Virus record (IMG/VR): IMGVR_UViG_3300021168_000355
Span: 1 to 64,000 of that record
Reading direction: 5' to 3' (one strand)
Source: a virus
Length of the DNA: 64,000 bases
Within the stretch, counting starts at the first letter, position 1. The number at the start of each line of letters is the position of its first letter. The notes beneath the pieces are model-generated. The model did not search any database. It was not told where the DNA came from and saw only the letters and a program-made list of their open reading frames with translations. Shown here piece by piece: positions 1 to 64,000 of the stretch. Both the position numbers and the translations under genes were made by a program.

Positions 1-12
1 TAACGCACTTTT

Positions 13-48
13 TAGGGTCGGGTGTAACAAACCCGACCCTATTTTTTT
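13..48 (+). terminator. Rho-independent terminator
   Basis: TAGGGTCGGGT/ACCCGACCCTA hairpin followed by a T run. Confidence 0.8.
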
Positions 49-62
49 GGAAGGAAACGCTT

Positions 63-506
63 GTGACATACCTCACCGTAAAGACCTTTCCTCCTATCTC
101 CTGCTGCTATCGCAATTGGAAAGCTGCATCCCACTGCCGGTTTCTTCATGGATACGCACTTGAGATTTCCGTATATTTTTCCGCCGCCTCACTAGACGAG
201 ACCCACTGGGGTGTGGACTTCGGGAAATTGAAAACCCTCAGAGAAAAACTCGAAGATACGTTCGACCACAAAACTCTGATCGAATCCGACGACCCCCATC
301 TGGAATTGTTTCGTGCTATGTCCCAACAAGGGATTATCGACCTTCGGATCCTGCCGGGCATATCCTGCGAGAAATTTGCCCAATATGTCTTTACTCTGGC
401 AGAGGGTTGGCTAACGGATAATGACTATAATGCCAGAGTTTGGGTCAATAAGGTCACGGTCAAAGAACATCACCACAATGCCGCGTCATTCCAGCAAATA
501 TTATAA
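63..506 (+). CDS. queD: 6-carboxytetrahydropterin synthase QueD
   Basis: SHCRFLHGY metal/catalytic motif, VDFG..K, FDHKTL, V.EH C-terminus. Confidence 0.9.
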   Translation: MTYLTVKTFPPISCCYRNWKAASHCRFLHGYALEISVYFSAASLDETHWGVDFGKLKTLREKLEDTFDHKTLIESDDPHLELFRAMSQQGIIDLRILPGISCEKFAQYVFTLAEGWLTDNDYNARVWVNKVTVKEHHHNAASFQQIL

Positions 507-535
507 TTGCAAAGGGATGCGAAATGTGTTATATT
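507..535 (+). promoter_or_regulatory. sigma70-type promoter
   Basis: TTGCAA-N17-TATATT. Confidence 0.55.
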
Positions 536-570
536 ATAGAACGGTTTCCCACCCGTTCTTGAGAAAACTC

Positions 571-1056
571 ATGTCCATTCCCGAGTTAACTGTTGCCCGT
601 ATGCTCGAACTGGCACACGGGCAGGCGCAGAACCTTATTGTTGGGAATAAAGAACAGATTATGCCAGTTTTTATGGTCTTGGCTGGTGATGATAGTATCG
701 TTTTCGTGGGTACTCCCTGGCACGGCGACGATCAAAAGGACATGGCAATCGTCATGCTCAGGGAATTGATGAGGGAGCACAAAGCCACAGCTTACAGCTT
801 CCTCACCGAAGCTTGGGTTGCACGACAGCCAAAAGGTTGGAGACCGGGACGAGACCCTCGAGGTATAGCGCCTATGGATCGGCCGGATCGCAAGGAGGTT
901 GTTCTTGCGATGGCTACGGACGGAACTACCACCCAATACAAATCTTGGGATATCGTGCGTGATGCGGACGGTAACTGTGCCGAATTAGTGGAAGTAAAAA
1001 TGGCTAAGTTCGCATTTGGGCGTTTTGAAGGGCTGTTGCCAACATCCACACACTAA
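571..1056 (+). CDS. hypothetical protein (between queD and queF)
   Basis: ORF MSIPELTV...; start placed downstream of the promoter at 507-535. Confidence 0.7.
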   Translation: MSIPELTVARMLELAHGQAQNLIVGNKEQIMPVFMVLAGDDSIVFVGTPWHGDDQKDMAIVMLRELMREHKATAYSFLTEAWVARQPKGWRPGRDPRGIAPMDRPDRKEVVLAMATDGTTTQYKSWDIVRDADGNCAELVEVKMAKFAFGRFEGLLPTSTH

Positions 1057-1067
1057 GGAAGAAGAAA

Positions 1068-1496
1068 ATGAACGACAACCTGCGATCTTTAGGCAAAACG
1101 GTTCCACATATTTACGTTGGAGCCGACGCGACACTATTGGAGCGAGTCGAGAATCCGATGCGCCTTGAAGATATTACCTCTACAATTACCTTGACCACTG
1201 ACGAATTTACCTCGATCTGCCCCGTCACTGGGGGACCAGACTTTGGCACCATTATCATTGAATATGGACCCGATAGTTGGATTGTTGAATCCAAGAGCCT
1301 GAAATTATATTTGGAGAGCTTTCGCATGGAGCCAACGTTCCATGAGAAAGTGGTCGCGAAGATTTGTCATGACCTGAGAGAACTGATCCAACCAATGTGG
1401 ATGGAGATATCTGGCAAGTTTAAGCCTCGGGGTGGTGTTGCAATCGAGCCTCACTGCTCCTATAATTGGGAGGAAAGCGCGAACAAGGACCAGTAA
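1068..1496 (+). CDS. queF: NADPH-dependent preQ0 reductase QueF (type I)
   Basis: EFTSICPVTGGPDF (catalytic Cys and Asp), QueF signature ESKSLKLY, FHE. Confidence 0.9.
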   Translation: MNDNLRSLGKTVPHIYVGADATLLERVENPMRLEDITSTITLTTDEFTSICPVTGGPDFGTIIIEYGPDSWIVESKSLKLYLESFRMEPTFHEKVVAKICHDLRELIQPMWMEISGKFKPRGGVAIEPHCSYNWEESANKDQ

Positions 1497-2443
1497 TGTC
1501 TATTGCCCTATATCATTCAGGGTCATTAGGGGCTGCCTCTCATAGGCAGACCCTAATGAAATTGATCGATTTCCGCCTACTTTCGTTCCACGAAAAATAT
1601 GTGGTGACAGCTAGGAACTATATTAGACAAGTCCAAAATGTAAGAGACACTTCCAATATAACCATAATGTTTGACTCCGGAGCGTTCACGGCGTGGAAGC
1701 GTAAGGAAAAGGATATCGAAGTCACGGATCTGCTATCCAGATTGAAGAGGGCTTTTAGATACTGTGAGGGACGCTTTAAAGAGGTTTATGCAATCTCTCT
1801 GGACAAGATTCCTGGCGAATCTGGTCGAACCCCCAGTGCTGAGGAAGTACGAGAGGCAATCCGAATATCCGATCAAAATCACCATATACTGTCCAACGAA
1901 CTGGGGGATCATGTTCTGCCCGTCTTTCATCAAGGCGAACCCGAATCCAGACTTGATGAAGTGTTGGGCCTCAATGGATCCTATATTTGTGTCTCACCCA
2001 GAAATGATGTCCATGAAGCTGCCCGACGAGGATGGGCTCAGAGAACCCATAAACTAATTCCAAAGAAAGTTCGGACACACGGTCTGGCGGCGACTGGTGG
2101 TGAAATGCTTTTGAACGTTCCCTGGTCCTCGGTTGACTCGGCAGCAATCATCCAAGCCGCAGCGTTCGGTAAAGTATTCATTCCAAACAAGAATACATTA
2201 CTCCTAATCAATGTCTCCAAGCATTCGTCTTTTCGGCGTCATTACGAAAAGCACTATGACCATTGGCCTGACTACAAGGTAAAAAAAACTTTGGAGTCCT
2301 ACCTCTTCCAGGTAGGAGTGACATTGGAAGATATTCGGTCAGAAGGTGGAGCTAGGGAATTGATTAATGCCGCAGTTCTAGTGGAAGCATCTAAAAGAGA
2401 CCATCAAGAGGTTCTTGTAGAACAGGGATTATTTGCATTGTGA
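1496..2443 (+). CDS. dpdA: DpdA-like 7-deazaguanine DNA transglycosylase (TGT fold)
   Basis: FDSGAF, LD.IPG, PVFHQGE, HGL, SVDS motifs; TAATG overlap with queF; que-cluster context. Confidence 0.8.
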   Translation: MSIALYHSGSLGAASHRQTLMKLIDFRLLSFHEKYVVTARNYIRQVQNVRDTSNITIMFDSGAFTAWKRKEKDIEVTDLLSRLKRAFRYCEGRFKEVYAISLDKIPGESGRTPSAEEVREAIRISDQNHHILSNELGDHVLPVFHQGEPESRLDEVLGLNGSYICVSPRNDVHEAARRGWAQRTHKLIPKKVRTHGLAATGGEMLLNVPWSSVDSAAIIQAAAFGKVFIPNKNTLLLINVSKHSSFRRHYEKHYDHWPDYKVKKTLESYLFQVGVTLEDIRSEGGARELINAAVLVEASKRDHQEVLVEQGLFAL

Positions 2444-2769
2444 GCAAGAGCAATAGGAATAGACTCTATGTGGGTAGATCAATTCGCCATGAAGGGTCAC
2501 CATGTTTGGGTTGCGGTAAGATATTGGATGCAGGAGCTGGGGTCGGTCATAGAAAGAAACCTCATCCTGGTGCTATTTCAATATGCCTTGCATGTGGGCA
2601 TATTCAAGCTTATGGAGCTGGACTAAAGCTTCGGGAGCTTAATGATGAGGAGATATTGGCTATAGCTGGTGATAAGAAAATTCTTACCATTGTGAAGGCG
2701 GCGGGTTATGCCAGAGAGTTCTCTGACAAGGGTGGGTATCCTTATTACCAATGGAAGCGTATGCATTAG
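2440..2769 (+). CDS. hypothetical zinc-ribbon protein
   Basis: CLGC ... CLAC pairs; GTGA overlap with dpdA. Confidence 0.65.
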   Translation: MSKSNRNRLYVGRSIRHEGSPCLGCGKILDAGAGVGHRKKPHPGAISICLACGHIQAYGAGLKLRELNDEEILAIAGDKKILTIVKAAGYAREFSDKGGYPYYQWKRMH

Positions 2770-2892
2770 TCCCGTGTCAACTGAGCTAAAAGGAATGCGC
2801 TAAAATGACGTTTCCTCTGGATCGTAAACGTTTCTGCACACGGGTCTGGAGCACAGCTAGGGCTCGATTGCAGAAACGTTTAGCGAGCGTTT

Positions 2893-3063
2893 ATGGCACA
2901 CCAAAGTAGACGGCAACGGACTAAAGTAGCACACACCAAAATCAAGTGCCTAACATGCGGAAAAGAGGTTATAAAGCGCGTAGAGCGGCAAAGGTTCTGT
3001 TGTCCCAAACATAGAAACACCTGGCATAATCAACAAAAGAAACTGGCAGATGACCCTAAATGA
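2893..3063 (+). CDS. small zinc-finger protein (56 aa)
   Basis: Hand-translated MAHQSRRQRTKVAHTKIKCLTCGKEVIKRVERQRFCCPKHRNTWHNQQKKLADDPK; below the ORF-track cutoff. Confidence 0.6.
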   Translation: MAHQSRRQRTKVAHTKIKCLTCGKEVIKRVERQRFCCPKHRNTWHNQQKKLADDPK

Positions 3064-3982
3064 TGCCCTCATTGTTTGTGCTCCAGCACTTGAACCAACT
3101 CCTCGTTTCTCCGATGTTACGGTGCTGTTGAAAGATGGCGAGCTTTCAGCCTTCAATGGTAATCTAGCGTGCTGGGCGCCGATTCCGTCTCACTACGGTC
3201 CTGTTGCTTTGTCTGCTCCACGACTTAAAACTGTCTGGGCTGCTCATGCCACTATGAGTGTAGCCACCGCTTTCACGACCATAACTCGAGGAAAGACTCG
3301 GTATCGTCTTGCCCAGAAGCCAATCAACGAAATCATTATGCCACCACAAATTGAAGGTGGAGTTATCTTTCCAGATAACTTGCGTCGAGCGGTTAAGTAT
3401 GCCATGACTTTTATGTCAAGCAATGCTATCCACTTGTGGGCGAATGCTGTGACGATAACCTTTAGAGGCGTCATTACAACCAACAATCAAATATTGGCAA
3501 AGATTCCAATTGAATCTCCTTTCTCTGTCCAACTTCCCCCATGGGCTTTGACCGTGCTATTCTCCCGCGATGAACTGCCCCTGTTTGCGTATACCGAGAA
3601 CACCATTAAATTTGAATATTCGGATGGCGCTATCATCCAAGCCCAGAAGCTTGATGTGGAGATGCCTGATAAATTCTTTGATCTTGCCGATAGTCTAACC
3701 CCAGCGTTAGTTCCGATCGGGAATGTGTTGGCTGATTTGCAAGAGGTCAATAACATCGGTGGACGGTTCTGCAAGTTTGACCAAGGCCTGTTATCAGTAG
3801 ATGGAGAGAATGGAGAACTAGCAGAAACGACCACTGAAATTATGGGCCAATTCAAGATGAACTTAGGTACTGCGGAGTTAGTGTTTGGCGTTGCTACCCA
3901 TGTTGGGTTCGATGATCCCACGAAACTCAAATTCTATGACGCCAAGACAGGGCTCATAGGTATCGCTGTAGGTGCGACGTGA
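3050..3982 (+). CDS. DNA polymerase III beta-clamp-like processivity factor
   Basis: About 310 aa; beta-rich repeats with LSAFNG and ITTNN matching clamp ATD/ATN turns; lies near dpdA and pol. Confidence 0.65.
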   Translation: MTLNDALIVCAPALEPTPRFSDVTVLLKDGELSAFNGNLACWAPIPSHYGPVALSAPRLKTVWAAHATMSVATAFTTITRGKTRYRLAQKPINEIIMPPQIEGGVIFPDNLRRAVKYAMTFMSSNAIHLWANAVTITFRGVITTNNQILAKIPIESPFSVQLPPWALTVLFSRDELPLFAYTENTIKFEYSDGAIIQAQKLDVEMPDKFFDLADSLTPALVPIGNVLADLQEVNNIGGRFCKFDQGLLSVDGENGELAETTTEIMGQFKMNLGTAELVFGVATHVGFDDPTKLKFYDAKTGLIGIAVGAT

Positions 3983-4197
3983 AACAGCCAAAGCTTAAAA
4001 AAGGTAAATACAAGTGTGCTGGGTGCAAAGGAATCTTCAACAAGGGGTGGTCTGACAAAGAGGCAGCAGAAGAATTCCATGAAAACTTTCCCGATCAACC
4101 ATTGGATGAACAAACTGACCTTATTTGTGACGTTTGTTATGACCTGATTATGGCAGACATGAAAGCCAATCCCTGGAAGTATGAAGGACTAGAGTGA
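3979..4197 (+). CDS. hypothetical CxxC/CxxC protein
   Basis: CAGC...CDVC; overlapping start and stop codons at both ends. Confidence 0.65.
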   Translation: MKQPKLKKGKYKCAGCKGIFNKGWSDKEAAEEFHENFPDQPLDEQTDLICDVCYDLIMADMKANPWKYEGLE

Positions 4198-4901
4198 TGC
4201 TTGGAACCAATGCTGTTGCCCATGCTACCGACCTCGCGACATGGGACCAAAAGTATTCGGTCTCCGAGATATTTCCCACCATACAAGGTGAAGGACCGTT
4301 TAGTGGATATCCATCAGTCTTTGTCCGTATGGCGACTTGCAATCTCCGATGCCACTTCTGCGATACCGATTTTGACAAGAAAATGGAAATGACTTCCGAA
4401 GATATAATTAGGGAGATTAAAATCCACAAGCCACAACCTCTAGTAGTGATAACTGGCGGAGAGCCACTACTACAACCCATAAAACAATTGATCGACCTTA
4501 TTCACCACAGATTAAAATATAAAATGGTACAAATTGAGACGGCAGGGACTGTCTGGTTAGAATCATTAAACCAAACCAATATCCGCATCGTTGTTTCTCC
4601 CAAAACTCCAGAAATCAACCATAACGTTAAGACCGTCGCACATTACTGGAAATATGTTATCTCCGCTAAAGATGAACATTGCCCAGATACAGGCGTTCCC
4701 ATAACTGCCACACAACCTGGGGGAAACAAGGCTCGCCTTGCATTGCCACCACCCTGGCTTAGACCTGTCGATGTATTCTTGATGCCACAAGAGGGTGCAG
4801 GTGAGGATATGGTGGCAAATTATAAAAAAATAGCCGAATTATCAATGAAGCATGGCTATCGGGCATCTGTGAGAATCCACACGATAATGGGATTACGATA
4901 A
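4194..4901 (+). CDS. queE: 7-carboxy-7-deazaguanine synthase QueE (radical SAM)
   Basis: EIFPTIQGEG, CNLRCHFCDT, ITGGEPLLQ, IETAG, VSPK. Confidence 0.92.
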   Translation: MMLGTNAVAHATDLATWDQKYSVSEIFPTIQGEGPFSGYPSVFVRMATCNLRCHFCDTDFDKKMEMTSEDIIREIKIHKPQPLVVITGGEPLLQPIKQLIDLIHHRLKYKMVQIETAGTVWLESLNQTNIRIVVSPKTPEINHNVKTVAHYWKYVISAKDEHCPDTGVPITATQPGGNKARLALPPPWLRPVDVFLMPQEGAGEDMVANYKKIAELSMKHGYRASVRIHTIMGLR

Positions 4902-5167
4902 TGGCTGAAACAGAAGTTGGACGGTTAGCCCTGAGAGTTGAAGGCGATTGGTGGAGAGCATATTGGGCTCCCCACCAGTATGATTTTGATGGTGCGGTTC
5001 TATTGGGATCGATCCGCATGTCCTTGACGAAAGGAGCAGTAAAGGAGCACTTTATCAAGGTCATGTGTGAAGCCTTTAATGTGGTAGTTAAAGATACGAC
5101 TGGACAAGAACCAACATGGGGCGAACCACATTCTGCTCCAGAAAACGAGAGGAGCGGACGTGGCTGA
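4901..5167 (+). CDS. hypothetical protein
   Basis: TAATG overlap with queE; VGRLALRVEG..W.AY. Confidence 0.7.
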   Translation: MAETEVGRLALRVEGDWWRAYWAPHQYDFDGAVLLGSIRMSLTKGAVKEHFIKVMCEAFNVVVKDTTGQEPTWGEPHSAPENERSGRG

Positions 5168-7211
5168 ATATTGGGATGACGCTAGTGGAATGTTTTGGGA
5201 GGATGAACAATGGCAGCGTCGGGGTCATGGTCCTAAAGAGGATCCAATCGTTCAACTTCGGAAGAGGTTGATTGGATTTACATTTAATGATACCTACGAT
5301 AATCCCCCTCTCCTCGATCCCCCCGCGAATGCTGTCATGGCGTTCGATACTGAAACCGACGATCCAGACCTGTTGACGAGAGGATCGAGTTGGGCATTTG
5401 GCATAGGAGAGATCATTGGGTTTTCAGTCGCTTGGACCGGACACAAAGCTTATTATCCTCTGCGCCATTGCAGCGGTAATATTGACGCTGATGCACCACT
5501 TCGATGGCTGGCATCCCAAGTAAGGCGACAAGACCTAACTTGGGTCATGGCTCATGCCAACTATGACGTAGGCTGGTTATTCAGAGAGACAGGACAATAT
5601 CCTGTAGGTAAGATTATCGATGTCCAACACATGTCGGCACTCCTAAATGAGAATGAGTTTAGCTATTCCCTAGAAGCCATATCCATGCGATGCTTGGGTG
5701 CGGGCAAGGAGACTGATCGCCTCAAACAGCTAGAGGGACAGTTTGCCTGTAAACATACCACGATGATGGCAAGCCTGAAATACCTTCCCGGCCCTGTGGT
5801 TGCTGGATATGCGGAGACAGACGCCGAGCGGACTCTCCAGTGTTATTATGCCATGCTGCCAAGGATCCAGGAAGAGGGTCTCACTACCATATTTGATTTG
5901 GAGTGTGATCTTATCACCGCAGCAGTGGATATGAAGCGGTTAGGTCTCAGGGTTAATGTCGATCGGGCTCAATGGCTATCAGAGGATATTCAGAAGCGTA
6001 GAATGCCAGAAACCGTTGACGAGATAAAACGGTTGACTGGCATCACAGTCTCGCCCTGGCAGGCCGATTCCTGTTATGCCGCTCTCACTGAGGCTGGGGT
6101 ACAAGGGATTAAAAAGACCGCCAAAGGAGCGTGGCAAATCAATACAGAACTATTGGCGGTGCAATCTAAAACCAGCCCGGTGGCTAAATATATCTTTGAC
6201 CTTCGGAAAATGTCTAAAATTTCTGGAACCTTTATCGAAGGCCATATCCTCTATTACGAGAATCATGGCAGACTTCACGCCTCTTTTAACCAGTTGCGGA
6301 GTGAGAGTGACGCCGAACAGGGATCAAGTGTTGGCACAGTCACTGGTCGATGGTCAGCCTCTGATCCCGCCCTACAACAAATTCCAGTGCGAGACCCAGA
6401 ATGGGGGCCAGAGATACGCTCCCTATTTCTACCAGAGGAGGGTGAAGAATTTGCATCCCTCGACTATTCGTCCCAAGAGCCACGAATGGCTGTTCATTTT
6501 GCTTACAAAGCGGGGATACGTGGATCAAGGGATGCTGTTGAGCAGTTTCGGAAAGACCCACGTACCGATTATCATCAAATGGTTGCCGACTTCTCAGGTC
6601 TTAAACGAGACAGGGCTAAGACACTGAATCTGGGTTTAGCGTATGGAATGAAACAAGCCAAGATGGCTCGCGCTCTGGGACTACCAACACAATGGATGAG
6701 GCTAGAGAAGATAAACGGGAGTCGAACGAATTGGATCCCAATATCATATTCCGAGATTAATCGATGGCGATCTGAGGGCCAACAATGCGTTGAGGTCGCT
6801 GGCGATGAAGCAAAGGCAATCTTAAAGAAATGGAAAGAAGGTGCTCCGTTCTTAACAGGTCTATTTGAGGAGTGTGAAGATATAGCCAAGGAGCGGGGCT
6901 ATATCTGCACCCTTCTCAAACGCCGATGCCGATTTGATAATGCTGGCATGGGAGTCATCATTGATACCTATAAGGCAATGAATAGGTTGTGCCAATCATC
7001 TTCGGCAGACCAGACCAAAAAAGCCATGTCTTTATTGAAAGCAGAGAAGATTCCAATGAGATTGACTCTCCATGACGAACTCCTGTTTAGTATCTCGGAC
7101 AGAACGATAACGGAGCGCGTCAAAGAGATAATGGAGCACGCCGTTGAATTGGTTATACCCTCAGTCGTGGATGTAAAGTTTGGTCCTACATGGGGCGCTA
7201 TACCAAAATAA
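5160..7211 (+). CDS. polA: DNA polymerase family A with 3'-5' exonuclease
   Basis: ExoI FDTET, ExoII HANYD, ExoIII YAETDA, TGRWS, motif A DYSSQEPR, motif B RAKTLNLGLAYG, motif C HDE. Confidence 0.95.
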   Translation: MAEYWDDASGMFWEDEQWQRRGHGPKEDPIVQLRKRLIGFTFNDTYDNPPLLDPPANAVMAFDTETDDPDLLTRGSSWAFGIGEIIGFSVAWTGHKAYYPLRHCSGNIDADAPLRWLASQVRRQDLTWVMAHANYDVGWLFRETGQYPVGKIIDVQHMSALLNENEFSYSLEAISMRCLGAGKETDRLKQLEGQFACKHTTMMASLKYLPGPVVAGYAETDAERTLQCYYAMLPRIQEEGLTTIFDLECDLITAAVDMKRLGLRVNVDRAQWLSEDIQKRRMPETVDEIKRLTGITVSPWQADSCYAALTEAGVQGIKKTAKGAWQINTELLAVQSKTSPVAKYIFDLRKMSKISGTFIEGHILYYENHGRLHASFNQLRSESDAEQGSSVGTVTGRWSASDPALQQIPVRDPEWGPEIRSLFLPEEGEEFASLDYSSQEPRMAVHFAYKAGIRGSRDAVEQFRKDPRTDYHQMVADFSGLKRDRAKTLNLGLAYGMKQAKMARALGLPTQWMRLEKINGSRTNWIPISYSEINRWRSEGQQCVEVAGDEAKAILKKWKEGAPFLTGLFEECEDIAKERGYICTLLKRRCRFDNAGMGVIIDTYKAMNRLCQSSSADQTKKAMSLLKAEKIPMRLTLHDELLFSISDRTITERVKEIMEHAVELVIPSVVDVKFGPTWGAIPK

Positions 7212-7216
7212 AATGC

Positions 7217-7245
7217 TTGATATGGTCAGACTTCTATGCTATAAT
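7217..7245 (+). promoter_or_regulatory. sigma70-type promoter
   Basis: TTGATA-N17-TATAAT with TG extended -10. Confidence 0.75.
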
Positions 7246-7258
7246 GTAGGAGTAATGA

Positions 7259-7408
7259 ATGATGCCTGCACCTGATCTAATCATCGACATAGATTATGTG
7301 GTGATTGAGGGAGTCCGAATAAATCGACCGAGTAGAATGAGTATCCTGCAATGGTTAGAGTTATGGGAAAGAACTCAGGTTACATGGGACAGGAGTCGTC
7401 GTCATTAA
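7259..7408 (+). CDS. small hypothetical protein (49 aa)
   Basis: AGGAG RBS; hand-translated MMPAPDLIIDIDYVVIEGVRINRPSRMSILQWLELWERTQVTWDRSRRH. Confidence 0.6.
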   Translation: MMPAPDLIIDIDYVVIEGVRINRPSRMSILQWLELWERTQVTWDRSRRH

Positions 7409-7433
7409 CATGTTAAATGAACTGGAGACATAA

Positions 7434-8345
7434 ATGACGGATATCACGGTAGCCCAGGAAACTGGGATTGTTATAAGGACTGCGGAGCAGTGGCGACAAT
7501 ACGTCCAGGAAGCTTCATTCTTGGAACTTGATGCCATCCTTGAGAAAGGACGACGGATTCGGGAATTTCATTCCGAGTTCTTTCGGGACAAAGAGAAGTG
7601 GGGTGGCACGTGGACGGTCGCGTGCAAAAACATCCTTTTCCTTAGTCAATCAAGCTGTTCCCTTTACGAAACAATCAACCGTGTTTTCGATCCGCTTTTA
7701 TTGCAAAGGGTTCGTCATCTTTTGCCCTGCGATATCATGTCCCTATCATTGATCGCTAGAGCGGTCGAATTGGATCGGGGCGTTGTCAATGAGGCAGCCG
7801 CCACTAACATTCTGTCTCCTGAAATGAATCGGGAAGCTGCGACAAAGGTCCTCAAAGCCGCCGAACAAGTTGCTGAGGAGCATGTGATAAACCTCATCAG
7901 GGAGGGTAAAACTGATGAGGAGATATTTAAATCCACAGCATTGACTTACCAGAAAGTGACCGACCTCAAGAAACAGGTCGGCGACAGAGCAACGGAATTG
8001 AATCCAGAAGATGTTGGTCCAGATGTTGCGCGCGAGATACCAACTCCACCTCCCTCAGCGCCGGCTGCTGCGCCGAAGAAGGTGACTGTAACGGCGCCAC
8101 AGCAGCAAGTTGTTCCGCCACCACCGGCCTTATCACCTTTCAATGCGATACGGTTCGAGGTACAGAACTTAACCAATGTGATCATGGAGGATACGCTTAA
8201 AGTGATCCTCGAGTTCCGTTCCGAGTTCCCAGAAGTGTTCGCAACCATAGCTCAATGGGACGCGAAATTTGGTCCTCTGGCTGTGACAACCGTCCTCAAG
8301 CAACTCCAGCCAGACTTTAATGACGGAGAAGCAAGCCCAAAATGA
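7434..8345 (+). CDS. DUF3102-like protein, paralog 1
   Basis: AILEKGRRIREFH..W..W..C...LP...L pattern; clear paralog of 62734 and 63543. Confidence 0.6.
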   Translation: MTDITVAQETGIVIRTAEQWRQYVQEASFLELDAILEKGRRIREFHSEFFRDKEKWGGTWTVACKNILFLSQSSCSLYETINRVFDPLLLQRVRHLLPCDIMSLSLIARAVELDRGVVNEAAATNILSPEMNREAATKVLKAAEQVAEEHVINLIREGKTDEEIFKSTALTYQKVTDLKKQVGDRATELNPEDVGPDVAREIPTPPPSAPAAAPKKVTVTAPQQQVVPPPPALSPFNAIRFEVQNLTNVIMEDTLKVILEFRSEFPEVFATIAQWDAKFGPLAVTTVLKQLQPDFNDGEASPK

Positions 8346-8848
8346 GTAAGCCTTCTGTTGTCCTTTCTCCCGAGGAGCATGATCGAGTTGTGGAGTTGGT
8401 AAAGTCGGGGCGTACAATCAAGGGGATCGCGGACGAGTTCGGTTTCACTGCTAAGGGCGTTTCAAGTTACCTTAGGCGGAATAACATCGAACGCCCTGAG
8501 TCTCTTGATGGGGAAAAGGATACGCAGAAGGCTGCCCTCCAAGAACTACTCGACCGATCTAAAGAGGTAAGAGAAAAAGAAAGGGAGAAAAGAGCGTCCC
8601 AGCCAGAGCCACCTAGAGAAATTTTTGATCCAACTCCATCCGACTTTAAAATGCGCCTTATCACCCTAGCGGAGAAAAAGCAATACGACTGCTCTTGGAT
8701 CATTGGTGATCCCAAGAAATATTATCGGTATTGTGGTAATTCGACGATTGGAGTTATTGGTGTGTACTGTGAATACCACAAGAATATATCTCGGAACAAA
8801 CAACAGGTATCTTCGCCAAAACCCTATGTACCCGTAAATCACAAATAA
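8342..8848 (+). CDS. gcrA: GcrA-family cell-cycle regulator homolog
   Basis: N-terminal HTH (IADEFG...V..Y.RR) plus C-terminal CSWIIGDP...YCG.....YCEYH sigma70-interacting Zn motif. Confidence 0.8.
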   Translation: MSKPSVVLSPEEHDRVVELVKSGRTIKGIADEFGFTAKGVSSYLRRNNIERPESLDGEKDTQKAALQELLDRSKEVREKEREKRASQPEPPREIFDPTPSDFKMRLITLAEKKQYDCSWIIGDPKKYYRYCGNSTIGVIGVYCEYHKNISRNKQQVSSPKPYVPVNHK

Positions 8849-8883
8849 CTAGCAGTGGACAGCGTTCTGTGCTATTATACAGA

Positions 8884-9110
8884 ATGAAAGGTGATACTTG
8901 CTCGGGGAATCTCATACCGCAGCGGAACCTAGACTACCGGCGAGGGTACGTGGAGATTGTTGCATGTTAATCTCCATCAGTCCACTACAAGGCATTGTTC
9001 GGGCTCCCGAGCAAGGAGTCGCTTCGGCGACAAGGTCATTGAGCCCGTGAAACGATGCAACGTCTAGGATACTCGCCCCCGATGACTCCCGTCGTCGGGG
9101 GCGGTATTTA
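8884..9110 (+). ncRNA. candidate pseudoknotted structured RNA
   Basis: Extended -10 TGTGCTATTAT (8868-8878); multiple long helices, a UUCG tetraloop and a terminal GC-rich hairpin. Confidence 0.6.
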
Positions 9111-9124
9111 TTGAGGAGGGAAAA

Positions 9125-9436
9125 ATGAAAGCGGTATTGATTGGGGCATTCTTACTCTCACTGGGGGCTACCAATGCGGAAGCTTGTCACCGATTTAGTC
9201 GATGGTATTACCCCTACCCCCAGCGGTGTGATACGCGGCCCCTAAAGCACGATCTGGTTTATCGGGTGACCTCAGATCCGCCCGTACCGACTCCTCGCGA
9301 GGACGATGTTACTACCGACCCAGAGATTCCATTGCCCGATATGGCAGCGGTGTGGGAACCCCAAAGTGATTTTAAGGAATTGCAAGAAGGTCTGGAGCGA
9401 AAGAAAGCCTTAATTCTTTTGCTCAGTCGTCCCTAA
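9125..9436 (+). CDS. predicted secreted protein
   Basis: Signal peptide ending AEA; ACHRFSRWYYPYPQRC; strong GAGGAGG RBS. Confidence 0.7.
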   Translation: MKAVLIGAFLLSLGATNAEACHRFSRWYYPYPQRCDTRPLKHDLVYRVTSDPPVPTPREDDVTTDPEIPLPDMAAVWEPQSDFKELQEGLERKKALILLLSRP

Positions 9437-9634
9437 TTCTTTGTTCGCCGCATCAAGCGCCGCCATGATAATATTGCCGATCGGGGATGGATCAACGAAG
9501 GGATGCATTGATCCATCACTCGCCTTAGCGAGAATGGTTGGCGTGCTTAGGGCGATAATGATTTGATTAACCGCCTCTCCTGACAGATAGATATCAGGAG
9601 TAGCAGTGCCGGGTGGCTTAAAGGGTGTGTTCAT
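9410..9634 (-). CDS. hypothetical protein (leaderless)
   Basis: ATG lies 6 nt after the -10 of the promoter at 9641-9669. Confidence 0.6.
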   Translation of the reverse strand: MNTPFKPPGTATPDIYLSGEAVNQIIIALSTPTILAKASDGSMHPFVDPSPIGNIIMAALDAANKELGTTEQKN

Positions 9635-9640
9635 TTGACC

Positions 9641-9669
9641 ACGCTATCATAAATGCCCGAGGGTGTCAA
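9641..9669 (-). promoter_or_regulatory. sigma70-type promoter
   Basis: TTGACA-N17-TAGCGT on the minus strand. Confidence 0.65.
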
Positions 9670-9673
9670 GTCC

Positions 9674-9982
9674 TTATTTGTCACTTTTTCTACTAATCCA
9701 ATAAGCTATTACTGTGGAAAATGCCGCGATGAGACCACCAATTACATTGGATGTGGTCTCATTATTTGGTACCACAAAAAATACACTAAAAACAACCAAT
9801 CCCATAAACGTTAATATAACCAAAATAGATATGGTTAACATTCCATGTGTTGGATCAAATCTGGCTGAGGCGATTAATAATATAATGGTGAATGCGATGG
9901 CAAGTGCAATACCCATAGTTGCAGGATAATCAAGAAGTTTAGGTACTGGAGGCAAGTTCCCAACATATTCACTCGGGCTCAT
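9674..9982 (-). CDS. membrane protein (3 TM), lysis-cassette associated
   Basis: Three hydrophobic helices; C-terminal FSTVIAYW pattern like small holins. Confidence 0.55.
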   Translation of the reverse strand: MSPSEYVGNLPPVPKLLDYPATMGIALAIAFTIILLIASARFDPTHGMLTISILVILTFMGLVVFSVFFVVPNNETTSNVIGGLIAAFSTVIAYWISRKSDK

Positions 9983-10215
9983 TTCCCTAAGACTTTCGCG
10001 ACACCATAGACGCCGTATAGCCCAATTGCCATCCCAGCTATTTCAAGAGAAGTCCGAAACAAATGTTCGGGCGAACACAAATCGCTTGCCGCTATTCCTG
10101 TATGGGCTAAAGCAAAACACTGGCTCACCGCATAAAAGTCCATGAGCGCGAATATCGTTAAGATTAGTAACGCACCACATAGAGCGATTAGGCTGGTGAG
10201 CGGAGTTGGGTTCAT
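9979..10215 (-). CDS. small membrane protein (2 TM)
   Basis: Two hydrophobic segments; ATGA overlaps. Confidence 0.55.
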   Translation of the reverse strand: MNPTPLTSLIALCGALLILTIFALMDFYAVSQCFALAHTGIAASDLCSPEHLFRTSLEIAGMAIGLYGVYGVAKVLGK

Positions 10216-10565
10216 TTCAGCAGCTTCAACAACCCAGCTGGGGGAAAGAAGGTGGCAGCAGCACCGATGATCATATCCTTGATATCAGTGGTATTGTAAT
10301 CCTCAGCTTTCACCGCCGGAAGTAGGTCAGATATAACTTTGGTTGCGGATTCCAGAACTGCTTCGGGATTGTCGATCTTTCCTTGTAGGACAAGTTTCCC
10401 TGCTTCCGTAAGCGCAGCACGGCGGATTTCTCCCTCGTTACTATCGCTTTCCTGAATAGCAAGTTTCGTCCGAAGCCAGTTGAACACATAGGCACAGAGG
10501 GCTGTCCCAGCAGCCCCCAGGCATGTGATCGCAAGGGATTGGAGTTCGCTGAGAATACTATCCAT
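10212..10565 (-). CDS. putative holin/antiholin-like protein
   Basis: N-terminal TM; immediately follows the endolysin. Confidence 0.45.
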   Translation of the reverse strand: MDSILSELQSLAITCLGAAGTALCAYVFNWLRTKLAIQESDSNEGEIRRAALTEAGKLVLQGKIDNPEAVLESATKVISDLLPAVKAEDYNTTDIKDMIIGAAATFFPPAGLLKLLK

Positions 10566-11253
10566 CGTCCTGCTCCAGCGTCGAGGGGTCTGGCATTGGG
10601 GCGTTCTGGGGCAATCCCGGCAACTCTGCTTCCGCCACCGTCGTTATTGATTGGGTAGCTGGAATCTGTTTTAGGGCGCCTTTGAATTTCCAGTAGTAAC
10701 CCGCAATTGTTGACGCTTTGTCGGTTCCGTTAACGATGCGTCGAGCGTTGACTGGATCTTCAATTCCTTTCGATTTAGACAGATATTTGGGTAGTCCAAC
10801 ACCTGTGAACCACCCATAGATCATTCCATCATAGGAAATGAGTGCGGATGTTTCAGCATCCAAAGCATTGTTGGCAACAGGGTGAATCTGGCAATCCTTG
10901 CCATAACGTTCTTTGAGGAATTTCTGCCCGTTCTTGTAGTTTTCTTCCCATGTTAACTGGACATAGCCTCGTCCATAATAACACTGGTTATAAGGACCGG
11001 CGGGCTTGCCATAGCTCTTGCCGGACCCGCGCCCATATTCTTCAATGGGCTGCATAGTGTAGGCAGTTTCATGGTAGAATGTTGCCAGAGCATAGGCAAG
11101 CCACATCGTACCATCATTGGGATTGTTGGCCTCGAACGCCCATTCCCAAACCTCAAGGAGGTAGTTCATACCATCGACTTGAGATTGGGTCAACGTGCCA
11201 CTGAACAGGTCTTTCCGCACAGTGTCAAAAAAGAATTTCCGATCGTAAGGCAT
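10558..11253 (-). CDS. endolysin, glycoside hydrolase family 19-like
   Basis: AYALAT.YHET, PIEEYG, YYGRGYVQLTWEENY, ARRIVNG. Confidence 0.85.
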   Translation of the reverse strand: MPYDRKFFFDTVRKDLFSGTLTQSQVDGMNYLLEVWEWAFEANNPNDGTMWLAYALATFYHETAYTMQPIEEYGRGSGKSYGKPAGPYNQCYYGRGYVQLTWEENYKNGQKFLKERYGKDCQIHPVANNALDAETSALISYDGMIYGWFTGVGLPKYLSKSKGIEDPVNARRIVNGTDKASTIAGYYWKFKGALKQIPATQSITTVAEAELPGLPQNAPMPDPSTLEQDDG

Positions 11254-11469
11254 TTATTCCTCCTCAGGTGATGGAAGCGTCGAGTTCTCTGCTGGGGGAG
11301 CAGGTTGTTGAGCAGCAGCGGGTTGATTGCCCTCATCGAGCCATGCGAGATATTCCTGATAGTCGATGTTATCGGGATCAAATGGAATGAATGCACCATC
11401 CTCGTCTCGCACGATGATGGTTTTGTGGACATCATTCGACATGTGATCCCAGATTTGGGTGTAGGACAT
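11254..11469 (-). CDS. small tail-fibre-associated protein/chaperone
   Basis: IVR..DGAFIPFDPDN.DYQEYLAWL.EGN.P motif typical of genes downstream of fibre genes. Confidence 0.65.
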   Translation of the reverse strand: MSYTQIWDHMSNDVHKTIIVRDEDGAFIPFDPDNIDYQEYLAWLDEGNQPAAAQQPAPPAENSTLPSPEEE

Positions 11470-11470
11470 G

Positions 11471-12649
11471 TTAAAGCTCCGCGGTTGCAGTTATTACGGT
11501 TGCGAATATTCCAGCAGTCGTTGTTGTGGAACAAACACGGTTATCACACACAAAGGTATTGGAACTGGGTCCACCTGATAAAACTCCGATCGCATTCGCA
11601 AATGCAGGAGCACCGAGTAGAGAAACACCTGTTAAAGTAGGTGCTGCTCTTGGAGTAACAGGAAGCCATCCAAGACCATAATAGCCACTGCCGCTGGTAG
11701 CATTGCCATTCCAGTATGCTGAAACACTTTGATAATACCGCTGGCAATCTGCCAAACTCTTGGCTGGTGATTGATGATTAAATCGTGAGGCGACAGAACC
11801 AATTTCTAACTTGACACCAGTAAATCCCATGGCAGCGCCATTAGTTCCCATTAAATTAATTGCACCAGGACCGCTGAGGAAATTACCACTTTGCCATGCA
11901 TTAAGGGTAGAAGTAACTCGGGTTGATCCCATACCTGAACTGAAAAAGACATAGACGCCGGCACCATTACCACTCAATGTCCAAGTCCCGTTCGGATCAC
12001 CGAGAATAGGAATAATAAATCGTGTCCATGTGTTAGCGGTTGTAATTGAATAAGTAAAGGGAAAAGATCGATTGGCAGCACTGTTTTGAATGGAACCAGA
12101 GTATGTACCAACTATGCTGGCATAAGCCCAAAATGATAAAGTAGCAGGTTGAGCATTTGCCGTACCCCAAGCAAAATCGCTAACCATATCAGCTTCGATC
12201 ATTTGGGAAATGCCAAAATAATCTGCTGCCAAAAGTGTATACGCTGTGGTAGAAGCTATTTGAAGTTGATAAGGGAATCCTGGATTATTGCTGGCAACCC
12301 TTTGAACTCCACCCTTTCCAGTTTGACTTGCATTCCATACCCAACGATCAATACAGTAACCCGCTACGGTAACAAGAGCACCATTATTGCGTTGGTCAAT
12401 CCGCATGTCACCATTGATGATCTTATTCTCACCAGGAGTACGGGCATCGACCTGTTGTTTCGTTGCTGCTCCAAGAGGATCGGTAGGTTCAGCAGAAAGG
12501 ATCAATGGTCCCGTCATTGTGCCGCCAGACACGGGCACATAGCCAGAGCCTACACCATTAGCGACCCATTTCGTGCCGTCCCAAATCCATTGTATTCCAC
12601 CCCCAGTGTAGATTTGGTTGAGGGTTGGACTAGCGGGGAAGTCAAGCAT
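11471..12649 (-). CDS. tail fibre/receptor-binding protein 3
   Basis: FPASPT..W.WDG.KW N-terminus; NKIINGDMRIDQR beta-sandwich; CQRYYQ tip. Confidence 0.8.
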   Translation of the reverse strand: MLDFPASPTLNQIYTGGGIQWIWDGTKWVANGVGSGYVPVSGGTMTGPLILSAEPTDPLGAATKQQVDARTPGENKIINGDMRIDQRNNGALVTVAGYCIDRWVWNASQTGKGGVQRVASNNPGFPYQLQIASTTAYTLLAADYFGISQMIEADMVSDFAWGTANAQPATLSFWAYASIVGTYSGSIQNSAANRSFPFTYSITTANTWTRFIIPILGDPNGTWTLSGNGAGVYVFFSSGMGSTRVTSTLNAWQSGNFLSGPGAINLMGTNGAAMGFTGVKLEIGSVASRFNHQSPAKSLADCQRYYQSVSAYWNGNATSGSGYYGLGWLPVTPRAAPTLTGVSLLGAPAFANAIGVLSGGPSSNTFVCDNRVCSTTTTAGIFATVITATAEL

Positions 12650-12651
12650 AG

Positions 12652-14007
12652 TTAAAACTCCGCGCTTATGGTTGCACTAAAATTACAGTTTGTACCAGCA
12701 CCACTCGCAGTAACTACCATATTGGATCTGAATCCATATGGATCCGTTTGAGGGATACCTAAAGTGGATCCATTGGAATAAATTTGATTGGAAGGTGTTA
12801 CTGTTGGTGCTGCCCGCATTGTTGTGGGAAATGTATATGAGGTATAAATCATACCACCTGCAATATTATAACCAGCCGTTAAAAACGCAAAGGTGGGTTG
12901 TTGATAGTATCGCTGGCAATCAAGCAAACTTTCGGCTAATGATTTCCGGTTAAAAGGTGTGGCGACGGAGCCAATTTCCAATTTGACGCCTGTTATAAAG
13001 AAGGCTGAACTAGCAACGGAGACGATGCTATACGCACCCGTTGCACCAAGAAAATTGCCATTTTGCCATTGTCCTGGTATACCGCGCCAATTTGTACCAC
13101 AGCCAAGGTCAAATGATAAAGATAATCCGCCACCGTTGCCACTCATTATCCACGTTCCAGAAGCATCTGGTGGAATAGGAATAGTAATTTTAGTCCACGT
13201 GCTGGCCCCTGGGAGTGCAAAGGTAAACGGATATGATCGTGTTGGTGTACTGGCTGATGTATTACGAATTGATCCACTATATGTTCCAGCATTGATTGAC
13301 GCCGCCCAAAACGACAAAGTGGCTGGTTGTGCGTTGGCTGTTCCCCAACAAAAGTCGCTGACCATGTCAGCTTCAATCACTTGGTAAACGTAGAAAAAAT
13401 CCGTTGCTAGAGAGGTATATGGTGTAGTTGGGCATAACCACGATGTATAATTAGGAAATCCAATAGCCACCGAACCCGGACCACTTCCTTGACCCCAATT
13501 AATTTTAGCGGCTTGTGCTGCGCCAAAACCAATACGATCAACGGTATAACCTGAGGCGGATCCACTAGCGACTCCTCGTTGGTTGATCCGCATGTCGCCA
13601 TTGATGATACGGTTGGAACCAATCATTGGATATTGATTGAAATACCTCAGAGTAACAGGATTGAATATGTTGACAGGATCACCATTGAGGACAAGTGGAC
13701 CGGTTAAATTGCCACCAGACAGGGGCAGATAAGCTCCGCCTTGTTGATTGGTGGCTGGCACCCACTGGGACGAATTACCGTCATAAAACCAAATATACAT
13801 TTGACCTTTGACACTATCCCACCACATTGATCCTATTGCAGGGGATGAGGGTGGAGTATCGCCGATGGATATTGATGCGCCGCCACCGCCGCCTCCCCCA
13901 GAGCCGGGTGTGAGGGTCCACTTGACGCCATCCCACGTCCAGGTGATTCCGCCCGACGTGAAAGTTTGACCATTTGTTGGATTGGCGGGGAAGTCAATCA
14001 TGGTCAA
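12652..14007 (-). CDS. tail fibre/receptor-binding protein 2
   Basis: Same architecture as 11471, plus one WWDS..GQ.Y.W module. Confidence 0.8.
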   Translation of the reverse strand: MTMIDFPANPTNGQTFTSGGITWTWDGVKWTLTPGSGGGGGGGASISIGDTPPSSPAIGSMWWDSVKGQMYIWFYDGNSSQWVPATNQQGGAYLPLSGGNLTGPLVLNGDPVNIFNPVTLRYFNQYPMIGSNRIINGDMRINQRGVASGSASGYTVDRIGFGAAQAAKINWGQGSGPGSVAIGFPNYTSWLCPTTPYTSLATDFFYVYQVIEADMVSDFCWGTANAQPATLSFWAASINAGTYSGSIRNTSASTPTRSYPFTFALPGASTWTKITIPIPPDASGTWIMSGNGGGLSLSFDLGCGTNWRGIPGQWQNGNFLGATGAYSIVSVASSAFFITGVKLEIGSVATPFNRKSLAESLLDCQRYYQQPTFAFLTAGYNIAGGMIYTSYTFPTTMRAAPTVTPSNQIYSNGSTLGIPQTDPYGFRSNMVVTASGAGTNCNFSATISAEF

Positions 14008-15074
14008 ATCTCCGAATTAAACGTTGCTGTGGATGATGACCATCCACCACCCGTCGCTGTTATAGTGGCTTGTACGGTAATAGAATTAGGTTGTGCATTG
14101 TTAAGGGAAATTGCCCCCATATTGCTTACACTTGAATTGGTAAATGCTACAGTGGGTGCAACTCTCATTTGAACTGGGAAATAATAACTAGACCACATTA
14201 CTCCGGGCGCCACATTATAACCTCCAATAAATGTGTTGGCTGTCTGATAATACCGCTGGCAATCTCGCAGAACTTTTCCTGGCGTCTCACGATTGAATGG
14301 TGTTGGAACATTTCCAATTTCCAGTTTGACACCAGAAAGTTGAAAGATTGCACCATTGGTGGCAACAATACCCGCTGCTCCCGCTACACCGTTTACATTG
14401 CCATTTTGCCATTGATTTGGTACAGCAGATCGGACACTAGATCCAGAGCCAAGATCAAAGGTAACATAGACCGATCCACCACTACCAGAGTTGACCCATG
14501 TGCCACCAACATCACCTGGAATAGTTACAACAACCTTCGACCAACCAGCTGAAACAGAAAAGGTGAATGGATAGCATCGATTAACTGGTGGACCATAGTT
14601 ACTGATACAACCGGAATATGTTCCTTGAGCACTGACATTAACCCAGAAAGATAATGTAACAGGTTGAGCGCCAGGTGTGCCCCACGCGAAGTCATTGACC
14701 ATGTTGGCTTCGATGGGCTGGAAATAGCAAAAACTATCTGCCGCTGCTGCTGTATAGGCAGATAATGAAGTAATGGACATGCAACGTGGAAAACCATTTG
14801 GAGTTCCAGCAACGCTGTTCGATGTAGCCCAATTCATTTTACCGGCCACAGACATACCAAGTTTCCACCGGTCTGCTGTTATACCTGTCAGTGTTCCACT
14901 TGATCCATATTGATTGACTAAAAAATCACCATTGATAATACGGTTGGATCCTGTTGACAATGGGGGCTGAACAGCGGTGCCAGTAGCCAGCCACTTCTTT
15001 CCATCCCAAGTCCAGGATTGTGGACCCGAAGTGAAAGCTTGACCAACGGTGGGCGAGTCAGGGAAATTAATCAT
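14004..15074 (-). CDS. tail fibre/receptor-binding protein 1
   Basis: FPDSPT..WTWDGKKW; NRIINGDF; CQRYYQ. Confidence 0.8.
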   Translation of the reverse strand: MINFPDSPTVGQAFTSGPQSWTWDGKKWLATGTAVQPPLSTGSNRIINGDFLVNQYGSSGTLTGITADRWKLGMSVAGKMNWATSNSVAGTPNGFPRCMSITSLSAYTAAAADSFCYFQPIEANMVNDFAWGTPGAQPVTLSFWVNVSAQGTYSGCISNYGPPVNRCYPFTFSVSAGWSKVVVTIPGDVGGTWVNSGSGGSVYVTFDLGSGSSVRSAVPNQWQNGNVNGVAGAAGIVATNGAIFQLSGVKLEIGNVPTPFNRETPGKVLRDCQRYYQTANTFIGGYNVAPGVMWSSYYFPVQMRVAPTVAFTNSSVSNMGAISLNNAQPNSITVQATITATGGGWSSSTATFNSEI

Positions 15075-16582
15075 TGTGCTGCCTCCAGTTGGGCAACTCT
15101 AACCCTGAGTGCCTTAATCTCTTGAAGTAGGAGTGGCACAAATTTGGAATAATCGACACCCCACGAGTCGTCTGGTTCATGGTGATAGACAGCATCGGGG
15201 AATACTTCATTCACCTCTTGTGCCATAACCCCATAAGCGCGAGTACCGCTCTCAATCCACTCAAAATCATAAACCATGATTGCGTCAAGGATTGGTCCAG
15301 CATCGAAGCTTTGTTCATTGGTCTTGGAACGCGCGTCCGATCCTGTGTTAAAGGACACTACGCCCCCAGCTGCTTGGCTGATCGATCCGCCTGCACCACC
15401 CCCGTAATAAAAACTTATTGCCTGTCCGGCGGCGGAGCGATTGGTCGAAATGGAGTTAAAAGCAGCAGTGCCAGTTTCAACAACCAAACCATTGCTAGGA
15501 GCCCAACTAACACCATTTCCAGAACCCAGAGCAGCAGCGCCTCTCGCTCCACCAAGGATAATAGTGCCGTCTTGGCGCTGTAGTTTAAATGGCGTGTCTA
15601 TGTATGCACCTGTATCACTGTAGCGGCTGAAGGTGCAATTTGACCCAACGCTTCCACCGCTTTCAGTAGAGGTGTCACCAAGTTGAATATTCCATCGTAT
15701 GGTTGTCCCTCCCGGTGTTCCAGTATAACCAAGAATTTGATTGGCAAAGGCGCCGGGGGCTTTTGCCATAGTTAAATTTGAGCCAGTTGCAGCTGGAGCT
15801 AATAAGTAAACAGTCCCTCCATTGCTCTGGAGGAATTGTGCGCCAAGGCTACCACTCAACGTCCCACCAGTCAGGGGCAAATTTAGGGCATCACCTGCCT
15901 GCATCTGGGCTAAGGTAACTGCGCCAAAGGAAGCGGTCGCATTACCACTTAAAGTCAACAGACCAGTCATTGTTCCCCCAGTCAGGGGGAGGTAGCCGCC
16001 TCCAAATTGATTGGTCGTTGGCGCCCATTGACTTGAGGTGCCATCATTATACCAAATATATAATTGACCTGCCGTACTATCCCACCATAATGAGCCAACA
16101 GTGGGATTAGTGGGCGCAGTATCACCTACCGAAACTGTTGTTCCACCTCCACCGCCTCCAGAACTACCAGGTGGAATGTTGACTGCGATCACCCACTGGG
16201 ATGAATTACCGTCGTTGTAGAAAACGTAAAGCTGACCACCAACACTATCGAACCACAACTGCCCATTCTGGGGGTTGGTTGGCGGTGTGTCCGAGACAGT
16301 AACCGATCCACCAATAGGCGACCAATTTGCTGAAACAAAGGCTCCTGCATTCGAGGGCGCCAAAGCCCGATACATAATACCCTGATAAATGGCATGATCG
16401 CCAACAAAATAATTTGCCGTCGTTGAGAAATACCGAACTGCGATAAGGTCTAGGGCTGCATTGGCTGGGTTAATAACGCCGAGTTGATTATCGGCGTAAT
16501 TAACATAAAGTTCTCCTGGCAATCGACCAGTTGGTCGATTTTGCGTTGTGGAGCTACGAAGTGCTTGGACTTGATTTGGCAT
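15071..16582 (-). CDS. tail fibre with C-terminal intramolecular chaperone (peptidase S74)
   Basis: SDARSK autocleavage motif, GVMAQEV, VDYSKFVPLLLQEIK coiled coil; two WFDS/WWDS modules. Confidence 0.85.
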   Translation of the reverse strand: MPNQVQALRSSTTQNRPTGRLPGELYVNYADNQLGVINPANAALDLIAVRYFSTTANYFVGDHAIYQGIMYRALAPSNAGAFVSANWSPIGGSVTVSDTPPTNPQNGQLWFDSVGGQLYVFYNDGNSSQWVIAVNIPPGSSGGGGGGTTVSVGDTAPTNPTVGSLWWDSTAGQLYIWYNDGTSSQWAPTTNQFGGGYLPLTGGTMTGLLTLSGNATASFGAVTLAQMQAGDALNLPLTGGTLSGSLGAQFLQSNGGTVYLLAPAATGSNLTMAKAPGAFANQILGYTGTPGGTTIRWNIQLGDTSTESGGSVGSNCTFSRYSDTGAYIDTPFKLQRQDGTIILGGARGAAALGSGNGVSWAPSNGLVVETGTAAFNSISTNRSAAGQAISFYYGGGAGGSISQAAGGVVSFNTGSDARSKTNEQSFDAGPILDAIMVYDFEWIESGTRAYGVMAQEVNEVFPDAVYHHEPDDSWGVDYSKFVPLLLQEIKALRVRVAQLEAAQ

Positions 16583-16620
16583 GGCTATATAGCCTCTCGC
16601 TTAACCCTATATAGGGCGAG

Positions 16621-17259
16621 TTAATAAGTTCCGCAGTCGATTATACCAGACCAGAACCCACCTTTACGACCATAAGTTACTCCGTCTGTTGGAGCATCAG
16701 AGATACCAATGCCAGGAGCTCCTTGAGCACCTGCTGGACCAGTCGGACCAGGAATGCCTTGAGTACCCTGTATACCCTGAGGACCAGGTGGTCCCTGAAT
16801 AAGACCACCATCGATCCATCCCGCTGCATTGACAGTCGTTCCAACATAGACCCACACATGACCGGTGACGGTATAAATCAATCCCTGTCCAGAAGTCGCT
16901 TGAACAGGAGCCGGGGGATTACCGGTACTATCCCAATCCTCTGGAATTAACCCTGATGGGGGAAGGTTCGCAGGGGTATTGGTTGAGAAATCACCGATGA
17001 GTGTTCCAACTTCACCAGCTGGACCCTGAGGTCCTGCTGTGCCTTGAGGACCCGCAGGACCTTGAGGTCCTGGCGCTCCAGTCGGGCCAGGCGATCCTGG
17101 ACCCCCAGCGATGCCTTGAGGGCCGAGTGGACCCGGCGGACCTTGGGGACCAGCAGGCCCAGTGATGCCTTGAGGACCCGAGGGTCCTAGAGGTCCGGGC
17201 CCTCCAACTACTCCGTCACTACTTAGCCCAAATAGCGATGGCTTGAGAGGTGCGTTCAT
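16621..17259 (-). CDS. collagen-like fibre protein
   Basis: Long (G-X-Y)n tracts; DAPTDG.TY.R...W; ends IDCGTY. Confidence 0.8.
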
Positions 17260-17262
17260 GAG

Positions 17263-17547
17263 TTATGGCCATTGGACAGAGACAAAGTTGTGGTTTGGAA
17301 AGTCACTCGCCACAGATATGGGAAGCGTTGACTGCGGGATTACATAGTAGGGTTGACCTGGTGGCAATGCAATCGTTGTCCCATTCGCAACATTAGATGC
17401 AGGGCCTGTGGGATCAACATACAAAGGGCCAGGAGCGTTGAAGGGGTTAGACACATAGCCCCCTGACATATTAGCGCCTATGGCATTGATTGGTTGTCCA
17501 GCAGTATCTGGAGTCTGCCAAGCAAGACCTGGAACTGGAGTTGCCAT
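17263..17547 (-). CDS. small virion protein, homologous to the N-domain of 18791-19927
   Basis: GGYVSNP...LYVDPTGPA...HNF.SV. Confidence 0.65.
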   Translation of the reverse strand: MATPVPGLAWQTPDTAGQPINAIGANMSGGYVSNPFNAPGPLYVDPTGPASNVANGTTIALPPGQPYYVIPQSTLPISVASDFPNHNFVSVQWP

Positions 17548-17810
17548 TATCTTGTCTCCTCAGCAATGGAGTCTATGAGTTGAGGTTCAGGCTCAGGCAC
17601 ATATTCTCCAATGGGACCATAGGCCCCTTCAATTGCTTTGGCGTAGATCATTCGCCCATATTCCATGCCGTCAGTTGGACTAGCATAGAACGAAAGTGGC
17701 ATATTATGAAACACGCCATCAAAAAGTATTGCTCCTGTATGCTCAGGATTAATGTAACGGGGATTGTGGAGAGTCTTTAAATATATCTCCACCTGACCTG
17801 CTGTCAACAT
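17547..17810 (-). CDS. tail fibre assembly chaperone
   Basis: F.ASP.D..EYGR.IY..A..G.YGPI motif. Confidence 0.7.
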   Translation of the reverse strand: MLTAGQVEIYLKTLHNPRYINPEHTGAILFDGVFHNMPLSFYASPTDGMEYGRMIYAKAIEGAYGPIGEYVPEPEPQLIDSIAEETR

Positions 17811-18784
17811 TATGCAACCCTCTGATACATGTTAATCCACTCAACGCTTCCGTTGACATTGGATATAGCTGCATAGGATAAGATTTGTAGCCAAGAGCCA
17901 CCATAGTCGCTCATTTGGGTTCCTGTAAAGTTGACGGTACCCATAGTGAGTTGAGGCCACCCAGAAGTGTTTCGTACCACATAGATTGAGCCTGGTTGCC
18001 CATAAGCACTGAACACGCCATGAGGACCCTGAGCGCCTTGTGGGCCTTGTGGACCACCGGGGCCACCCGGTCCTTGAGGTCCTTGTGGTCCTGCAGGACC
18101 TGTTAAACCCTGAGCGCCTTGATTACCTGTGGCACCTGTCGGACCAGGGGGACCCGAGACAGATTGAACGGGGTGAACTGGTATCACGAAATTGTTATTG
18201 TTGTAATGGAATTGCATCTCAATTCCAGCAATCAACTCATTGGCAGTTAATGACGTGCCATCAAGATTGATAACAGGATAACGAGCTAATCCATCAAAGG
18301 CTGCGGTCGTGGGTCCGGTGTTATTGTGCTGGATATAAATGTCATACTGGGCACCCTGCACATACGAGGTCGATGGGGGAAACGTATTGGATGTAACTAC
18401 ATTGGGAGTGCCTGTATCAACACCGCAATGGATAAGAGACCCGTCCCCTAGTTCAGCGAATTGGACCATTGCATTCATGGCGCCCGCAGTATGCAAATGG
18501 GCGAAAATATCTCCCGCTGTCCATGCCTGCGCCTGTGTGTTCTCTTGGGCACGAACAATGGTTGCAGTATTACCGTCACTCGATATATTGGTGACATGGA
18601 CAATCTCTCGTTGGGTCCCTGTCGCTTGATCAATGAAGGTGGCAATGAATGCCTGTCCTGCCTGAGGCTGGGGGAACTGCGCCCCCGACCCCGCAGCTAG
18701 ATTGACCGAGGTACTCGTTGGAGTAATCGATCCTGAAATCGTGGTGGAGTCATTATTGCCGAAGATGAGGATTGTGCCGGCCAT
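17810..18784 (-). CDS. proximal tail fibre (baseplate-attached)
   Basis: EIVHVT...TIVRAQE.T.AQAW..GD...L.TAG N-domain, followed by collagen repeats. Confidence 0.75.
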
Positions 18785-18790
18785 TGTCTT

Positions 18791-19927
18791 TTATCCTATA
18801 ACTACATCATAGGTAAACTGGAACGGTAGCTCAAGTACACCAGATGCAACTGCCTCTGCGAATGTGGTCATATTAGGTAAGTTCTCGTAGGCAAAATAAG
18901 TTGAATCCAATTCATTGTAGGTTACCGAATTATAGGTAAAATCATTCTGGTTATACATAGCTCCGCCAGTTATAGTCCTAATACCTAAAACAAATCGGAT
19001 CGTTACTTCGGAGTTAGGTCCAAAGGTAACGCTGATTTGATAGGTCTGATCAATGTTGGGATTTTTACCGTTATCCCCAATCAAGAACTTCATCACCCGC
19101 TTTTTAAGCCATTGGATGCTGAAATTCTTGCCAGATCCTTTAGAAAAATGCCATGTTAAGATACGGCGAAAAATATCGTCGTTGGTCGCTACGATTTGGT
19201 CAGGGAATAATTTTTCGTAACCATTATAAACTAAGGTATTGTATTCCGCAGTATTGTAGGGACCCAATGTCTTAAAAATACCTGATGATAAACTGGGTCT
19301 GATCATTCCATAAAGTCCAGCCGCTACCCAATCAAGTAGCAATCCGGAAATTGGATATTGAGTATAGTTGGGAAGATTAAGTCCGTTGAACGTATCCACA
19401 ATATCATTTTGCATGGAGTTTTGCGAGGCAACGAATGCCTGCAAATCATCATCCATTGAATATTCTTGGTAAAGATATGAGGGGATTGTTGTTAGGCGCC
19501 CCGTTGGTCCCCCAGGTGGAAAGGCGCCTTGTTGGTAATTGGGTAGCGGTGTATTCTCCCCGTCTATCGTGGCTTGTGTCTTTACCAGGACAGCAGAGAA
19601 CTTATGTCCATTCGACGCGGAGTTAACCCAAATACCTTGAGGAGCGGCAGGAAGGTTATAAAAGCCTCCCGGTTCCAAAAGAGTGGTTGTATTGGTTTGG
19701 TACGTTGCAGCAGGACCTGTTGGGTCCACGAAAAGATTGGATAGGGTCGATATACCCTGATCCTTTGTCGTCACTGGATTGACAATATAGCCACCAGCAA
19801 TATCTTTGGTGGCAACGAGAACAGATTGTCCAGCAATAAGAACTTGGGACGCCAATGCTCGTACAGGAACCAAAGCATTGGCGTTATAAGGCGTTGGTAC
19901 AGGCGTCGATTTAACTAGGGCGTTCAT
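18791..19927 (-). CDS. baseplate wedge protein (DUF2612-like)
   Basis: IPSYLYQEY..DDDLQAFV, LLDWVA.GLYG, DDIFRRILTW. Confidence 0.7.
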   Translation of the reverse strand: MNALVKSTPVPTPYNANALVPVRALASQVLIAGQSVLVATKDIAGGYIVNPVTTKDQGISTLSNLFVDPTGPAATYQTNTTTLLEPGGFYNLPAAPQGIWVNSASNGHKFSAVLVKTQATIDGENTPLPNYQQGAFPPGGPTGRLTTIPSYLYQEYSMDDDLQAFVASQNSMQNDIVDTFNGLNLPNYTQYPISGLLLDWVAAGLYGMIRPSLSSGIFKTLGPYNTAEYNTLVYNGYEKLFPDQIVATNDDIFRRILTWHFSKGSGKNFSIQWLKKRVMKFLIGDNGKNPNIDQTYQISVTFGPNSEVTIRFVLGIRTITGGAMYNQNDFTYNSVTYNELDSTYFAYENLPNMTTFAEAVASGVLELPFQFTYDVVIG

Positions 19928-21399
19928 CCCGTTATTGTACCCTGTTGGACTATGGATATATTGTCTACTGTGGTATAGAAATAACTATTGGGATCGCCGT
20001 ATATAACTCCTGTGCCTGGCGTTGGAAGATGACCTGATCCATCGAAATCAACGGAGAACTGTAGGACGGTTACATTCTCTGCTGGAAGAACATTGACAGT
20101 GGCATTAATAAATACAGCCTCCATATTGTATATGTTAAGGGGTGCTACACCCACATAAAGGCTATTGATGTAATCCGCAAGAGCGGGAGCGGCAGCCTGC
20201 TGCACAGCATCCGGCGACACATAGTTTGGAGAGTCAGTATTCCATGTAACAACCATTGTTACTAGTTGTTGTGGAGGAATGATAAATGGAATAACATAAT
20301 TGTCGGGGTAGCTGTTAAGGTTAACCTTTTGTAAAATAGGATTAGGGCTCATAAAGCCGCCACTAATATATTGTGGGAAAGTTGTCGTGTTCGTGGTGTC
20401 CAATGGAGTAGCAAATAATGAATCCAAAAACAATGTTGCCGTTTTAGGGCCGGTAACATTGACATAAAATCCTTGACCATTTAATGGACCCATACCTTGT
20501 AAGCCATTAAACTTCTCCAACATTCCAGTAGACAAATTATGATTATTGGTCGTTGTTACCAATGCAGGATTTGAATTGGTGATATTAGCGACTTGAATTT
20601 CTGGACTATCTAGGGTCTGGATATCAAACAGGGCATAATAAATTGCCCATGCAACTTGGTAGGGATCACCACCACCAACCAATACTATCCATCGACCTGA
20701 GGTAATGTTCTGGCGAACAGAAACAAGCCTTTGCACAACACCGGGAATATTCCAAAGCAATGTCTTAAGGAATCGATCCATTCCAGTTGCTGATGCTAGA
20801 CCAGCAACGAGCGTCCGAGTTCGGAATGAGGTCTCATCTTCCGATGCAATCGAGGGAATACCATTAGCAGTATTAACCACTGTTAAAGTAATGTCTTGAG
20901 GCACAGAAGTAACCAATTGTGTTACAGTCCCTGCAGGTACTGCCCAAGTTCCTGCTACCGTTGCTATAGCATGAATTGGCAAGGACTCACGATTAGTGCC
21001 AACCACTCCACCATCGGTACAAATATATTGATAAGTTCCATCTCCAACAACAAAGCCTGGAATAATAACGAAACCGGGATCACCAATGAATATCACATCC
21101 ACTGCGGTATTGGTAGCTTGAGCAGGTTGAATACCATAAACGTCAATGCCTAAATAATTCAATAGAAAGGCATTCGCTCCATATGGAGTTACTGAATTAA
21201 GTAGGTCAAGAAAGAATTGGTTGGAAACAATAAGTGCGCCAACGTCGGTTGAGGATACGTCCTCAATTAGAGAGGAGGGAAGATTTGCCGTATATCCTGG
21301 ATTCGTCGCCGATACTAAGGTAAGCAACTGCTGCCTCAGCGTAGCTGGGGGCGTCGCTATTGGTCCCGAGGGACCCATTACAATTGGCAACTGAGCCAT
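19924..21399 (-). CDS. baseplate J-like protein
   Basis: PGYTANLP.SLIED, EDE..FRTR, GGGDPYQVA.AI. Confidence 0.85.
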   Translation of the reverse strand: MAQLPIVMGPSGPIATPPATLRQQLLTLVSATNPGYTANLPSSLIEDVSSTDVGALIVSNQFFLDLLNSVTPYGANAFLLNYLGIDVYGIQPAQATNTAVDVIFIGDPGFVIIPGFVVGDGTYQYICTDGGVVGTNRESLPIHAIATVAGTWAVPAGTVTQLVTSVPQDITLTVVNTANGIPSIASEDETSFRTRTLVAGLASATGMDRFLKTLLWNIPGVVQRLVSVRQNITSGRWIVLVGGGDPYQVAWAIYYALFDIQTLDSPEIQVANITNSNPALVTTTNNHNLSTGMLEKFNGLQGMGPLNGQGFYVNVTGPKTATLFLDSLFATPLDTTNTTTFPQYISGGFMSPNPILQKVNLNSYPDNYVIPFIIPPQQLVTMVVTWNTDSPNYVSPDAVQQAAAPALADYINSLYVGVAPLNIYNMEAVFINATVNVLPAENVTVLQFSVDFDGSGHLPTPGTGVIYGDPNSYFYTTVDNISIVQQGTITG

Positions 21400-21420
21400 T
21401 TATCTATCCTTGAAGACCGT

Positions 21421-21449
21421 ATTCTAGCACGAACACAAAATTGACGCAA
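21421..21449 (-). promoter_or_regulatory. sigma70-type promoter upstream of baseplate J
   Basis: TTGCGT-N17-TAGAAT with TG extension. Confidence 0.55.
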
Positions 21450-21453
21450 ACGA

Positions 21454-21828
21454 TTAATAGGGAACTTGGGCCGAGAGAAACGCTCCATACTTGGTTATGA
21501 CCGTTACTAAATAACAAGGTGAAGGTATGCCCCGTTCATCCAAAGCATCAGGTTGCCTCGATATAATCAGGGACAAAAAATACTGGGAAAACTGCTGCTG
21601 GATTCGTGACAAATAGGAATCCGGAGCAATTTGCGACATTACCGATGCATGAGCAGGTATTCCAAAGTTCGCATAGAAGGGACTCTCTCCCAAATTAAGT
21701 TTAATGGTCTGAACGACAGTGGTTAGCCAGACCATGTCATCAAATCCATTTGCATCTGTTTCCACCATAACCCATATCTTTTCGTCGGGGAAAAGAGGGT
21801 CAGGAACTATGCGACCATATGTTCTCAT
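21454..21828 (-). CDS. baseplate wedge subunit (gp25-like)
   Basis: MRTYGR...LKLNLGESPF.ANFGIPA-type motif; position. Confidence 0.7.
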   Translation of the reverse strand: MRTYGRIVPDPLFPDEKIWVMVETDANGFDDMVWLTTVVQTIKLNLGESPFYANFGIPAHASVMSQIAPDSYLSRIQQQFSQYFLSLIISRQPDALDERGIPSPCYLVTVITKYGAFLSAQVPY

Positions 21829-22733
21829 GCCGTTGTATGATCCACTATTAGACCCATTGTCACAAGGGCAGCCAACAACGAAGCAAGCGCCGTATTACCA
21901 CCCTTCGCTCCAGTTATGGTTGCGGGAAGGGTGCCTTGTATTGGAGCACCAGGAGGTCCTTGAGGCCCTTGCGGTCCCGCTGATCCCCCAGGTCCGACAG
22001 ATCCTGTCGGTGTCGTTATCATTCCAGTTGCGTGCAAATCTCCAATAATTTGAACCACAGTCTTTTCAACTGGAGTTGGAATTGTTGGAATTGTGGGTGG
22101 ACTTACAGTATCATCCATCGTCGTGACGGTGCTTGGAGCACCGAAAGCGAAGTTCTGGGCAACGTGGTTAATCGTGCTGGCAGCATTAGTTAAAGTTTGT
22201 CCAGCAATATGAGCAAGTGCCTGTGTTGCCTGATGGATGATATTAGCGGAAGATGTATGAAGGATATTGTTTAAGGCATCTATGATCTGGGTAGTCTTGC
22301 CATCCGCAGATTGAGTGGTATGACCTGAAGGACCTCCAGTCACAAGGAACATGTTGGGGTCGCGCTTTGGCCACTTTGTATTGCTGATGGGTTGGAATAT
22401 TGCATTTGTCAGATTGCCTCTAATATGTAAAGAGGCAGTTCCACCAGGATTTGCACTGGGTCCAGCCAGCGAGAAATCACCCATAAGAACGAAGCCTGGA
22501 TCACCAATTTGAGTGGGTTCCCGATGATACTTGGAAAAGCTTTGAGGAACAACAATCTTGGGTAGAGTGTATGGACCTGTTACATCGAAGGTCAGTTCAA
22601 TGAGGTCATTTTCCTTAATTGCCGAGACATGGCAGGGAAGTCTCTTGGGCTGAACCTGATGACCATTCTGCACCTGCGTCTTGACGTAGGCGTGGATATT
22701 CCTAGTAAATGAAACCTTCTGGACGTCATCCAT
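21825..22733 (-). CDS. baseplate central spike
   Basis: OB-fold N-terminus (LPCHV, P.QIGD.G) plus beta-helix repeats. Confidence 0.7.
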   Translation of the reverse strand: MDDVQKVSFTRNIHAYVKTQVQNGHQVQPKRLPCHVSAIKENDLIELTFDVTGPYTLPKIVVPQSFSKYHREPTQIGDPGFVLMGDFSLAGPSANPGGTASLHIRGNLTNAIFQPISNTKWPKRDPNMFLVTGGPSGHTTQSADGKTTQIIDALNNILHTSSANIIHQATQALAHIAGQTLTNAASTINHVAQNFAFGAPSTVTTMDDTVSPPTIPTIPTPVEKTVVQIIGDLHATGMITTPTGSVGPGGSAGPQGPQGPPGAPIQGTLPATITGAKGGNTALASLLAALVTMGLIVDHTTA

Positions 22734-23221
22734 TAGGGAGACACCTCAAACGTCTGATTCCTATATACTAAAGTGGATTTGAAATAGGGAGCAACCATAT
22801 TGATAAGGTAATCAACGACACCCATAACTGTCACTTCACCTGGATCAACTGAAACTGGATAACACATCTCGGTCTTACTAAGAGGCAATACAAATCCTGA
22901 CCCATTATAACCATTCGGACTCATACTGCTAATGGTTACTTTTACCGGAGCACCAATGATAAAAGGATGCGGAGCATTTGTCGTTATCACAGCCCTCATA
23001 TTTTGTGGGTCCCAAAACGCACCTGATATAGGCATAGAGGTAGGACTCTCGATCAAAGGAACCGCAGCAATTAATATGCCTCCCATTGTAACCACATTAA
23101 CATAATACCGTCTAGCGGATATATTCCAAGTGATGGTGACATTATATTGATTTCCATCCAAAGTGGGAGTAAATACTGGAGCACTAACTCTGGATGGAAT
23201 GAATTGATAATAGGTTGTCAT
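22733..23221 (-). CDS. baseplate plug-like protein
   Basis: FTPTLDG..Y...ITWN...RRYYV. Confidence 0.65.
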   Translation of the reverse strand: MTTYYQFIPSRVSAPVFTPTLDGNQYNVTITWNISARRYYVNVVTMGGILIAAVPLIESPTSMPISGAFWDPQNMRAVITTNAPHPFIIGAPVKVTISSMSPNGYNGSGFVLPLSKTEMCYPVSVDPGEVTVMGVVDYLINMVAPYFKSTLVYRNQTFEVSP

Positions 23222-23994
23222 GAGAAGGGACTTGTGACCACAGTGGGTTGACCAGTGAAAGGATTGAAAGTAGCAGTGGAAGAAGTTGTATTATTAAACG
23301 GTGTTTGACTGATTGTGGGTGCAGAAGCCGCTGCTCCTGGTCCTGTGTTAACAACGCTAGGTGGATTACCTCCAGCTGTTCCTGCTCCAGATGGATCGCC
23401 TGATGATGGGACTCCTGAATTGATCTGGTTCATAAGGTTGCTTAATGCTCCTGATGCATCTTCCAATGAGACCAAAGGTCGTGTAAAATCCCATTTCCAT
23501 GCATTCTGCGGAATGGGAGATTGAGGCATAGAGCAATCGGACAAATTAAGCATAAGCATATTGGTATAGGTATATGCAGGGGTGTAAACCGTATATGTTC
23601 CCCCTGCATTGTTGTGGGAGTCTAGGGTAGCTTTGAGCGCCTGCATTGTCTGGAGTTTAACTGACCACGCCGATTGTTGTTTCATTGGCGTAATCATAAT
23701 CAGGGAGACATTGATTGGGTTCCTGATAATAGCATTGGCAGCTACAGTCAAATTGGCAAAGGGATATTCAGCAGGTTGCTGTTCAATCAAACTTCCACCT
23801 GCTGCGGGTGAAAATATAGCAAAGGCATCTTCCAATTGAAAGTCTGGATCACCTGTTAACAGATTTTGAGAAAAGGCATTTGGATTCGTCAATGCTACAA
23901 GGGGTAGCATTCCACCCGTAATATTGGTTGCGATTCCACCTGTCAATACGATAGGCGAAATCTGGAAGTTGAGTTGTTGTTGGCTAAGGCTCAT
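23218..23994 (-). CDS. tail tube initiator/Dit-like protein
   Basis: YPFAN..VAANA.I..P, H.NAGG.Y.V.TP, WDF..PL. Confidence 0.65.
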   Translation of the reverse strand: MSLSQQQLNFQISPIVLTGGIATNITGGMLPLVALTNPNAFSQNLLTGDPDFQLEDAFAIFSPAAGGSLIEQQPAEYPFANLTVAANAIIRNPINVSLIMITPMKQQSAWSVKLQTMQALKATLDSHNNAGGTYTVYTPAYTYTNMLMLNLSDCSMPQSPIPQNAWKWDFTRPLVSLEDASGALSNLMNQINSGVPSSGDPSGAGTAGGNPPSVVNTGPGAAASAPTISQTPFNNTTSSTATFNPFTGQPTVVTSPFS

Positions 23995-25463
23995 GTTGAA
24001 CTACCTGTACCACTTCCTTCACCTGTTTGACTAAAAGGTAATTTACCACCTTCTGCCGTTGGACCCGTTGGAGCATCGGTAGCGGTATTTGTACCACCTC
24101 CTCCAGATCCACCTGTAACAGCCTCAATGATCGTAACCCAAGAATCCATAGATGGAGACCGAAACTTTCCTATATGACGAACACTTGTAACAGTCCACGA
24201 TCCCTGGAATGCTAGGACATTGTTATTTTGACCGATCTTAGCTTGATCGGGACTACTCACCGTTGCCAATGTATTTGCTGGAAGTGTTATATCTACTGTG
24301 TTACCTGAGGTAGGACTTATATCTCCTCTCAACAGACATTTAATGGAAATCTTATTAGCACCAATCCATGTGGGTTGACCAACGAAATCTGTGTATTGGA
24401 GAGCAATAGGTCCACCACTCGATTGAGTGTCATCCTTAACCGTTATATCATTCCCTTGAGAATGAATCCGTACTCCTTGATATCCTGACGTTTGCGGAGT
24501 TCCCAACAGATCATGGCTCAGGGATTTAAGATAAGTGGAATACTGTTCTATGGATTGGTAAAATCCATGATCATCGTATGCCAATTTGATCTTATCGGAT
24601 ATATTGACAATAACATTGGCTTGTGGGAATGCTGTCTGGAGCGTGTTCTTAATGGCTTGAGAGAAAGGCTGGTTTGCTGGAACATTGTGGACAATGTTCT
24701 TGGGATTGGTCGGTCCACCCACTCCCCCAGGTGAGCCTGGGGTGACGAAGAACTCTAAGGATAGGTCATTATACACCCAATTCCCGAGAGCAGGCCAGAT
24801 ATTGCCATCCAGTATCAACCCCTGATGGGGGACCTGTAGATTGGCTAAAGGTAATCCATTTGTGTAGCCTGCCCACATTTGCAATCGGCAGTTGTTAAAT
24901 TTGGAAGATTGAGTAACCATGCTAAATGGAATACCGCGTATCTTTATCCACGCAGAGTTTGGAGCTCCAGAGTCGCCTACTGGAGTTTCTATGTTAAATT
25001 CAATATCCAGGGCTCCAGGATCATTCTGGCCATTCACCACTGAAATGAATTGAGCGCCTTGAGGTCCTCCCCCTGATCCACCCGATCCAGACCCTTGCTG
25101 TATACCTGATCCACCAATCGGTGCTGTTTTAACAGGTTGAACAGATGCGGGTGGAGTAGGTAGGGAGAAATCGACATTGTAATGGGTGATATCGGGGTTG
25201 AGGGCTGTATCCCAAGGCTGAGTAGCATTGGGAGACATGGTAACAGAACCACCTAATACGTCATCGTCTCCAGGAGCGGTAACGGTTAGGAGTTCTGCAC
25301 TTCGGAATCCTAATTGCCTAGCATTTCTGGAAGCGGCTAATTGAGCTAAAACTGTACTTGCTACCGTACCATTTGAAGCCACAGGGGATCCTGCCGATCC
25401 GCTGGTGTTTCCAGCGTTCGCAGGGGACTCTCCCGCTGCTATTTTAATGGCGTAATATCTCAT
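23991..25463 (-). CDS. baseplate hub protein
   Basis: MRYY.I.I, DPGAL.IEF, GLPLAN, D.VGQPTW, VRH.G.FR.P...SW.T. Confidence 0.7.
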   Translation of the reverse strand: MRYYAIKIAAGESPANAGNTSGSAGSPVASNGTVASTVLAQLAASRNARQLGFRSAELLTVTAPGDDDVLGGSVTMSPNATQPWDTALNPDITHYNVDFSLPTPPASVQPVKTAPIGGSGIQQGSGSGGSGGGPQGAQFISVVNGQNDPGALDIEFNIETPVGDSGAPNSAWIKIRGIPFSMVTQSSKFNNCRLQMWAGYTNGLPLANLQVPHQGLILDGNIWPALGNWVYNDLSLEFFVTPGSPGGVGGPTNPKNIVHNVPANQPFSQAIKNTLQTAFPQANVIVNISDKIKLAYDDHGFYQSIEQYSTYLKSLSHDLLGTPQTSGYQGVRIHSQGNDITVKDDTQSSGGPIALQYTDFVGQPTWIGANKISIKCLLRGDISPTSGNTVDITLPANTLATVSSPDQAKIGQNNNVLAFQGSWTVTSVRHIGKFRSPSMDSWVTIIEAVTGGSGGGGTNTATDAPTGPTAEGGKLPFSQTGEGSGTGSST

Positions 25464-25654
25464 TGACCAATCTTGACTTGAGCCTGTATAACAGTGGGTT
25501 GAAGACCGCTATTTGGTACCGGGATAGTTACTCTAGCGGACATAATCCGTCCATGAACGCTAGGACCTAAGCCACCTTGAACACCTGGGGGAAGATGAAG
25601 AGGACCAGGTCTCAATTGGTTCAGGATCATTCGTTGTCGTGTCGTAGGTAACAT
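25460..25654 (-). CDS. small hypothetical protein
   Basis: Fills the gap between tape measure and hub; ATGA overlap. Confidence 0.5.
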   Translation of the reverse strand: MLPTTRQRMILNQLRPGPLHLPPGVQGGLGPSVHGRIMSARVTIPVPNSGLQPTVIQAQVKIGQ

Positions 25655-25662
25655 GATATCTC

Positions 25663-27669
25663 CTATGCAACTTGGAATTGACCAGAGCCAGCACCAAGCA
25701 TACCACCTTGGACTATGACATTGGCTCCAGCTTGGTTATTCACATTCAACTTGACGAAGTGAGCAGGATGGGCACCCTGGAAATTACCCAAATCATTCAT
25801 TGAGGTTTTCTCAGAAGTCTTTTTTGGCGGTGCAGGAGTTTCGGATGTTTTAGGTGTCGTTGTTCGACCCTTCTCACCTTCTAGTGCTTTCCTGAAGGTA
25901 GCTCCTGTTTCTTCACTCCATACACCATGCCAAGTGGGACCAAGAATGCCCCTTAAGATCGAGGGATTCTTTTGTGCTTCTTCCCACCGATTACCGATTA
26001 GTTTTTTGGCTAGGTGTAATGCCACTTTATCTTGATTTTCAGGTGAAAGGTTCTTTGGATCTAAGCCAAGTTCCCGAGCATTTGAGGCCCAAGTAGCTCC
26101 CAAGAATTGATATCTATTACCCTGAAAAGCTGCGCCTCGATCAGGATCTCCACTTAAATAAGACTTGGCTCCAGACTCATGCAAAGCCAGAATATCCAAC
26201 AAGGCTCGATCTTCTGGTGCCATATTCGTACTGGCTGCAAACGTCATTCCGCCAGTTCCAGGGCTTCCGCCCCCAGTTGTGTTCGCTCCGTAAGTTCCGC
26301 CAGACCCTCGCATCCTTATACCGAGTGGCACATGAGTACCGCCAAATCCTGCTCCACCACCACCAACCACACTATCTGTGGAAATATCGGCAGCTTTGAG
26401 GAGGTCGATGAGCGTCTTGTCCTGAACAATGAGTGGACTTCCAGAAGTACCCGCAGGAAGTTCACCCGCATGAGCAGAACTGATAGGGGAAAATTCACCA
26501 GGAATTGCATCCTTGAACTTCTTCCACCAGTCTCCCCAAGGGATCGGCGTCGCTTCTCCTGGATGATCCTTATCTGGTTCCTTAGGCATTCCAGGAATAA
26601 TATCAAAGAAATGGGTTACACTAGATTTCCATCCCTCAATAGCTTTAATGAGGTTTTCTATCGCGGTAATCACACCCGTAAGTTTGGGCAGCATCTCCGC
26701 AGTCCATCGTTGCATTTCGGTAATGAAGGTCGCCTCGAGGCTCTGCATTGCATGGATAAGTGCTTCTTCCTTCTCAATCTGATCCTTAGTTAATTCGTAT
26801 TGGCTTTTCCTGCTCTCTGCTTCCTTGATATAAGCTGCCAATTGTTTCTCATCAGCATTCCGAAGCTTAATCAACTCCTCATCTGAAAATAAGCTACCGA
26901 GCCCTCTCGCATGGGCGATTGATAGGGCCGTGCGATCGGAACCCTGATGCATCTGGGCGGCGGCTCTTTGGATCATTTCCCTTGATAGCGCGCCAGTTTC
27001 TCGACCCTCAAAACTACCCTTCATTCCAAGCCCAGCACGCATTGCGACATACTGGGGTGACGTGATATCGTATCGACCCTGAGCCGCATTTGCCATAGCA
27101 GCGTCAGGATTAACCCAACGATCTAGCCATGTTTCATTGGCGGTCATTGATCCAATAGAGGCACCAAAGCCCGCTGCGCGTCGTCCTCTACCTGCTCCCT
27201 CTTTAGCTAAGGCATAAAGACCTGTCGCAGCAGCAACGGCGGCAGTTGCTAGTCCAACAATTGCTAATCCAGCAACACCAAATGCCTTAGCAGCAGTTCC
27301 AGCTGCCATAGCTAGAGCGCCAACTTCTTCTCCAGCCACCATCGATCCGCCGGTCTTGATAAGAGCGGAAGATCCAGACTTCACTAATCGTTGGAGATTA
27401 TTCCATTGACCACCAATAGAGGTCAAGTTTTTGGCGACATTCTCAAGTTCTCCAGCCCACCCTTTAGTGGATTTAGATAATTTGGACACAGAAGATTCCA
27501 TCCGGCTCATACCGCCGGACATGTTTTTCCAAATATCCATTTTTGCGCGCCAGATACCCTCTGTCGCTTTTAATTGTTCGGCATATTGATTGAAGGACTC
27601 CGCAAATTCATCAAAGGAGATTTTAACTTCCTTGAAAACTTGAGCGGCGCCATCACCCTCAGCCATCAT
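25663..27669 (-). CDS. tape measure protein with lambda-lysozyme-like domain
   Basis: Helical Ala/Gly-rich N-terminus; ALLD.LA.HESG..Y...RYQFL..TW...SPENQD..A. Confidence 0.8.
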   Translation of the reverse strand: MMAEGDGAAQVFKEVKISFDEFAESFNQYAEQLKATEGIWRAKMDIWKNMSGGMSRMESSVSKLSKSTKGWAGELENVAKNLTSIGGQWNNLQRLVKSGSSALIKTGGSMVAGEEVGALAMAAGTAAKAFGVAGLAIVGLATAAVAAATGLYALAKEGAGRGRRAAGFGASIGSMTANETWLDRWVNPDAAMANAAQGRYDITSPQYVAMRAGLGMKGSFEGRETGALSREMIQRAAAQMHQGSDRTALSIAHARGLGSLFSDEELIKLRNADEKQLAAYIKEAESRKSQYELTKDQIEKEEALIHAMQSLEATFITEMQRWTAEMLPKLTGVITAIENLIKAIEGWKSSVTHFFDIIPGMPKEPDKDHPGEATPIPWGDWWKKFKDAIPGEFSPISSAHAGELPAGTSGSPLIVQDKTLIDLLKAADISTDSVVGGGGAGFGGTHVPLGIRMRGSGGTYGANTTGGGSPGTGGMTFAASTNMAPEDRALLDILALHESGAKSYLSGDPDRGAAFQGNRYQFLGATWASNARELGLDPKNLSPENQDKVALHLAKKLIGNRWEEAQKNPSILRGILGPTWHGVWSEETGATFRKALEGEKGRTTTPKTSETPAPPKKTSEKTSMNDLGNFQGAHPAHFVKLNVNNQAGANVIVQGGMLGAGSGQFQVA

Positions 27670-27778
27670 GTTCTCCAGAGATTAATTATGTGGCGCTGGC
27701 GCCATTCCAGTGCGGACTCAAACCTTCTATTACCTATCTGAGCGTAGAACTGTGCGAAGCCTTCTCCTGTTGCCCAAT

Positions 27779-28384
27779 CTAAGATGGTACCGACGATGCT
27801 CTCTGAACCGGGGGCTTGGGTGTCTCCGGAACCTTCTCTCCAGTATTCCCTTCCCCAGTCGAGGTCGTTAAAGAATTGCTGAACACCGTAACATTGGATG
27901 ACATAATTTGCGCATTCCAGATTGACTTCAAACCCTGATACGCCATCGGCAGTTCCTTCTTTATATGGACCGCCGAGGCAACAATAAAATAGACGATGGC
28001 ATTTTCCGCCTCCGCCAAAGACTCCTCGTCAACCATCTTCTTCATCTTCACCTCACCAAACGGCACCGTTTCCCAACCCCCAGAGGGCTTGGGCATCAGA
28101 ACGTTGGTGAGACGATAAATCTCTTGGAATAAATTATTTTGTACCGTTTCCTCAATCTCCATTTCTTTAGCGGTATCTCTTAGTAACATAGCGGAGACAC
28201 GTGGAGCCATTGCAGGTCCAAGACCATTTGAGTAAATGGCCGATAGAGTTCGGGTCAGGACCAGATAATTGGATTCAAACACCTCTCTCGATAAAGGCAC
28301 AGAATGAACCCAAATTTTACCCATGTCAGTATCCAGAGGTACCGCCAGATTAAGTTTCTTGTTTATGGACACAACATTAGCCAT
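27779..28384 (-). CDS. tail assembly chaperone (G-like)
   Basis: Position between tube and tape measure. Confidence 0.65.
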   Translation of the reverse strand: MANVVSINKKLNLAVPLDTDMGKIWVHSVPLSREVFESNYLVLTRTLSAIYSNGLGPAMAPRVSAMLLRDTAKEMEIEETVQNNLFQEIYRLTNVLMPKPSGGWETVPFGEVKMKKMVDEESLAEAENAIVYFIVASAVHIKKELPMAYQGLKSIWNAQIMSSNVTVFSNSLTTSTGEGNTGEKVPETPKPPVQRASSVPS

Positions 28385-28406
28385 GTATCACCTCCCAGTG
28401 ATATCC

Positions 28407-28847
28407 TCAAGTATTGAATAGGAACGCATTGACGAGGTAGTAACCTTTTGCCGTCACGACCCAAGAGGGATCCTCACCGGCGAACGACATTTCCCTGACA
28501 CTTTCAAGGACCATGTTGTTCAGGCTATAGAGCCCAAGCGTCGTGGAGTCAGGACGAACGGTGGCGGCGCCAACGACACAATTACTCTCAAATTGTGCCT
28601 TATATACGGCAGCCAGTGGCTGTGACTTGACGAGCGCCATCGTCAAGGTCACGATTTGATAGGGTGCAGGAGATGGAACTGCGCCTGTCATTGTTGGAAG
28701 GTAATCAGAGGCATTGCCTTCCAGTGCGAGCCTCAACCCCTCTTTCGCGAGATAAGAGGAGACGAGATTAAGTTGAGGGTTATCAGGCCACACCACACTC
28801 GCACGAATGCGGTTCAATTGGCCTTGGTCTACGAGTGGGGTCGCCAT
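28407..28847 (-). CDS. tail tube protein
   Basis: QG.LNR.RASV, LPT.TG.V.SP.PY, GYY.VN; follows the sheath. Confidence 0.75.
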   Translation of the reverse strand: MATPLVDQGQLNRIRASVVWPDNPQLNLVSSYLAKEGLRLALEGNASDYLPTMTGAVPSPAPYQIVTLTMALVKSQPLAAVYKAQFESNCVVGAATVRPDSTTLGLYSLNNMVLESVREMSFAGEDPSWVVTAKGYYLVNAFLFNT

Positions 28848-28871
28848 TGTTGAGGCTCCTTAAGTTTCCGA

Positions 28872-30326
28872 TTAAAGGGTCACAATGTCGGTGGCTACAA
28901 CAACCACGAGAATGTGAACGAAACCTCGGGCAGGAATGAAAATGGTCGATAGCCCATCGTATTCCCCGATCCCATAGTGAGTGGGGTTAGCCTGGGAATA
29001 GGGGATAAACGGAACCGCGTTCACATTGCATTGACCTGTAAACGTACCACTGTTAATGGCAGTTGACAAATCAGCCGAGTTGTATTCGGTCTGGACAACT
29101 TGGCCGTTGACAAGACCAAATTGTCCACCTCGCGTCATCGTGCCAGCAAGCACGGACTCCAGATAGTTGATACCTGGTTGATCGTAATACAGAGGAGCCA
29201 ACGGATTGTTGCTACCATTGATGATAGCATTGGTCAGGTCCACATTGACACTGAGTTGGACCCAATCGATAGTCCACCACCAGTTGAAGTAATCCTTTCC
29301 ATCTGCCGTGACGCCCTGATAAACGTTGGTGAACGCGATACCGCCTTCTGCCCCTGTCTGGATGTAATTGACAAAATTGTTCTTGAAGGAGACAAGGCGT
29401 GGCCCATTGCCCTGCGAGGGGTAGGGCGTGACACCATAGACGTATTTGAAGCACATAGGCGAGATGCGGGTGACTGAGGTCGCCTTGTACTGCATTGCCC
29501 AGAAGAACATGGAGGCCAGAGTGAACTCGGAATAGTTCCCTGGAAGCGTGGCATTTCTCGCCGCCTGAACGCCAGGAGCCTCAATCATCTGGATGACGCA
29601 TTTAACGGTGGGCGGAATCAATCCAACCGCCGCCAGTTCAATCGTCGTCCAGAAATAGGTCATTGCTTCTGGATCAGTGAACTGCTGGTAAAGGGCAAGA
29701 GCAGCAGGGATATTTGCAGCAGTGCCCCAATAGTCGGGCAATAAATATCCGTAGTAAGATAGAGGATTGAGATTGAGCCAATCTTCCATAGCTGAAATCT
29801 CAGCCGAGAACAGAGGCTGATAACCCAACTCCAAAACAAGACAAGTGGTTCCAGTTCCTTGCCTAAAGAATGTGGAAGCCATTGAATTAAGTTGGGAGAC
29901 AGAGTACAGCTGGAATTGGCCACCGCCTGCTGATCCCCCAGGACCACCTGGATCAGTGGTCAGTGGATAAGTGAACTCGTTGGCACCCGTGACAGTGCAG
30001 GTGAACGCTCCGTTGTATCCTGGAGGAATGATCCCAGTGATCACCATCTGGACAACAGAACCTGTCGTCACGTTGGCAGGTAGGGGATCAGTGGTCGTGC
30101 AAGTTGCAACCCCGGTCAACCAAGTGATACCCTCAATAGCGCCTGAGGGTTGAAGCAAAGGCTTCAAATCGTTGAACTGGGTTAACAACGACACACTGTT
30201 GGGGGTGATTGTCGTACCACCAAACGACACCAGCACCCCAGACTGTTGATAGTTCTGAGGAGCAGGCGCTAGGATAGTTGTGACTTGTACCGTAACGATG
30301 GCATTTGGATCTTGGTAGACGCTCAT
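28872..30326 (-). CDS. tail sheath protein (DUF3383-like)
   Basis: GAEGGI, F.WW..IDW.Q, NAIINGSNN..PLYY.Q.GI. Confidence 0.8.
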   Translation of the reverse strand: MSVYQDPNAIVTVQVTTILAPAPQNYQQSGVLVSFGGTTITPNSVSLLTQFNDLKPLLQPSGAIEGITWLTGVATCTTTDPLPANVTTGSVVQMVITGIIPPGYNGAFTCTVTGANEFTYPLTTDPGGPGGSAGGGQFQLYSVSQLNSMASTFFRQGTGTTCLVLELGYQPLFSAEISAMEDWLNLNPLSYYGYLLPDYWGTAANIPAALALYQQFTDPEAMTYFWTTIELAAVGLIPPTVKCVIQMIEAPGVQAARNATLPGNYSEFTLASMFFWAMQYKATSVTRISPMCFKYVYGVTPYPSQGNGPRLVSFKNNFVNYIQTGAEGGIAFTNVYQGVTADGKDYFNWWWTIDWVQLSVNVDLTNAIINGSNNPLAPLYYDQPGINYLESVLAGTMTRGGQFGLVNGQVVQTEYNSADLSTAINSGTFTGQCNVNAVPFIPYSQANPTHYGIGEYDGLSTIFIPARGFVHILVVVVATDIVTL

Positions 30327-31357
30327 GTTCCTGCTCCTACAGTTGCGCGGGTTCGGGCTGAGATATGGCCACTAATTCCTGGAGGCTCGATCTTAGCCTC
30401 GTTCTGCACCACACAATGTTTAATAAACTGGCGTGCGACATTTCGGACGCTCTTTTGGAGATAGGCAATCTTAAACTCGATGGTTTTCTTCTGGGCAAGA
30501 ACACCGAGTTCGGGGCTGGTTCTCTTTTCATCCATGATGATTGGCATATTCATCATTCCGATGTAATTCCAATCATATGAATATTGGATAACGAAATTAA
30601 GGAAAGTGATTATGGTATCGTTATTCACACCATATGTTGTCACCCGAACAGTTTCGGCAGCCAATTGTTGACTGGTCAACGTTGGGCCCAAGAAAGCTGT
30701 TTCCACGAGTGAACGGGTATCCTCAATATGGACAGCTCCATAAGGAGGTTGTAAATTATCAGGTACGAGGAACGATGGGTATAAATCAATTGGACATGTA
30801 AACCCAGGATATGGTGGAACATAGGATCTCATCGCCAACCAAATCGGAAGGGAGTTGGATACAATTGGTTCCAGAGCGTCGAGTTCTGCCTGAGTATCAA
30901 TAACCTGGGTTTCGTCAATCGCCGATACGGCAGTGCCCATATAATGATACAAGTTGGCTTGTTCGTAAAATTTACCTCGACTACTAAAAGAAAACCGAAT
31001 TCCTTCAAAATTCGCCAAATACATAGTTTGGGGATTAATGTCCTTAAATGTATCAACTTCCGAAAGGGCGGTAAAGACAATGGTGTTATAAGCGATGGTA
31101 GCATCTTCATGTTGCCCAACATCAGTGGAATAGTGAAGTGATCCTTTGATGCTTAGGGTACCAGGCAGCGTGGGGTCAATACCGCCACTAGCCAAATCCC
31201 ATTTAACCCAAAATACAAATCCATCGACTGGAAGAATGACTTTCTTATATAGGGTAAAATTAACTCTTTGGTTATAGGATATGTTTTCAACACCTGCCGC
31301 AAGACTTGCAGCAAGTGGTGTTTTGGCAGAGGCGGCTGCTTCGTTAATTCTTACCAT
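30323..31357 (-). CDS. head-tail connector/tail completion protein
   Basis: Y...ILP.DGFVFWV, GSLHY, IVSNSLPIWL, YPSFLVP.N; position. Confidence 0.65.
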   Translation of the reverse strand: MVRINEAAASAKTPLAASLAAGVENISYNQRVNFTLYKKVILPVDGFVFWVKWDLASGGIDPTLPGTLSIKGSLHYSTDVGQHEDATIAYNTIVFTALSEVDTFKDINPQTMYLANFEGIRFSFSSRGKFYEQANLYHYMGTAVSAIDETQVIDTQAELDALEPIVSNSLPIWLAMRSYVPPYPGFTCPIDLYPSFLVPDNLQPPYGAVHIEDTRSLVETAFLGPTLTSQQLAAETVRVTTYGVNNDTIITFLNFVIQYSYDWNYIGMMNMPIIMDEKRTSPELGVLAQKKTIEFKIAYLQKSVRNVARQFIKHCVVQNEAKIEPPGISGHISARTRATVGAGT

Positions 31358-31863
31358 TAATCTACCCACGCCCTAAAGGAAGCTCGATAGATACCTGTGT
31401 CGATAAACGAGGGCCGTTGCGTACCTTGCATTGTCTTGGAACCTCGCCCATGTCTTACTCCAGCAAGAGCAGCTTTTGTTGGGACTCCAGGAACCCGACC
31501 ATTCATTTCCTCTGTATCTAGGAATTTCTTAAACAACGCCTCTATTTCTTTGGTAGCAGGTTTGAGCAAGGCTCCCAGATTAGTTGCGCGACGACCACCT
31601 GTCATCACGTCACCTGCTACCTTTTCAAATTGACTAAGTATGGAGAGTTGGATATCCGCCGCATGTAATTTGGTAAATTCATCGACAATTTGGTATTTGG
31701 CTTCAAGGATTGCAGCCACATCCTCTGCTGTCATGGTCTTAGAAAAACTGCGGCGACGCGGGCGTCGAGATTCCGCTCTTGCGGCAGTGACTGGACGAGC
31801 AATCGATTCCGCAGTGTAAGGGGTATTGATAAAGCCCATTTTCAGGGAAATGGAATCAGCCAT
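31357..31863 (-). CDS. neck/virion morphogenesis protein
   Basis: VA.ILEAKY, GVPT.AAL.G, RPSFIDTG.Y..SF.AW. Confidence 0.7.
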   Translation of the reverse strand: MADSISLKMGFINTPYTAESIARPVTAARAESRRPRRRSFSKTMTAEDVAAILEAKYQIVDEFTKLHAADIQLSILSQFEKVAGDVMTGGRRATNLGALLKPATKEIEALFKKFLDTEEMNGRVPGVPTKAALAGVRHGRGSKTMQGTQRPSFIDTGIYRASFRAWVD

Positions 31864-32339
31864 TATGATATCCCCCAAAGCGTGCCGATGTTCTGTGCAA
31901 TGGAGAGATACATTCGGCCCCAAGGCGTTTTCAAGTTTTGGAGATCGCCTAAGGTCATATTCTTTAAGAAATCCGAAACCGCAATACCTTGCGACGTGCT
32001 TTGGTCAGAGGAGAAGTTAATCACTCCACCCACAAAATTGTTAATGTTAAAGGAGTCCCGTAGATCCGACCAATAGGTCGGATCACTGGATCCTGGTATA
32101 TCAGGTGCGTAATTGATGAGCGTATCCGCACCCAGACTATAGACAGCGGTCGCATATACACTGGGTGATGTTATCTGTGATGGAACAGCCAGCAACCACC
32201 AATAGGTCATATTCAGGGAGAAATCGTAAGAGAATTGGACAGCATTTGGATCCACATCCGTAGGCATCTGATCCGCGGGAACGCCCACGATATTAGTCAG
32301 GAACGCCTGATAGCCTACGAATGTTGGATCGTCAGTCAC
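31863..32339 (-). CDS. head-tail adaptor (DUF4054-like)
   Basis: TPWGR.YL C-terminal motif; position. Confidence 0.7.
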   Translation of the reverse strand: MTDDPTFVGYQAFLTNIVGVPADQMPTDVDPNAVQFSYDFSLNMTYWWLLAVPSQITSPSVYATAVYSLGADTLINYAPDIPGSSDPTYWSDLRDSFNINNFVGGVINFSSDQSTSQGIAVSDFLKNMTLGDLQNLKTPWGRMYLSIAQNIGTLWGIS

Positions 32340-32878
32340 TACCGACTCCTCAACCCTCTGACATTCGAGCCCTCAGATGGGGGAACACGCAGGACCTGAA
32401 TGCCCTCTGAGAACAGGTCTGGATGCCCCTCTTTAGAACCCTCTTTGGGAGGATCCTCTTCAACGGACATTTCAAGATTGGTGAGCTTCATGGCATTGTT
32501 ATCTGGGCCAATAATCTCATTCTCGATGGTGCTGGAAGCAGCGACGGCGCTCTCCTTCCGAATAACTTTACCCATTTCATCCTTTAGTTCTTGGTATTTA
32601 AGAATGGCCTTTTTCAATACATTCTCGGAGATAGGGGCACCGAGAGAATACATAATCCCACCAAACCTTGGCGAGTCATACCTACCAACTTCCATAAACC
32701 CATAGGGTTCATGCTGGAGTATGATGCCTTGAATATCATCAGGTGTTGGGCTACCGGCTATTTTAACCTGAGTCCCAATCGGAATCTCTTGAGCAGTTGG
32801 ACTAGAACGTCCTGACGCTCGATATAGGAACGTGTAGTGTTGTTTGGTTGCGTTTGCCACATACATATCGGTCATCAT
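32339..32878 (-). CDS. virion-associated hypothetical protein
   Basis: YVAN.TKQ...F.YR...II.QH..YG; follows the capsid gene. Confidence 0.6.
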   Translation of the reverse strand: MMTDMYVANATKQHYTFLYRASGRSSPTAQEIPIGTQVKIAGSPTPDDIQGIILQHEPYGFMEVGRYDSPRFGGIMYSLGAPISENVLKKAILKYQELKDEMGKVIRKESAVAASSTIENEIIGPDNNAMKLTNLEMSVEEDPPKEGSKEGHPDLFSEGIQVLRVPPSEGSNVRGLRSR

Positions 32879-32898
32879 AATTCTCCCTTTTATGATGC

Positions 32899-32988
32899 GG
32901 GCAGTCTGACATGGCTAAAGATGGGAGGTAATCCTTAACCTATGTCAAACTGCCCTATCCGCCCAAGCTTGAGGAGGCCCCGTGCGGA
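32899..32988 (-). ncRNA. cuckoo-like twin-hairpin RNA in the capsid 3' UTR
   Basis: Two hairpins presenting CCUCCUC and CCUCCC; G-U pairs favour the minus strand. Confidence 0.5.
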
Positions 32989-32989
32989 A

Positions 32990-34012
32990 TTACGAGTTCT
33001 GGACGCTCAGGATCGTAATGGCTTCGGGACGAATGCCCCAGCCAGGTGAGATCCTGAACTCCGACAAAATGTCAGTTGCACCACCCGGAAGCGGAGTTGG
33101 AATCTCAGTCGGCGCCGCTTTGTCACAATACATGGCGGTGCAGGCTTCGAGGCCAGGGGCAATCTTTGCCCATTCGTTGGTGTTCCACTTCGTGCCAGTG
33201 GGCTTCTCGACCTCTGTCATAACAAAGACAATGGCGTCAGTGCCGCCCTGTCCCTTGCCGATCAGGGTGTCATCATAGCCCCAATCAATGGTGTCGCCGT
33301 TCATTTCCATGACCGACTTCACCATTTGAGCAGAGGTTGCAGAACCAGCGCCGGCGCGTTGGAACTGAACCAACTGGACGATGTTCACCATCTCCATCAT
33401 GCCCAGATCACGCTGCGGGCCAATGATGGTGAACTTCCGACCAATACCGAACTGATATGTCCGGGTCTTGATCGCCGCCATAATCGTCAGGAAGAACAAC
33501 GCGAGTTCACCATTGTCATAGGTGACCATCGTATCGTTTCCATTGGAATCAGGCGGTAGTGTCGTCGCCGTCGCGCCATTCGTATTGAGCAACCCCTCAC
33601 CATTCTGGGGGTTGAAGCCATAAAGCAACCCGTTACGAGCGAGTTGGAAATGGCCCTGACGCATACCAAGGCGTTGAGCCTCCATCATCGGCATCCCCCA
33701 GCGTGCGAGGGCGGCGGTGTCGTGGTGATCAAATTCACCGCGTACTCGGAGCAAATAAGTCGGCACCGAGATTTGCGACATGACGATGGTGACTGAGGGC
33801 AACTGGTTGTAAGCGGATTGACCCGCCGCAACCTTCGTGCGAATATCGGCCCTCTTTGCATAAACCCACAGATCACCCTCGCCAAGCTTCGGCATCGGAC
33901 CACCCGACGGAAGCAGGTCGAAGGCGTTGGACGCCTGTGAATACTGGAGGATAACACCAGGCTCGACAAATGACGGATGAGCCTGAATAAAGGCCGGTGC
34001 AATAACTGGCAT
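32990..34012 (-). CDS. major capsid protein (DUF2184-like)
   Basis: 340 aa, strongly biased codons, follows protease and decoration genes; RQG.FQ..R..LLYG. Confidence 0.85.
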   Translation of the reverse strand: MPVIAPAFIQAHPSFVEPGVILQYSQASNAFDLLPSGGPMPKLGEGDLWVYAKRADIRTKVAAGQSAYNQLPSVTIVMSQISVPTYLLRVRGEFDHHDTAALARWGMPMMEAQRLGMRQGHFQLARNGLLYGFNPQNGEGLLNTNGATATTLPPDSNGNDTMVTYDNGELALFFLTIMAAIKTRTYQFGIGRKFTIIGPQRDLGMMEMVNIVQLVQFQRAGAGSATSAQMVKSVMEMNGDTIDWGYDDTLIGKGQGGTDAIVFVMTEVEKPTGTKWNTNEWAKIAPGLEACTAMYCDKAAPTEIPTPLPGGATDILSEFRISPGWGIRPEAITILSVQNS

Positions 34013-34071
34013 TGAAGTTCTCCTTTACATGGCCGGTTATGCCGGCGTGTTCCTGAGTTTGGGTCCTTGTT

Positions 34072-34668
34072 TTAGATTTTAACGACGGCGACACTTCCCG
34101 CGCGATTCCAGGTTAACGCGCCGGTTGTCGCGTTGTAAACTGGAACCATGCTGTTCCCGATGTTGAAGGATAGGATTTCGACACCGAGGCCAGTACCCGC
34201 AATCAGCATGTTGTTGGTAAAATCCCAAGCAACAGCCGAATTGATTGGAGTCCCAACGAGGCTCGCGAGAGCAGGATCGCAGGGTAGAACGATGCGGGCT
34301 CTACTGCCGATAAGATAGTAGGCAACCATCATACCCGGCGCTGCCTGAGGCGCAGGAGACGAGGTCGAACTGATCATGGAGTGGTCTTGATTGAAGACCG
34401 ACCATCCCAAGATTGTTGCGTTGGACGTCGCCCGAGTGATGATATTACCCAGCGAATCCTGGCTGTCAGGCGAGGGCGGCGGGATAGACACCATCACCGG
34501 AATACCACCCCACATGGGAAGCGTCTCGGCTGGACCCAGTGGACCCCCACGCAATTCGTTGCGAATGTGGGGGTCGTCGAGGGCAAAGCCTGCAACATAC
34601 CCATTCGACTGGGCATTGAAACCACCCGCAGCGTTGGTGACAACGTTGGGGTTAAACGGAATAGTCAT
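34072..34668 (-). CDS. head decoration/cement protein
   Basis: G.A.DDP..R..L.GG, ETLPMWGG, ARI...D; position before the capsid gene. Confidence 0.75.
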   Translation of the reverse strand: MTIPFNPNVVTNAAGGFNAQSNGYVAGFALDDPHIRNELRGGPLGPAETLPMWGGIPVMVSIPPPSPDSQDSLGNIITRATSNATILGWSVFNQDHSMISSTSSPAPQAAPGMMVAYYLIGSRARIVLPCDPALASLVGTPINSAVAWDFTNNMLIAGTGLGVEILSFNIGNSMVPVYNATTGALTWNRAGSVAVVKI

Positions 34669-34710
34669 GGCTCATCCTTTCTTTTAGGTTATCCCGTTCA
34701 ATGAACGAGA

Positions 34711-35589
34711 TTAATGGGACCGTCGGTCAGGCAATCCCATTCGACTCACAATCTGGCGGGGACGAGCCATCTGGTGGATGAACGTCTTTTTGCCATGGTA
34801 GGTGGTGATGTTTCGACCCGCTTCATCCCGCTTGGAGGTGGCGCGGATTTCGTTGTCCTCCAAATCAGTTGGATTCAGAGAGGCTTCGATGGCATCGGCA
34901 TAAACCCGACGTTCAATGCTGTCGAAGAAGGCGCCCTCGGGAATGATGGAGAGGTCAGCGTCCTTGTTGTCGGCGCTGAACTCCTTCAACCCATTGGCAA
35001 GGCGGCGGCGATAATTCATCTTGGTTTCGCCGTCAAGCGGACGTGGAGCCTTCTTGTTGAAGCCCTGATAGACAGAATCCGCTTTGGATTGGATATCTGC
35101 CATCGCATTGAAGTCCTCGTCGGACAACTGCTTTGGAATCATCGCCCTGATTTCAGGCAATGCAGCTTCCAATTCCGCAAGCTTCTTCTTGGTCGCTGCG
35201 AGTTCGACCGCAGTTGCATCGGCGCGGGCGTCGGCAGCCGCATCCTTCTTATGAAGGAGGTGAAGGTCGCCGTCGTCCTTCTTGGCGTCGGGCTTGGAGG
35301 CATCGCCCTTTGCAGCGTCGGCAGCCGCAGCAGCGTCGGCAGCAGCTTTGTCAGCCTTCTCTTTCGCATCAGCGGCGGCATCGGCATCAGCCTTCGCGGC
35401 ATCCTCCTTCTTCTTTTTCTCCTCCTCCTTCTCGTTGTCCCAAGCGTCCATTCGGCTCTTGAGGGAGTCACAAGACTTGGAAACCTCTTTCAAGGCGTCC
35501 ATAATCTTTTCGGAGTCGGAACGAGTATCTGCCTTCGCAGCATCGCCCTTTGCAGTCGCGTCCTCTTTCTTGTCCTTGTCCTCGGCCAT
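34711..35589 (-). CDS. internally initiated scaffold protein
   Basis: AAGGAG RBS 8 nt before the in-frame ATG (MAEDKDKK...). Confidence 0.55.
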   Translation of the reverse strand: MAEDKDKKEDATAKGDAAKADTRSDSEKIMDALKEVSKSCDSLKSRMDAWDNEKEEEKKKKEDAAKADADAAADAKEKADKAAADAAAAADAAKGDASKPDAKKDDGDLHLLHKKDAAADARADATAVELAATKKKLAELEAALPEIRAMIPKQLSDEDFNAMADIQSKADSVYQGFNKKAPRPLDGETKMNYRRRLANGLKEFSADNKDADLSIIPEGAFFDSIERRVYADAIEASLNPTDLEDNEIRATSKRDEAGRNITTYHGKKTFIHQMARPRQIVSRMGLPDRRSH

Positions 35590-36597
35590 ATCTGTAACTC
35601 CTTTTGAGGTTGACACTCCTGTGGGAATATGCTCTTGTGTTCCCTCAGGCTCTTTTACAATTGAATCCGCTCGAACCATATCTGCTCGGATTCCTTCTGC
35701 TGGTCCGCCTTTATCCCAAACACCTGTTTTACAGATCGCTAAATGATCCACATACGTGGGCTTACCTTCAATCAATAAAGTGGATCCGTCCGAAAGCTTT
35801 AGAGTTGTGTTTTCGGTCGGGTCTCCGAACACCACAGTGGGTGACGTAGATAAGGTATGATCGGCCAAACGTTGATTTGCCTCATCATCATAAATCCGTG
35901 CTACCACATTGATTTGATCATCCTCAATCCATGAATAGCCAGTGGTACCTACCACTCGCTTGCGATGCTCCTCACTATCTAAAGTGGCTCCAGGCGGGTG
36001 CCACCAGATCACAGGTATTCCGGACATTCTCTCCATCAGACCAGGAGTCAACCAAATCTGAGGATCGCGGTAGACATATTCATCCAATGAGGGACGATGC
36101 GAGAACCCTGTCCCAGTTGCCCTCATCACATAAAAGGTTGCATTCTCAACCCTTTGGGGAGAACTTAATCCTTCGTGCGCCATCGCACGCGAAATCTCCA
36201 TTTCGTCCATTTTCGGTCGCCGGAGCGCCAACTCAACACCTGGATGAAGGTTGAGCGACTGGGCTTCATCGGCTGTGAACCATCCATAAGCGGTGTGTTC
36301 GTCATCAAGCTTGCATCGGAATTGGTCATCGACCTTTTTGACGAATGTGGTAAAGTCCACACCGTTAAAGAGGTAGCGGCATAGCTCACCGTCCATTGGT
36401 CCAGGGTTGAACCCTGTTTCCTCAATAGCCTCTCGTATAGCTGTAATTTCAGCGGTTTCATTATTCTCTGTCTTACCACCAGGGATACCCCAATAGCCTC
36501 CCATATCTCCTTTATTGGAGCGAAGCATAAAGAGGAATTTATCCTTTGGAGCTATAAAAAGGATACCTGCCGCTTTTATGATATCATCCGGTGGCAA
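34711..36597 (-). CDS. NUDIX-DUF2213 prohead protease/scaffold fusion
   Basis: Complete Nudix box GKTENNETAEITAIREAIEETG; DUF2213 motifs WHP, STSP, DHLAIC..GVWDK; charged scaffold C-terminus. Confidence 0.8.
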   Translation of the reverse strand: MPPDDIIKAAGILFIAPKDKFLFMLRSNKGDMGGYWGIPGGKTENNETAEITAIREAIEETGFNPGPMDGELCRYLFNGVDFTTFVKKVDDQFRCKLDDEHTAYGWFTADEAQSLNLHPGVELALRRPKMDEMEISRAMAHEGLSSPQRVENATFYVMRATGTGFSHRPSLDEYVYRDPQIWLTPGLMERMSGIPVIWWHPPGATLDSEEHRKRVVGTTGYSWIEDDQINVVARIYDDEANQRLADHTLSTSPTVVFGDPTENTTLKLSDGSTLLIEGKPTYVDHLAICKTGVWDKGGPAEGIRADMVRADSIVKEPEGTQEHIPTGVSTSKGVTDMAEDKDKKEDATAKGDAAKADTRSDSEKIMDALKEVSKSCDSLKSRMDAWDNEKEEEKKKKEDAAKADADAAADAKEKADKAAADAAAAADAAKGDASKPDAKKDDGDLHLLHKKDAAADARADATAVELAATKKKLAELEAALPEIRAMIPKQLSDEDFNAMADIQSKADSVYQGFNKKAPRPLDGETKMNYRRRLANGLKEFSADNKDADLSIIPEGAFFDSIERRVYADAIEASLNPTDLEDNEIRATSKRDEAGRNITTYHGKKTFIHQMARPRQIVSRMGLPDRRSH

Positions 36598-38214
36598 TCA
36601 CTCTCTCCTTAATGCCACAATGTTTTCAAACAATTCCAACGCATCTGCGGTGGATAGTTTCACCTTTGCTCGTCCAGGGGTTCCTTGGGGTCCTTTCTCA
36701 ACTCCTGGGGGAAGTCCATCAGGTCCTTTGAGGGCAGGAGGGCTAGGTTTACCAGCAGTCTTACCGCCGACTTGTGCGCCTCCCTTCGTTCCCTCTCCCT
36801 GTTCCACACCCTGTTGACCCGCCAACACAGCCATTGCTTCTGGCGGTATATAGTCCTTAAGTGTTTCCCAATTAAACTTGATTCCGTTGGAAAACATCTT
36901 GGTATCTTCGGTAATCGCATCGACACCCCATTTGATAAGCTCCATGCGATTTTCGGGGTCGATGACTGGCAACAAGACCTGCATAATGGCAATAATAGCC
37001 TTTAGCTTTGTGTCCGATATCTTAATCTTCTCGGATTCTGGCTCAACGAGAAGTGAGGGCCACGTGGCAACAAAGCTATTTTTCCAATCATAGAAAGCCT
37101 TAGTATAGGTCACGTTCTTGTAGGCTTCGGGATATTTCTTGCGTTGAGCCTCAAAGAACTCAGGGGTCCATGCCCGATACATACAGACCCGATCCATAAA
37201 CTCATAGAGAGGATTCATATCCTTTCGGACACCATCCACATACTTGGCAATGGCTTTAGCATCCTCTTTACCCTCAGCGAAGCCCCCAGCGAAGGGTAGG
37301 GAGTTGAGCAACTTGGAGGGCATATCTGCCGCAGAAGCAATGTTCTCCAGAATATGGTTCCGAGCCATTTCGGCTGGACCTTCCAAATTCTGGAGATTAA
37401 GGCTTTCTATGGACTCATCCACAGTTATAGATATGACGTTATCGGTAGAAGCCTCCCGAAGCAGGACACGCTTCATGCTGGCCATTACAGCCATTGCATT
37501 GTTGACAATTGGACCAATTATCTTGAGCTTGGCAACAATGACGCCTGCTTTACGGGCAATCATCGCATCCATCTTCAAGGTGTCAATATAACTCTTGAGC
37601 GGGTAGAGCGACCTCTGATAGCAAGAACGACCCACATAGCCAAAAGCTGAGGTCGTCCAAGCAATATAAATGGGCTGTTCGTTTAAGGTAATAACTGTCC
37701 GCGAGGGATGATATTGTGTCCCTGCAACCCGAACAACGTCATCAATGGGTTTCTGGAACCGCATTGAATTGGGGTCTTGTTCCATCGACAAGGACCCCGA
37801 CGTATTCAGTGGATCAAATACGTTAAAGCCGATTTTCAGGTCTTTGATGGTCTTATAATCGATTGGGCGATTGGGAGGAACACCCTGAGCAAGTAATCCC
37901 AAAGTCGATATGCCATAAACGCGCGATATGGTTTTAGCCGCATGAATGATCTTGTCCGCATTCAATGCTTCCCATTCCGATATGAATTGGTCCGCAACGT
38001 CATCGGTCTGACAAGAGCGAACCTTAATCTCTCGGGGCTGGGATTGAGCCAATGTAATGGGGTTCTCAGCTACCCTAGCACCTAAAGGGTGATAAAGGTA
38101 TATGAGTTTGCACATTTCATAGGACGACTCATCTCCGGGTTGAATGTCCTCGGAGTTGATAATTCGTCCTAAAAAATTGCCCGTTGTTGGGGCGTTGACA
38201 ACAATATCAGCCAA
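36598..38214 (-). CDS. portal protein (DUF1073 family)
   Basis: CK.IY.YHPLG, SR.YG, HPSR, GRS.YQR.L.PLKS, GF.EG.ED, WPSL. Confidence 0.85.
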   Translation of the reverse strand: MADIVVNAPTTGNFLGRIINSEDIQPGDESSYEMCKLIYLYHPLGARVAENPITLAQSQPREIKVRSCQTDDVADQFISEWEALNADKIIHAAKTISRVYGISTLGLLAQGVPPNRPIDYKTIKDLKIGFNVFDPLNTSGSLSMEQDPNSMRFQKPIDDVVRVAGTQYHPSRTVITLNEQPIYIAWTTSAFGYVGRSCYQRSLYPLKSYIDTLKMDAMIARKAGVIVAKLKIIGPIVNNAMAVMASMKRVLLREASTDNVISITVDESIESLNLQNLEGPAEMARNHILENIASAADMPSKLLNSLPFAGGFAEGKEDAKAIAKYVDGVRKDMNPLYEFMDRVCMYRAWTPEFFEAQRKKYPEAYKNVTYTKAFYDWKNSFVATWPSLLVEPESEKIKISDTKLKAIIAIMQVLLPVIDPENRMELIKWGVDAITEDTKMFSNGIKFNWETLKDYIPPEAMAVLAGQQGVEQGEGTKGGAQVGGKTAGKPSPPALKGPDGLPPGVEKGPQGTPGRAKVKLSTADALELFENIVALRRE

Positions 38215-38542
38215 CTAAGTTCCCCTCTCCATCAATGGCGGGTGGCTGACCCTGGGGTTGAACATTTGGGAATATAGGTGGTATGTTACCACCTGTACGA
38301 ATTATCTCCACTTGCCCCAGAAGCGGATCCTGTTCGACAGTGGGTAGATCAGGATCGATAGGGGGATCCAAATCAATCGCGATGGGATCAGGATCAGGCG
38401 TTATCTCGATTTGAGGCGGATCAACGGTAAGTTGTTGATACGCGAGTTTGGCTTGTGTTCCAAAAGGCAATGTGTTATCGATCACAAAGCCATAGAAACT
38501 TTTGGCATATTCAGGAGTAATGATTTTTACATTCTGGGGCAT
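38207..38542 (-). CDS. hypothetical Pro/Asp-rich virion protein
   Basis: RBS present; N-terminus resembles that of 38553-38918. Confidence 0.55.
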   Translation of the reverse strand: MPQNVKIITPEYAKSFYGFVIDNTLPFGTQAKLAYQQLTVDPPQIEITPDPDPIAIDLDPPIDPDLPTVEQDPLLGQVEIIRTGGNIPPIFPNVQPQGQPPAIDGEGNLVG

Positions 38543-38552
38543 TCATTCCTCC

Positions 38553-38918
38553 TTACGGAACAGCATAACCATTTGCTGATGACGCGGTGGCTGAGCCTGT
38601 GACATTTGTGGCTGTAACATCACAGGTGAGAGTAGTTCCCAAATCAGCGGAAGCGATGATATAGGGATTGGCTGCTCCATTTGCACCAGTTATATTGGTA
38701 CCATTGCGTTGCCACCGATAAGCATAGGAGTCAGGGACACCATGCCAATTCCCAACAGTGCTCTCGACCGCATCGCCAGGAACCCCTGTTCCCCCAGTCT
38801 CAAGCATCACAACAGGGGGATCAAAATTAACAGGCACCTCAGGTGTTGGATCAACGACCTCAACGCCCCAAAACTTCTTGGCCCAACCTGCACCTACTAC
38901 CATTGGATACTGGGGCAT
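38553..38918 (-). CDS. single Ig-like domain protein
   Basis: G.W...P.SY.Y.WQRNG..I.GA....Y.....D.G..L.C.VTA.N. Confidence 0.7.
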   Translation of the reverse strand: MPQYPMVVGAGWAKKFWGVEVVDPTPEVPVNFDPPVVMLETGGTGVPGDAVESTVGNWHGVPDSYAYRWQRNGTNITGANGAANPYIIASADLGTTLTCDVTATNVTGSATASSANGYAVP

Positions 38919-38928
38919 CTAAAAGCTC

Positions 38929-40032
38929 CTATGTCACGTTGATGGTGCAGGTGCTTGGAACACCTATACCTATATCATTCTGTGCGTAAAGGGTATAAGT
39001 ATAGGTACCAGCTATTATGGCTGCGGCATTTGCTACCGTAACCACACCTGAACTATCTATGGTAAACATTCCTGAAGGAGTACCACCAGTTTCGACAAGG
39101 GCCCAAGCATTTGGATTATTTGTTGCGACACATGTACCAATAATTTGACCCTGCGTTACTGGGAGAGAAACATCAAAATTAGCTGGGGTAATGGCTGGCT
39201 CTGGAGGATTTACAGAAACCTGATTAGATGTGGAAACAGCAATGCCGCCACCCACAGCATTCGAGGCTTGAGCGACTCCAGAAATTACTCCATTGGCATC
39301 AGCCTCTGTGGTTGTATATTGGTTTGTATTAGCACCAGAAATAGACGAACCATTTCGTTGCCAACCATAAAAATAGTTAGTTGGATTATTAGTCCAAGCT
39401 CCAGTGCTCATCGATAATGTTGTACCAAAATCAACAGGTCCAACAGGATTAATTGATGGTGCAACGACATTGACAGGGGGTCCAGCGATAGCCACAACAT
39501 TGCTAGATGGCTCAGGTAAACTCTTGCCCCCTTCATTGTCCGCAGCTACAGTCAAACCAATATTATTATTTCGGTCCACTATGGTAGTCGTATAGGTACT
39601 GGCATTTTGTCCAGCAATTGGAGTACCATTTCTAGTCCATTGATAATCGAACCCAATTGGAGTATTCGTCCAAATACCTGGATTCGCTGTTAAAAGTGTA
39701 CCTGAGGTAACTGTACCTGTCGGCGTGATGGATGGTGGAGTTGTATTTACAGGTATTGGCGGCGGAGCGGGGGCTACATCCCATACCGGCATCGCATCTC
39801 CTGCACCTGAGATATAAACTGGAATAGCGTTATTTGGGTTCCCTTGATCACTCCCAATCGGAGGCGCTCCCGGTCCCCCAGTCACGTAGACTGGGATAGG
39901 CCCAGACGCAGGGGATCCTGCTCCCGCTATGAAATTGACTGGAATTGCACCACCTCCAGGACCCGCAACAACGTACACTGGAATTGCTCCAGCTGCGTTG
40001 GTGCGATCATTTGGGTACATAATGGCGTTCAT
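38929..40032 (-). CDS. Ig-like repeat/cadherin-like head decoration protein
   Basis: AIPVY repeats, two Y.W.RNG Ig domains, C-terminal FTIDSSG.VTV cadherin-like domain. Confidence 0.7.
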   Translation of the reverse strand: MNAIMYPNDRTNAAGAIPVYVVAGPGGGAIPVNFIAGAGSPASGPIPVYVTGGPGAPPIGSDQGNPNNAIPVYISGAGDAMPVWDVAPAPPPIPVNTTPPSITPTGTVTSGTLLTANPGIWTNTPIGFDYQWTRNGTPIAGQNASTYTTTIVDRNNNIGLTVAADNEGGKSLPEPSSNVVAIAGPPVNVVAPSINPVGPVDFGTTLSMSTGAWTNNPTNYFYGWQRNGSSISGANTNQYTTTEADANGVISGVAQASNAVGGGIAVSTSNQVSVNPPEPAITPANFDVSLPVTQGQIIGTCVATNNPNAWALVETGGTPSGMFTIDSSGVVTVANAAAIIAGTYTYTLYAQNDIGIGVPSTCTINVT

Positions 40033-40223
40033 AGGTAAGCTAAATTACCTCCACCAAACAATAGCCAGATGACAATGATGATCAGGAGAATACCAACTAG
40101 ACCGATGCCAGTATGACCATAACCATAGCCGTAGCGCCAATTAGGATTAATATTAGGTCCAGCTACCCCTCCAAGCAAAACGATAATGAGGATAACGACG
40201 AGGATTATACTAAGTGGTCTCAT
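40029..40223 (-). CDS. DUF3309-like small membrane protein
   Basis: Two TM segments flanking the W.YGYG...G.G loop. Confidence 0.7.
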   Translation of the reverse strand: MRPLSIILVVILIIVLLGGVAGPNINPNWRYGYGYGHTGIGLVGILLIIIVIWLLFGGGNLAYL

Positions 40224-40489
40224 TTTATCGCCGCTCCAAATTCGCCATGATACCGAACACGTTGGCGCTTCTCGATGGCTTCTTCCTTCATAAAGATAAC
40301 ACCATAAGTGATCGCTAGGGCTACTGCATGGGGTAAGTTAACCGCATCAAGCTTATACCTCGCTTGATCAAGGTACGTTTTAACTGATCCGTATGATACA
40401 CCTGTAAGCATACTAATTTCCCGATAGGTCTTCCCTTGAGCGGCCCATGATAAACATTCAGTTTCCCTACTCGAAAGGGGTGTACGCAT
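40220..40489 (-). CDS. LuxR-type HTH protein (DNA-binding domain only)
   Basis: LSSRETECLSWAAQGKT..EI...G.S..SV..YL..A..KL.A.N..HAVA.A. Confidence 0.85.
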   Translation of the reverse strand: MRTPLSSRETECLSWAAQGKTYREISMLTGVSYGSVKTYLDQARYKLDAVNLPHAVALAITYGVIFMKEEAIEKRQRVRYHGEFGAAIK

Positions 40490-40499
40490 CGCGAACCAC

Positions 40500-41786
40500 T
40501 TAGAACCCCTCCATGTTGCCGCATCCAATGCTAACCCCATAGGTGAACGTGTCTAAAAGGTCATCGGCGCGGTCTTTTGCGTCCTTGTCACCTACGCGGA
40601 ACCCTGTGACTTGATGGATGAAATGATTCTGGAGTTGATCCTTAAAGTCCGTCTCCTTGTAGAAAGCCTCTTCGCTCATCTTGACCTTGTGAGACCACAC
40701 ATACCCCGAAACATTCATTGCCCTCTCATCTTTACCAATCGATGTCAACTTACCCTCGATTGGTTGAGCGGGCAATCCATTGTTCTGTGCTTGCTGAATA
40801 AGCACCGTTCCTGAACCTTTATCCTCAATGAAGGCGGCAACCTTGCGGTTCATCGCTCCACATTTTTTGGACAATTCTTCCAGTCTCGCAAAAACAGAAG
40901 GAAGCCAACCTTCCAACATAGCTCCATCAATCGAGAGGATATCCCAATCAAGAATAACAAGAGGATGACCCACTCCAAGCTGCCATGAAGAAGCGTAGTA
41001 GGTGACAGCGGTACCGTCATGCTCTTTGCCTGACTTCATCCCGGTGTCTATAACCGCATAGACGAAATCACATAGGAAGGGATAGGGAACAGGTTTTCCG
41101 TTGACAAGGAAGTTGTCGATGGAAAAGAAGGCGACACCACGCCAGTCAATGAACTCGGCTTCAATCTCCTGACGAAAGAACAAAGGATGAAGGCTTTTCC
41201 TCAGCTTCTCTATTTCGTCGGCGGGAATATAGGGGTTCTTCCAAGTGGGAGCATGAAAGGTGTTAAACTCGAATTTTGGATCGTTACAAATACGCCAGAA
41301 GAAATTGTCAGTGTCTACTCCGTTTGGGGTCGAAAAGACCCACGCATTGCCTCGATAGTCTAGGAGTGTGGGACGAATAGCTCCCTCCCACGTTTTCAGC
41401 ATATAATCGGGAGTGAATGCCGCCTCATCGATAATGACGGTATGATACTTCCTCGACCGACCTGCTGCCTTATTCTCTAAGCTCCAGAAGTCTGCCCGTC
41501 CCCCAGTGATCAGGCGAATGACTCCAGATGTTTGATTTGATACCTCAATCAGAGGGTGTAAGACATGGCGAACGGAAACGAATACTTCGGATAAGAGCTT
41601 ATAGGACGGAGCGAAATATCCAACCGCCTTGCCCCGTATTGTCCCATCTTCGATGATTGTTTGGGCAAATTCTGTCTTACCGAAACGCCGACCACACCTT
41701 CCCGCCCGGAACCTGCCTGGCATTTTGAAAGCTTCTACCTGCCCCGCATGAAGCTCTGGCATATGTATTTGGAACGGCGCGTTCAT
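40500..41786 (-). CDS. terL: terminase large subunit
   Basis: Q motif LHAGQ, Walker A GRRFGKT, Walker B IIDEAAF, STP, nuclease residues IDT, IED, DDLLD. Confidence 0.93.
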   Translation of the reverse strand: MNAPFQIHMPELHAGQVEAFKMPGRFRAGRCGRRFGKTEFAQTIIEDGTIRGKAVGYFAPSYKLLSEVFVSVRHVLHPLIEVSNQTSGVIRLITGGRADFWSLENKAAGRSRKYHTVIIDEAAFTPDYMLKTWEGAIRPTLLDYRGNAWVFSTPNGVDTDNFFWRICNDPKFEFNTFHAPTWKNPYIPADEIEKLRKSLHPLFFRQEIEAEFIDWRGVAFFSIDNFLVNGKPVPYPFLCDFVYAVIDTGMKSGKEHDGTAVTYYASSWQLGVGHPLVILDWDILSIDGAMLEGWLPSVFARLEELSKKCGAMNRKVAAFIEDKGSGTVLIQQAQNNGLPAQPIEGKLTSIGKDERAMNVSGYVWSHKVKMSEEAFYKETDFKDQLQNHFIHQVTGFRVGDKDAKDRADDLLDTFTYGVSIGCGNMEGF

Positions 41787-41837
41787 GGTATGTTTTTAGG
41801 TTGTCACCGTGCGTTCTACTTTTGTTCACGTAGATAA

Positions 41838-41908
41838 CAGGGATGCCCCTTTTAGCACTACTAAAAAAGGACATCCCTGAACTGTAAGTTTTTAGTATAC
41901 TAAAATGC
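41838..41908. repeat. palindromic operator-like element upstream of terL
   Basis: CAGGGATG..TTTTAGCACTACTAAAA..CATCCCTG followed by TTTTAGTATACTAAAA. Confidence 0.7.
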
Positions 41909-41915
41909 GATCGGA

Positions 41916-42647
41916 CTAACGCTTGGGCTGTGCCGTCGGTGGTGTTCCGCCTGGCGCGATGGGCTGAGTCGGAGTACCTGGCGCTGCACCACCCGGTAGA
42001 CCCTGATCAGGCGCCGGCGGCTTCTCGGACGGTGGCTTGTTCGGGGGAAGTCCCTGATCGGGATGCGGGGGAACCGTAATCACCGCATAACGATAGCCGA
42101 CGCCTGAGATTGCCACAAGAACAATGGCCTTGCCTTCCGGAACGCTTGGGGGAAGCGGAGGCCAAATCGTGCCCGGCGGCGGGTTGGTCGGGGGCAAGGG
42201 CTGGCCGGGAACCGGCGGAAGACCCTGATCGGGACCAATCGGCCAAACCGGAATATGACCTTCATCGACGCCGTAGTCAGGATCGGTGGGACGACCCGGA
42301 CGAGGGGGACGATTACCGACGTGAGGCGGACGACCGCCGCCAGGAAGTCCCTGATCGGGTCCTGCACCTTCATCGACGCCCCAATCGGGATCCGTTGGGC
42401 GCCCACCAAACGAGGGAAGATGACCAGGACGCGGAGGACGACCGCCGCCAGGAAGACCTTGATCGGGATGACCCGGCCAACCGCCCGGAAGTCCCTGATC
42501 GGGACGCGGGGGACGACCGCCCGGACGACCGCCCGGAAGTTCATGATCGGGATGACCGCCTTCATCGACGCCATAGTCAGGGTCGATGGGTCGCCCCGAA
42601 CTGTCAAAACGCACCGGAGTAACCCACATCAATTGTCCTCTAGGCAT
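41916..42647 (-). CDS. Pro/Gly-rich repeat protein
   Basis: PDQGLP repeats and P.DPD[YW]GVDEG repeats; GGAAGG RBS. Confidence 0.7.
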   Translation of the reverse strand: MPRGQLMWVTPVRFDSSGRPIDPDYGVDEGGHPDHELPGGRPGGRPPRPDQGLPGGWPGHPDQGLPGGGRPPRPGHLPSFGGRPTDPDWGVDEGAGPDQGLPGGGRPPHVGNRPPRPGRPTDPDYGVDEGHIPVWPIGPDQGLPPVPGQPLPPTNPPPGTIWPPLPPSVPEGKAIVLVAISGVGYRYAVITVPPHPDQGLPPNKPPSEKPPAPDQGLPGGAAPGTPTQPIAPGGTPPTAQPKR

Positions 42648-42726
42648 ATGCTTTCCTTCCGTTGTAGAACCGTGTTACTTGGGTAATGCTCTTTAAATGC
42701 CTTGCATCCATTACCTAAAAGCGAGG

Positions 42727-42960
42727 CTACTCAGGCGCCCTCTCGGGCGGATACTCCTGATCCGCTTGGGGCGGATTATCAATAGAGCCCGCATGAGGAG
42801 CCCCTGGATTGGGATCATTCTTCGGACGACCATGATCCGAGTAGCCAGGGTTGTAAATAAGTTCCTGATCAGGAGTGGGAGTCGTAAGATCCTCTCCTTC
42901 ACCAGGTCCCTGAGGGCCAGGGGGACGAATTTTGGTCTCTCGCGGTGGTTCTTTAGGCAT
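42727..42960 (-). CDS. Pro-rich hypothetical protein
   Basis: AAGGA RBS; in the terS operon. Confidence 0.55.
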   Translation of the reverse strand: MPKEPPRETKIRPPGPQGPGEGEDLTTPTPDQELIYNPGYSDHGRPKNDPNPGAPHAGSIDNPPQADQEYPPERAPE

Positions 42961-42975
42961 GATGCTTCCTTTACG

Positions 42976-43302
42976 TTACCCCGCCCCTTGCTCATCCTGG
43001 GGTAGGCCCCCAGTGATACTGATTCTGATACCTTGCTCATCGGTAAGGGAGGCAGGGGCTAAACGGACATTTCGATAGGGCATTGCTGCCTTTGCTGCGT
43101 CCATACGTCGATCCATCGGCTGATTTGGATCGCGCATGACCGCCATAAGAAAGTCCAAAGGTTCCGCGTCCGGCTCAATCTGAGGCGGGGGAGGGCGTCC
43201 ATTACCGTAGTGAGTGTTTTGCGGGAAAGGTAGAATGGCACCCGGAAGCGGAAACCTCGAGGGTGGTCCATAATTCCCCGGCCCGTTATATCCAGCCGAC
43301 AT
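42976..43302 (-). CDS. putative terminase small subunit
   Basis: PLDFL.AVMRD...RRMDAAKAA.PY motif; first gene of the late operon, upstream of terL. Confidence 0.6.
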   Translation of the reverse strand: MSAGYNGPGNYGPPSRFPLPGAILPFPQNTHYGNGRPPPPQIEPDAEPLDFLMAVMRDPNQPMDRRMDAAKAAMPYRNVRLAPASLTDEQGIRISITGGLPQDEQGAG

Positions 43303-43326
43303 AGCGTACCCTTTTGCCCCGCAAAC

Positions 43327-43355
43327 ATCATGCGCGCAAGGGAATAGCTTGTCAA
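43327..43355 (-). promoter_or_regulatory. promoter of the structural operon
   Basis: TTGACA-N17-CATGAT; divergent from the helicase. Confidence 0.6.
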
Positions 43356-43433
43356 GAGGGTTTTTGTCCACAAACACATTTTTTTGTTGTGTGGAATAAA
43401 AAAATGTGCTAGATATAGTAGTGAGGATGAGAA

Positions 43434-45179
43434 ATGACCGAGAATAACCAACCAGAGGCACGTCGTGGACAAGTCACCGTCAAACATGCCTCTCCGCAAT
43501 TATTTCGGTTCCTATCTAGTCTGCCGTCATACCACAAGTTTCTTGATGATGGTGGCGCCATATTCGAGGCGACTCGCCACTCAATAGATGCCTACGAGGC
43601 TGCATTCCCCGACGCTCCCATCCACGACGCTGATGGAACTATAGCTCGGGTCAAAATAAAGGTAGCTGAGGTCGAACACCACGAACGACTCGCTCCTCAA
43701 GACCCCGACAAAAAGCAACCCTTCAATCATCAGGAATCAGCCATCGATATAGGGTTATCTCGACCCTATTATGCCTTCTTCGATGATATGGGGACAGCAA
43801 AATCCGCAACTATATGCCTTTTGATCGCCGAGCTTTTCGCCCGTAAGATCATTGATCGGGCATTAGTTATTACCACAAAACGGGGTCGCCCCCAGTTCAT
43901 GAATGAGCAGCTTCCCCAATGGATGCCACCTTCCATCAAATACCTTAAGGGTGAATTGCCTGCTACTGCTAAGAAGCGGGTGATGAAATATCCTGATGAA
44001 AAGGTAATGATTGGCTTCTCTACTCCTGGAGCCTTCCAATCAAAGCGTCAGGTCGTTGACATATTGGAGTTTGTAACAGGGGGACAGAGACAGGGACGAA
44101 CAGCCCTCTTCATTGACGAAAGCCAAAACTTCAAGGGCTGGGACAATGAACGAGATAGGAATATGACTAATCTCCTGAAACAAGCAGGAGAATGTATCGT
44201 CAAGAAATTCCTCTTCTCCGGCGAACCTCAACCCAAAGGTTATGAGGATTTACTAGCCCAATTCTCTATCATGGACCCCAATATCATCGGGCATAGCACG
44301 ATGCAATCCTTCACCAATCAATATTGCGTGCTGGGTGGATACCAGATCAAAGAGATCGTGGATTACAAGAACATTGGTGAGTTGACCGCCCGTATCGCTC
44401 CTCACTGTCGGTACATCAAAATCACCGACGTTATGGATATGCCGCCTCAAATCTGGGAAGAACGGAAGTTTGAGCCCAATGATCTCCAGCGTGACCAATA
44501 CGCGCGAGTGAAAAGAGAGTTGGTCGCCGAACTCCAGATCGCCCTAGAATCAGGTGATTATGAGACTGTTCGCCGTACATGTGCCAACGCTGCCAGCAAG
44601 TTTACCGTTCTAGCCCAGATATCAAACGGGTTCTTCTACACCGATTTGATGCCCGGAGCAGAAGAGGGTTCACCACGAAACATCCAACGCCTGTCTATGG
44701 AGCGTCCAGAATATGTTCTGGAAGAACTCGTAAGTCGCCACCAGAAAACCATCATCTATTGCCGTTTCCATGAGGATCTCCAGATGCTTAAGGAGACTAT
44801 GGAAAAGATGAAGTTGAATGGAGTTGAGTTTTCAGGGCGGCTATCGGATAAGCAGTGCGAGGTCAATAAGCTCGCTTTCCAAAGCGCCGATGCCTCTAGC
44901 CCCTCTATCCTCTATGCAACAACAGGTTCTGGGGGAGAAGCCTTAAATCTCCAAATTGCCAATCGAACCATATATTACTCCAATTCATACAATTATGGGC
45001 ATCGAGTGCAATCCACTCGCCGTACATGGAGAGCGGGTCAACATGAAACCTGTTATTACTTCGATATCTTCGGATTCCCAATTGACCGATTGATATGGAG
45101 AAACCTGATCGATAAACGCGATTTATCCGCACAGTTGAAACTGGCTACTGAAATGGCAAAGCTAGTGGATCAAATATAG
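43434..45179 (+). CDS. SNF2-family helicase
   Basis: Q motif PFNHQ, DMGTAKS, FIDESQ, LFSGEP, GEALNLQ.A, QS.RR.WR.GQ. Confidence 0.88.
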   Translation: MTENNQPEARRGQVTVKHASPQLFRFLSSLPSYHKFLDDGGAIFEATRHSIDAYEAAFPDAPIHDADGTIARVKIKVAEVEHHERLAPQDPDKKQPFNHQESAIDIGLSRPYYAFFDDMGTAKSATICLLIAELFARKIIDRALVITTKRGRPQFMNEQLPQWMPPSIKYLKGELPATAKKRVMKYPDEKVMIGFSTPGAFQSKRQVVDILEFVTGGQRQGRTALFIDESQNFKGWDNERDRNMTNLLKQAGECIVKKFLFSGEPQPKGYEDLLAQFSIMDPNIIGHSTMQSFTNQYCVLGGYQIKEIVDYKNIGELTARIAPHCRYIKITDVMDMPPQIWEERKFEPNDLQRDQYARVKRELVAELQIALESGDYETVRRTCANAASKFTVLAQISNGFFYTDLMPGAEEGSPRNIQRLSMERPEYVLEELVSRHQKTIIYCRFHEDLQMLKETMEKMKLNGVEFSGRLSDKQCEVNKLAFQSADASSPSILYATTGSGGEALNLQIANRTIYYSNSYNYGHRVQSTRRTWRAGQHETCYYFDIFGFPIDRLIWRNLIDKRDLSAQLKLATEMAKLVDQI

Positions 45180-45185
45180 AGGAAT

Positions 45186-45214
45186 TTGACAAGGAACCTC
45201 AACTGTGCTAACAT
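45186..45214 (+). promoter_or_regulatory. sigma70-type promoter
   Basis: TTGACA-N17-TAACAT with TG extension. Confidence 0.7.
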
Positions 45215-45234
45215 AAACCCATGTACGGGAGAAA

Positions 45235-45741
45235 GTGAAGCACATGCCAGGAATCACCTACAAATCCTATAACTTCGTCACTAAGGATCCAATAATCGAT
45301 CAAATACGGACAGTTATACAGGATAGTGGTGTCACCTTTAAATGGATTGAAGAAAGGTCAGGTGTAACATCACAGACATTGGCTAAATGGATTTATGGCG
45401 ATACCAAGAAACCACAAGCTGCCACAATCAATGCGGTATTGCGTGTCTTAGGCAAAAAACTAATTATCGCCGATATTAATGCCTTTGAGGATGTTGCCGC
45501 AACACCTTGGCGCGCTCCCCCAGTGCATGAGAGGACGCCTACTAATAAGGTGGCGAAATACCGCGCTCCGAAAATGCAATATGATCCCAACGATGAATCC
45601 ACTTGGAGCAGAGTAGGTGGCGCACCAATAGTTGGTAGACCCACTCGTACATTGCCACCTGAGCCTGAGACCTTCAAAGATAAAGGGAAAGTCGTTTCCC
45701 GCAGCTTCAATGCCATTCCATCTATCGAGACCAAGAAATGA
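45235..45741 (+). CDS. XRE-type HTH transcriptional regulator
   Basis: I.ERSGV...TL.KW..GDTKKPQ.ATI.AV...LG. Confidence 0.75.
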   Translation: MKHMPGITYKSYNFVTKDPIIDQIRTVIQDSGVTFKWIEERSGVTSQTLAKWIYGDTKKPQAATINAVLRVLGKKLIIADINAFEDVAATPWRAPPVHERTPTNKVAKYRAPKMQYDPNDESTWSRVGGAPIVGRPTRTLPPEPETFKDKGKVVSRSFNAIPSIETKK

Positions 45742-45992
45742 CCTTTAAGGTCATGTCGCGGCGGTGTGCGACCTGCATATACCGCAAAGATTTGCAATGG
45801 GACCTAAAAAAGTTCGAGGATCAGGTACGCGACGAACATATGGGGTACAAAAGCTACCGAGCTTGTCACCACCAAAAACGGAATAAAAGCGCGTGTTGTC
45901 GAGGATTCTGGGACCATCATAAGGATGAATTTCAACTAGGACAGCTTGCCCAAAGACTAAACATGGTCGAATATGTGGAGCCAGATCCATGA
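45738..45992 (+). CDS. Cys-rich hypothetical protein
   Basis: CATC...CH...CCRG. Confidence 0.65.
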   Translation: MTFKVMSRRCATCIYRKDLQWDLKKFEDQVRDEHMGYKSYRACHHQKRNKSACCRGFWDHHKDEFQLGQLAQRLNMVEYVEPDP

Positions 45993-46070
45993 CCAATTTT
46001 TCTCAATGTCGTCATCCCTGTTGTGCGTTTGATGGGAAATGCTGCGGGTGTTGTTATAGGAGACCAGGCT

Positions 46071-46622
46071 ATGGGAACACAAGAACTGAATCGGGCTTAT
46101 CCTCGCCTCAAAAGGGATTGGAGTGCTGTGGGCGGCTATATTTTGAGGCTAACGAATCCAAATCTCAAGGGTGTCCCAGACTTCCTAATATCTCACCCCA
46201 GCGTGGGGTCAGGACTTGCGGAAGTGAAATGCGTCGATGATCCCAGAGATATCATCGGTTTAGAGGAACATCAAGCCAAAACCCTTGATGAAGCCTCTCT
46301 TGGTGGAGCAAAGGGTAGAGTTTTAGTTTATTGCCTGATGAAAGAGGAATGGGGATTGTTCTTTGGTGGAACGCTCCGCCAGCATTATCGGGTTCTAAGG
46401 TATCAGATGGCACCTCTCTTTTCTCCTAAAGTCACTCCAGAATGGGCTCTAGGGACTGGATCAAGTGTTGAAATGGGTTTAATAACGGCTGCTGAGGAGC
46501 AACGTATTAAAGCCATGCAAACACATGTAGAGGAAGTGGAGCGTAAACGATGGGTTAAGGACCTCGTTATCAGCCACGATGACGAAATGGGCGCAAAAAT
46601 GAGCCAAATTCGGGGCGACTGA
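46071..46622 (+). CDS. PD-(D/E)xK nuclease (VRR-NUC/Holliday junction resolvase-like)
   Basis: GVPD...AEVK...HQ; AGGAG RBS. Confidence 0.75.
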   Translation: MGTQELNRAYPRLKRDWSAVGGYILRLTNPNLKGVPDFLISHPSVGSGLAEVKCVDDPRDIIGLEEHQAKTLDEASLGGAKGRVLVYCLMKEEWGLFFGGTLRQHYRVLRYQMAPLFSPKVTPEWALGTGSSVEMGLITAAEEQRIKAMQTHVEEVERKRWVKDLVISHDDEMGAKMSQIRGD

Positions 46623-46624
46623 AT

Positions 46625-46653
46625 TTGACAGGATAAACTGTGTGTGCTATAAT
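46625..46653 (+). promoter_or_regulatory. consensus sigma70 promoter
   Basis: TTGACA-N17-TATAAT. Confidence 0.85.
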
Positions 46654-46679
46654 ATCCGTTAGTTAAACGGAGTTATGTT

Positions 46680-47198
46680 ATGCCTAAATCACTCACATTC
46701 CTCGGTAATGAGGACAGAGGACCACGGTGGGAAGTTCCAACTTTCACCGTTACAATTAACGTGCTAAATAGTTCGGTACTCCAAGAGGTCCTAAAATTCC
46801 CTGGAGTCGAACTGGTAGACCTGAATAAGTTCCCACCTCGTCCCCCAGTGATCGAGGATGAGATGCCTACAATGGCGGAGCGAATGAGAAAGGCTAAGAA
46901 AGAGGAGAAAAGGGCAAAGCCTAAAGGCAATGTGACTCCGTATCACGATCGATTCCAACATCCCTCCGGCAAGCCTGCTCATTGGTTCCTGACCGAGTAT
47001 CTGGCGAAAAATGGGGGACAAGCTGGACTCGCCGAGTTGAAACGTCATCTTAAGGTCCAGGGGTTCTCGACTGGGACCGCTATGGGGGCCATGACTAAGA
47101 TGGTCGCCAGGGGAGAGGCTATCAGCAAAAAGCCTCACGGCTACGTCCTAACAGACTCGGGAAAAGCAAAGGCAGAGAAGGAATTGGCAAGCGGATAA
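46680..47198 (+). CDS. hypothetical protein with C-terminal winged-helix-like domain
   Basis: L...L...GF...T...A..K.V..G.......GYVLTDSG. Confidence 0.55.
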   Translation: MPKSLTFLGNEDRGPRWEVPTFTVTINVLNSSVLQEVLKFPGVELVDLNKFPPRPPVIEDEMPTMAERMRKAKKEEKRAKPKGNVTPYHDRFQHPSGKPAHWFLTEYLAKNGGQAGLAELKRHLKVQGFSTGTAMGAMTKMVARGEAISKKPHGYVLTDSGKAKAEKELASG

Positions 47199-47217
47199 TT
47201 ATGACGAAATTATGTTC

Positions 47218-47246
47218 TTGACTGGAACATTAAATTATGTTAATGT
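47218..47246 (+). promoter_or_regulatory. promoter of the PEP-CTERM gene
   Basis: TTGACT-N17-TAATGT. Confidence 0.55.
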
Positions 47247-47297
47247 TTTGTTGATGGGGGTGGTTATGTCTACTCCTTCAGCGGCGAAAGGTCTACT

Positions 47298-47885
47298 ATG
47301 AATAAGGTCGTCACTACTCTACTTGCTGCAACGGCGCTTATTGGGGTCGCGAGTTCCGCTCGCGCAGTAACCCTGATTAGCGTCGAGAATATTGGGTCGA
47401 TCCTCAACGAGAGCCTCGCGCTCCCCGCCGAGGACACCCCCGGCTCCAGTATCGGGTTCCAGCAGTTCTTCGAGTTCTCCTTGCCCGTGCGTGAGGTCGT
47501 CACCTTGTCGGTGTCTGACAGCGGGTTCGGCAGCGAGAAGATTATTGGGGGAACGTTCTCGGTCAACAACCACGAAACGACTGGCGGTGGACCGTTGTTC
47601 ATCCCCGCCGGCTCGACCATTGAAAGCGTTGGTCTCTCCGATTTCGTCGGCGGCCAGAGCGCGGAACTGGGTCCCAATACTCTCAGCGCAGGGAACTACT
47701 TTGCGTTGGTGGAGGGCACCAGCGGCGCGTCCCCTATTCACCTTGCAATCGACGGAACGGTGACTGCGACGGCGGCAGTTCCTGAGCCCTCGACTTGGGC
47801 GATGATGGGTCTTGGCTTTGGTCTTCTCACGTTCTTCGGCGCCAAGCGTCGGCGTAATACCGATCGCTTGGCGATGATTGCGTAA
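47298..47885 (+). CDS. PEP-CTERM (PEPxxWA) exosortase-target surface protein
   Basis: Signal peptide (ARA); C-terminal VPEPSTWAMM + TM + KRRR. Confidence 0.9.
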   Translation: MNKVVTTLLAATALIGVASSARAVTLISVENIGSILNESLALPAEDTPGSSIGFQQFFEFSLPVREVVTLSVSDSGFGSEKIIGGTFSVNNHETTGGGPLFIPAGSTIESVGLSDFVGGQSAELGPNTLSAGNYFALVEGTSGASPIHLAIDGTVTATAAVPEPSTWAMMGLGFGLLTFFGAKRRRNTDRLAMIA

Positions 47886-47887
47886 AT

Positions 47888-48031
47888 TCGGTTAAGGTGC
47901 AGTCATCGGTTCGCCCGACACGGCACCTTACCGATATCACGTCCCTAATTGTTAGGAGTTCCCCCTCTTAGCACCGCACATGGGATGTGATTGGGGTCGA
48001 GGTCATGCGCCCCCCGTAAAACCTCGACCCC
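47888..48031 (+). ncRNA. candidate three-hairpin RNA with C-rich loops
   Basis: Three abutting hairpins; loops TTCCCC and CCCCC. Confidence 0.45.
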
Positions 48032-48051
48032 TCCCTTTCCGGGGAAATTCC

Positions 48052-48219
48052 ATGTTTGAGAGACCTGGCGTTTCCCAGCTAGTTCTGGGGTTGTTTGTAC
48101 TATGTTTGGCTTACATTATGTGGGAGATTACTGGTAATTCATGGGCATATGAGGTTCTTTACATACCTGCCGGAGTCATGATTTTTTATGGTATTTATAT
48201 AGCTTGGCGAGACGGTTAA
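48052..48219 (+). CDS. small 2-TM protein
   Basis: Two hydrophobic helices. Confidence 0.55.
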   Translation: MFERPGVSQLVLGLFVLCLAYIMWEITGNSWAYEVLYIPAGVMIFYGIYIAWRDG

Positions 48220-48229
48220 GGGAGGGGAC

Positions 48230-48592
48230 GTGAAGGACTTAACCACAATTGATAATTATCGGATGAAAACACGCGAGGTCATCGAGCAATTTGGCTCTTA
48301 TGGTGACTCTGGCTGTGGTGCTTTCCTCGTTCCCTATCCCCGAACTGGCGTTACACTCAAATGTGTCGCCAGCTCCGGCATGGGGTGGGATCACGTCTCG
48401 GTGTCATTGATGAATAGGTGTCCCAACTGGTTTGAAATGGATTTTATCAAACGGATGTTCTTTAAGCCCGATGAAGTGGCAATGCAGTTGCATGTTGGTG
48501 AGAAGGATCACATCAACATTCACCCCTATGTTCTCCATATCTGGCGTCCTCATCTTGGAATGATACCGCTCCCACCAAAGGAGTTTGTATGA
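48230..48592 (+). CDS. conserved phage hypothetical protein
   Basis: GWDHVSVS...RCP.W.EM..IK..FF...QLH....N.HP..LH.W motif family. Confidence 0.75.
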   Translation: MKDLTTIDNYRMKTREVIEQFGSYGDSGCGAFLVPYPRTGVTLKCVASSGMGWDHVSVSLMNRCPNWFEMDFIKRMFFKPDEVAMQLHVGEKDHINIHPYVLHIWRPHLGMIPLPPKEFV

Positions 48593-48900
48593 CACACCGC
48601 CTTTACGATGAAACGTGCCTAGAGCGATGGCAGAGGATCAAGAGACGCGAGGAAGCTGAGGCAGTAATCAGACGGCGGCGGAGGGAACATGAGGAGTCCT
48701 CACGGAGACCAAATAAACAACGATCCGATCGTAACGAGGATAAGACGGATACTCCTCGTCGCGATGATGACCCAATTGTTGGCATGTCTAATCCTTTCTC
48801 TCAATGGGATCCAGCCCCTTCAACAGTCGATCCTACTCCTAGCACTATCGATCCAGGCGGGGGTTCTTCTGGGGGCGGCGGTGCAACAGGGGACTATTAG
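48589..48900 (+). CDS. hypothetical protein with Gly-rich tail
   Basis: Ends GGGSSGGGGATGDY; ATGA overlap. Confidence 0.6.
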   Translation: MTHRLYDETCLERWQRIKRREEAEAVIRRRRREHEESSRRPNKQRSDRNEDKTDTPRRDDDPIVGMSNPFSQWDPAPSTVDPTPSTIDPGGGSSGGGGATGDY

Positions 48901-48934
48901 AATGCAACAGGGGACTATTAGAAGGCTCATTGCA

Positions 48935-49375
48935 ATGGCTAAATCAAAAGTGGTCACCAAGAAAAAGTTCAAGGCGGCTATGGGGCGTGATCCCATTCAA
49001 GATGAACTGGAGCGGTGCAATTGCGCTCTGGGCGGGAGTACAGGTCATTGGGGGTGTGGATGGTGCGAAGAATGCAACAAACCACGCTATGTTTGCTCCC
49101 ATCTGCCCCGTCCCCCATTGCGAGATATCGTGACGGTCAATTTGACTGTGGCTCCAGTGCGAATGGGTGCTGATGCTCCCAGGGGTCCGGAGGGTCCCAA
49201 AGTTGTGCGCCCTATGACTGAGGTCGAGAAGGAGATTGCCAGAGCAGATATGGCCTTTCTGATTGCAAAGGAGAAGGAGTCTGGGGACTGGGATAAGTGG
49301 CAGGAGAGCCAGAAGCATTGGACTGGTGCTGGAGTGCAACGTGATCTTAGGACGGGGAGATTCCGAGCGCGATGA
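48935..49375 (+). CDS. hypothetical Cys-rich protein
   Basis: RCNC...GH..CGWC..C..P...C.H. Confidence 0.6.
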   Translation: MAKSKVVTKKKFKAAMGRDPIQDELERCNCALGGSTGHWGCGWCEECNKPRYVCSHLPRPPLRDIVTVNLTVAPVRMGADAPRGPEGPKVVRPMTEVEKEIARADMAFLIAKEKESGDWDKWQESQKHWTGAGVQRDLRTGRFRAR

Positions 49376-49614
49376 CCCATGTCGTTGGATGTATGAGGAT
49401 CACCAAGCATGACCCCAAAGTCAAGTCGCGGTTGGATTGGTGCGCCAAATGCAAATTTCCGATCGCTGTTGCCCTGAGCACTCCAGTCTTTGATGATGCG
49501 GTCTATATGTGCATGTCTTGCATTCCGTGGGACGAGGTAAATGAGATTAGTCCAATAACGCTTGAACAAATCGCCGATATCAAGCAGGTACTGGAGAGGG
49601 AGAATGGCAACTAA
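49372..49614 (+). CDS. hypothetical zinc-ribbon protein
   Basis: CAKC...CMSC. Confidence 0.6.
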   Translation: MTHVVGCMRITKHDPKVKSRLDWCAKCKFPIAVALSTPVFDDAVYMCMSCIPWDEVNEISPITLEQIADIKQVLERENGN

Positions 49615-49768
49615 GGTTAGATATGCTCCCTGTTCAGAAAAGGATTGGTATAAGTTGCCTTTAAAGCTCCGACAACGGTGGTGGGATGAAACGAACTATA
49701 GCCGGAATAAACCCAGTCCTGAATTAAGGAAGGCAATAAAGGAGGCTTTAAATGGCAACCGTCACTAA
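49604..49768 (+). CDS. hypothetical protein
   Basis: GGGAG RBS; part of an overlapping gene chain. Confidence 0.55.
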   Translation: MATKVRYAPCSEKDWYKLPLKLRQRWWDETNYSRNKPSPELRKAIKEALNGNRH

Positions 49769-49949
49769 GAAGGAATTAAGTGAGGCGGGTTGTGGAACTC
49801 CCGGCTGCACCCACGACCATTCGGTTATTTATCTAACACAGGGCTGTCATCCAGGTAAAGGACTTGAGGTTCGGTACGACAAGCAAAAGGAACAATTGCT
49901 TGTCACCTGCTTTGCCTGCGATGCGGACGTGACAACCATTCAACTCTAA
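49752..49949 (+). CDS. hypothetical Cys/His-rich protein
   Basis: AAGGAGG RBS; CGTPGC..CH..CFAC. Confidence 0.65.
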   Translation: MATVTKKELSEAGCGTPGCTHDHSVIYLTQGCHPGKGLEVRYDKQKEQLLVTCFACDADVTTIQL

Positions 49950-50170
49950 TGGGGGCATCTTTGGATCCAAAGGAATTTGATTGCGAGGATTGTGGGTGCC
50001 ACGTTTATTCATGGGCCGATGACGATGCCGTAACCTGTCTTGTCTGCACATGGATTCGCTCTATGCCAGATTTGACAGAGGCCGAGATTGCCGAGATTCG
50101 GATGATGACAGCTACACCCGTCAAAGTTAAATGGAGAGGAGGAGACGATGGCGAAGCAAATGGCCTATGA
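49949..50170 (+). CDS. hypothetical zinc-ribbon protein
   Basis: CEDC...CLVC; TAATG overlap. Confidence 0.6.
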   Translation: MGASLDPKEFDCEDCGCHVYSWADDDAVTCLVCTWIRSMPDLTEAEIAEIRMMTATPVKVKWRGGDDGEANGL

Positions 50171-50357
50171 CAGCGAGTGTTGGAATCTCGCCGAACACTT
50201 TCTGACAGGCGAACCCATTCCCCCAGAGCGTGAGCGGGAGATAACGGAGTTGCTCGCACAGGAGATCCAGGACTGTGTGGAATCGTTCTGTACGTCCTCA
50301 CTGCCCCATTTGCTTGCACCAAAACCTGCGATTCCAGATGATGGGGGTATTCGTTAG
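50148..50357 (+). CDS. hypothetical protein
   Basis: GGAGG RBS; YD..C..LAEHFL...LAQ.IQ. Confidence 0.65.
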   Translation: MAKQMAYDSECWNLAEHFLTGEPIPPEREREITELLAQEIQDCVESFCTSSLPHLLAPKPAIPDDGGIR

Positions 50358-50554
50358 TGGCTTGTACCCCGCAGCTTGTGTTGTTGGTCCGTCAAGCTAT
50401 TGCGGCGGCGGTGGACAACGACTACGATGTCACCACATATTCGGATGAGGATCTGGCCGGAGACCTCGCAGCCTATGAGTACACGGTCGAAACCGAGGCA
50501 TATGAAGATATCCTCGAGGCGGTGAAGATTGTGCGGGGGAGGACTGTAACATGA
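50357..50554 (+). CDS. hypothetical acidic protein
   Basis: Overlapping gene chain. Confidence 0.5.
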   Translation: MACTPQLVLLVRQAIAAAVDNDYDVTTYSDEDLAGDLAAYEYTVETEAYEDILEAVKIVRGRTVT

Positions 50555-50787
50555 AAGCACCAACAAACGCCGAGGTATCACGGAAAAGTGAACTGGTTCG
50601 GGTCAAGTATGGCAATATGACCTTTACGGATGCGAACCTCGAGTTCGCCTACGAATTACAGGGGTTCATCAAAGCAATGGTCGTTGACCATCACCAAGAT
50701 ATGAACAATGCACTGGCGAAGGTCGGCGAACTCCTGTTTATGATCGATGAGGCTCAAAAGCCAGGCAAGGTTAATAGGTGGAAATGA
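50551..50787 (+). CDS. hypothetical protein
   Basis: GGAGG RBS; ATGA overlap. Confidence 0.6.
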   Translation: MKAPTNAEVSRKSELVRVKYGNMTFTDANLEFAYELQGFIKAMVVDHHQDMNNALAKVGELLFMIDEAQKPGKVNRWK

Positions 50788-50791
50788 TCGC

Positions 50792-50820
50792 TTGACAGGG
50801 ATGACTCCTTCTGCTATAGT
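50792..50820 (+). promoter_or_regulatory. sigma70-type promoter
   Basis: TTGACA-N17-TATAGT. Confidence 0.8.
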
Positions 50821-50856
50821 GTAACCATTAACGAGCCAGAGAGGAGGCAAAATGCT

Positions 50857-51021
50857 ATGTCAAAGCGATACCTCCGGGCGGTCTGGATCGCGATGTTCCA
50901 TGTTGTGATCCTGACGGCAGCCCACAACGTCGCCGAGGTGTTGGCAGATGTTGGCAAGGAACTGGCGGTACTGGTCAGGGACGAGTTGGCACTTGATGCA
51001 GTGGTGGCAGTGACTAAGTAG
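50857..51021 (+). CDS. small single-TM protein (54 aa)
   Basis: GGAGG RBS; hand-translated MSKRYLRAVWIAMFHVVILTAAHNVAEVLADVGKELAVLVRDELALDAVVAVTK. Confidence 0.6.
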   Translation: MSKRYLRAVWIAMFHVVILTAAHNVAEVLADVGKELAVLVRDELALDAVVAVTK

Positions 51022-51023
51022 GA

Positions 51024-51054
51024 AGTAGGGCTCGGGGACGAGCCCTACTTTTTT
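51024..51054 (+). terminator. Rho-independent terminator
   Basis: AGTAGGGCTC/GAGCCCTACT hairpin plus T run. Confidence 0.8.
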
Positions 51055-51071
51055 GGAGAGGGAGGCTGAGC

Positions 51072-51284
51072 ATGGGTAAAGGTAAAGACAAGAAAAAAGC
51101 GAAGAAAAAGGCAGAGAAGCGGATGCAAAAGGAAGCCCGAGCCTCGTTCCACCGCGCCCACCAGATTGTAGCTACCGTAATTCTGGCTAAGGAGCTTGGC
51201 TCCATCATGCGCCGCGAACGGGACAAGCCATCGCCTGTGCAAACGGACGCTCATAAGTCCCCCGACCCTTCCCCGGCCAAATGA
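51072..51284 (+). CDS. small basic protein
   Basis: GGAGG RBS; Lys-rich N-terminus. Confidence 0.55.
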   Translation: MGKGKDKKKAKKKAEKRMQKEARASFHRAHQIVATVILAKELGSIMRRERDKPSPVQTDAHKSPDPSPAK

Positions 51285-51351
51285 TAATAATCCCCCAGCT
51301 TAGACTTGCGTGAGCAAAGGCATGATGGCAATAGTGGGTATATGGGAGTTT

Positions 51352-51537
51352 ATGAGGTCTGGTTGGAGTTGGTTGTATGATCTGGGCTGGGGTGGTTTAT
51401 TGGGGTTGGTGGCTGTTGTGTGCGTGTTGTTGCCTTGTAAGTGGGACCCAGCTATAAGGCTGAAGGAATGGTTCGAGGGTTGGGATAGGGAGGGGCCGGA
51501 TGATCATGAGGAGGAATTGGAAGCAGACGATCATTGA
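51352..51537 (+). CDS. small membrane protein
   Basis: One TM, LP.KWDPAI.LKE, acidic tail. Confidence 0.5.
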   Translation: MRSGWSWLYDLGWGGLLGLVAVVCVLLPCKWDPAIRLKEWFEGWDREGPDDHEEELEADDH

Positions 51538-51701
51538 CGGCGGGGTGAATTATACATAAATAAGGGGTGGTTATTATTTTTTCTGGTGGGGTTGGGAGGG
51601 GTGCAGGCCCCCCCTTCGGCAAAACCACGGCAATCGTAAACTTTTTCGGGGTATCCCAAGGCCCACCGTGAACGCACCATGAACACCACATAGCAATCCG
51701 C

Positions 51702-51739
51702 CAAAGAAAAGCCCTGCGCTCAACTGGTGAGGCAGGGCT
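51702..51739 (-). terminator. terminator of the leftward mini-operon
   Basis: AGCCCTGC...GCAGGGCT plus TTTCTTT on the minus strand. Confidence 0.7.
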
Positions 51740-51838
51740 GGTCAATGGGAGGCGACGGTGCTATCCTACACCCAGCCCCTCATTAGAGCGGTGGTGAGAA
51801 GGACAACCGCGATGGTGTTGGCAATGACCGGGCCCATT

Positions 51839-52216
51839 TTATTCGCCCGACAATGCATGGTCAGTGCCTCGCGTAGAGGCGGCGGCGAACAGGCGGGCCT
51901 GGCGTGCCCGTATGCTCCCGTCAAGGCATGTCCTCTGGCCCACATGCTGATGGAGGTGTCCAGCGCATACCAGGGCCTGGCAGCGTGGGCACTCTGCCAC
52001 CACACGGCGATTAGGGCGACCGTCCTTCCCCTTGAGACGCTGGGGAAGGACCAGGACCAGGACCTCGCCGATGCGATGGACGCTAACGTGGTCGGGGGGA
52101 ATGGCGACCCCAGGCCTCAAGCCCAGCGCGGTGAGCAGGTCGCGGCTGTCCATTGGATAGCCATGCTGGTCCTTGAGGTAAGTGGTGCGGACCATGTTGC
52201 GGTAGGTAATACGCAT
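51839..52216 (-). CDS. hypothetical protein with C2H2-like motif
   Basis: AAGGAGG RBS; CPRC...GHL.QH...C. Confidence 0.65.
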   Translation of the reverse strand: MRITYRNMVRTTYLKDQHGYPMDSRDLLTALGLRPGVAIPPDHVSVHRIGEVLVLVLPQRLKGKDGRPNRRVVAECPRCQALVCAGHLHQHVGQRTCLDGSIRARQARLFAAASTRGTDHALSGE

Positions 52217-52226
52217 TGGAGCCTCC

Positions 52227-52487
52227 TTAGTGGCAAGAGCAGTGGTGAACGCGATGGGCGTGGACGACAGGCGCAGGCACTGTGACCACGTGGACCTCAA
52301 CTACCACCCGTTGCACGGGAGGCAGGGGAGGCGACGCAATGCCTGCCTGAGCGGTGTCGGTGGGCAGGTAGGCGTAGGCAAGGCAGCCAAGGACAAAGGC
52401 GATGATTAGGGCGAGGACAAGGCGGGGATCAAGGCGGCGATCGGTGGCGGCGGTGGCGGGAGCAGACTTGGCAGTGGACTTGGTCAT
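52227..52487 (-). CDS. membrane-anchored protein with His-rich tail
   Basis: One TM; ends HAHRVHHCSCH; GGAG RBS. Confidence 0.6.
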   Translation of the reverse strand: MTKSTAKSAPATAATDRRLDPRLVLALIIAFVLGCLAYAYLPTDTAQAGIASPPLPPVQRVVVEVHVVTVPAPVVHAHRVHHCSCH

Positions 52488-52512
52488 GAGAGGGACTCCA
52501 GTTTGGGGATTG

Positions 52513-52540
52513 AAAAAAGGGGCGCCTGAGAGGCGCCCCT
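52513..52540 (-). terminator. Rho-independent terminator
   Basis: GGGGCGCCT/AGGCGCCCC plus T run on the minus strand. Confidence 0.8.
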
Positions 52541-52551
52541 CGTTGCGTGAA

Positions 52552-53022
52552 TTACGCCTTCACCTCCTGCGCGACTGGCGCGACGGGCGCCAGCTTGTAT
52601 CGCTTGAGGTCGCCCTTGTCGCAACGGACAAGCTTGCGCTGGGTGATCTTGGCGATATCATGCAGGTCGGTGTGGATCGAGGACAGCTGGCGCAATTTGC
52701 CCCCTCGCTCCTGCGTTGCGGCACTCGCCTCTTGCAAGCTTACGCCCTCCTCACGCTGAAGGAGGGGATAAAGCACGAAGCGATTGGTGCCCTCGCGGAA
52801 GGCGCCAGTTTTGGCGAATGAAGCTTGCGCCTTCTTCATTGTGTCCTCCCACTTCACCTTCTCAGGCGCAGCGGCAGGAGCAGGCGTCTCGGCGACAGGC
52901 GCCGGAGCAGGCGTCTCAACAATCGGCGCCGGAGCAGGCGTCTCGATTGCAGGCGTTTCGGCGACGTTCGAGGTCTTCGAGGACTTGCGAGCGGCGGCGC
53001 GTTGGGCTTTAGTCAAGGACAT
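52552..53022 (-). CDS. hypothetical protein with ETPAP repeats and possible winged-helix C-domain
   Basis: ETPA(P) x4; R.GT....L...L.R.EG.SL.E. Confidence 0.65.
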   Translation of the reverse strand: MSLTKAQRAAARKSSKTSNVAETPAIETPAPAPIVETPAPAPVAETPAPAAAPEKVKWEDTMKKAQASFAKTGAFREGTNRFVLYPLLQREEGVSLQEASAATQERGGKLRQLSSIHTDLHDIAKITQRKLVRCDKGDLKRYKLAPVAPVAQEVKA

Positions 53023-53096
53023 TGTAGTATCTCACAGTTTGAGGTGGCGGCAGAGGCACTCAGGCTTGCCGGAGTCGATCAATCGACCCAACGCAA

Positions 53097-53125
53097 ACAA
53101 TAGACCCGATCGGATTCCAGTGCAA
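53097..53125 (-). promoter_or_regulatory. leftward promoter
   Basis: TTGCAC-N17-TATTGT. Confidence 0.55.
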
Positions 53126-53988
53126 CAAAAAACCAAGCAGGAGTGGATATTAAATTTAGTTGGCCGTCATCTAAAAAACAGTTGGCTCGCGTATAACACT
53201 AACCAGCGTGCGGTCCAATGGCGGAACCATCACTTTTGGTGATATGCGTTTAAATCGGCACAGAGGCTCGCTGACGGCGTTCCTTTTCGCCTCCAGCGTG
53301 CTATGGGGGCACCGCCGACTTTGCCGTGTACGAGGAAATTCCGAAAAACCAAAACCGAAAGGCCCTCTTTCGGTTCTAATTTCCAGAACCCAACTGCCAG
53401 AGTTCTGGCGAAACCTGCGACGATTGGCACAGAGGCGGTCTACACTGGCGATAGGAAATTCCAGGTATTACTTAGTCCCTGGAAAAAAATTCCTGCCGTC
53501 AGCGGTGGGTCTGAGGCGGTTTTAATAGGCTAAAACAAGGTTTGCCAATACTTAGCCTTTACTTGGTTCAGGACAGCCTATACTTGACTATACTTGCGTT
53601 GGACAAAGTATTGTGTTAGTCTAGTAAATCGATAGAGGTTCTGAGGTAACGGATTCGGATTCTGGGAATGTGGGAATGAGGCATTGGGATAGGCAGAAGG
53701 TTCTGGAATCGGGAAACTGGCAACAGGGAGGCCCGCTTTCCAGAAGCTTTGGGATTTCCAGAAGGCGGGATCAGGACTTGGGATTTCCAACAGGAGGTCA
53801 CAGTGTGTCCCCAGCGCCACAGTGACAGGGAAAGCACACCGTTGCTCCTATGTCACACCTTCGGAATTCCAGAAGTTGACAGGTGTCAACATTCGGGATT
53901 CCAGTAGGAGGATAGGACAAGGCATTGGCACGCCTCTCGCCGCCAATTGAGGCGTGCTAATAGCCCATCGTATTAACGATTGGGTATA

Positions 53989-54043
53989 GGCTCGGGGACG
54001 ACCCACATTGTCCTCGAGCCTTTTTTATTTTAGTATACTAAAC
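53989..54043 (+). terminator. terminator hairpin followed by operator palindrome
   Basis: GGCTCGGGGAC...GTCCTCGAGCC plus T run, then TTTTAGTATACTAAA. Confidence 0.6.
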
Positions 54044-54355
54044 AGGCTAAGCGATGTGTAGCCACAATTCTGGTATTCCGAAAGAGGCAGAGCAACGCTC
54101 TGCCTCTACCTGTGCTGTGAACATGCTAATAGGTGCGGTATTCCGTGTCCCCCAGCGCCGAAGGCGCTGCCGAGCAGAGCGAGGCAATTCATTGTTCTCC
54201 CTTCATTATTCAGGTACCAGGGGTGGGTTTTTTCTGAGGGGTGGGGTGGTTTTTCCTGTAAAGTTTTCCGGCTTTTTGGTGCAGAGTTTTCCGCTTTCCT
54301 TCCCCCAGCGAGAGCAAAAGTGTATCGATGGTGTATCCAAGTACCGTATCTCTTG

Positions 54356-54368
54356 TAAGTTATTGATA
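54356..54368 (-). promoter_or_regulatory. IHF-consensus site in the putative origin
   Basis: TATCAATAACTTA matches WATCAANNNNTTR; flanked by GTGTAT/ATACAC repeats. Confidence 0.5.
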
Positions 54369-54647
54369 TCATTGAGCTTTTTAAATGAGGAAATACACTA
54401 ATACACTAAATACACTGGAATCTAACAAAGTTCCGTGTAACCATGATTGTGGGAAAAAATCCCTGTTCCGCAATCTACCACACACTTAACCTGTAACTAC
54501 TCACAGTTGTAAGGTATGACATACACAACTTTAACGACCATTTATTTATTTATTTAGTCCCATATAGAAATTTGTAAACCCCTTGTGTCTAGTGTATCGT
54601 GTGTATTCGCCTGTAAAAATAAATCATTTTTGTGGATATATACGGTA

Positions 54648-54676
54648 TTGACAAGGACAAGCTTCCATGCTACTAT
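54648..54676 (+). promoter_or_regulatory. promoter of the replication operon
   Basis: TTGACA-N17-TACTAT. Confidence 0.75.
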
Positions 54677-54705
54677 ACATAATAAAGGAAAACAGGAAAA
54701 TCCTG

Positions 54706-54939
54706 ATGAACGACGTATCCTTCCTCAAAGAAACCTTTATGACCAGAGCAGAAACAACTGCCTATATTCGCTCAAAAGGTCATCACATTAGTTCTTTTTC
54801 CTTATCATATCTTGCCACACAAAAGCAAGGTCCTCCTTATAAAATATTCGGCGTTAGTGCCATTTATTCAATTACCGATGTTGATGCTTGGATAGCATCT
54901 TACTTCCGAAAATCCGAAAAACTATCCGCTACCGCTTAA
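54706..54939 (+). CDS. excisionase/AlpA-like HTH protein
   Basis: TR.E..AYI......S..L..LA...GPPY..FG..AIY...DVDAW. Confidence 0.7.
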   Translation: MNDVSFLKETFMTRAETTAYIRSKGHHISSFSLSYLATQKQGPPYKIFGVSAIYSITDVDAWIASYFRKSEKLSATA

Positions 54940-54980
54940 AGCGCCATATCGCGTTATAACCATAGTCATGGATTATATCA

Positions 54981-57647
54981 ATGTCCGCCTATAAGCAAGA
55001 AATGACGCGGCATAGAGGAAGACCAAGGAAACAACAACCACCAAGAGTAATACCTCATGCAATAATGAGATTATACCATCCTGATGGCACTCCTCATGTT
55101 GAGGCATCACCGGGTGAAGAGGCACGTAGATTTGCTAATAGCCTACGCTTGAATTCTGGACCTGCCATTAAAGCGTTAGGCACACTCCTCAACCCTGAAC
55201 CTCCATTCAAGTTTGAACGTATTGATGCCGTAACTGAATTAACCTACAAAGACGGCTCAATTCCGTTTCTTGAAGTTCGTATCCTAAAGCAAAATTCGAC
55301 GGGATTTGTTTCAACCTCTAATCCTAATCTATTGTCATTCCCAGAATCTCCTAATAAAACAAATAAGGAATATAAACACATATACTTCGGAGATAAAATA
55401 TGGCCAACAGATCCAGAAACAGGCAACGAGCGGACTGATCGCAACACCTTTTGCAATACCACCAGTGCCCTCTTTCAAACAGGACTATTTATTCCTTCTA
55501 ATGCTCCGGCGGCGGTGGAATTATTAAAACGCTATCGAAGTGATCTGGATGAATACAATCGACGCCTCACAGCGTTTAAAGCCTCACAATCACCAGATTA
55601 TCAGGGATCAGACACGCCCCCAACATTTCCAGAGCAACAACCTCCAACACCAGTCTTTATATGGACTGAGGGAGATAAATCACGACGAGGTGTAGAATCA
55701 TATATAAATCCAGATGATCCAGCAATCCTCAGCCTTCTTGAAGAATACAATGTGGACATTGTTACTCTAGGCGTATTAGCGGGAGCGCCGGGAGCCGCTA
55801 ATACCAATTACACACTACGACCATACTCCAATGACTTCATTGTCAAAGGAGTAAATGATGAATTTCTGGAATTACCGCTCGCCTTACACATATACGCCCG
55901 CGATAACGATGATGACGGGAGAACAGAAGCAAATATAACCGCACAAGCCCTCGTCAAGCTGGGGGTGCCTGTGGAGCAGGTGCGAATAGCGAATCCACCT
56001 ATTAGTGCGCCTTTGAAATGGGATGATGGGGATCAATTACCTCCTGGCATATCTGCATATGACCGCTTGAAACAAATCCTTGATGCACCAGCAACAATTG
56101 GTCAATATGTTTTTCGTGCGAAAGGCAAGGAACAGGAAGTAGATCCAACTAACCGCAACAATAAGCGATTGGCTATTCAACGTATATCCACAGCCATTTT
56201 TGATGAGACCTCAACTGGTGAACGCCACTTTGTAATCTCTAAAACAGGAGAAACATTATCAGCATCCGATTATATGTATATGGCAGAATTGTGTCTTGAG
56301 GAGATGGGCCATCAACCCACAGATAACCTCCTTCGTGAAGGGGATTGGAAGCCTGTATTCGTTAGTCGATTTCCACATCAAATTGAAACCCGCAATTTTA
56401 TCTATGAAGAGGTAATGCAAACCATTGAGAGAGGGCAATTCGAGCTTGCCTCTGCACCAAATAAAGAGATATACAATCCAGAAACATATCTCCTTGATGG
56501 ATTTGGATTGCCTGACACAATTCGCAATCGCCTTATATCCAGAGTTATCATCCGAGACTTTGTTGCGGTTACATTACGCGCACATTTGGACAAAGGTCCT
56601 GTAATACCTCAAATGTTGCCAATCCTACATGCTGATGAAGGAGTAGGCAAATCGGAGTTCTGTAAAGTTCTAGCTGGGGGAACACCTGGTCCTGAATCCT
56701 TTCATTCACGATACTCCAATAACATTGATATTGGTGATCTTAAATCCTTAGCTGATAGGGGTCAGGCAGCATTTGCTAATAAAGCCAAATGTAAAACCAT
56801 ATTAGAATTCCAAGATAAAGCACTCGGCGATACCATAACAATAGCCCAGAATGGATTATTGAATGATATGGCAAACATGTCTCAGGTACAGTTTCGTGAA
56901 CCTTATAAAGTATATACCTCATTCCCTCGCCAATTCATAATCATCTTTACCACTAATCGTGAGGACTTGATTGGTCATAATATGGGACGGCGGCGGTGGA
57001 TCATTGTTGACCTAAACCAATCAATGAAGGGATTTGCTAAACGAGCGGCAGAATTACGAAAGAGGAAATTAGATCCAAATTCAGAGCCTCTAACATTGGA
57101 AGAGGAACTCATTGCTCAGGGACATAATCCTGGAATCCTTAAGAACTTCCAAAAGAGAGCAGCAACATTAGCCTATATGTATAATTCTGGAGAGTGGAGA
57201 GGAACATTGATAGTTCCCCCAGAGCTAACATCAGATATGGAAGAGGAAAGAGATAAATTCTCCCCAACACAAAATTGGGAATTGGTATTACAGGAAGAAT
57301 TATTGAGAGAACCCCATGATGAAGAAGAGGGAACATTGGCGACAGAGACTAGAATGGTATTATCAACCTCATTATATGCCGCTGTCAAAGAGAGAACAGG
57401 TCGTGAGCCTCCTGATGCGAACTTTGGGAAATTAATGAAAAGCTTAGGATACAAGAACTACAAAATCCACAAGAAGAATGCTCGAGGTTGGTCAAAGGCT
57501 AAAACTGTTGAGGATATCAAAGAGTTCTCCAGATTTAAGCCAGCAGCACATGGGTCAGCAGGTCATTGGTATTTCTGTATTGATCCTCTTGATGTATCAG
57601 GAGCACGGCCACCCCGTCGTCATGTTGACCCAGATGTATTCCAATAG
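54981..57647 (+). CDS. primase (Toprim-like)-VirE/VapE helicase
   Basis: WTEG.K, DND..G, WD..D; Walker A EGVGKS; PRQF....TTN...RRW. Confidence 0.8.
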   Translation: MSAYKQEMTRHRGRPRKQQPPRVIPHAIMRLYHPDGTPHVEASPGEEARRFANSLRLNSGPAIKALGTLLNPEPPFKFERIDAVTELTYKDGSIPFLEVRILKQNSTGFVSTSNPNLLSFPESPNKTNKEYKHIYFGDKIWPTDPETGNERTDRNTFCNTTSALFQTGLFIPSNAPAAVELLKRYRSDLDEYNRRLTAFKASQSPDYQGSDTPPTFPEQQPPTPVFIWTEGDKSRRGVESYINPDDPAILSLLEEYNVDIVTLGVLAGAPGAANTNYTLRPYSNDFIVKGVNDEFLELPLALHIYARDNDDDGRTEANITAQALVKLGVPVEQVRIANPPISAPLKWDDGDQLPPGISAYDRLKQILDAPATIGQYVFRAKGKEQEVDPTNRNNKRLAIQRISTAIFDETSTGERHFVISKTGETLSASDYMYMAELCLEEMGHQPTDNLLREGDWKPVFVSRFPHQIETRNFIYEEVMQTIERGQFELASAPNKEIYNPETYLLDGFGLPDTIRNRLISRVIIRDFVAVTLRAHLDKGPVIPQMLPILHADEGVGKSEFCKVLAGGTPGPESFHSRYSNNIDIGDLKSLADRGQAAFANKAKCKTILEFQDKALGDTITIAQNGLLNDMANMSQVQFREPYKVYTSFPRQFIIIFTTNREDLIGHNMGRRRWIIVDLNQSMKGFAKRAAELRKRKLDPNSEPLTLEEELIAQGHNPGILKNFQKRAATLAYMYNSGEWRGTLIVPPELTSDMEEERDKFSPTQNWELVLQEELLREPHDEEEGTLATETRMVLSTSLYAAVKERTGREPPDANFGKLMKSLGYKNYKIHKKNARGWSKAKTVEDIKEFSRFKPAAHGSAGHWYFCIDPLDVSGARPPRRHVDPDVFQ

Positions 57648-57657
57648 GGAGATAGAC

Positions 57658-57975
57658 ATGAGAGCACCTATACCTGTAGCCTATGTCACATCTGCTCCAT
57701 CTAATTGGTATAAACTTACTTTTGATGGATCAGGATACAATAAAGAACCAATATTAGCTTTTGCCATTACTGCTGAGGGGTATGCAGCACCTATAGTACC
57801 TTTTCAAACTGGTATACTAGATGATGATTATACCTTATTATATCCTGACGGGAGAGTTGATGATAGTTTTCGGATATATGATAATGTGGATGAATGGTTC
57901 GCAACAATGGTAATATCGCGTGAGGCAGAAATCCATTCTATCGCAACCAATATGGTAAAACATTCCAATGAATGA
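57658..57975 (+). CDS. hypothetical protein
   Basis: GGGAG RBS; EPI.A.A...P....PDG.V. Confidence 0.6.
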   Translation: MRAPIPVAYVTSAPSNWYKLTFDGSGYNKEPILAFAITAEGYAAPIVPFQTGILDDDYTLLYPDGRVDDSFRIYDNVDEWFATMVISREAEIHSIATNMVKHSNE

Positions 57976-58156
57976 TAAATCCCGTCTGCCACACATACAA
58001 CTTCAGCGTGCGTATTGGGAAATTCGGAAAAACAGGACAACACACAGGCATGTGCTGATGGGTTGTACTTCCAAATTCTCCTCTATCAAAAGAATAGGAC
58101 CATGGCGTCCAGCTGAGATAAATGAATGGTTTGGCGATACAAAGAAACCGGTGTGA
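57968..58156 (+). CDS. small hypothetical protein
   Basis: Fills the operon gap. Confidence 0.45.
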   Translation: MNDKSRLPHIQLQRAYWEIRKNRTTHRHVLMGCTSKFSSIKRIGPWRPAEINEWFGDTKKPV

Positions 58157-58157
58157 C

Positions 58158-58532
58158 ATGGCTGAGATCCTTCCATTATCAAATGGCAATTTAGCTAAAG
58201 CCACTCTCGCAGCACAGGAATGGCTAACTGAGACCTTTGCTGTGTTTCGTCCACCACCATCTCCTGATTACCCTGATCCTATGCCTTTGCAACTTGGCAT
58301 ATACGAACTCATCCTCTCTGTTGCGCCAGAAAATATATCCCCTGCTGGGGTGAAGAACTTCCTTATCCAATATACGACTAGGCCTGAATATTATCAAATG
58401 GTACTGGAATCGTCACGACGATTTGACCTCAACGCATTGCCTTTAATGCTTATCACAGATGAGGAACGAGAATATGCGAGACGATGCCTATATCCTAATG
58501 AATTTCAGGAAATACCAGACGATCAAGCTTGA
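58158..58532 (+). CDS. ProQ/FinO-domain RNA chaperone
   Basis: WL.E.F..F...P.PLQLGI...L..YT.R.EY......RFDLN..P...IT.EE.EYA. Confidence 0.75.
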   Translation: MAEILPLSNGNLAKATLAAQEWLTETFAVFRPPPSPDYPDPMPLQLGIYELILSVAPENISPAGVKNFLIQYTTRPEYYQMVLESSRRFDLNALPLMLITDEEREYARRCLYPNEFQEIPDDQA

Positions 58533-58557
58533 CAGGAATCTCAATCTATGCTAGAGT
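58529..58557 (+). promoter_or_regulatory. sigma70-type promoter
   Basis: TTGACA-N17-TAGAGT. Confidence 0.75.
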
Positions 58558-58564
58558 ACCTCAC

Positions 58565-59299
58565 ATGAATAACAAAATCCAGATCACCTCAGGGAAATAC
58601 AATGCTGCAACTGGACTCTACGAGAAGAACCCTTTTGCCGAAGCACCACCAGAGGCTGATGCTTTTGTTCCTGATTACCAATCGGAACGAGAACCTACAG
58701 TGGATCCAAGCGTGTTCGAGGAGGTGGCACCGCCAAGCGACCCGCCTCCTGAGACAGATAACAAAACCCCAATCGACCTCAAATATGTCCAAGACAAGGC
58801 TAAACGATTGGTTGCAATCGAAGACCGATTAGAGGAAATCGCTGCTGAGGAGAAAGTCCTCAAGGAAGAACAAAGGCAGATACGCATCTTCCAGCTTCCA
58901 GAAGCCATGTTTGAATTGGATATTAAGCCACCCGTCATTGGTGTTGGCAATCGATTAGTGGAGGTTGTGCCGCTTGTGACTGCTTCACTTCCAGCTAAGG
59001 AAGATCCAGATAAGCGTCAGAAAGCCATCAATGCGGTCATCGATCTGGGACTGGGTGGCAATGTTCGGCGCGCCTTAGAGATAGACTTTCCCAACGATGC
59101 AATAGTGGAACACAAAATCTTGGATGCGATTAGTGCTATTGACAAAGACCTCAAGCCTCGCATCAGTGCCACTATTCACCACGCGACCTATACCTCGATG
59201 ATTAGCAAGTTAATAGCCGCGGGAAAGGCCATCGACCGCGACCTGCTGGGGGTATGGGTTGGCAACATCGCAAGAGTTAAAAAGGTTAAGAATGATTAA
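58565..59299 (+). CDS. conserved phage replication-module coiled-coil protein
   Basis: Coiled coil + LPEAM.E + IHH.TY; usually adjacent to SSB/PolA. Confidence 0.6.
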   Translation: MNNKIQITSGKYNAATGLYEKNPFAEAPPEADAFVPDYQSEREPTVDPSVFEEVAPPSDPPPETDNKTPIDLKYVQDKAKRLVAIEDRLEEIAAEEKVLKEEQRQIRIFQLPEAMFELDIKPPVIGVGNRLVEVVPLVTASLPAKEDPDKRQKAINAVIDLGLGGNVRRALEIDFPNDAIVEHKILDAISAIDKDLKPRISATIHHATYTSMISKLIAAGKAIDRDLLGVWVGNIARVKKVKND

Positions 59300-59415
59300 C
59301 TGGCGCGATCCAGCACAGAGACTGGGTACAATGGTCTTTCCTAGCAGGCTAATACTTAAGGAGTGGGCATGGGACACTCCCGGGAGCGCGCCATCTAACA
59401 AGAGGAGGAGAGATA

Positions 59416-59607
59416 ATGGCAAATCTTGATTTGGGCAATGATAATGTGTTTGAGGAAGCTTTAACCGTTGACGAAATCCGAGACGAGGACCCGGAGAAAA
59501 TGGATGCTCTCACGATCAAACTCCACGAATGGTTGGACAATGCTCAGGCTCCTGTGTTCACTGGTGATCACCGCGTTACCTACTTGGTTATTGAGATCAC
59601 CAAGTGA
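59416..59607 (+). CDS. hypothetical protein
   Basis: GGAGG RBS. Confidence 0.6.
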   Translation: MANLDLGNDNVFEEALTVDEIRDEDPEKMDALTIKLHEWLDNAQAPVFTGDHRVTYLVIEITK

Positions 59608-59812
59608 GGTCGCAGAGGGCTGGTTTATATATCGACGTGGACGTTGGCGCCTACAAAGAATCATGCGCGATCAGGTGCGATGGGACAAAGCGCATCATAT
59701 TCCCGTTTATAAATGGTCAGTCACATTTACGAATGGGGCAGATGTCCGATCTGGAATGAGTAAATGGCTTTGGCTCGCAATATGGCGAGCACGTTGGGGA
59801 ATAACCAGATGA
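59468..59812 (+). CDS. hypothetical Trp-rich protein (start uncertain)
   Basis: 3' part fills the gap; stop overlaps the next ATG. Confidence 0.35.
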   Translation: MTKSETRTRRKWMLSRSNSTNGWTMLRLLCSLVITALPTWLLRSPSEVAEGWFIYRRGRWRLQRIMRDQVRWDKAHHIPVYKWSVTFTNGADVRSGMSKWLWLAIWRARWGITR

Positions 59813-60375
59813 AGCGTGAGTGTGGTGAGTGCCAATTGTGCTGCAAACTATTACCTGTTGTCTCGCTCAATAAGGTAGCAAACCAGAAATGTGAATTCCA
59901 AAAGTTTCATAAAGGATGTACGGTATATCGTACCAAGAAAATGCCAATCGAATGTCATGTGTGGTCGTGTCGCTGGATTACAAGCCAGTTACCCGACAAC
60001 ATGGCTCGACCTGATCGTGTCCATTTCGTTGTGGATACTATGCCCGACAACATCGTTATCCAAGACCATGAAGCCGATACATCACATGCAATGGAATGCA
60101 TTGTTGTTTGGTGTGATCCAAAGCATCCCCTCGCCTATCGTAATCCAGACTTATACAATTGGGTTGCCGAACAAAACAAAGTCCTAATGGTACGAATGAA
60201 CTCGCGGGATTCCATCATCGTGTTTCCCCCAGCACTCAATTCGACGCATGAATGGGCGGAGGTTACTACCGAAGCCTCAGAACGTGATGTGGTAACAAAG
60301 GCAGTTGAGGATGCAATCAGAGAGGGATACGAACAAAGAAACGGGCCCGTCCAATTCAACCTTGCAGCACGATGA
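59809..60375 (+). CDS. YkgJ-like CxxCxxCC metal-binding protein
   Basis: CGECQLCCK...C...GC.VY...P..C..W.C.W, RPD. Confidence 0.75.
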   Translation: MKRECGECQLCCKLLPVVSLNKVANQKCEFQKFHKGCTVYRTKKMPIECHVWSCRWITSQLPDNMARPDRVHFVVDTMPDNIVIQDHEADTSHAMECIVVWCDPKHPLAYRNPDLYNWVAEQNKVLMVRMNSRDSIIVFPPALNSTHEWAEVTTEASERDVVTKAVEDAIREGYEQRNGPVQFNLAAR

Positions 60376-60604
60376 CCACATATGGCTGACTGTTGGGGGA
60401 CGAGCGTGGGCTATCTATGCCAAAGATGGTGACCTCATAACTCTATGGCGGGGATACTATCCTTGGCTTGAATGGTCTTTCTTAGATATATCCAATGTTA
60501 ATTGGGAATCATATCACGAAAAGGCATTGGCACTTCTATATCCTCCTTTGGAGGCATTAAAGCAACCGTCGCCTCAGGTTACGCAAGGAGTTAACAATGA
60601 CTGA
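60305..60604 (+). CDS. hypothetical protein (start uncertain)
   Basis: Fills the gap before SSB. Confidence 0.35.
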   Translation: MRMQSERDTNKETGPSNSTLQHDDHIWLTVGGRAWAIYAKDGDLITLWRGYYPWLEWSFLDISNVNWESYHEKALALLYPPLEALKQPSPQVTQGVNND

Positions 60605-61568
60605 TACCCAGACTTCGCCTGCTGCCGCGCCTACAAACTCTCCTGTCGTTGAAATGCCATCCACTGAAACAGCGGGAGCTATGTCCGTTGTCGATGACCT
60701 CGACTTGAGAGGAGATGCTGGTTCTGGTTTCGAGGATGTTCGGTCTACTGATTTGGTGCTTCCCTTTTGGAAGCTCCTTCAGAGTGCGGGAAACGAAACC
60801 AAAAAGAGCGAACCGGAATACATCAAGGGAGCCACGGAAGGGATGTGGCTTGACACTGTTACTAAGCGCCTGTACCGTGATATCATTGTTGTTCCTTGTA
60901 AGATGGTGACCCACTATATCGAATGGCGTAAGCGTAACGAAGGCGGCGGTCTGATCAAGAACCACGGCACCGATCGAGCTATTCTCGACCAAACCCATCG
61001 TGACGAAAAGACAGGTAAGGATACGTTGCCAAACGGCCATGAGGTCATCACAACCGCTACATGGTTTTGTCTTGTGATTGGAGGAAAGGAGATCAACACC
61101 GCGGTAACCGATGATCCCGGCACCGAGATTGAATTGCTGACCAGAGCAGTAATCACATTCCAATCAACCGCTTTGAAAGCGTCTCGGGGATGGGTATCGT
61201 TGGCCCAAGCGTTGAAGTTACGGGATCCAAAAACCAATCAACAGTACCAACCGCCGATGTTCGCCATGACGTACATGCTGGGGGTCGTGGGTACCCGCAA
61301 CGATGCTGGCAGCTGGGTTTTGCCAGTTGTCAAGCAAGCTGGATGGACGACTGACTATCCCAATGCCCAAGCATTGATTAAGGAGGCTCGCGAATATACC
61401 AAACTTGCCAATGAACTGCACCTGATGGTCATCACGCCTCAAGGCAGCGGTGATGAGGATCGCCCCCAGCGGGATGCGAAGGCGGGTCGGTATGAGGATG
61501 ATCGGCGTCGTCAGCCTCAGCCTGCAGGTGGTCGGAATCCAGGAGAGGATGACGATATTCCTTTCTGA
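60597..61568 (+). CDS. phage single-stranded DNA-binding protein
   Basis: GFE.....DL..P..KLLQ, YIEW, acidic C-terminal tip DDDIPF. Confidence 0.75.
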   Translation: MTDTQTSPAAAPTNSPVVEMPSTETAGAMSVVDDLDLRGDAGSGFEDVRSTDLVLPFWKLLQSAGNETKKSEPEYIKGATEGMWLDTVTKRLYRDIIVVPCKMVTHYIEWRKRNEGGGLIKNHGTDRAILDQTHRDEKTGKDTLPNGHEVITTATWFCLVIGGKEINTAVTDDPGTEIELLTRAVITFQSTALKASRGWVSLAQALKLRDPKTNQQYQPPMFAMTYMLGVVGTRNDAGSWVLPVVKQAGWTTDYPNAQALIKEAREYTKLANELHLMVITPQGSGDEDRPQRDAKAGRYEDDRRRQPQPAGGRNPGEDDDIPF

Positions 61569-61577
61569 AATCCCAAC

Positions 61578-61606
61578 TTGACAGGCTAGGTTCCTTATGC
61601 TATGAT
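61578..61606 (+). promoter_or_regulatory. sigma70-type promoter
   Basis: TTGACA-N17-TATGAT. Confidence 0.8.
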
Positions 61607-61612
61607 GTAAAT

Positions 61613-61700
61613 ACTCCAGCCTCATCATTTCTTGCCCCCAAGCCCTGGTGGGGCTGGAGCTATCGCGAGACTGCCGGAGTTTATATAGCTCCGGCCTTTT
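61613..61700 (+). ncRNA. candidate ~90-nt sRNA
   Basis: Own promoter; 14-bp 5' stem with CCCC loop; terminator hairpin plus U run; no ORF. Confidence 0.6.
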
Positions 61701-61717
61701 GCCTGAGGAGGCCCAAC

Positions 61718-61933
61718 ATGTATGATGAAGCAGTGGCGAGTGCGGGTGGCGTTGCGGTTGATCCTATTGTTGAGAAGCCCAAATCAAGGGCGGAGAAGGT
61801 CCAGGCCTGGAAAGATGCGAACCACGCCACATATGAAGTGGCGCGTCAGGCCTGCTGCACCTGCACGCCGACTCGTGCCCAGATGCTGCTAGTCCAGCAG
61901 TATGAGGGGGACGTGTCTCCTCCAGTTGATTGA
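61718..61933 (+). CDS. hypothetical protein
   Basis: GAGGAGG RBS. Confidence 0.6.
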   Translation: MYDEAVASAGGVAVDPIVEKPKSRAEKVQAWKDANHATYEVARQACCTCTPTRAQMLLVQQYEGDVSPPVD

Positions 61934-61980
61934 TTAAAGGTGGGCGAGAGCAATCTCGCCCATTTTTTATGGAGTGTGAT

Positions 61981-62226
61981 ATGCCTAAAAATACTGGACC
62001 ATTTGGACCAACCGGCGACTATCCACATGGTAAGCTCGATAAGACGGATGAGGGTGGGCTTGTGATGGGCGTTACTGCCCACCAAGATAATGTCCGAGTT
62101 GACTTTGGTAAACCGGTAGCATGGTTCGCTGTCCCACCAGAACAGGCTCTGGCTCTTGCATCCTTGATCGTTAAACACGCGATGGCGATTAAGGCAAAGC
62201 AGAATAGGAATTTCGAGGACTCTTAA
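61981..62226 (+). CDS. conserved phage hypothetical protein
   Basis: G.TG.YP.GKL...DEG.L......V.VDFGKPV.W...P.QA..LA. Confidence 0.7.
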   Translation: MPKNTGPFGPTGDYPHGKLDKTDEGGLVMGVTAHQDNVRVDFGKPVAWFAVPPEQALALASLIVKHAMAIKAKQNRNFEDS

Positions 62227-62237
62227 GGAGAAGTAAA

Positions 62238-62666
62238 ATGGTAAATGATCGATGGGATAGGTTGCTTGCTTTGGCTGAACGTCATTCAGCCATGATAGAA
62301 ATGTTGGTTCAGGAGTTAAAGAAACCTGAGGAAATAGCCCCAAATTTCGGTATAGGTGTTGCTGAACATAATGAGTCCTTATCTTATCGGCTCTTAGATA
62401 GGATAGAAGCCAATACATTTATCCAAAATAAATGTATGCAAGCAGGATATGAAGATTTAGGTGAAAATTTCCTAGCACGCATGGCTTCTCGAAAAATAGG
62501 TCCTCCATTTGAAAAGCATGGAGGAAAGACTTGGTATGATCCTTATAAAATAGAGGAATGGATAAGTAGTCCTGAAGGAAAGAGAGATATATTGGTGAGA
62601 GGGAGAAGGAAACTCTTAACACGAGTTAATTCCACAATGTCTAAGTCACTTAGGATTGTTGAATAA
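62238..62666 (+). CDS. excisionase/AlpA-like HTH protein 2
   Basis: L.R.EA..F......LA.MA...GPPF.K.G...WY....IEEW; AAGGAG RBS. Confidence 0.6.
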   Translation: MVNDRWDRLLALAERHSAMIEMLVQELKKPEEIAPNFGIGVAEHNESLSYRLLDRIEANTFIQNKCMQAGYEDLGENFLARMASRKIGPPFEKHGGKTWYDPYKIEEWISSPEGKRDILVRGRRKLLTRVNSTMSKSLRIVE

Positions 62667-62675
62667 CTTTTTAGG

Positions 62676-62717
62676 AATGTATGTATTTCCGTAGTCAACT
62701 ACGGAAATACATACATT
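62676..62717. repeat. perfect 19-bp inverted repeat
   Basis: AATGTATGTATTTCCGTAG-TCAA-CTACGGAAATACATACATT. Confidence 0.9.
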
Positions 62718-62733
62718 GTGGTAAGGTGAAATA

Positions 62734-63414
62734 ATGAATGAACAAGAAATAGTACGCACCGATGAACAATGGAGAACATATATCCATGAAGCCTCTATAA
62801 TGGAACTTGATGCCATCATAGAGAAAGGAAGAAGAATTTCGGAGTTCCATGATAATTATCGCCGAAGAAAAGCCAAGTATGGAGGACAAGGTAAAACATG
62901 GGATGATGAATGTAATAGGGTTATTGGTATAAATGAAAAAATGTGTGGTCAATATGAAAATATTTACCAGGGTTTTCACTCTAAATTACCTAGTGAATTA
63001 CGGGATCAATTGCCTATTAATATTTATTCCTTAAACTTTATTGCCCGAACACATGAACTAAACCCAGATTTTTTATTAAAAGCTCCTGTAAAAAATTTTA
63101 TTTCGCCTGATATGAAGGAAGAAACAGCTAAGGAACTTTACCAACAGGCTAAGGTATTTGTTGTCGAAAATGTTACGGAAATGGTTAAGGAGGAATGGAC
63201 AAACGAGCAAATACAAAAGGAATTTCCTATTATAAAATCAGAGGAAATAGAGGAGATACGAAATCCTGTAGAGATAATGACACCTTTTGATATTATTAGG
63301 AATGATATTGATGAACTGGAATTAAAGAAAGAGGTATTGGAAATAATGGTAAAATGGCATAAGGAATTCGGAGCAACCAAGATGATGGATGCAATAAAAC
63401 GACTCCTTAAATAG
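62734..63414 (+). CDS. DUF3102-like protein, paralog 2
   Basis: RTDEQWRTYIHEASIMELDAIIEKGRRISEFH matches 7434. Confidence 0.65.
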   Translation: MNEQEIVRTDEQWRTYIHEASIMELDAIIEKGRRISEFHDNYRRRKAKYGGQGKTWDDECNRVIGINEKMCGQYENIYQGFHSKLPSELRDQLPINIYSLNFIARTHELNPDFLLKAPVKNFISPDMKEETAKELYQQAKVFVVENVTEMVKEEWTNEQIQKEFPIIKSEEIEEIRNPVEIMTPFDIIRNDIDELELKKEVLEIMVKWHKEFGATKMMDAIKRLLK

Positions 63415-63422
63415 GAATTAGA

Positions 63423-63503
63423 TTTTAGTGCTACTAAAACAGGGATTTTAGTATACTAACATATAGCCATAATCCCTGTTTTGCATTTTAGTATACTAAA
63501 AAC
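63423..63503. repeat. triple operator palindrome cluster
   Basis: TTTTAGTGCTACTAAAA, TTTTAGTATACTAA and TTTTAGTATACTAAAA with an ACAGGGAT/ATCCCTGT inverted repeat. Confidence 0.75.
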
Positions 63504-63508
63504 CTTGC

Positions 63509-63537
63509 TTGAACAGGGAGGTTTTTCACGCTATCGT
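63509..63537 (+). promoter_or_regulatory. promoter (leaderless start)
   Basis: TTGAAC-N17-TATCGT; ATG at 63543. Confidence 0.55.
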
Positions 63538-63542
63538 ACTAC

Positions 63543-64000
63543 ATGACCGACCTCATCCCCTATCCCGATAGATCGCCAGATGACTGGCGTAAAATATTCA
63601 CGGAATTGCGGCATCGAAGGATCGCCCATGCTATCATCATGGGAGGCGAGATTCGCCAATTCCACGACACCTTCAACGGGAACCCCCAGCTGTGGGGGAC
63701 GAACTGGAGAGCGGTGTGCCGAGAGATTATCGGCATGGACCACTCTGCTGCATCCCAATACGAAACGATCTGGCGAGTCCTTGGTGGCGATCTTGATCCT
63801 GTAGTCAGGAACGCACTGCCAGAACGTCCCTACACCTTATATCTTCTCGCGCGTGCGGTTGATACAGATCGCGAGCGAGTTGAAAAGGCGATCATTGAGG
63901 GCACCATCCACACTGCCATGAGTCAAAAGGAAGCGAAACACTTTCTTGACGAGACGCTGGACATTGAGGCAGAGGAAGAGGAAGTGCGAGAAGTTAAGGA
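63543..64000 (+). CDS. DUF3102-like protein, paralog 3 (runs off the window)
   Basis: Hand-translated MTDLIPYPDRSPDDWRK...IRQFHDTF...WG.NW..VC..I...YETI.RV...VRN.LP...L.L.ARAV..DR. Confidence 0.65.
   Translation, partial: MTDLIPYPDRSPDDWRKIFTELRHRRIAHAIIMGGEIRQFHDTFNGNPQLWGTNWRAVCREIIGMDHSAASQYETIWRVLGGDLDPVVRNALPERPYTLYLLARAVDTDRERVEKAIIEGTIHTAMSQKEAKHFLDETLDIEAEEEEVREVK

Follow-up and report, generated by a model that had tools for sequence, protein, structure and literature searches.

RNA classes with complex conserved folds are rare, and those found in the past have been ribozymes, riboswitches or the cores of RNA-protein machines. Phages are known to make small stable RNAs from dedicated promoters and terminators, such as the species 1 and 2 RNAs of T4, c4 of P1 and CI of P4. 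Among self-cleaving RNAs, the HDV-like, glmS and hatchet ribozymes cut at their 5' end, and the layout of the 5' helix in the RNA described here resembles theirs. At the level of uncultured viruses, a survey by Fremin, Bhatt and Kyrpides in 2023 produced 10,006 predictions of structured RNAs from IMG/VR, which are uncharacterised (PMC10690425). The RNA family that we describe may be among those predictions.

The stretch of DNA that was analysed, here called the window, comprises positions 1 to 64 kb of a 76.8-kb IMG/VR record (97% complete) from an uncultured phage. Genes on the + strand up to position 9436 form a replication and early block, and the RNA element lies in a 276-nt gap between a GcrA-like gene and a gene of 103 codons. 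It is present once in the 76.8-kb genome, and a scan for tRNA and tmRNA found none. The surrounding genes are as follows.

5160-7211, + strand: family-A DNA polymerase, about 37% identical to its counterparts in Pseudomonas siphophages
8342-8848, + strand: GcrA-like protein (Pfam PF07750, 27.3 bits against a cut-off of 26.9)
9125-9436, + strand: signal-peptide (secreted) protein of 103 codons, the final + strand gene
9410 onward, - strand: a run of genes with the lysis cassette first
10558-11253, - strand: endolysin (phrog_181), part of the lysis cassette

The GcrA-like protein combines a helix-turn-helix (HTH) with a C-terminal C..W.IGDP...CG...YC..H motif, and its eleven relatives (46-99% identity) all come from metagenomes. 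Besides the endolysin, the lysis cassette (9410-11253) encodes three small membrane proteins. The signal-peptide gene is convergent to this cassette, and its 103-aa product may be a lysis accessory, for example a spanin-like protein.

The best reading of positions 8885-9112 (approximate ends) is that they encode a self-contained structured noncoding RNA, which is a long variant of a widespread and uncatalogued family of phage RNAs. Judging from sequence comparisons, we put the probability that this RNA is autonomous and binds either a conserved factor of the host or a small molecule at roughly 0.5. The parts of the element are listed below, with helix names that are used throughout.

8885-9112, + strand: whole RNA unit of about 225 nt, a knotted core plus a 3' hairpin (fold z -4.3)
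8856-8885, + strand: promoter-like box, TGGACA (8856-8861) and then either TGcTATTAT (8870-8878, extended -10 type) or CAGAAT (8880-8885)
8897-8906, + strand: 5' strand of the long pseudoknot, CUUGCUCGGG, pairing with 9006-9015
8918-8925, + strand: 5' strand of helix alpha, CGC-AG-CGG with the AG bulged, from mutual information
8928-8934, + strand: 5' strand of P1, CCUAGAC, inside the loop of helix alpha
8937-8942, + strand: 3' strand of helix alpha, CCGGCG, from mutual information and pair counts
8943-8946, + strand: 5' strand of helix x, AGGG, with its partner at 8983-8986 and one G-A mismatch in the window phage
8951-8976, + strand: P3, a variable hairpin that most family members lack and that is greatly extended in clade 2
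8983-8991, + strand: conserved junction CACUACAAG (family consensus GCGCUACAAG)
8992-9006, + strand: 5' strands of P4 (8992-8999) and P5 (9000-9006), from covariation
9006-9015, + strand: 3' strand of the long pseudoknot, CCCGAGCAAG, the opening bases of the P5 loop
9018-9031, + strand: P6 hairpin, GUCGC-UUCG-GCGAC, in the window's clade only
9041-9058, + strand: 3' strand of P5 (9041-9047), UGA bulge (9048-9050) and 3' strand of P4 (9051-9058)
9059-9068, + strand: junction AAC (9059-9061) and 3' strand of P1 (9062-9068)
9073-9112, + strand: G+C-rich hairpin of 14 bp, then UAUUUAUU; terminator or stabiliser of the 3' end

The initial annotation had read a pseudoknotted RNA of seven helices from this gap, and a check of complementarity found every one of them where it had been placed. 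Complementarity is perfect in P1 (8928-34/9062-68), P3 (8951-58/8969-76), P5 (9000-06/9041-47), P6 (9018-22/9027-31) and the long pseudoknot (8897-8905/9007-15), while P4 (8992-99/9051-58) and the 3' hairpin, counted there as 13 bp (9074-86/9091-9103), contain one G-U pair each. Close relatives have a larger loop at the P6 hairpin. The + strand folds with an energy of -97.8 kcal/mol, compared to -77.4 +/- 4.7 kcal/mol in 200 shuffles, none of which was as good (z -4.3); the - strand gives a poorer z of -2.9. The energy model also added a UACC/GGUA hairpin (8935-48), which is not a conserved pairing, and covariation favours helix alpha. A second local hairpin, UUGCUCGG/CCGCAGCGG, proposed by RNAalifold on the close relatives, was likewise dropped: it is lost in clade 2, where the pseudoknot persists.

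Homologs were collected in several ways. Four further close copies were found through the GcrA-like and 103-aa proteins, on two IMG/VR and three metagenome contigs. In one of these (L015) the flanking GcrA is just 58% identical and the helices are kept by compensatory changes, with a G-C pair of P4 turned into A-U and P3 rebuilt in another register. A covariance model (R1) built from the five close sequences scores 223 bits on the window (8892-9071), and it located the RNA elsewhere in two related phages of 75-80 kb. Three pattern scans of IMG/VR, based on the conserved unpaired blocks, extended the search. The last of these scans yielded 66 loci, of which 53 were new, and 42 of these 53 were confirmed by R1. 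The covariance model and the three scans together give about 60 IMG/VR contigs that carry the RNA. Distant members score low because all of the model searches used R1, which represents the window's clade only. The alignment used below (A7) holds 41 distinct copies; their contigs range from 40 to 66% GC and represent many sample types, soil and freshwater among them.

Some pattern matches were discarded as due to chance, namely L019, L036 and L038-L040 in coding sequence, L021-L031 in bacterial MAGs, and the high-GC coding loci among L045-L063. One copy, L047:2007-2180, is either decayed or a variant: an internal deletion has removed its P5 and its 3' pseudoknot strand. One 27-kb contig (IMGVR_UViG_3300047160_001333) carries two different copies of the RNA, L085:4905-5049 and L094:4744-4885. 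The family pattern was not found in a sample of 802 bacterial genomes from two phyla, and blastn with the window RNA gave no match among cultured phages.

The conserved core that emerges from these copies is about 125 nt long. It consists of P1, which closes the domain, P4, P5 with the UGA bulge, and two crossing pairings: the 5' tail pairs with the P5 loop, and helix alpha holds the 5' strand of P1 within its own loop. The window's P3, P6 and 3' hairpin are additions to this core that are specific to particular clades. Across the 41 homologs 95.8% of 1224 cells are paired, compared to 71.8% in shuffles and 32-39% when the partners are slid, and the covariation score is 0.587 against 0.14 in shuffles, with none of 500 shuffles reaching it. 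P1, P4 and P5 emerged from mutual information with average-product correction, along with helices that are invisible to the energy model. All seven pairs of P1 change on both sides across the family, with 97.4% of cells paired; six of the eight P4 pairs do so, and the variable pair of P5 occurs as six pair types. The family form of helix alpha is NGC-AG-CSG / CSGGCN (8918-20 and 8923-25 with 8937-42 in the window), and its two varying pairs are distributed as 20 CG, 10 UA, 5 AU and 3 GU in one case and 20 CG and 19 GC in the other. Helix x has the form AGYG / CRCU, in which AGCG/CGCU alternates with AGUG/CACU; it is the weakest helix in the window's clade. A CC/GG contact seen in the family is not formed in that clade.

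The long pseudoknot is kept in 39 of 40 distinct copies despite unrelated sequences. Its strands are CCCACCGAGGA/UCUUCGGUGGG in L041, and CUAAGCAAGC/GCUUGCUUAG and ACCGCCUGGAC/GUCCAGGCGGU in other members, and duplexes between cognate strands average -22.4 kcal/mol, compared to -14.5 kcal/mol for non-cognate ones. About 35 unpaired positions are near-invariant; they lie in the blocks CCNGCAGCSG, GGCRAG, GCGCUACAAG, GUGAAA with its UGA bulge, and CAA. All 21 aligned short members have both GUGAAA and CUACAAG, and CUACAAG is near-invariant in all 41. The pairs include many G-U and almost no A-C combinations, which settles the strand as +. The covariation proves a conserved fold. The RNA is real and strand-specific, and it is under strong selection for its knotted fold.

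Several features suggest where the RNA of the window's clade begins and ends. The promoter-like box contains a match to TGGACA-18-CAGAAT in a consensus scan, and the 35 nt upstream that include the box are near-invariant in five close relatives, even in L015 with its diverged GcrA. We infer from these motifs that transcription would start at about 8885-8892. An inverted repeat (8851-8875) overlaps the box; it reads AGCACA..N11..TGTGCT in the relatives and is imperfect in the window, and its possible roles are those of an operator or of a terminator for the gcrA-like gene. At the other end, 9073-9112 has the features of an intrinsic terminator, with a 14-bp stem that includes 10 G-C pairs and U-rich UAUUUAUU directly after it. 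In L015, both bases differ in three pairs of this hairpin. A hairpin of the same length but unrelated sequence occupies this position in clade 2, where the U tract after it is weak.

The surroundings of the RNA vary a great deal. In most members it spans the entire gap between two genes on the same strand, starts at most 13 nt past the upstream stop codon, lacks the 3' hairpin, and ends 10-27 nt ahead of the next ribosome site and start codon. The window's clade has the GcrA-like gene upstream and the secreted 103-aa protein gene downstream. In clade 2, whose phages are without a GcrA-like gene, the RNA always follows a gene for a 113-aa HTH protein. The window phage encodes a homolog of that protein elsewhere (45235-45741, 168 aa, 65% identity over 81 aa), with no adjoining RNA. 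Distant homologs of the 103-aa protein, including those in related phages, likewise have no RNA upstream or adjoining. A link between the RNA and either the GcrA-like or the 113-aa HTH gene was considered and dropped, as the two proteins are unrelated and neither link holds across clades. Flanking genes in other lineages encode a DUF2201 VWA/metallopeptidase, thymidylate synthase, RusA, DNA ligase, a protein resembling the RNA polymerase alpha-CTD, DUF551 and DUF3846, and no protein family is shared across lineages within +/-7 kb. Two loci have a thymidylate-synthase-like ORF immediately upstream of the RNA (L086:5535-6548 and L103:25-576), with a Pfam match that ends at profile position 219 of 266.

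These contexts bear on the proposal that the element is a riboswitch or attenuator, in which a metabolite or signal would set either read-through of the 9073-9104 hairpin or translation of the downstream gene. The conserved, aptamer-like pocket with its covarying helices would suit such a switch, as would the position, since a gene with a good ribosome site always starts 10-70 nt further downstream on the strand of the RNA, and in the window the order of structure, U-tailed hairpin and ribosome site resembles that of a transcriptional switch. The downstream genes, however, are unrelated between lineages and are not metabolic, so that no constant pathway appears, and an expression platform is equally hard to find. 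The hairpin is missing in most members, no conserved antiterminator was found, and no competitor for the 14-bp hairpin (about -30 kcal/mol) could be found by eye. Sequestration of the ribosome site was rejected, as the pairing between the flanks of this site and the RNA does not exceed that of shuffled flanks and involves no constant partner. Independence from any one neighbour, together with the lack of a conserved expression platform, argues against a switch for the downstream gene, and the element is probably not one; on these sequence patterns we consider a riboswitch or attenuator rather improbable. The preQ0/preQ1 idea behind one of the checks proposed in the initial annotation gains no support from gene context, and of the three possibilities raised there (noncoding RNA, ribozyme, or attenuator/riboswitch) the last is the least supported, while the underlying claim of a structured RNA has held up. 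Some cis effect on the downstream gene is possible, given a 14-bp hairpin about 20 nt before a strong ribosome site.

The same intercistronic position, with the RNA spanning the entire gap and a stable 3' hairpin present in two clades, might instead point to a passive element of the mRNA, that is, an RNase-processing site, a stabiliser or an intercistronic insulator without an activity of its own. A processing site or stabiliser would not call for about 35 invariant unpaired bases plus three crossing helices, maintained in phages that range from 40 to 66% GC, and we find this explanation quite improbable.

A copy of the RNA in cultured phages came to light when blastn was run with two family members as queries: both match one spot in the Caulobacter phiCbK-like phages, at about 125,330-125,540 in phiCbK (JX100813.1, minus strand). 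R1 detects this copy weakly (11.5 bits, E 0.0017 in 3 kb), and the element contains the family block GGGGCAAGCGUUAAAGGCGCUACAAG. Magneto, BL57 and Rogue show compensatory changes in four helices. P4 occurs as GUCGAAC/GUUCGAC, GUCAGAC/GUCUGAC and ACCAGAC/GUCUGGU, P5 as CCGA/UCGG and CCAU/AUGG, and the tail pseudoknot as GACCGCC/GGCGGUC and GACCACC/GGUGGUC, and a compensatory change in P1 was read by eye. Helix alpha is present and carries an insert of 32-38 nt within the loop. Downstream of the element come a hairpin that has a UUUU tract and, between this hairpin and the next gene, a TTGACA...GCAAAT box. This next gene thus has its own promoter-like box past the terminator, a further point against a switch acting on what lies downstream.

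Could the conserved sequence encode something other than RNA, either a small protein or a single-stranded DNA signal of the replication module? The element does lie among replication genes, and two candidate reading frames exist. The initial annotation had pointed to a 28-codon leaderless ORF at 8884 (8884-8970). This ORF has no Pfam match and was rejected as a gene, as its length (28, 28, 16, 59 and 30 codons) and frame are not conserved among the five close sequences. On the phiCbK-like copy, some GenBank records annotate a 68-aa ORF (Magneto gp153, L118:1432-1635; phiCbK CbK_gp155, L121:732-935), which overlies the RNA together with its terminator, while in about half of the records the region is unannotated. 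The ATG of the phiCbK ORF is ACG in BL57, and neither BL57 nor Rogue conserves the ORF. Considering also that a transcribed strand is indicated by the G-U pairing pattern, by the terminator and by the promoter-like box, a protein gene or DNA signal is extremely improbable, and Magneto gp153 and phiCbK gp155 are probably mis-annotations of the family RNA rather than proteins.

We return to the preferred reading, an autonomous RNA. Terminator-type 3' ends in two lineages, the promoter-like box of the window's lineage and a possible promoter in the phiCbK-like phages suggest a discrete RNA. In the window phage it would be made as its own short transcript, running from the promoter-like box (8856-8885) to the strong U-tailed hairpin (9073-9112), and would accumulate early, alongside the replication genes. 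Its knotted core could provide a pocket for something common to many hosts, either a conserved machine of host protein or RNA or a small molecule. The downstream gene would be outside the control of the RNA, and leaky read-through of the hairpin would still allow expression of the 103-codon gene at 9125. Two observations weigh against an autonomous RNA: the filling of gaps between genes on the same strand would also suit an element that acts within an mRNA, and the U tract after the clade 2 hairpin is weak.

The initial annotation had recognised no known family, and a search of Rfam 15 (4227 covariance models) agrees with it. Nothing was found over the window's 8868-9115 at E<=10, nothing reached the gathering score anywhere in the window, and 20 related loci, the phiCbK-like copies included, gave no match to the element beyond noise. 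The sole signal, aceE-II on the opposite strand of the Magneto copy, is at noise level (14.8 bits against a gathering score of 100). Resemblances to RNase P, 5S rRNA, cobalamin, THF, a group I intron core and the k-turn were considered and dropped, as no model matched. The literature yielded no description of this RNA family. The family is new in the sense that it is absent from Rfam 15 and from the papers that were searched.

These same searches bear on the idea that the RNA is a self-cleaving ribozyme or other self-processing module, which would cut at or near its own 5' edge and so separate the upstream message from itself and from the downstream message. Crossing pairings and many invariant unpaired bases are found here as in catalytic cores, and the 5'-most part of this RNA is a helix of free sequence that starts at most 13 nt past the upstream stop codon. 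The variable contexts and the two copies on one contig (L085 and L094) are also reminiscent of small phage-borne ribozymes. Even at E up to 10, however, no ribozyme of Rfam matches, the invariant junctions correspond to no known core, the order of strands differs from that in the HDV-like and glmS folds, and 125-225 nt exceeds the length of most self-cleaving classes. We regard self-cleavage as possible but unlikely, as judged from the sequence. A broader proposal is that the family is a new catalytic or ligand-binding class of RNA that is present in many unrelated phages, either as a self-cleaving ribozyme or with a pocket that captures a host molecule early in infection, for example a nucleotide of immune signalling or a conserved enzyme of the host; this we offer as a tentative and somewhat doubtful possibility.

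Whatever its activity, the class spans many phage lineages over a GC range of 40-66%, occurs in soil, freshwater and other samples, and moves between gene contexts. The phiCbK copy corrects the annotation of two probable non-proteins and places the RNA in a genetically tractable phage of a model bacterium, so that its function can be tested there. RNA-seq over a time course of phiCbK infection exists (PMC10688885; GSE241057 as listed in PMC12121620).

How does this RNA compare with the known systems? The IMG/VR candidates of Fremin et al. (PMC10690425) come from the same collection and are the same type of object, covarying intergenic RNAs of uncultured phages. ROOL, GOLLD, raiA and HEARO (Rfam; PMC12286853, PMC5737381) are likewise conserved and intricate RNAs found by covariation, often phage-borne and in variable gene contexts, with functions that are unknown or recently found. 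The present family matches none of these four in sequence or structure, is far smaller (a core of 125 nt), and is dominated by its two crossing pairings.

The HDV-like ribozymes, including the theta ribozymes of gut phages (PMC10879173), and glmS are nested double pseudoknots that cleave at the 5' end. The family shares with them a 5'-terminal helix that is free in sequence and has its partner strand deep within the fold, another crossing helix that closes the 3' end, invariant junctions and carriage by phages. It differs in that the 3' strand of its tail pseudoknot lies inside the loop of the P5 hairpin and in lacking an Rfam match, and its length is two to three times that of HDV-like ribozymes. 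In the preQ1-II/III, SAM-II and c-di-GMP-II aptamers, the loop of a hairpin is paired to a distal 3' strand, in the manner of helix alpha and P1 here, and conserved pocket-like junction bases and a position upstream of a gene are further points in common. Those pseudoknotted riboswitches are set apart by a constant class of downstream gene, a conserved expression platform and an Rfam model that matches, none of which the family has. Finally, T4 species 1 and 2, P1 c4 and P4 CI resemble the RNA as short noncoding transcription units among early genes. They are simple hairpins or antisense RNAs of one phage group, whereas the RNA described here has a knotted core that recurs in many lineages.

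Follow-up and report, generated by a model that had tools for sequence, protein, structure and literature searches.

A predicted minimal FinO/ProQ protein and conserved RNA structures of mixed kinds in the genome of an uncultured phage

Results

The stretch of DNA analyzed here, referred to as the window, comprises 64,000 nucleotides. Its source is the 77 kb genome of an uncultured phage. The window contains a gene for a small protein of the FinO/ProQ type (ProQ in the following), located downstream of a primase/helicase gene, and four structured elements, el1 to el4 (Table 1). In a preliminary description these had been taken together as a riboregulatory system, with ProQ as the chaperone of a set of small RNAs.

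Table 1. Coordinates of genes and structured elements in the window.
Feature	Position	Strand	Basis or remark
GcrA-like gene, upstream of el4	8342-8848	+	PF07750, 27.3 bits (cut-off of 26.9 barely passed)
Probable el4 promoter	8851-8879	+	weak -35 TAGCAG, 17 nt, TGcTATTAT; sequence reading
el4, ~225-nt pseudoknotted RNA	8884-9112	+	z -4.9
el4 pseudoknot (PK)	8897-8905/9007-9015	+	pairing
el4 P2	8928-8934/9062-9068	+	pairing
el4 P3	8992-9006/9041-9058	+	pairing
el4 intrinsic terminator	9073-9104	+	GC-rich hairpin then UAUUUAUU
el2, twin hairpin directly 3' of capsid gene	32899-32988	-	z -7.3; no U-tract
el2 hairpin B	32899-32955	-	fold
el2 hairpin A	32958-32988	-	fold
Major capsid protein (MCP) gene, upstream of el2	32990-34012	-	phrog_6671, E 2e-135; tblastn
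PEP-CTERM protein gene, upstream of el3	47298-47885	+	PF07589, 30.3 bits
el3, triple hairpin (47888-47934, 47936-47991, 47993-48031)	47888-48031	+	z -9.2
VapE-type primase/helicase gene, upstream of ProQ operon	54981-57647	+	PF05272, phrog_256/1313
Conserved 62-aa ORF, translationally coupled to ProQ	57968-58156	+	TGAcATG; sequence reading
Minimal FinO/ProQ-domain protein gene, 124 aa	58158-58532	+	PF04352 match
el1 promoter	61578-61606	+	TTGACA-17-TGcTATGAT; 11/12 consensus positions, extended -10
el1, two-hairpin non-coding unit	61613-61700	+	fold, z -5.2
el1 hairpin 1	61614-61659	+	conserved apical motif GCCCCCnAGCCC
el1 intrinsic terminator	61673-61695	+	GC-rich hairpin then CUUUUG

The product of the ProQ gene matches PF04352 with 40.1 bits (E 4e-10) in a Pfam search, and its 41% identical ortholog in the distant phage G005 matches with 56 bits, both above the curated threshold of 27 bits. 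The AF2 model of the protein has a pLDDT of 86.6, and in Foldseek its best match is RocC (TM 0.68-0.83, rmsd of approximately 2.1 A), followed by NMB1681, Lpp1663, and FinO, with all others having E values above 1. Structure prediction, which had been named as a way in which the FinO/ProQ assignment could fail, returns a FinO fold. A profile built from 13 homologs matches RocC, ProQ, and NMB1681 in the PDB. In the alignment, residues G47, S61, K66, Y78, and R88 of the phage protein correspond to G52, S70, R75, Y87, and R97 of RocC, and they are invariant across the 13 homolog clusters. In RocC, Gly52, Tyr87, and Arg97 belong to the 3'-nucleotide pocket, and Ser70 and Arg75/Lys to the N-cap motif (PMC9674577). 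Judged by its sequence and predicted structure, the gene encodes a FinO/ProQ protein, as had been proposed, and the protein is a genuine minimal member with the pocket and N-cap residues intact. The 13 clusters and the G005 ortholog form a subfamily of their own. Searches based on ProQ gave no match in IMG/VR, a pattern search gave none in 185k species genomes, and tblastn with both orthologs gave none among 50,697 isolate phages.

The ATG of ProQ overlaps the stop codon of the 62-aa ORF, which is kept in four relatives (L002, L004, L005, and L007) and has no match in Pfam or PHROG. The order of primase followed by ProQ is also found in G005, and the synteny of primase, small ORF, ProQ, and gp33-like and gp34-like genes is kept in two divergent lineages; a search of IMG/VR with gp34 gave no match. 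This synteny speaks for a role of ProQ in replication or copy control like that of FopA and PcnR on IncI plasmids, as does the fact that plasmid FinO-domain proteins govern replication or transfer via antisense RNAs (PMC9977716). In such a role, ProQ would partner an antisense RNA of the primase/gp33/gp34 module, or act on RNAs of the host, and have nothing to do with el1 to el4. Nonetheless, the primase/ProQ module showed no conserved pairing of an antisense promoter with a terminator, Rfam gives no match to a C4 or IsrK-type RNA, and the sole antisense terminator-like site upstream of ProQ (58057-58038, antisense to the upstream ORF) is not conserved and was rejected. Such a role, as an explanation of the locus, appears quite improbable.

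Among the four elements, only el1 and el4 combine their own promoter and their own terminator with the lack of a conserved ORF. The transcribed strand of el1 folds with -44.0 kcal/mol versus -37.6 kcal/mol for the opposite strand. Its promoter is conserved in L002 (13968-13997), where different stems form the same architecture (z -5.2) and the 12-nt loop motif is conserved. No orthologous target of the loop was found in the window and L002, and el1 was not found in G005, which carries ProQ. A conserved 71-aa ORF starts at 61718, with its Shine-Dalgarno sequence (SD) and ATG just after el1. As it is read here, el1 is an autonomous promoter-to-terminator non-coding unit, which agrees with the RNA of approximately 90 nt previously described at this site.

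The strongest result was obtained for el4, which is predicted to be a conserved pseudoknotted RNA gene outside Rfam and an autonomous promoter-to-terminator unit. Its transcribed strand (8884-9110) folds with -97.0 kcal/mol versus -84.4 kcal/mol for the opposite strand, and all the helices previously named for it pair, including the pseudoknot. Its homolog in G005 (L015, 16603-16770, minus strand) shows double changes at 6 pairs, with 98% of cells paired; the covarying pairs are located in the pseudoknot (3), P2 (2), and P3 (1), versus 0-1 in slid controls. The indels in the el4 of G003 are located in hairpin tips and unpaired stretches and are mostly not multiples of three, which excludes a conserved ORF in el4. 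The TGCTAyTmT block of the probable promoter is kept in G003 and G005, and a promoter scan gives TGGACA-18-CAGAAT as an alternative. No Rfam family matches el4. The only contigs retrieved by two pattern scans of IMG/VR were three already known ones. Thirteen bacterial matches to a 19-mer of el4 were rejected: chance alone would give approximately 9, and the covariance model of el4 (R1) fits none of them.

Promoter-proximal terminated transcripts are known from lambdoid phages, and by comparison el1 and el4 could be cis-regulatory leaders only, that is, attenuators or antitermination sites that control the ORFs at 61718 and 9125, without acting as free RNAs and without ProQ being involved. A strong SD and an ATG lie within approximately 20 nt after both terminators, and this arrangement of terminator, SD, and ATG is kept in L002 and G003. 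However, the el4 homolog of G005 is followed by no ORF on its own strand and points toward the lysis cassette, and the core of el4 is better conserved than the flanking genes, with two sequence blocks kept in unpaired regions. It is very unlikely that these elements are leaders and nothing else.

The twin hairpin el2, the position and C-rich loops of which (CCUCCUC and ACCUCCC) are as previously described, follows a capsid gene that tblastn matches at 53% to the MCP annotated in Pantoea phage PdC23. It folds with -50.1 kcal/mol on the transcribed strand versus -37.6 kcal/mol on the opposite strand, and is kept in G003, G004, and G005, with 6 compensatory pairs over four lineages. In G005, hairpin B is shorter and has a U-rich loop without CCUCC. 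Given the absence of a U-tract, el2 is not a canonical intrinsic terminator, and it has no promoter of its own. Three ProQ-less phages with a related capsid (PdC23, vB_YenM_29.18, and Chronis) have a plain intrinsic terminator with a strong hairpin in the same position between the MCP and the next gene, from which el2 differs in its two hairpins, 24-bp stem, C-rich loops, and lack of a U-tract.

The triple hairpin el3 follows the PEP-CTERM gene, precedes a 55-aa ORF, and has no promoter of its own. It folds with -72.5 kcal/mol on the transcribed strand versus -67.9 kcal/mol on the opposite strand, and its loops, UUCCCCCU and GCGCCCCCCG, are C-rich as described before. In G004 there are 9 compensatory pairs and both loops are kept, with a different gene upstream. 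As an intrinsic terminator el3 is weak (UCCCUUUCC, and UUAUUUU in G004). The neighbors of the PEP-CTERM gene in the Atlas are FxDxF PEP-CTERM proteins of Pseudomonadota, and these nearest clusters point only to Pseudomonadota as host, and to no narrower group. Relatives retrieved with the ORF at 48230 (L032-L034) are unrelated phages that have neither ProQ nor el3, and were set aside.

All four elements fold far better than shuffled sequences and better on the transcribed strand, in line with the earlier remark that their G-U pairs fall on that strand. Compensatory changes in relatives were found for all of them, in comparisons that each span two to four lineages and use structures derived from the window sequence. 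A genome-wide MFE scan shows at least 10 further strongly structured spots, mostly intrinsic terminators. Rfam 15 at gathering score gives no match in the window, the rest of the genome, G005, or L002, and at E values up to 5 it gives far-sub-threshold matches, mostly to miRNA-precursor models that suit any long hairpin. The elements do not form one class: el1 and el4 are autonomous units, and el2 and el3 are 3'-UTR or intercistronic hairpin clusters. The notion of a single set of small RNAs is in this respect not sustained.

The preliminary description also implied that the RNAs act in trans, with ProQ as the dedicated chaperone of all four and C-rich loops that pair with phage or host SD regions to silence the messages. 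The FinO fold is intact, and C-rich loops are conserved in el1 and el3. Furthermore, loop A of el2 is the exact complement of UGAGGAGG, the commonest extended SD in the phage, and matches the SD of the ORF at 61718 perfectly over 10 nt. Nonetheless, this match is not kept in L002 and G004, the G005 form of el2 hairpin B lacks the CCUCC loop, and energies of pairing between loops and start regions are scarcely better than background. No conserved target of the loops was found among the phage sequences searched, and across the relatives the loops and SD sequences show no in-step change. Runs of five C are not enriched in non-coding DNA, and those at other sites are not hairpin loops. Considering also that el2 and el3 lie in 3' UTRs and that el1 is missing from G005, silencing by such a set is unlikely. 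The recurrent C-rich loops (CCUCC and CCCCC) are unexplained by a pure terminator or stabilizer role, and could act as seeds.

A link between ProQ and RNAs of the same genome is plausible. ProQ and el4 occur together in each of the two lineages that show both regions, as a functional pair would; el1, in contrast, is absent from G005, which carries ProQ.

Discussion

The explanation that best accounts for the data as a whole, to which we assign a probability of roughly 0.6, is that ProQ is a functional minimal RNA-binding protein encoded by a conserved gene of the phage replication module, and that the phage carries, separately from it, conserved RNA structures of more than one kind. El1 and el4 would be autonomous non-coding transcription units, running from a sigma-70 promoter to a terminator, with el1 a FinP-like two-hairpin RNA doubling as terminated leader for a small ORF, and el4 a pseudoknotted RNA gene. 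Both end in the hairpin and U-tail recognized by FinO domains, which makes them plausible ligands of ProQ. El2 and el3 are most likely cis-acting partial terminators or stabilizers of 3' ends or processing, and would set the levels of the capsid and PEP-CTERM messages. A further proposal is that el4 defines a new class of pseudoknotted, non-coding phage RNA, co-inherited with ProQ in divergent lineages as a dedicated RNA-protein module that acts where the early/middle block meets the lysis end of the late operon, with el1 as a second, lineage-specific, ProQ-dependent small RNA; this is speculative and rather doubtful.

With a 124-aa bare FinO domain and two autonomous, terminator-ended candidate ligands in the same genome, this phage is well suited as a compact test case, to which el4 adds a covariation-supported pseudoknotted RNA absent from Rfam. 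If the link between ProQ and the RNAs is true, FinO-type riboregulation would be extended to the control of the lytic cycle by phages. Otherwise, the RNA family and the hairpins that recur after the capsid gene are still useful for the annotation of phage transcript architecture.

Small RNAs with C-rich anti-SD loops are known in Alphaproteobacteria (CcsR or 'cuckoo' RNAs) and in Staphylococcus (UCCC-loop RNAs). The elements studied here resemble them, as they are described, in that a small gene is followed by repeated hairpins with CCUCC or CCCC loops, but show no similarity to them in Rfam at E values up to 5 and have no conserved target found.

Given that the name 'FopA' covers plasmid and phage proteins (PMC7491321, PMC9977716), FinO homologs of phages are acknowledged in the literature; our literature search returned no functional study of a phage-encoded member, those studied being all plasmid or chromosomal. 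As in FopA-Inc/repZ and PcnR of IncI plasmids, the FinO-domain gene is found on a mobile element and tied to replication functions, although no antisense RNA resembling Inc turned up near the primase. NMB1681 of Neisseria and Lpp1663 of Legionella likewise add only short extensions to a FinO domain (Foldseek probability of 1.0), but these are chromosomal global RNA binders, while the phage-borne ProQ is approximately 23-25% identical to them.

The systems FinO-FinP/traJ of F-like plasmids and RocC-RocR of Legionella also have a FinO-domain protein that is located on, or acts for, a mobile element. Unlike these, ProQ is encoded by a phage, within a replication module, as a bare FinO domain with predicted RNA binding, and el1 has no antisense target in cis. 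The residues of the 3'-end pocket and of the N-cap known from RocC are nonetheless kept in the phage protein, and el1, a candidate partner of ProQ, resembles FinP in its layout of a stem-loop, a single-stranded linker, and a terminator hairpin with a 3' U tail.

Genome organization and related phages

The IMG/VR virus record that begins with the window measures 76,778 bp, with an estimated completeness of 97%. Three blocks make up the phage genome. The early/middle block carries helicase, VapE-type primase, QueF-like, radical-SAM, DNA polymerase A and GcrA-like genes, and the structural/lysis block contains the capsid gene. The phage has QueF-like and QueE-like genes and probably modifies its DNA with 7-deazaguanine. 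No tRNA genes were detected in the window, nor any Rfam family at gathering thresholds. The relatives compared were G001 (99% identity), G003 (82-92%, spanning window 5389-35733), G002/G004 (~78-82%, 11300-53661), the metagenomic L002/L003 (~70-75% nucleotide identity, 48956-64000; L002 belongs to the phage type of G002/G004) and the distant phage G005 (65-71%, 57.6 kb).

Coordinates of the features discussed (window positions unless stated)
Feature	Position	Strand	Remark
Early/middle block	~43.4 kb through record end to 9.4 kb	+	
Structural/lysis block	9.7-43.5 kb	-	
Capsid gene	32990-34012		
QueF-like gene	1068-1496		
Radical-SAM (QueE-like) gene	4194-4901		
Family A DNA polymerase gene	5160-7211		
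PEP-CTERM gene	47298-47885		upstream of el3
ProQ gene	58158-58532	+	124 aa
el1	61613-61700	+	
el2	32899-32988	-	
el3	47888-48031	+	
el4	8884-9112	+	
el4 homolog in G005	36603-36770 (L015:16603-16770)	-	
232-aa ORF in G004	L017 ~4380-5080	-	
Sigma-70 promoters	7217, 45186, 46625, 50792, 54648, 58529, 61578	+	one family; near-consensus, extended -10 (TG)
Other strong hairpins, examples	50.98-51.06 kb, 53988-54021, 62.6 kb, 65.3 kb		
Strong intergenic structures	50950-51075, 53915-54050, 62615-62745, 63400-63545		
Terminator	~51030-51060		
Terminator	53988-54021		scores on both strands
AU-rich hairpin	~62676-62718		perfect, 19 bp

Structured RNA elements

The four structured elements of the preliminary description (el1 to el4) were confirmed. 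All of them fold far more stably than dinucleotide-shuffled sequences, with the transcribed strand giving the better fold. Even with E as high as 5, no Rfam family resembling any of the four was found. The genome-wide structure and terminator scans gave at least ten further strong hairpins, mostly classical terminators. A candidate type II hammerhead at record positions 72878-72948 (L025:8878-8948) contains CUGACGAG and GAAA; Rfam returned no match there, either at the gathering score or with E as high as 1.

The pseudoknotted element el4 is 87% identical to its counterpart in G003, where all helices, including the pseudoknot, can still pair. The indels between the two lie in hairpin tips and unpaired stretches and are mostly not multiples of three, which means that a conserved ORF is not possible. 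The structure scan of G005 gave a homolog, which occupies the corresponding locus, where the early/middle block ends, and is oriented convergently to the lysis genes. It has in common with el4 the promoter block TGCTAyTmT as well as the sequence blocks CACUACAAGGCRUUGUUCGG and GUGAAACGAYGCAAC. When the three sequences are aligned, 98% of cells are paired, and both partners have changed in six pairs (pseudoknot, three; closing helix, two; P3, one), versus 0-1 in slid controls. The pseudoknot arms of G005, CCCUCCCUGAGG and CCUCAGGAGAGGG, are wholly different in sequence from those of el4, yet complementary, which supports the pseudoknot proposed earlier. Given that in G005 no same-strand ORF lies 3' of the homolog, el4 is an RNA gene and not merely the leader of orf9125, the ORF just 3' of it. 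Its covariance model matches only in these phages (349 kb searched) and rejects 13 19-mer matches in bacterial genomes as chance, and two IMG/VR pattern scans gave no additional members.

In G005, further hairpins lie downstream of the core, and the facing lysis cassette consists of endolysin-like, holin-like and Pro-rich ORFs. In the window, an RNAalifold alternative pairs the 5' pseudoknot arm (8897-8903) with the Shine-Dalgarno (SD) sequence of orf9125 (9112-9119), and a local pairing of CCGAGCAA (9007-9014) to UUGUUCGG (8995-9002) can form as well. These predicted alternatives hint at a possible switch.

The promoter of el1 (61578-61606) is near-consensus with an extended -10. This promoter is kept in L002, as is the start of the 71-aa ORF that follows, but the ~100 nt that separate them are barely alignable. 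Even so, the L002 counterpart has a two-hairpin fold like that of el1 with an equal z-score, and keeps the 12-nt apical motif GCCCCCnAGCCC. Hairpin 2, which has UUUU in the window and in L002 alike, is an intrinsic terminator. After gp34, G005 has a plain terminator only, indicating that el1 is lineage-specific. The promoters at 58529 and 61578 both begin TTGACAGG.

The twin hairpin el2 lies directly 3' of the capsid stop codon, and its conservation in G003, G004 and G005 includes six compensatory pairs; in G005 the architecture is kept with a shorter hairpin B, in which a U-rich loop replaces the CCUCC loop. At this exact site, a plain intrinsic terminator is present in three cultured phages that lack ProQ and whose capsid is 53% identical. 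The simplest reading is that el2 is a cis element separating the capsid message from the downstream genes; the lack of a U-tract and the 24-bp stem suggest that it may be a processing or 3'-stabilising hairpin. The three hairpins of el3 are conserved in G004, with nine compensatory pairs and the loop motifs UUCCCCCU and GCGCCCCCCG, and the PEP-CTERM gene upstream is replaced there by a different 232-aa ORF. The locus combines a swappable cargo gene with a fixed 3' structure. The G004 ORF is divergent and has a signal-peptide-like start.

Pairing of the RNA loops and the proposed link to ProQ

The preliminary description united ProQ and the four RNAs in one candidate riboregulatory system and pointed to the C-rich anti-SD loops of alphaproteobacterial sRNAs. 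This interpretation is supported in part: the FinO protein is real, and so are the conserved RNAs. The best loop targets are not conserved, and the pairing energies with start regions are hardly better than background. Loop A of el2, GGCCUCCUCA (32967-32976), is complementary at all 10 positions to the SD region UGAGGAGGCC (61702-61711) of orf61718, just 3' of el1. This match is not kept in L002/G004 and is, therefore, probably due to chance. Pairing of the el1 loop with the gene at 51758, among the best single targets, is not conserved either. The complement of loop A, UGAGGAGG, is the commonest extended SD in this phage, and no in-step change of loop and SDs was seen in G005.

In each of the two divergent lineages whose sequence covers both regions, ProQ and el4 occur together; given that both look like core genes of the phage group, this co-occurrence (n=2) says little. 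Two of the RNA elements are proper candidate ligands of ProQ, and the union of ProQ and the RNAs into a riboregulatory system is offered as a hypothesis.

The FinO protein and its relation to RocC

The ProQ gene is placed after the primase gene, and a conserved ORF of 62 aa is in translational coupling with it. The promoter at 58529 overlaps the stop codon of ProQ, and no conserved antisense unit was found nearby. Homologs form 13 clusters in metagenomes, with 60-77% identity, and the G005 ortholog is 41% identical and sits in the same genomic place; tblastn found none among 50,697 isolate phages. Phage-encoded FinO-like genes have been mentioned in a review and in the FopA paper (PMC9977716, PMC7491321), and no functional study of one was found in the literature.

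The earlier assignment of this gene as ProQ/FinO holds: the product matches PF04352 above threshold, and its AlphaFold model (pLDDT 86.6) has as top structural matches the FinO domains of RocC (TM 0.68-0.83, rmsd ~2.1 A), NMB1681, Lpp1663 and FinO, with no match beyond FinO domains below E = 1. In the profile alignment, G47, S61, K66, Y78 and R88, all five invariant across the homolog family, align to Gly52, Ser70, Arg75, Tyr87 and Arg97 of RocC, the residues that make up its 3'-terminal nucleotide pocket and the N-cap reading the backbone of the hairpin (PMC9674577).
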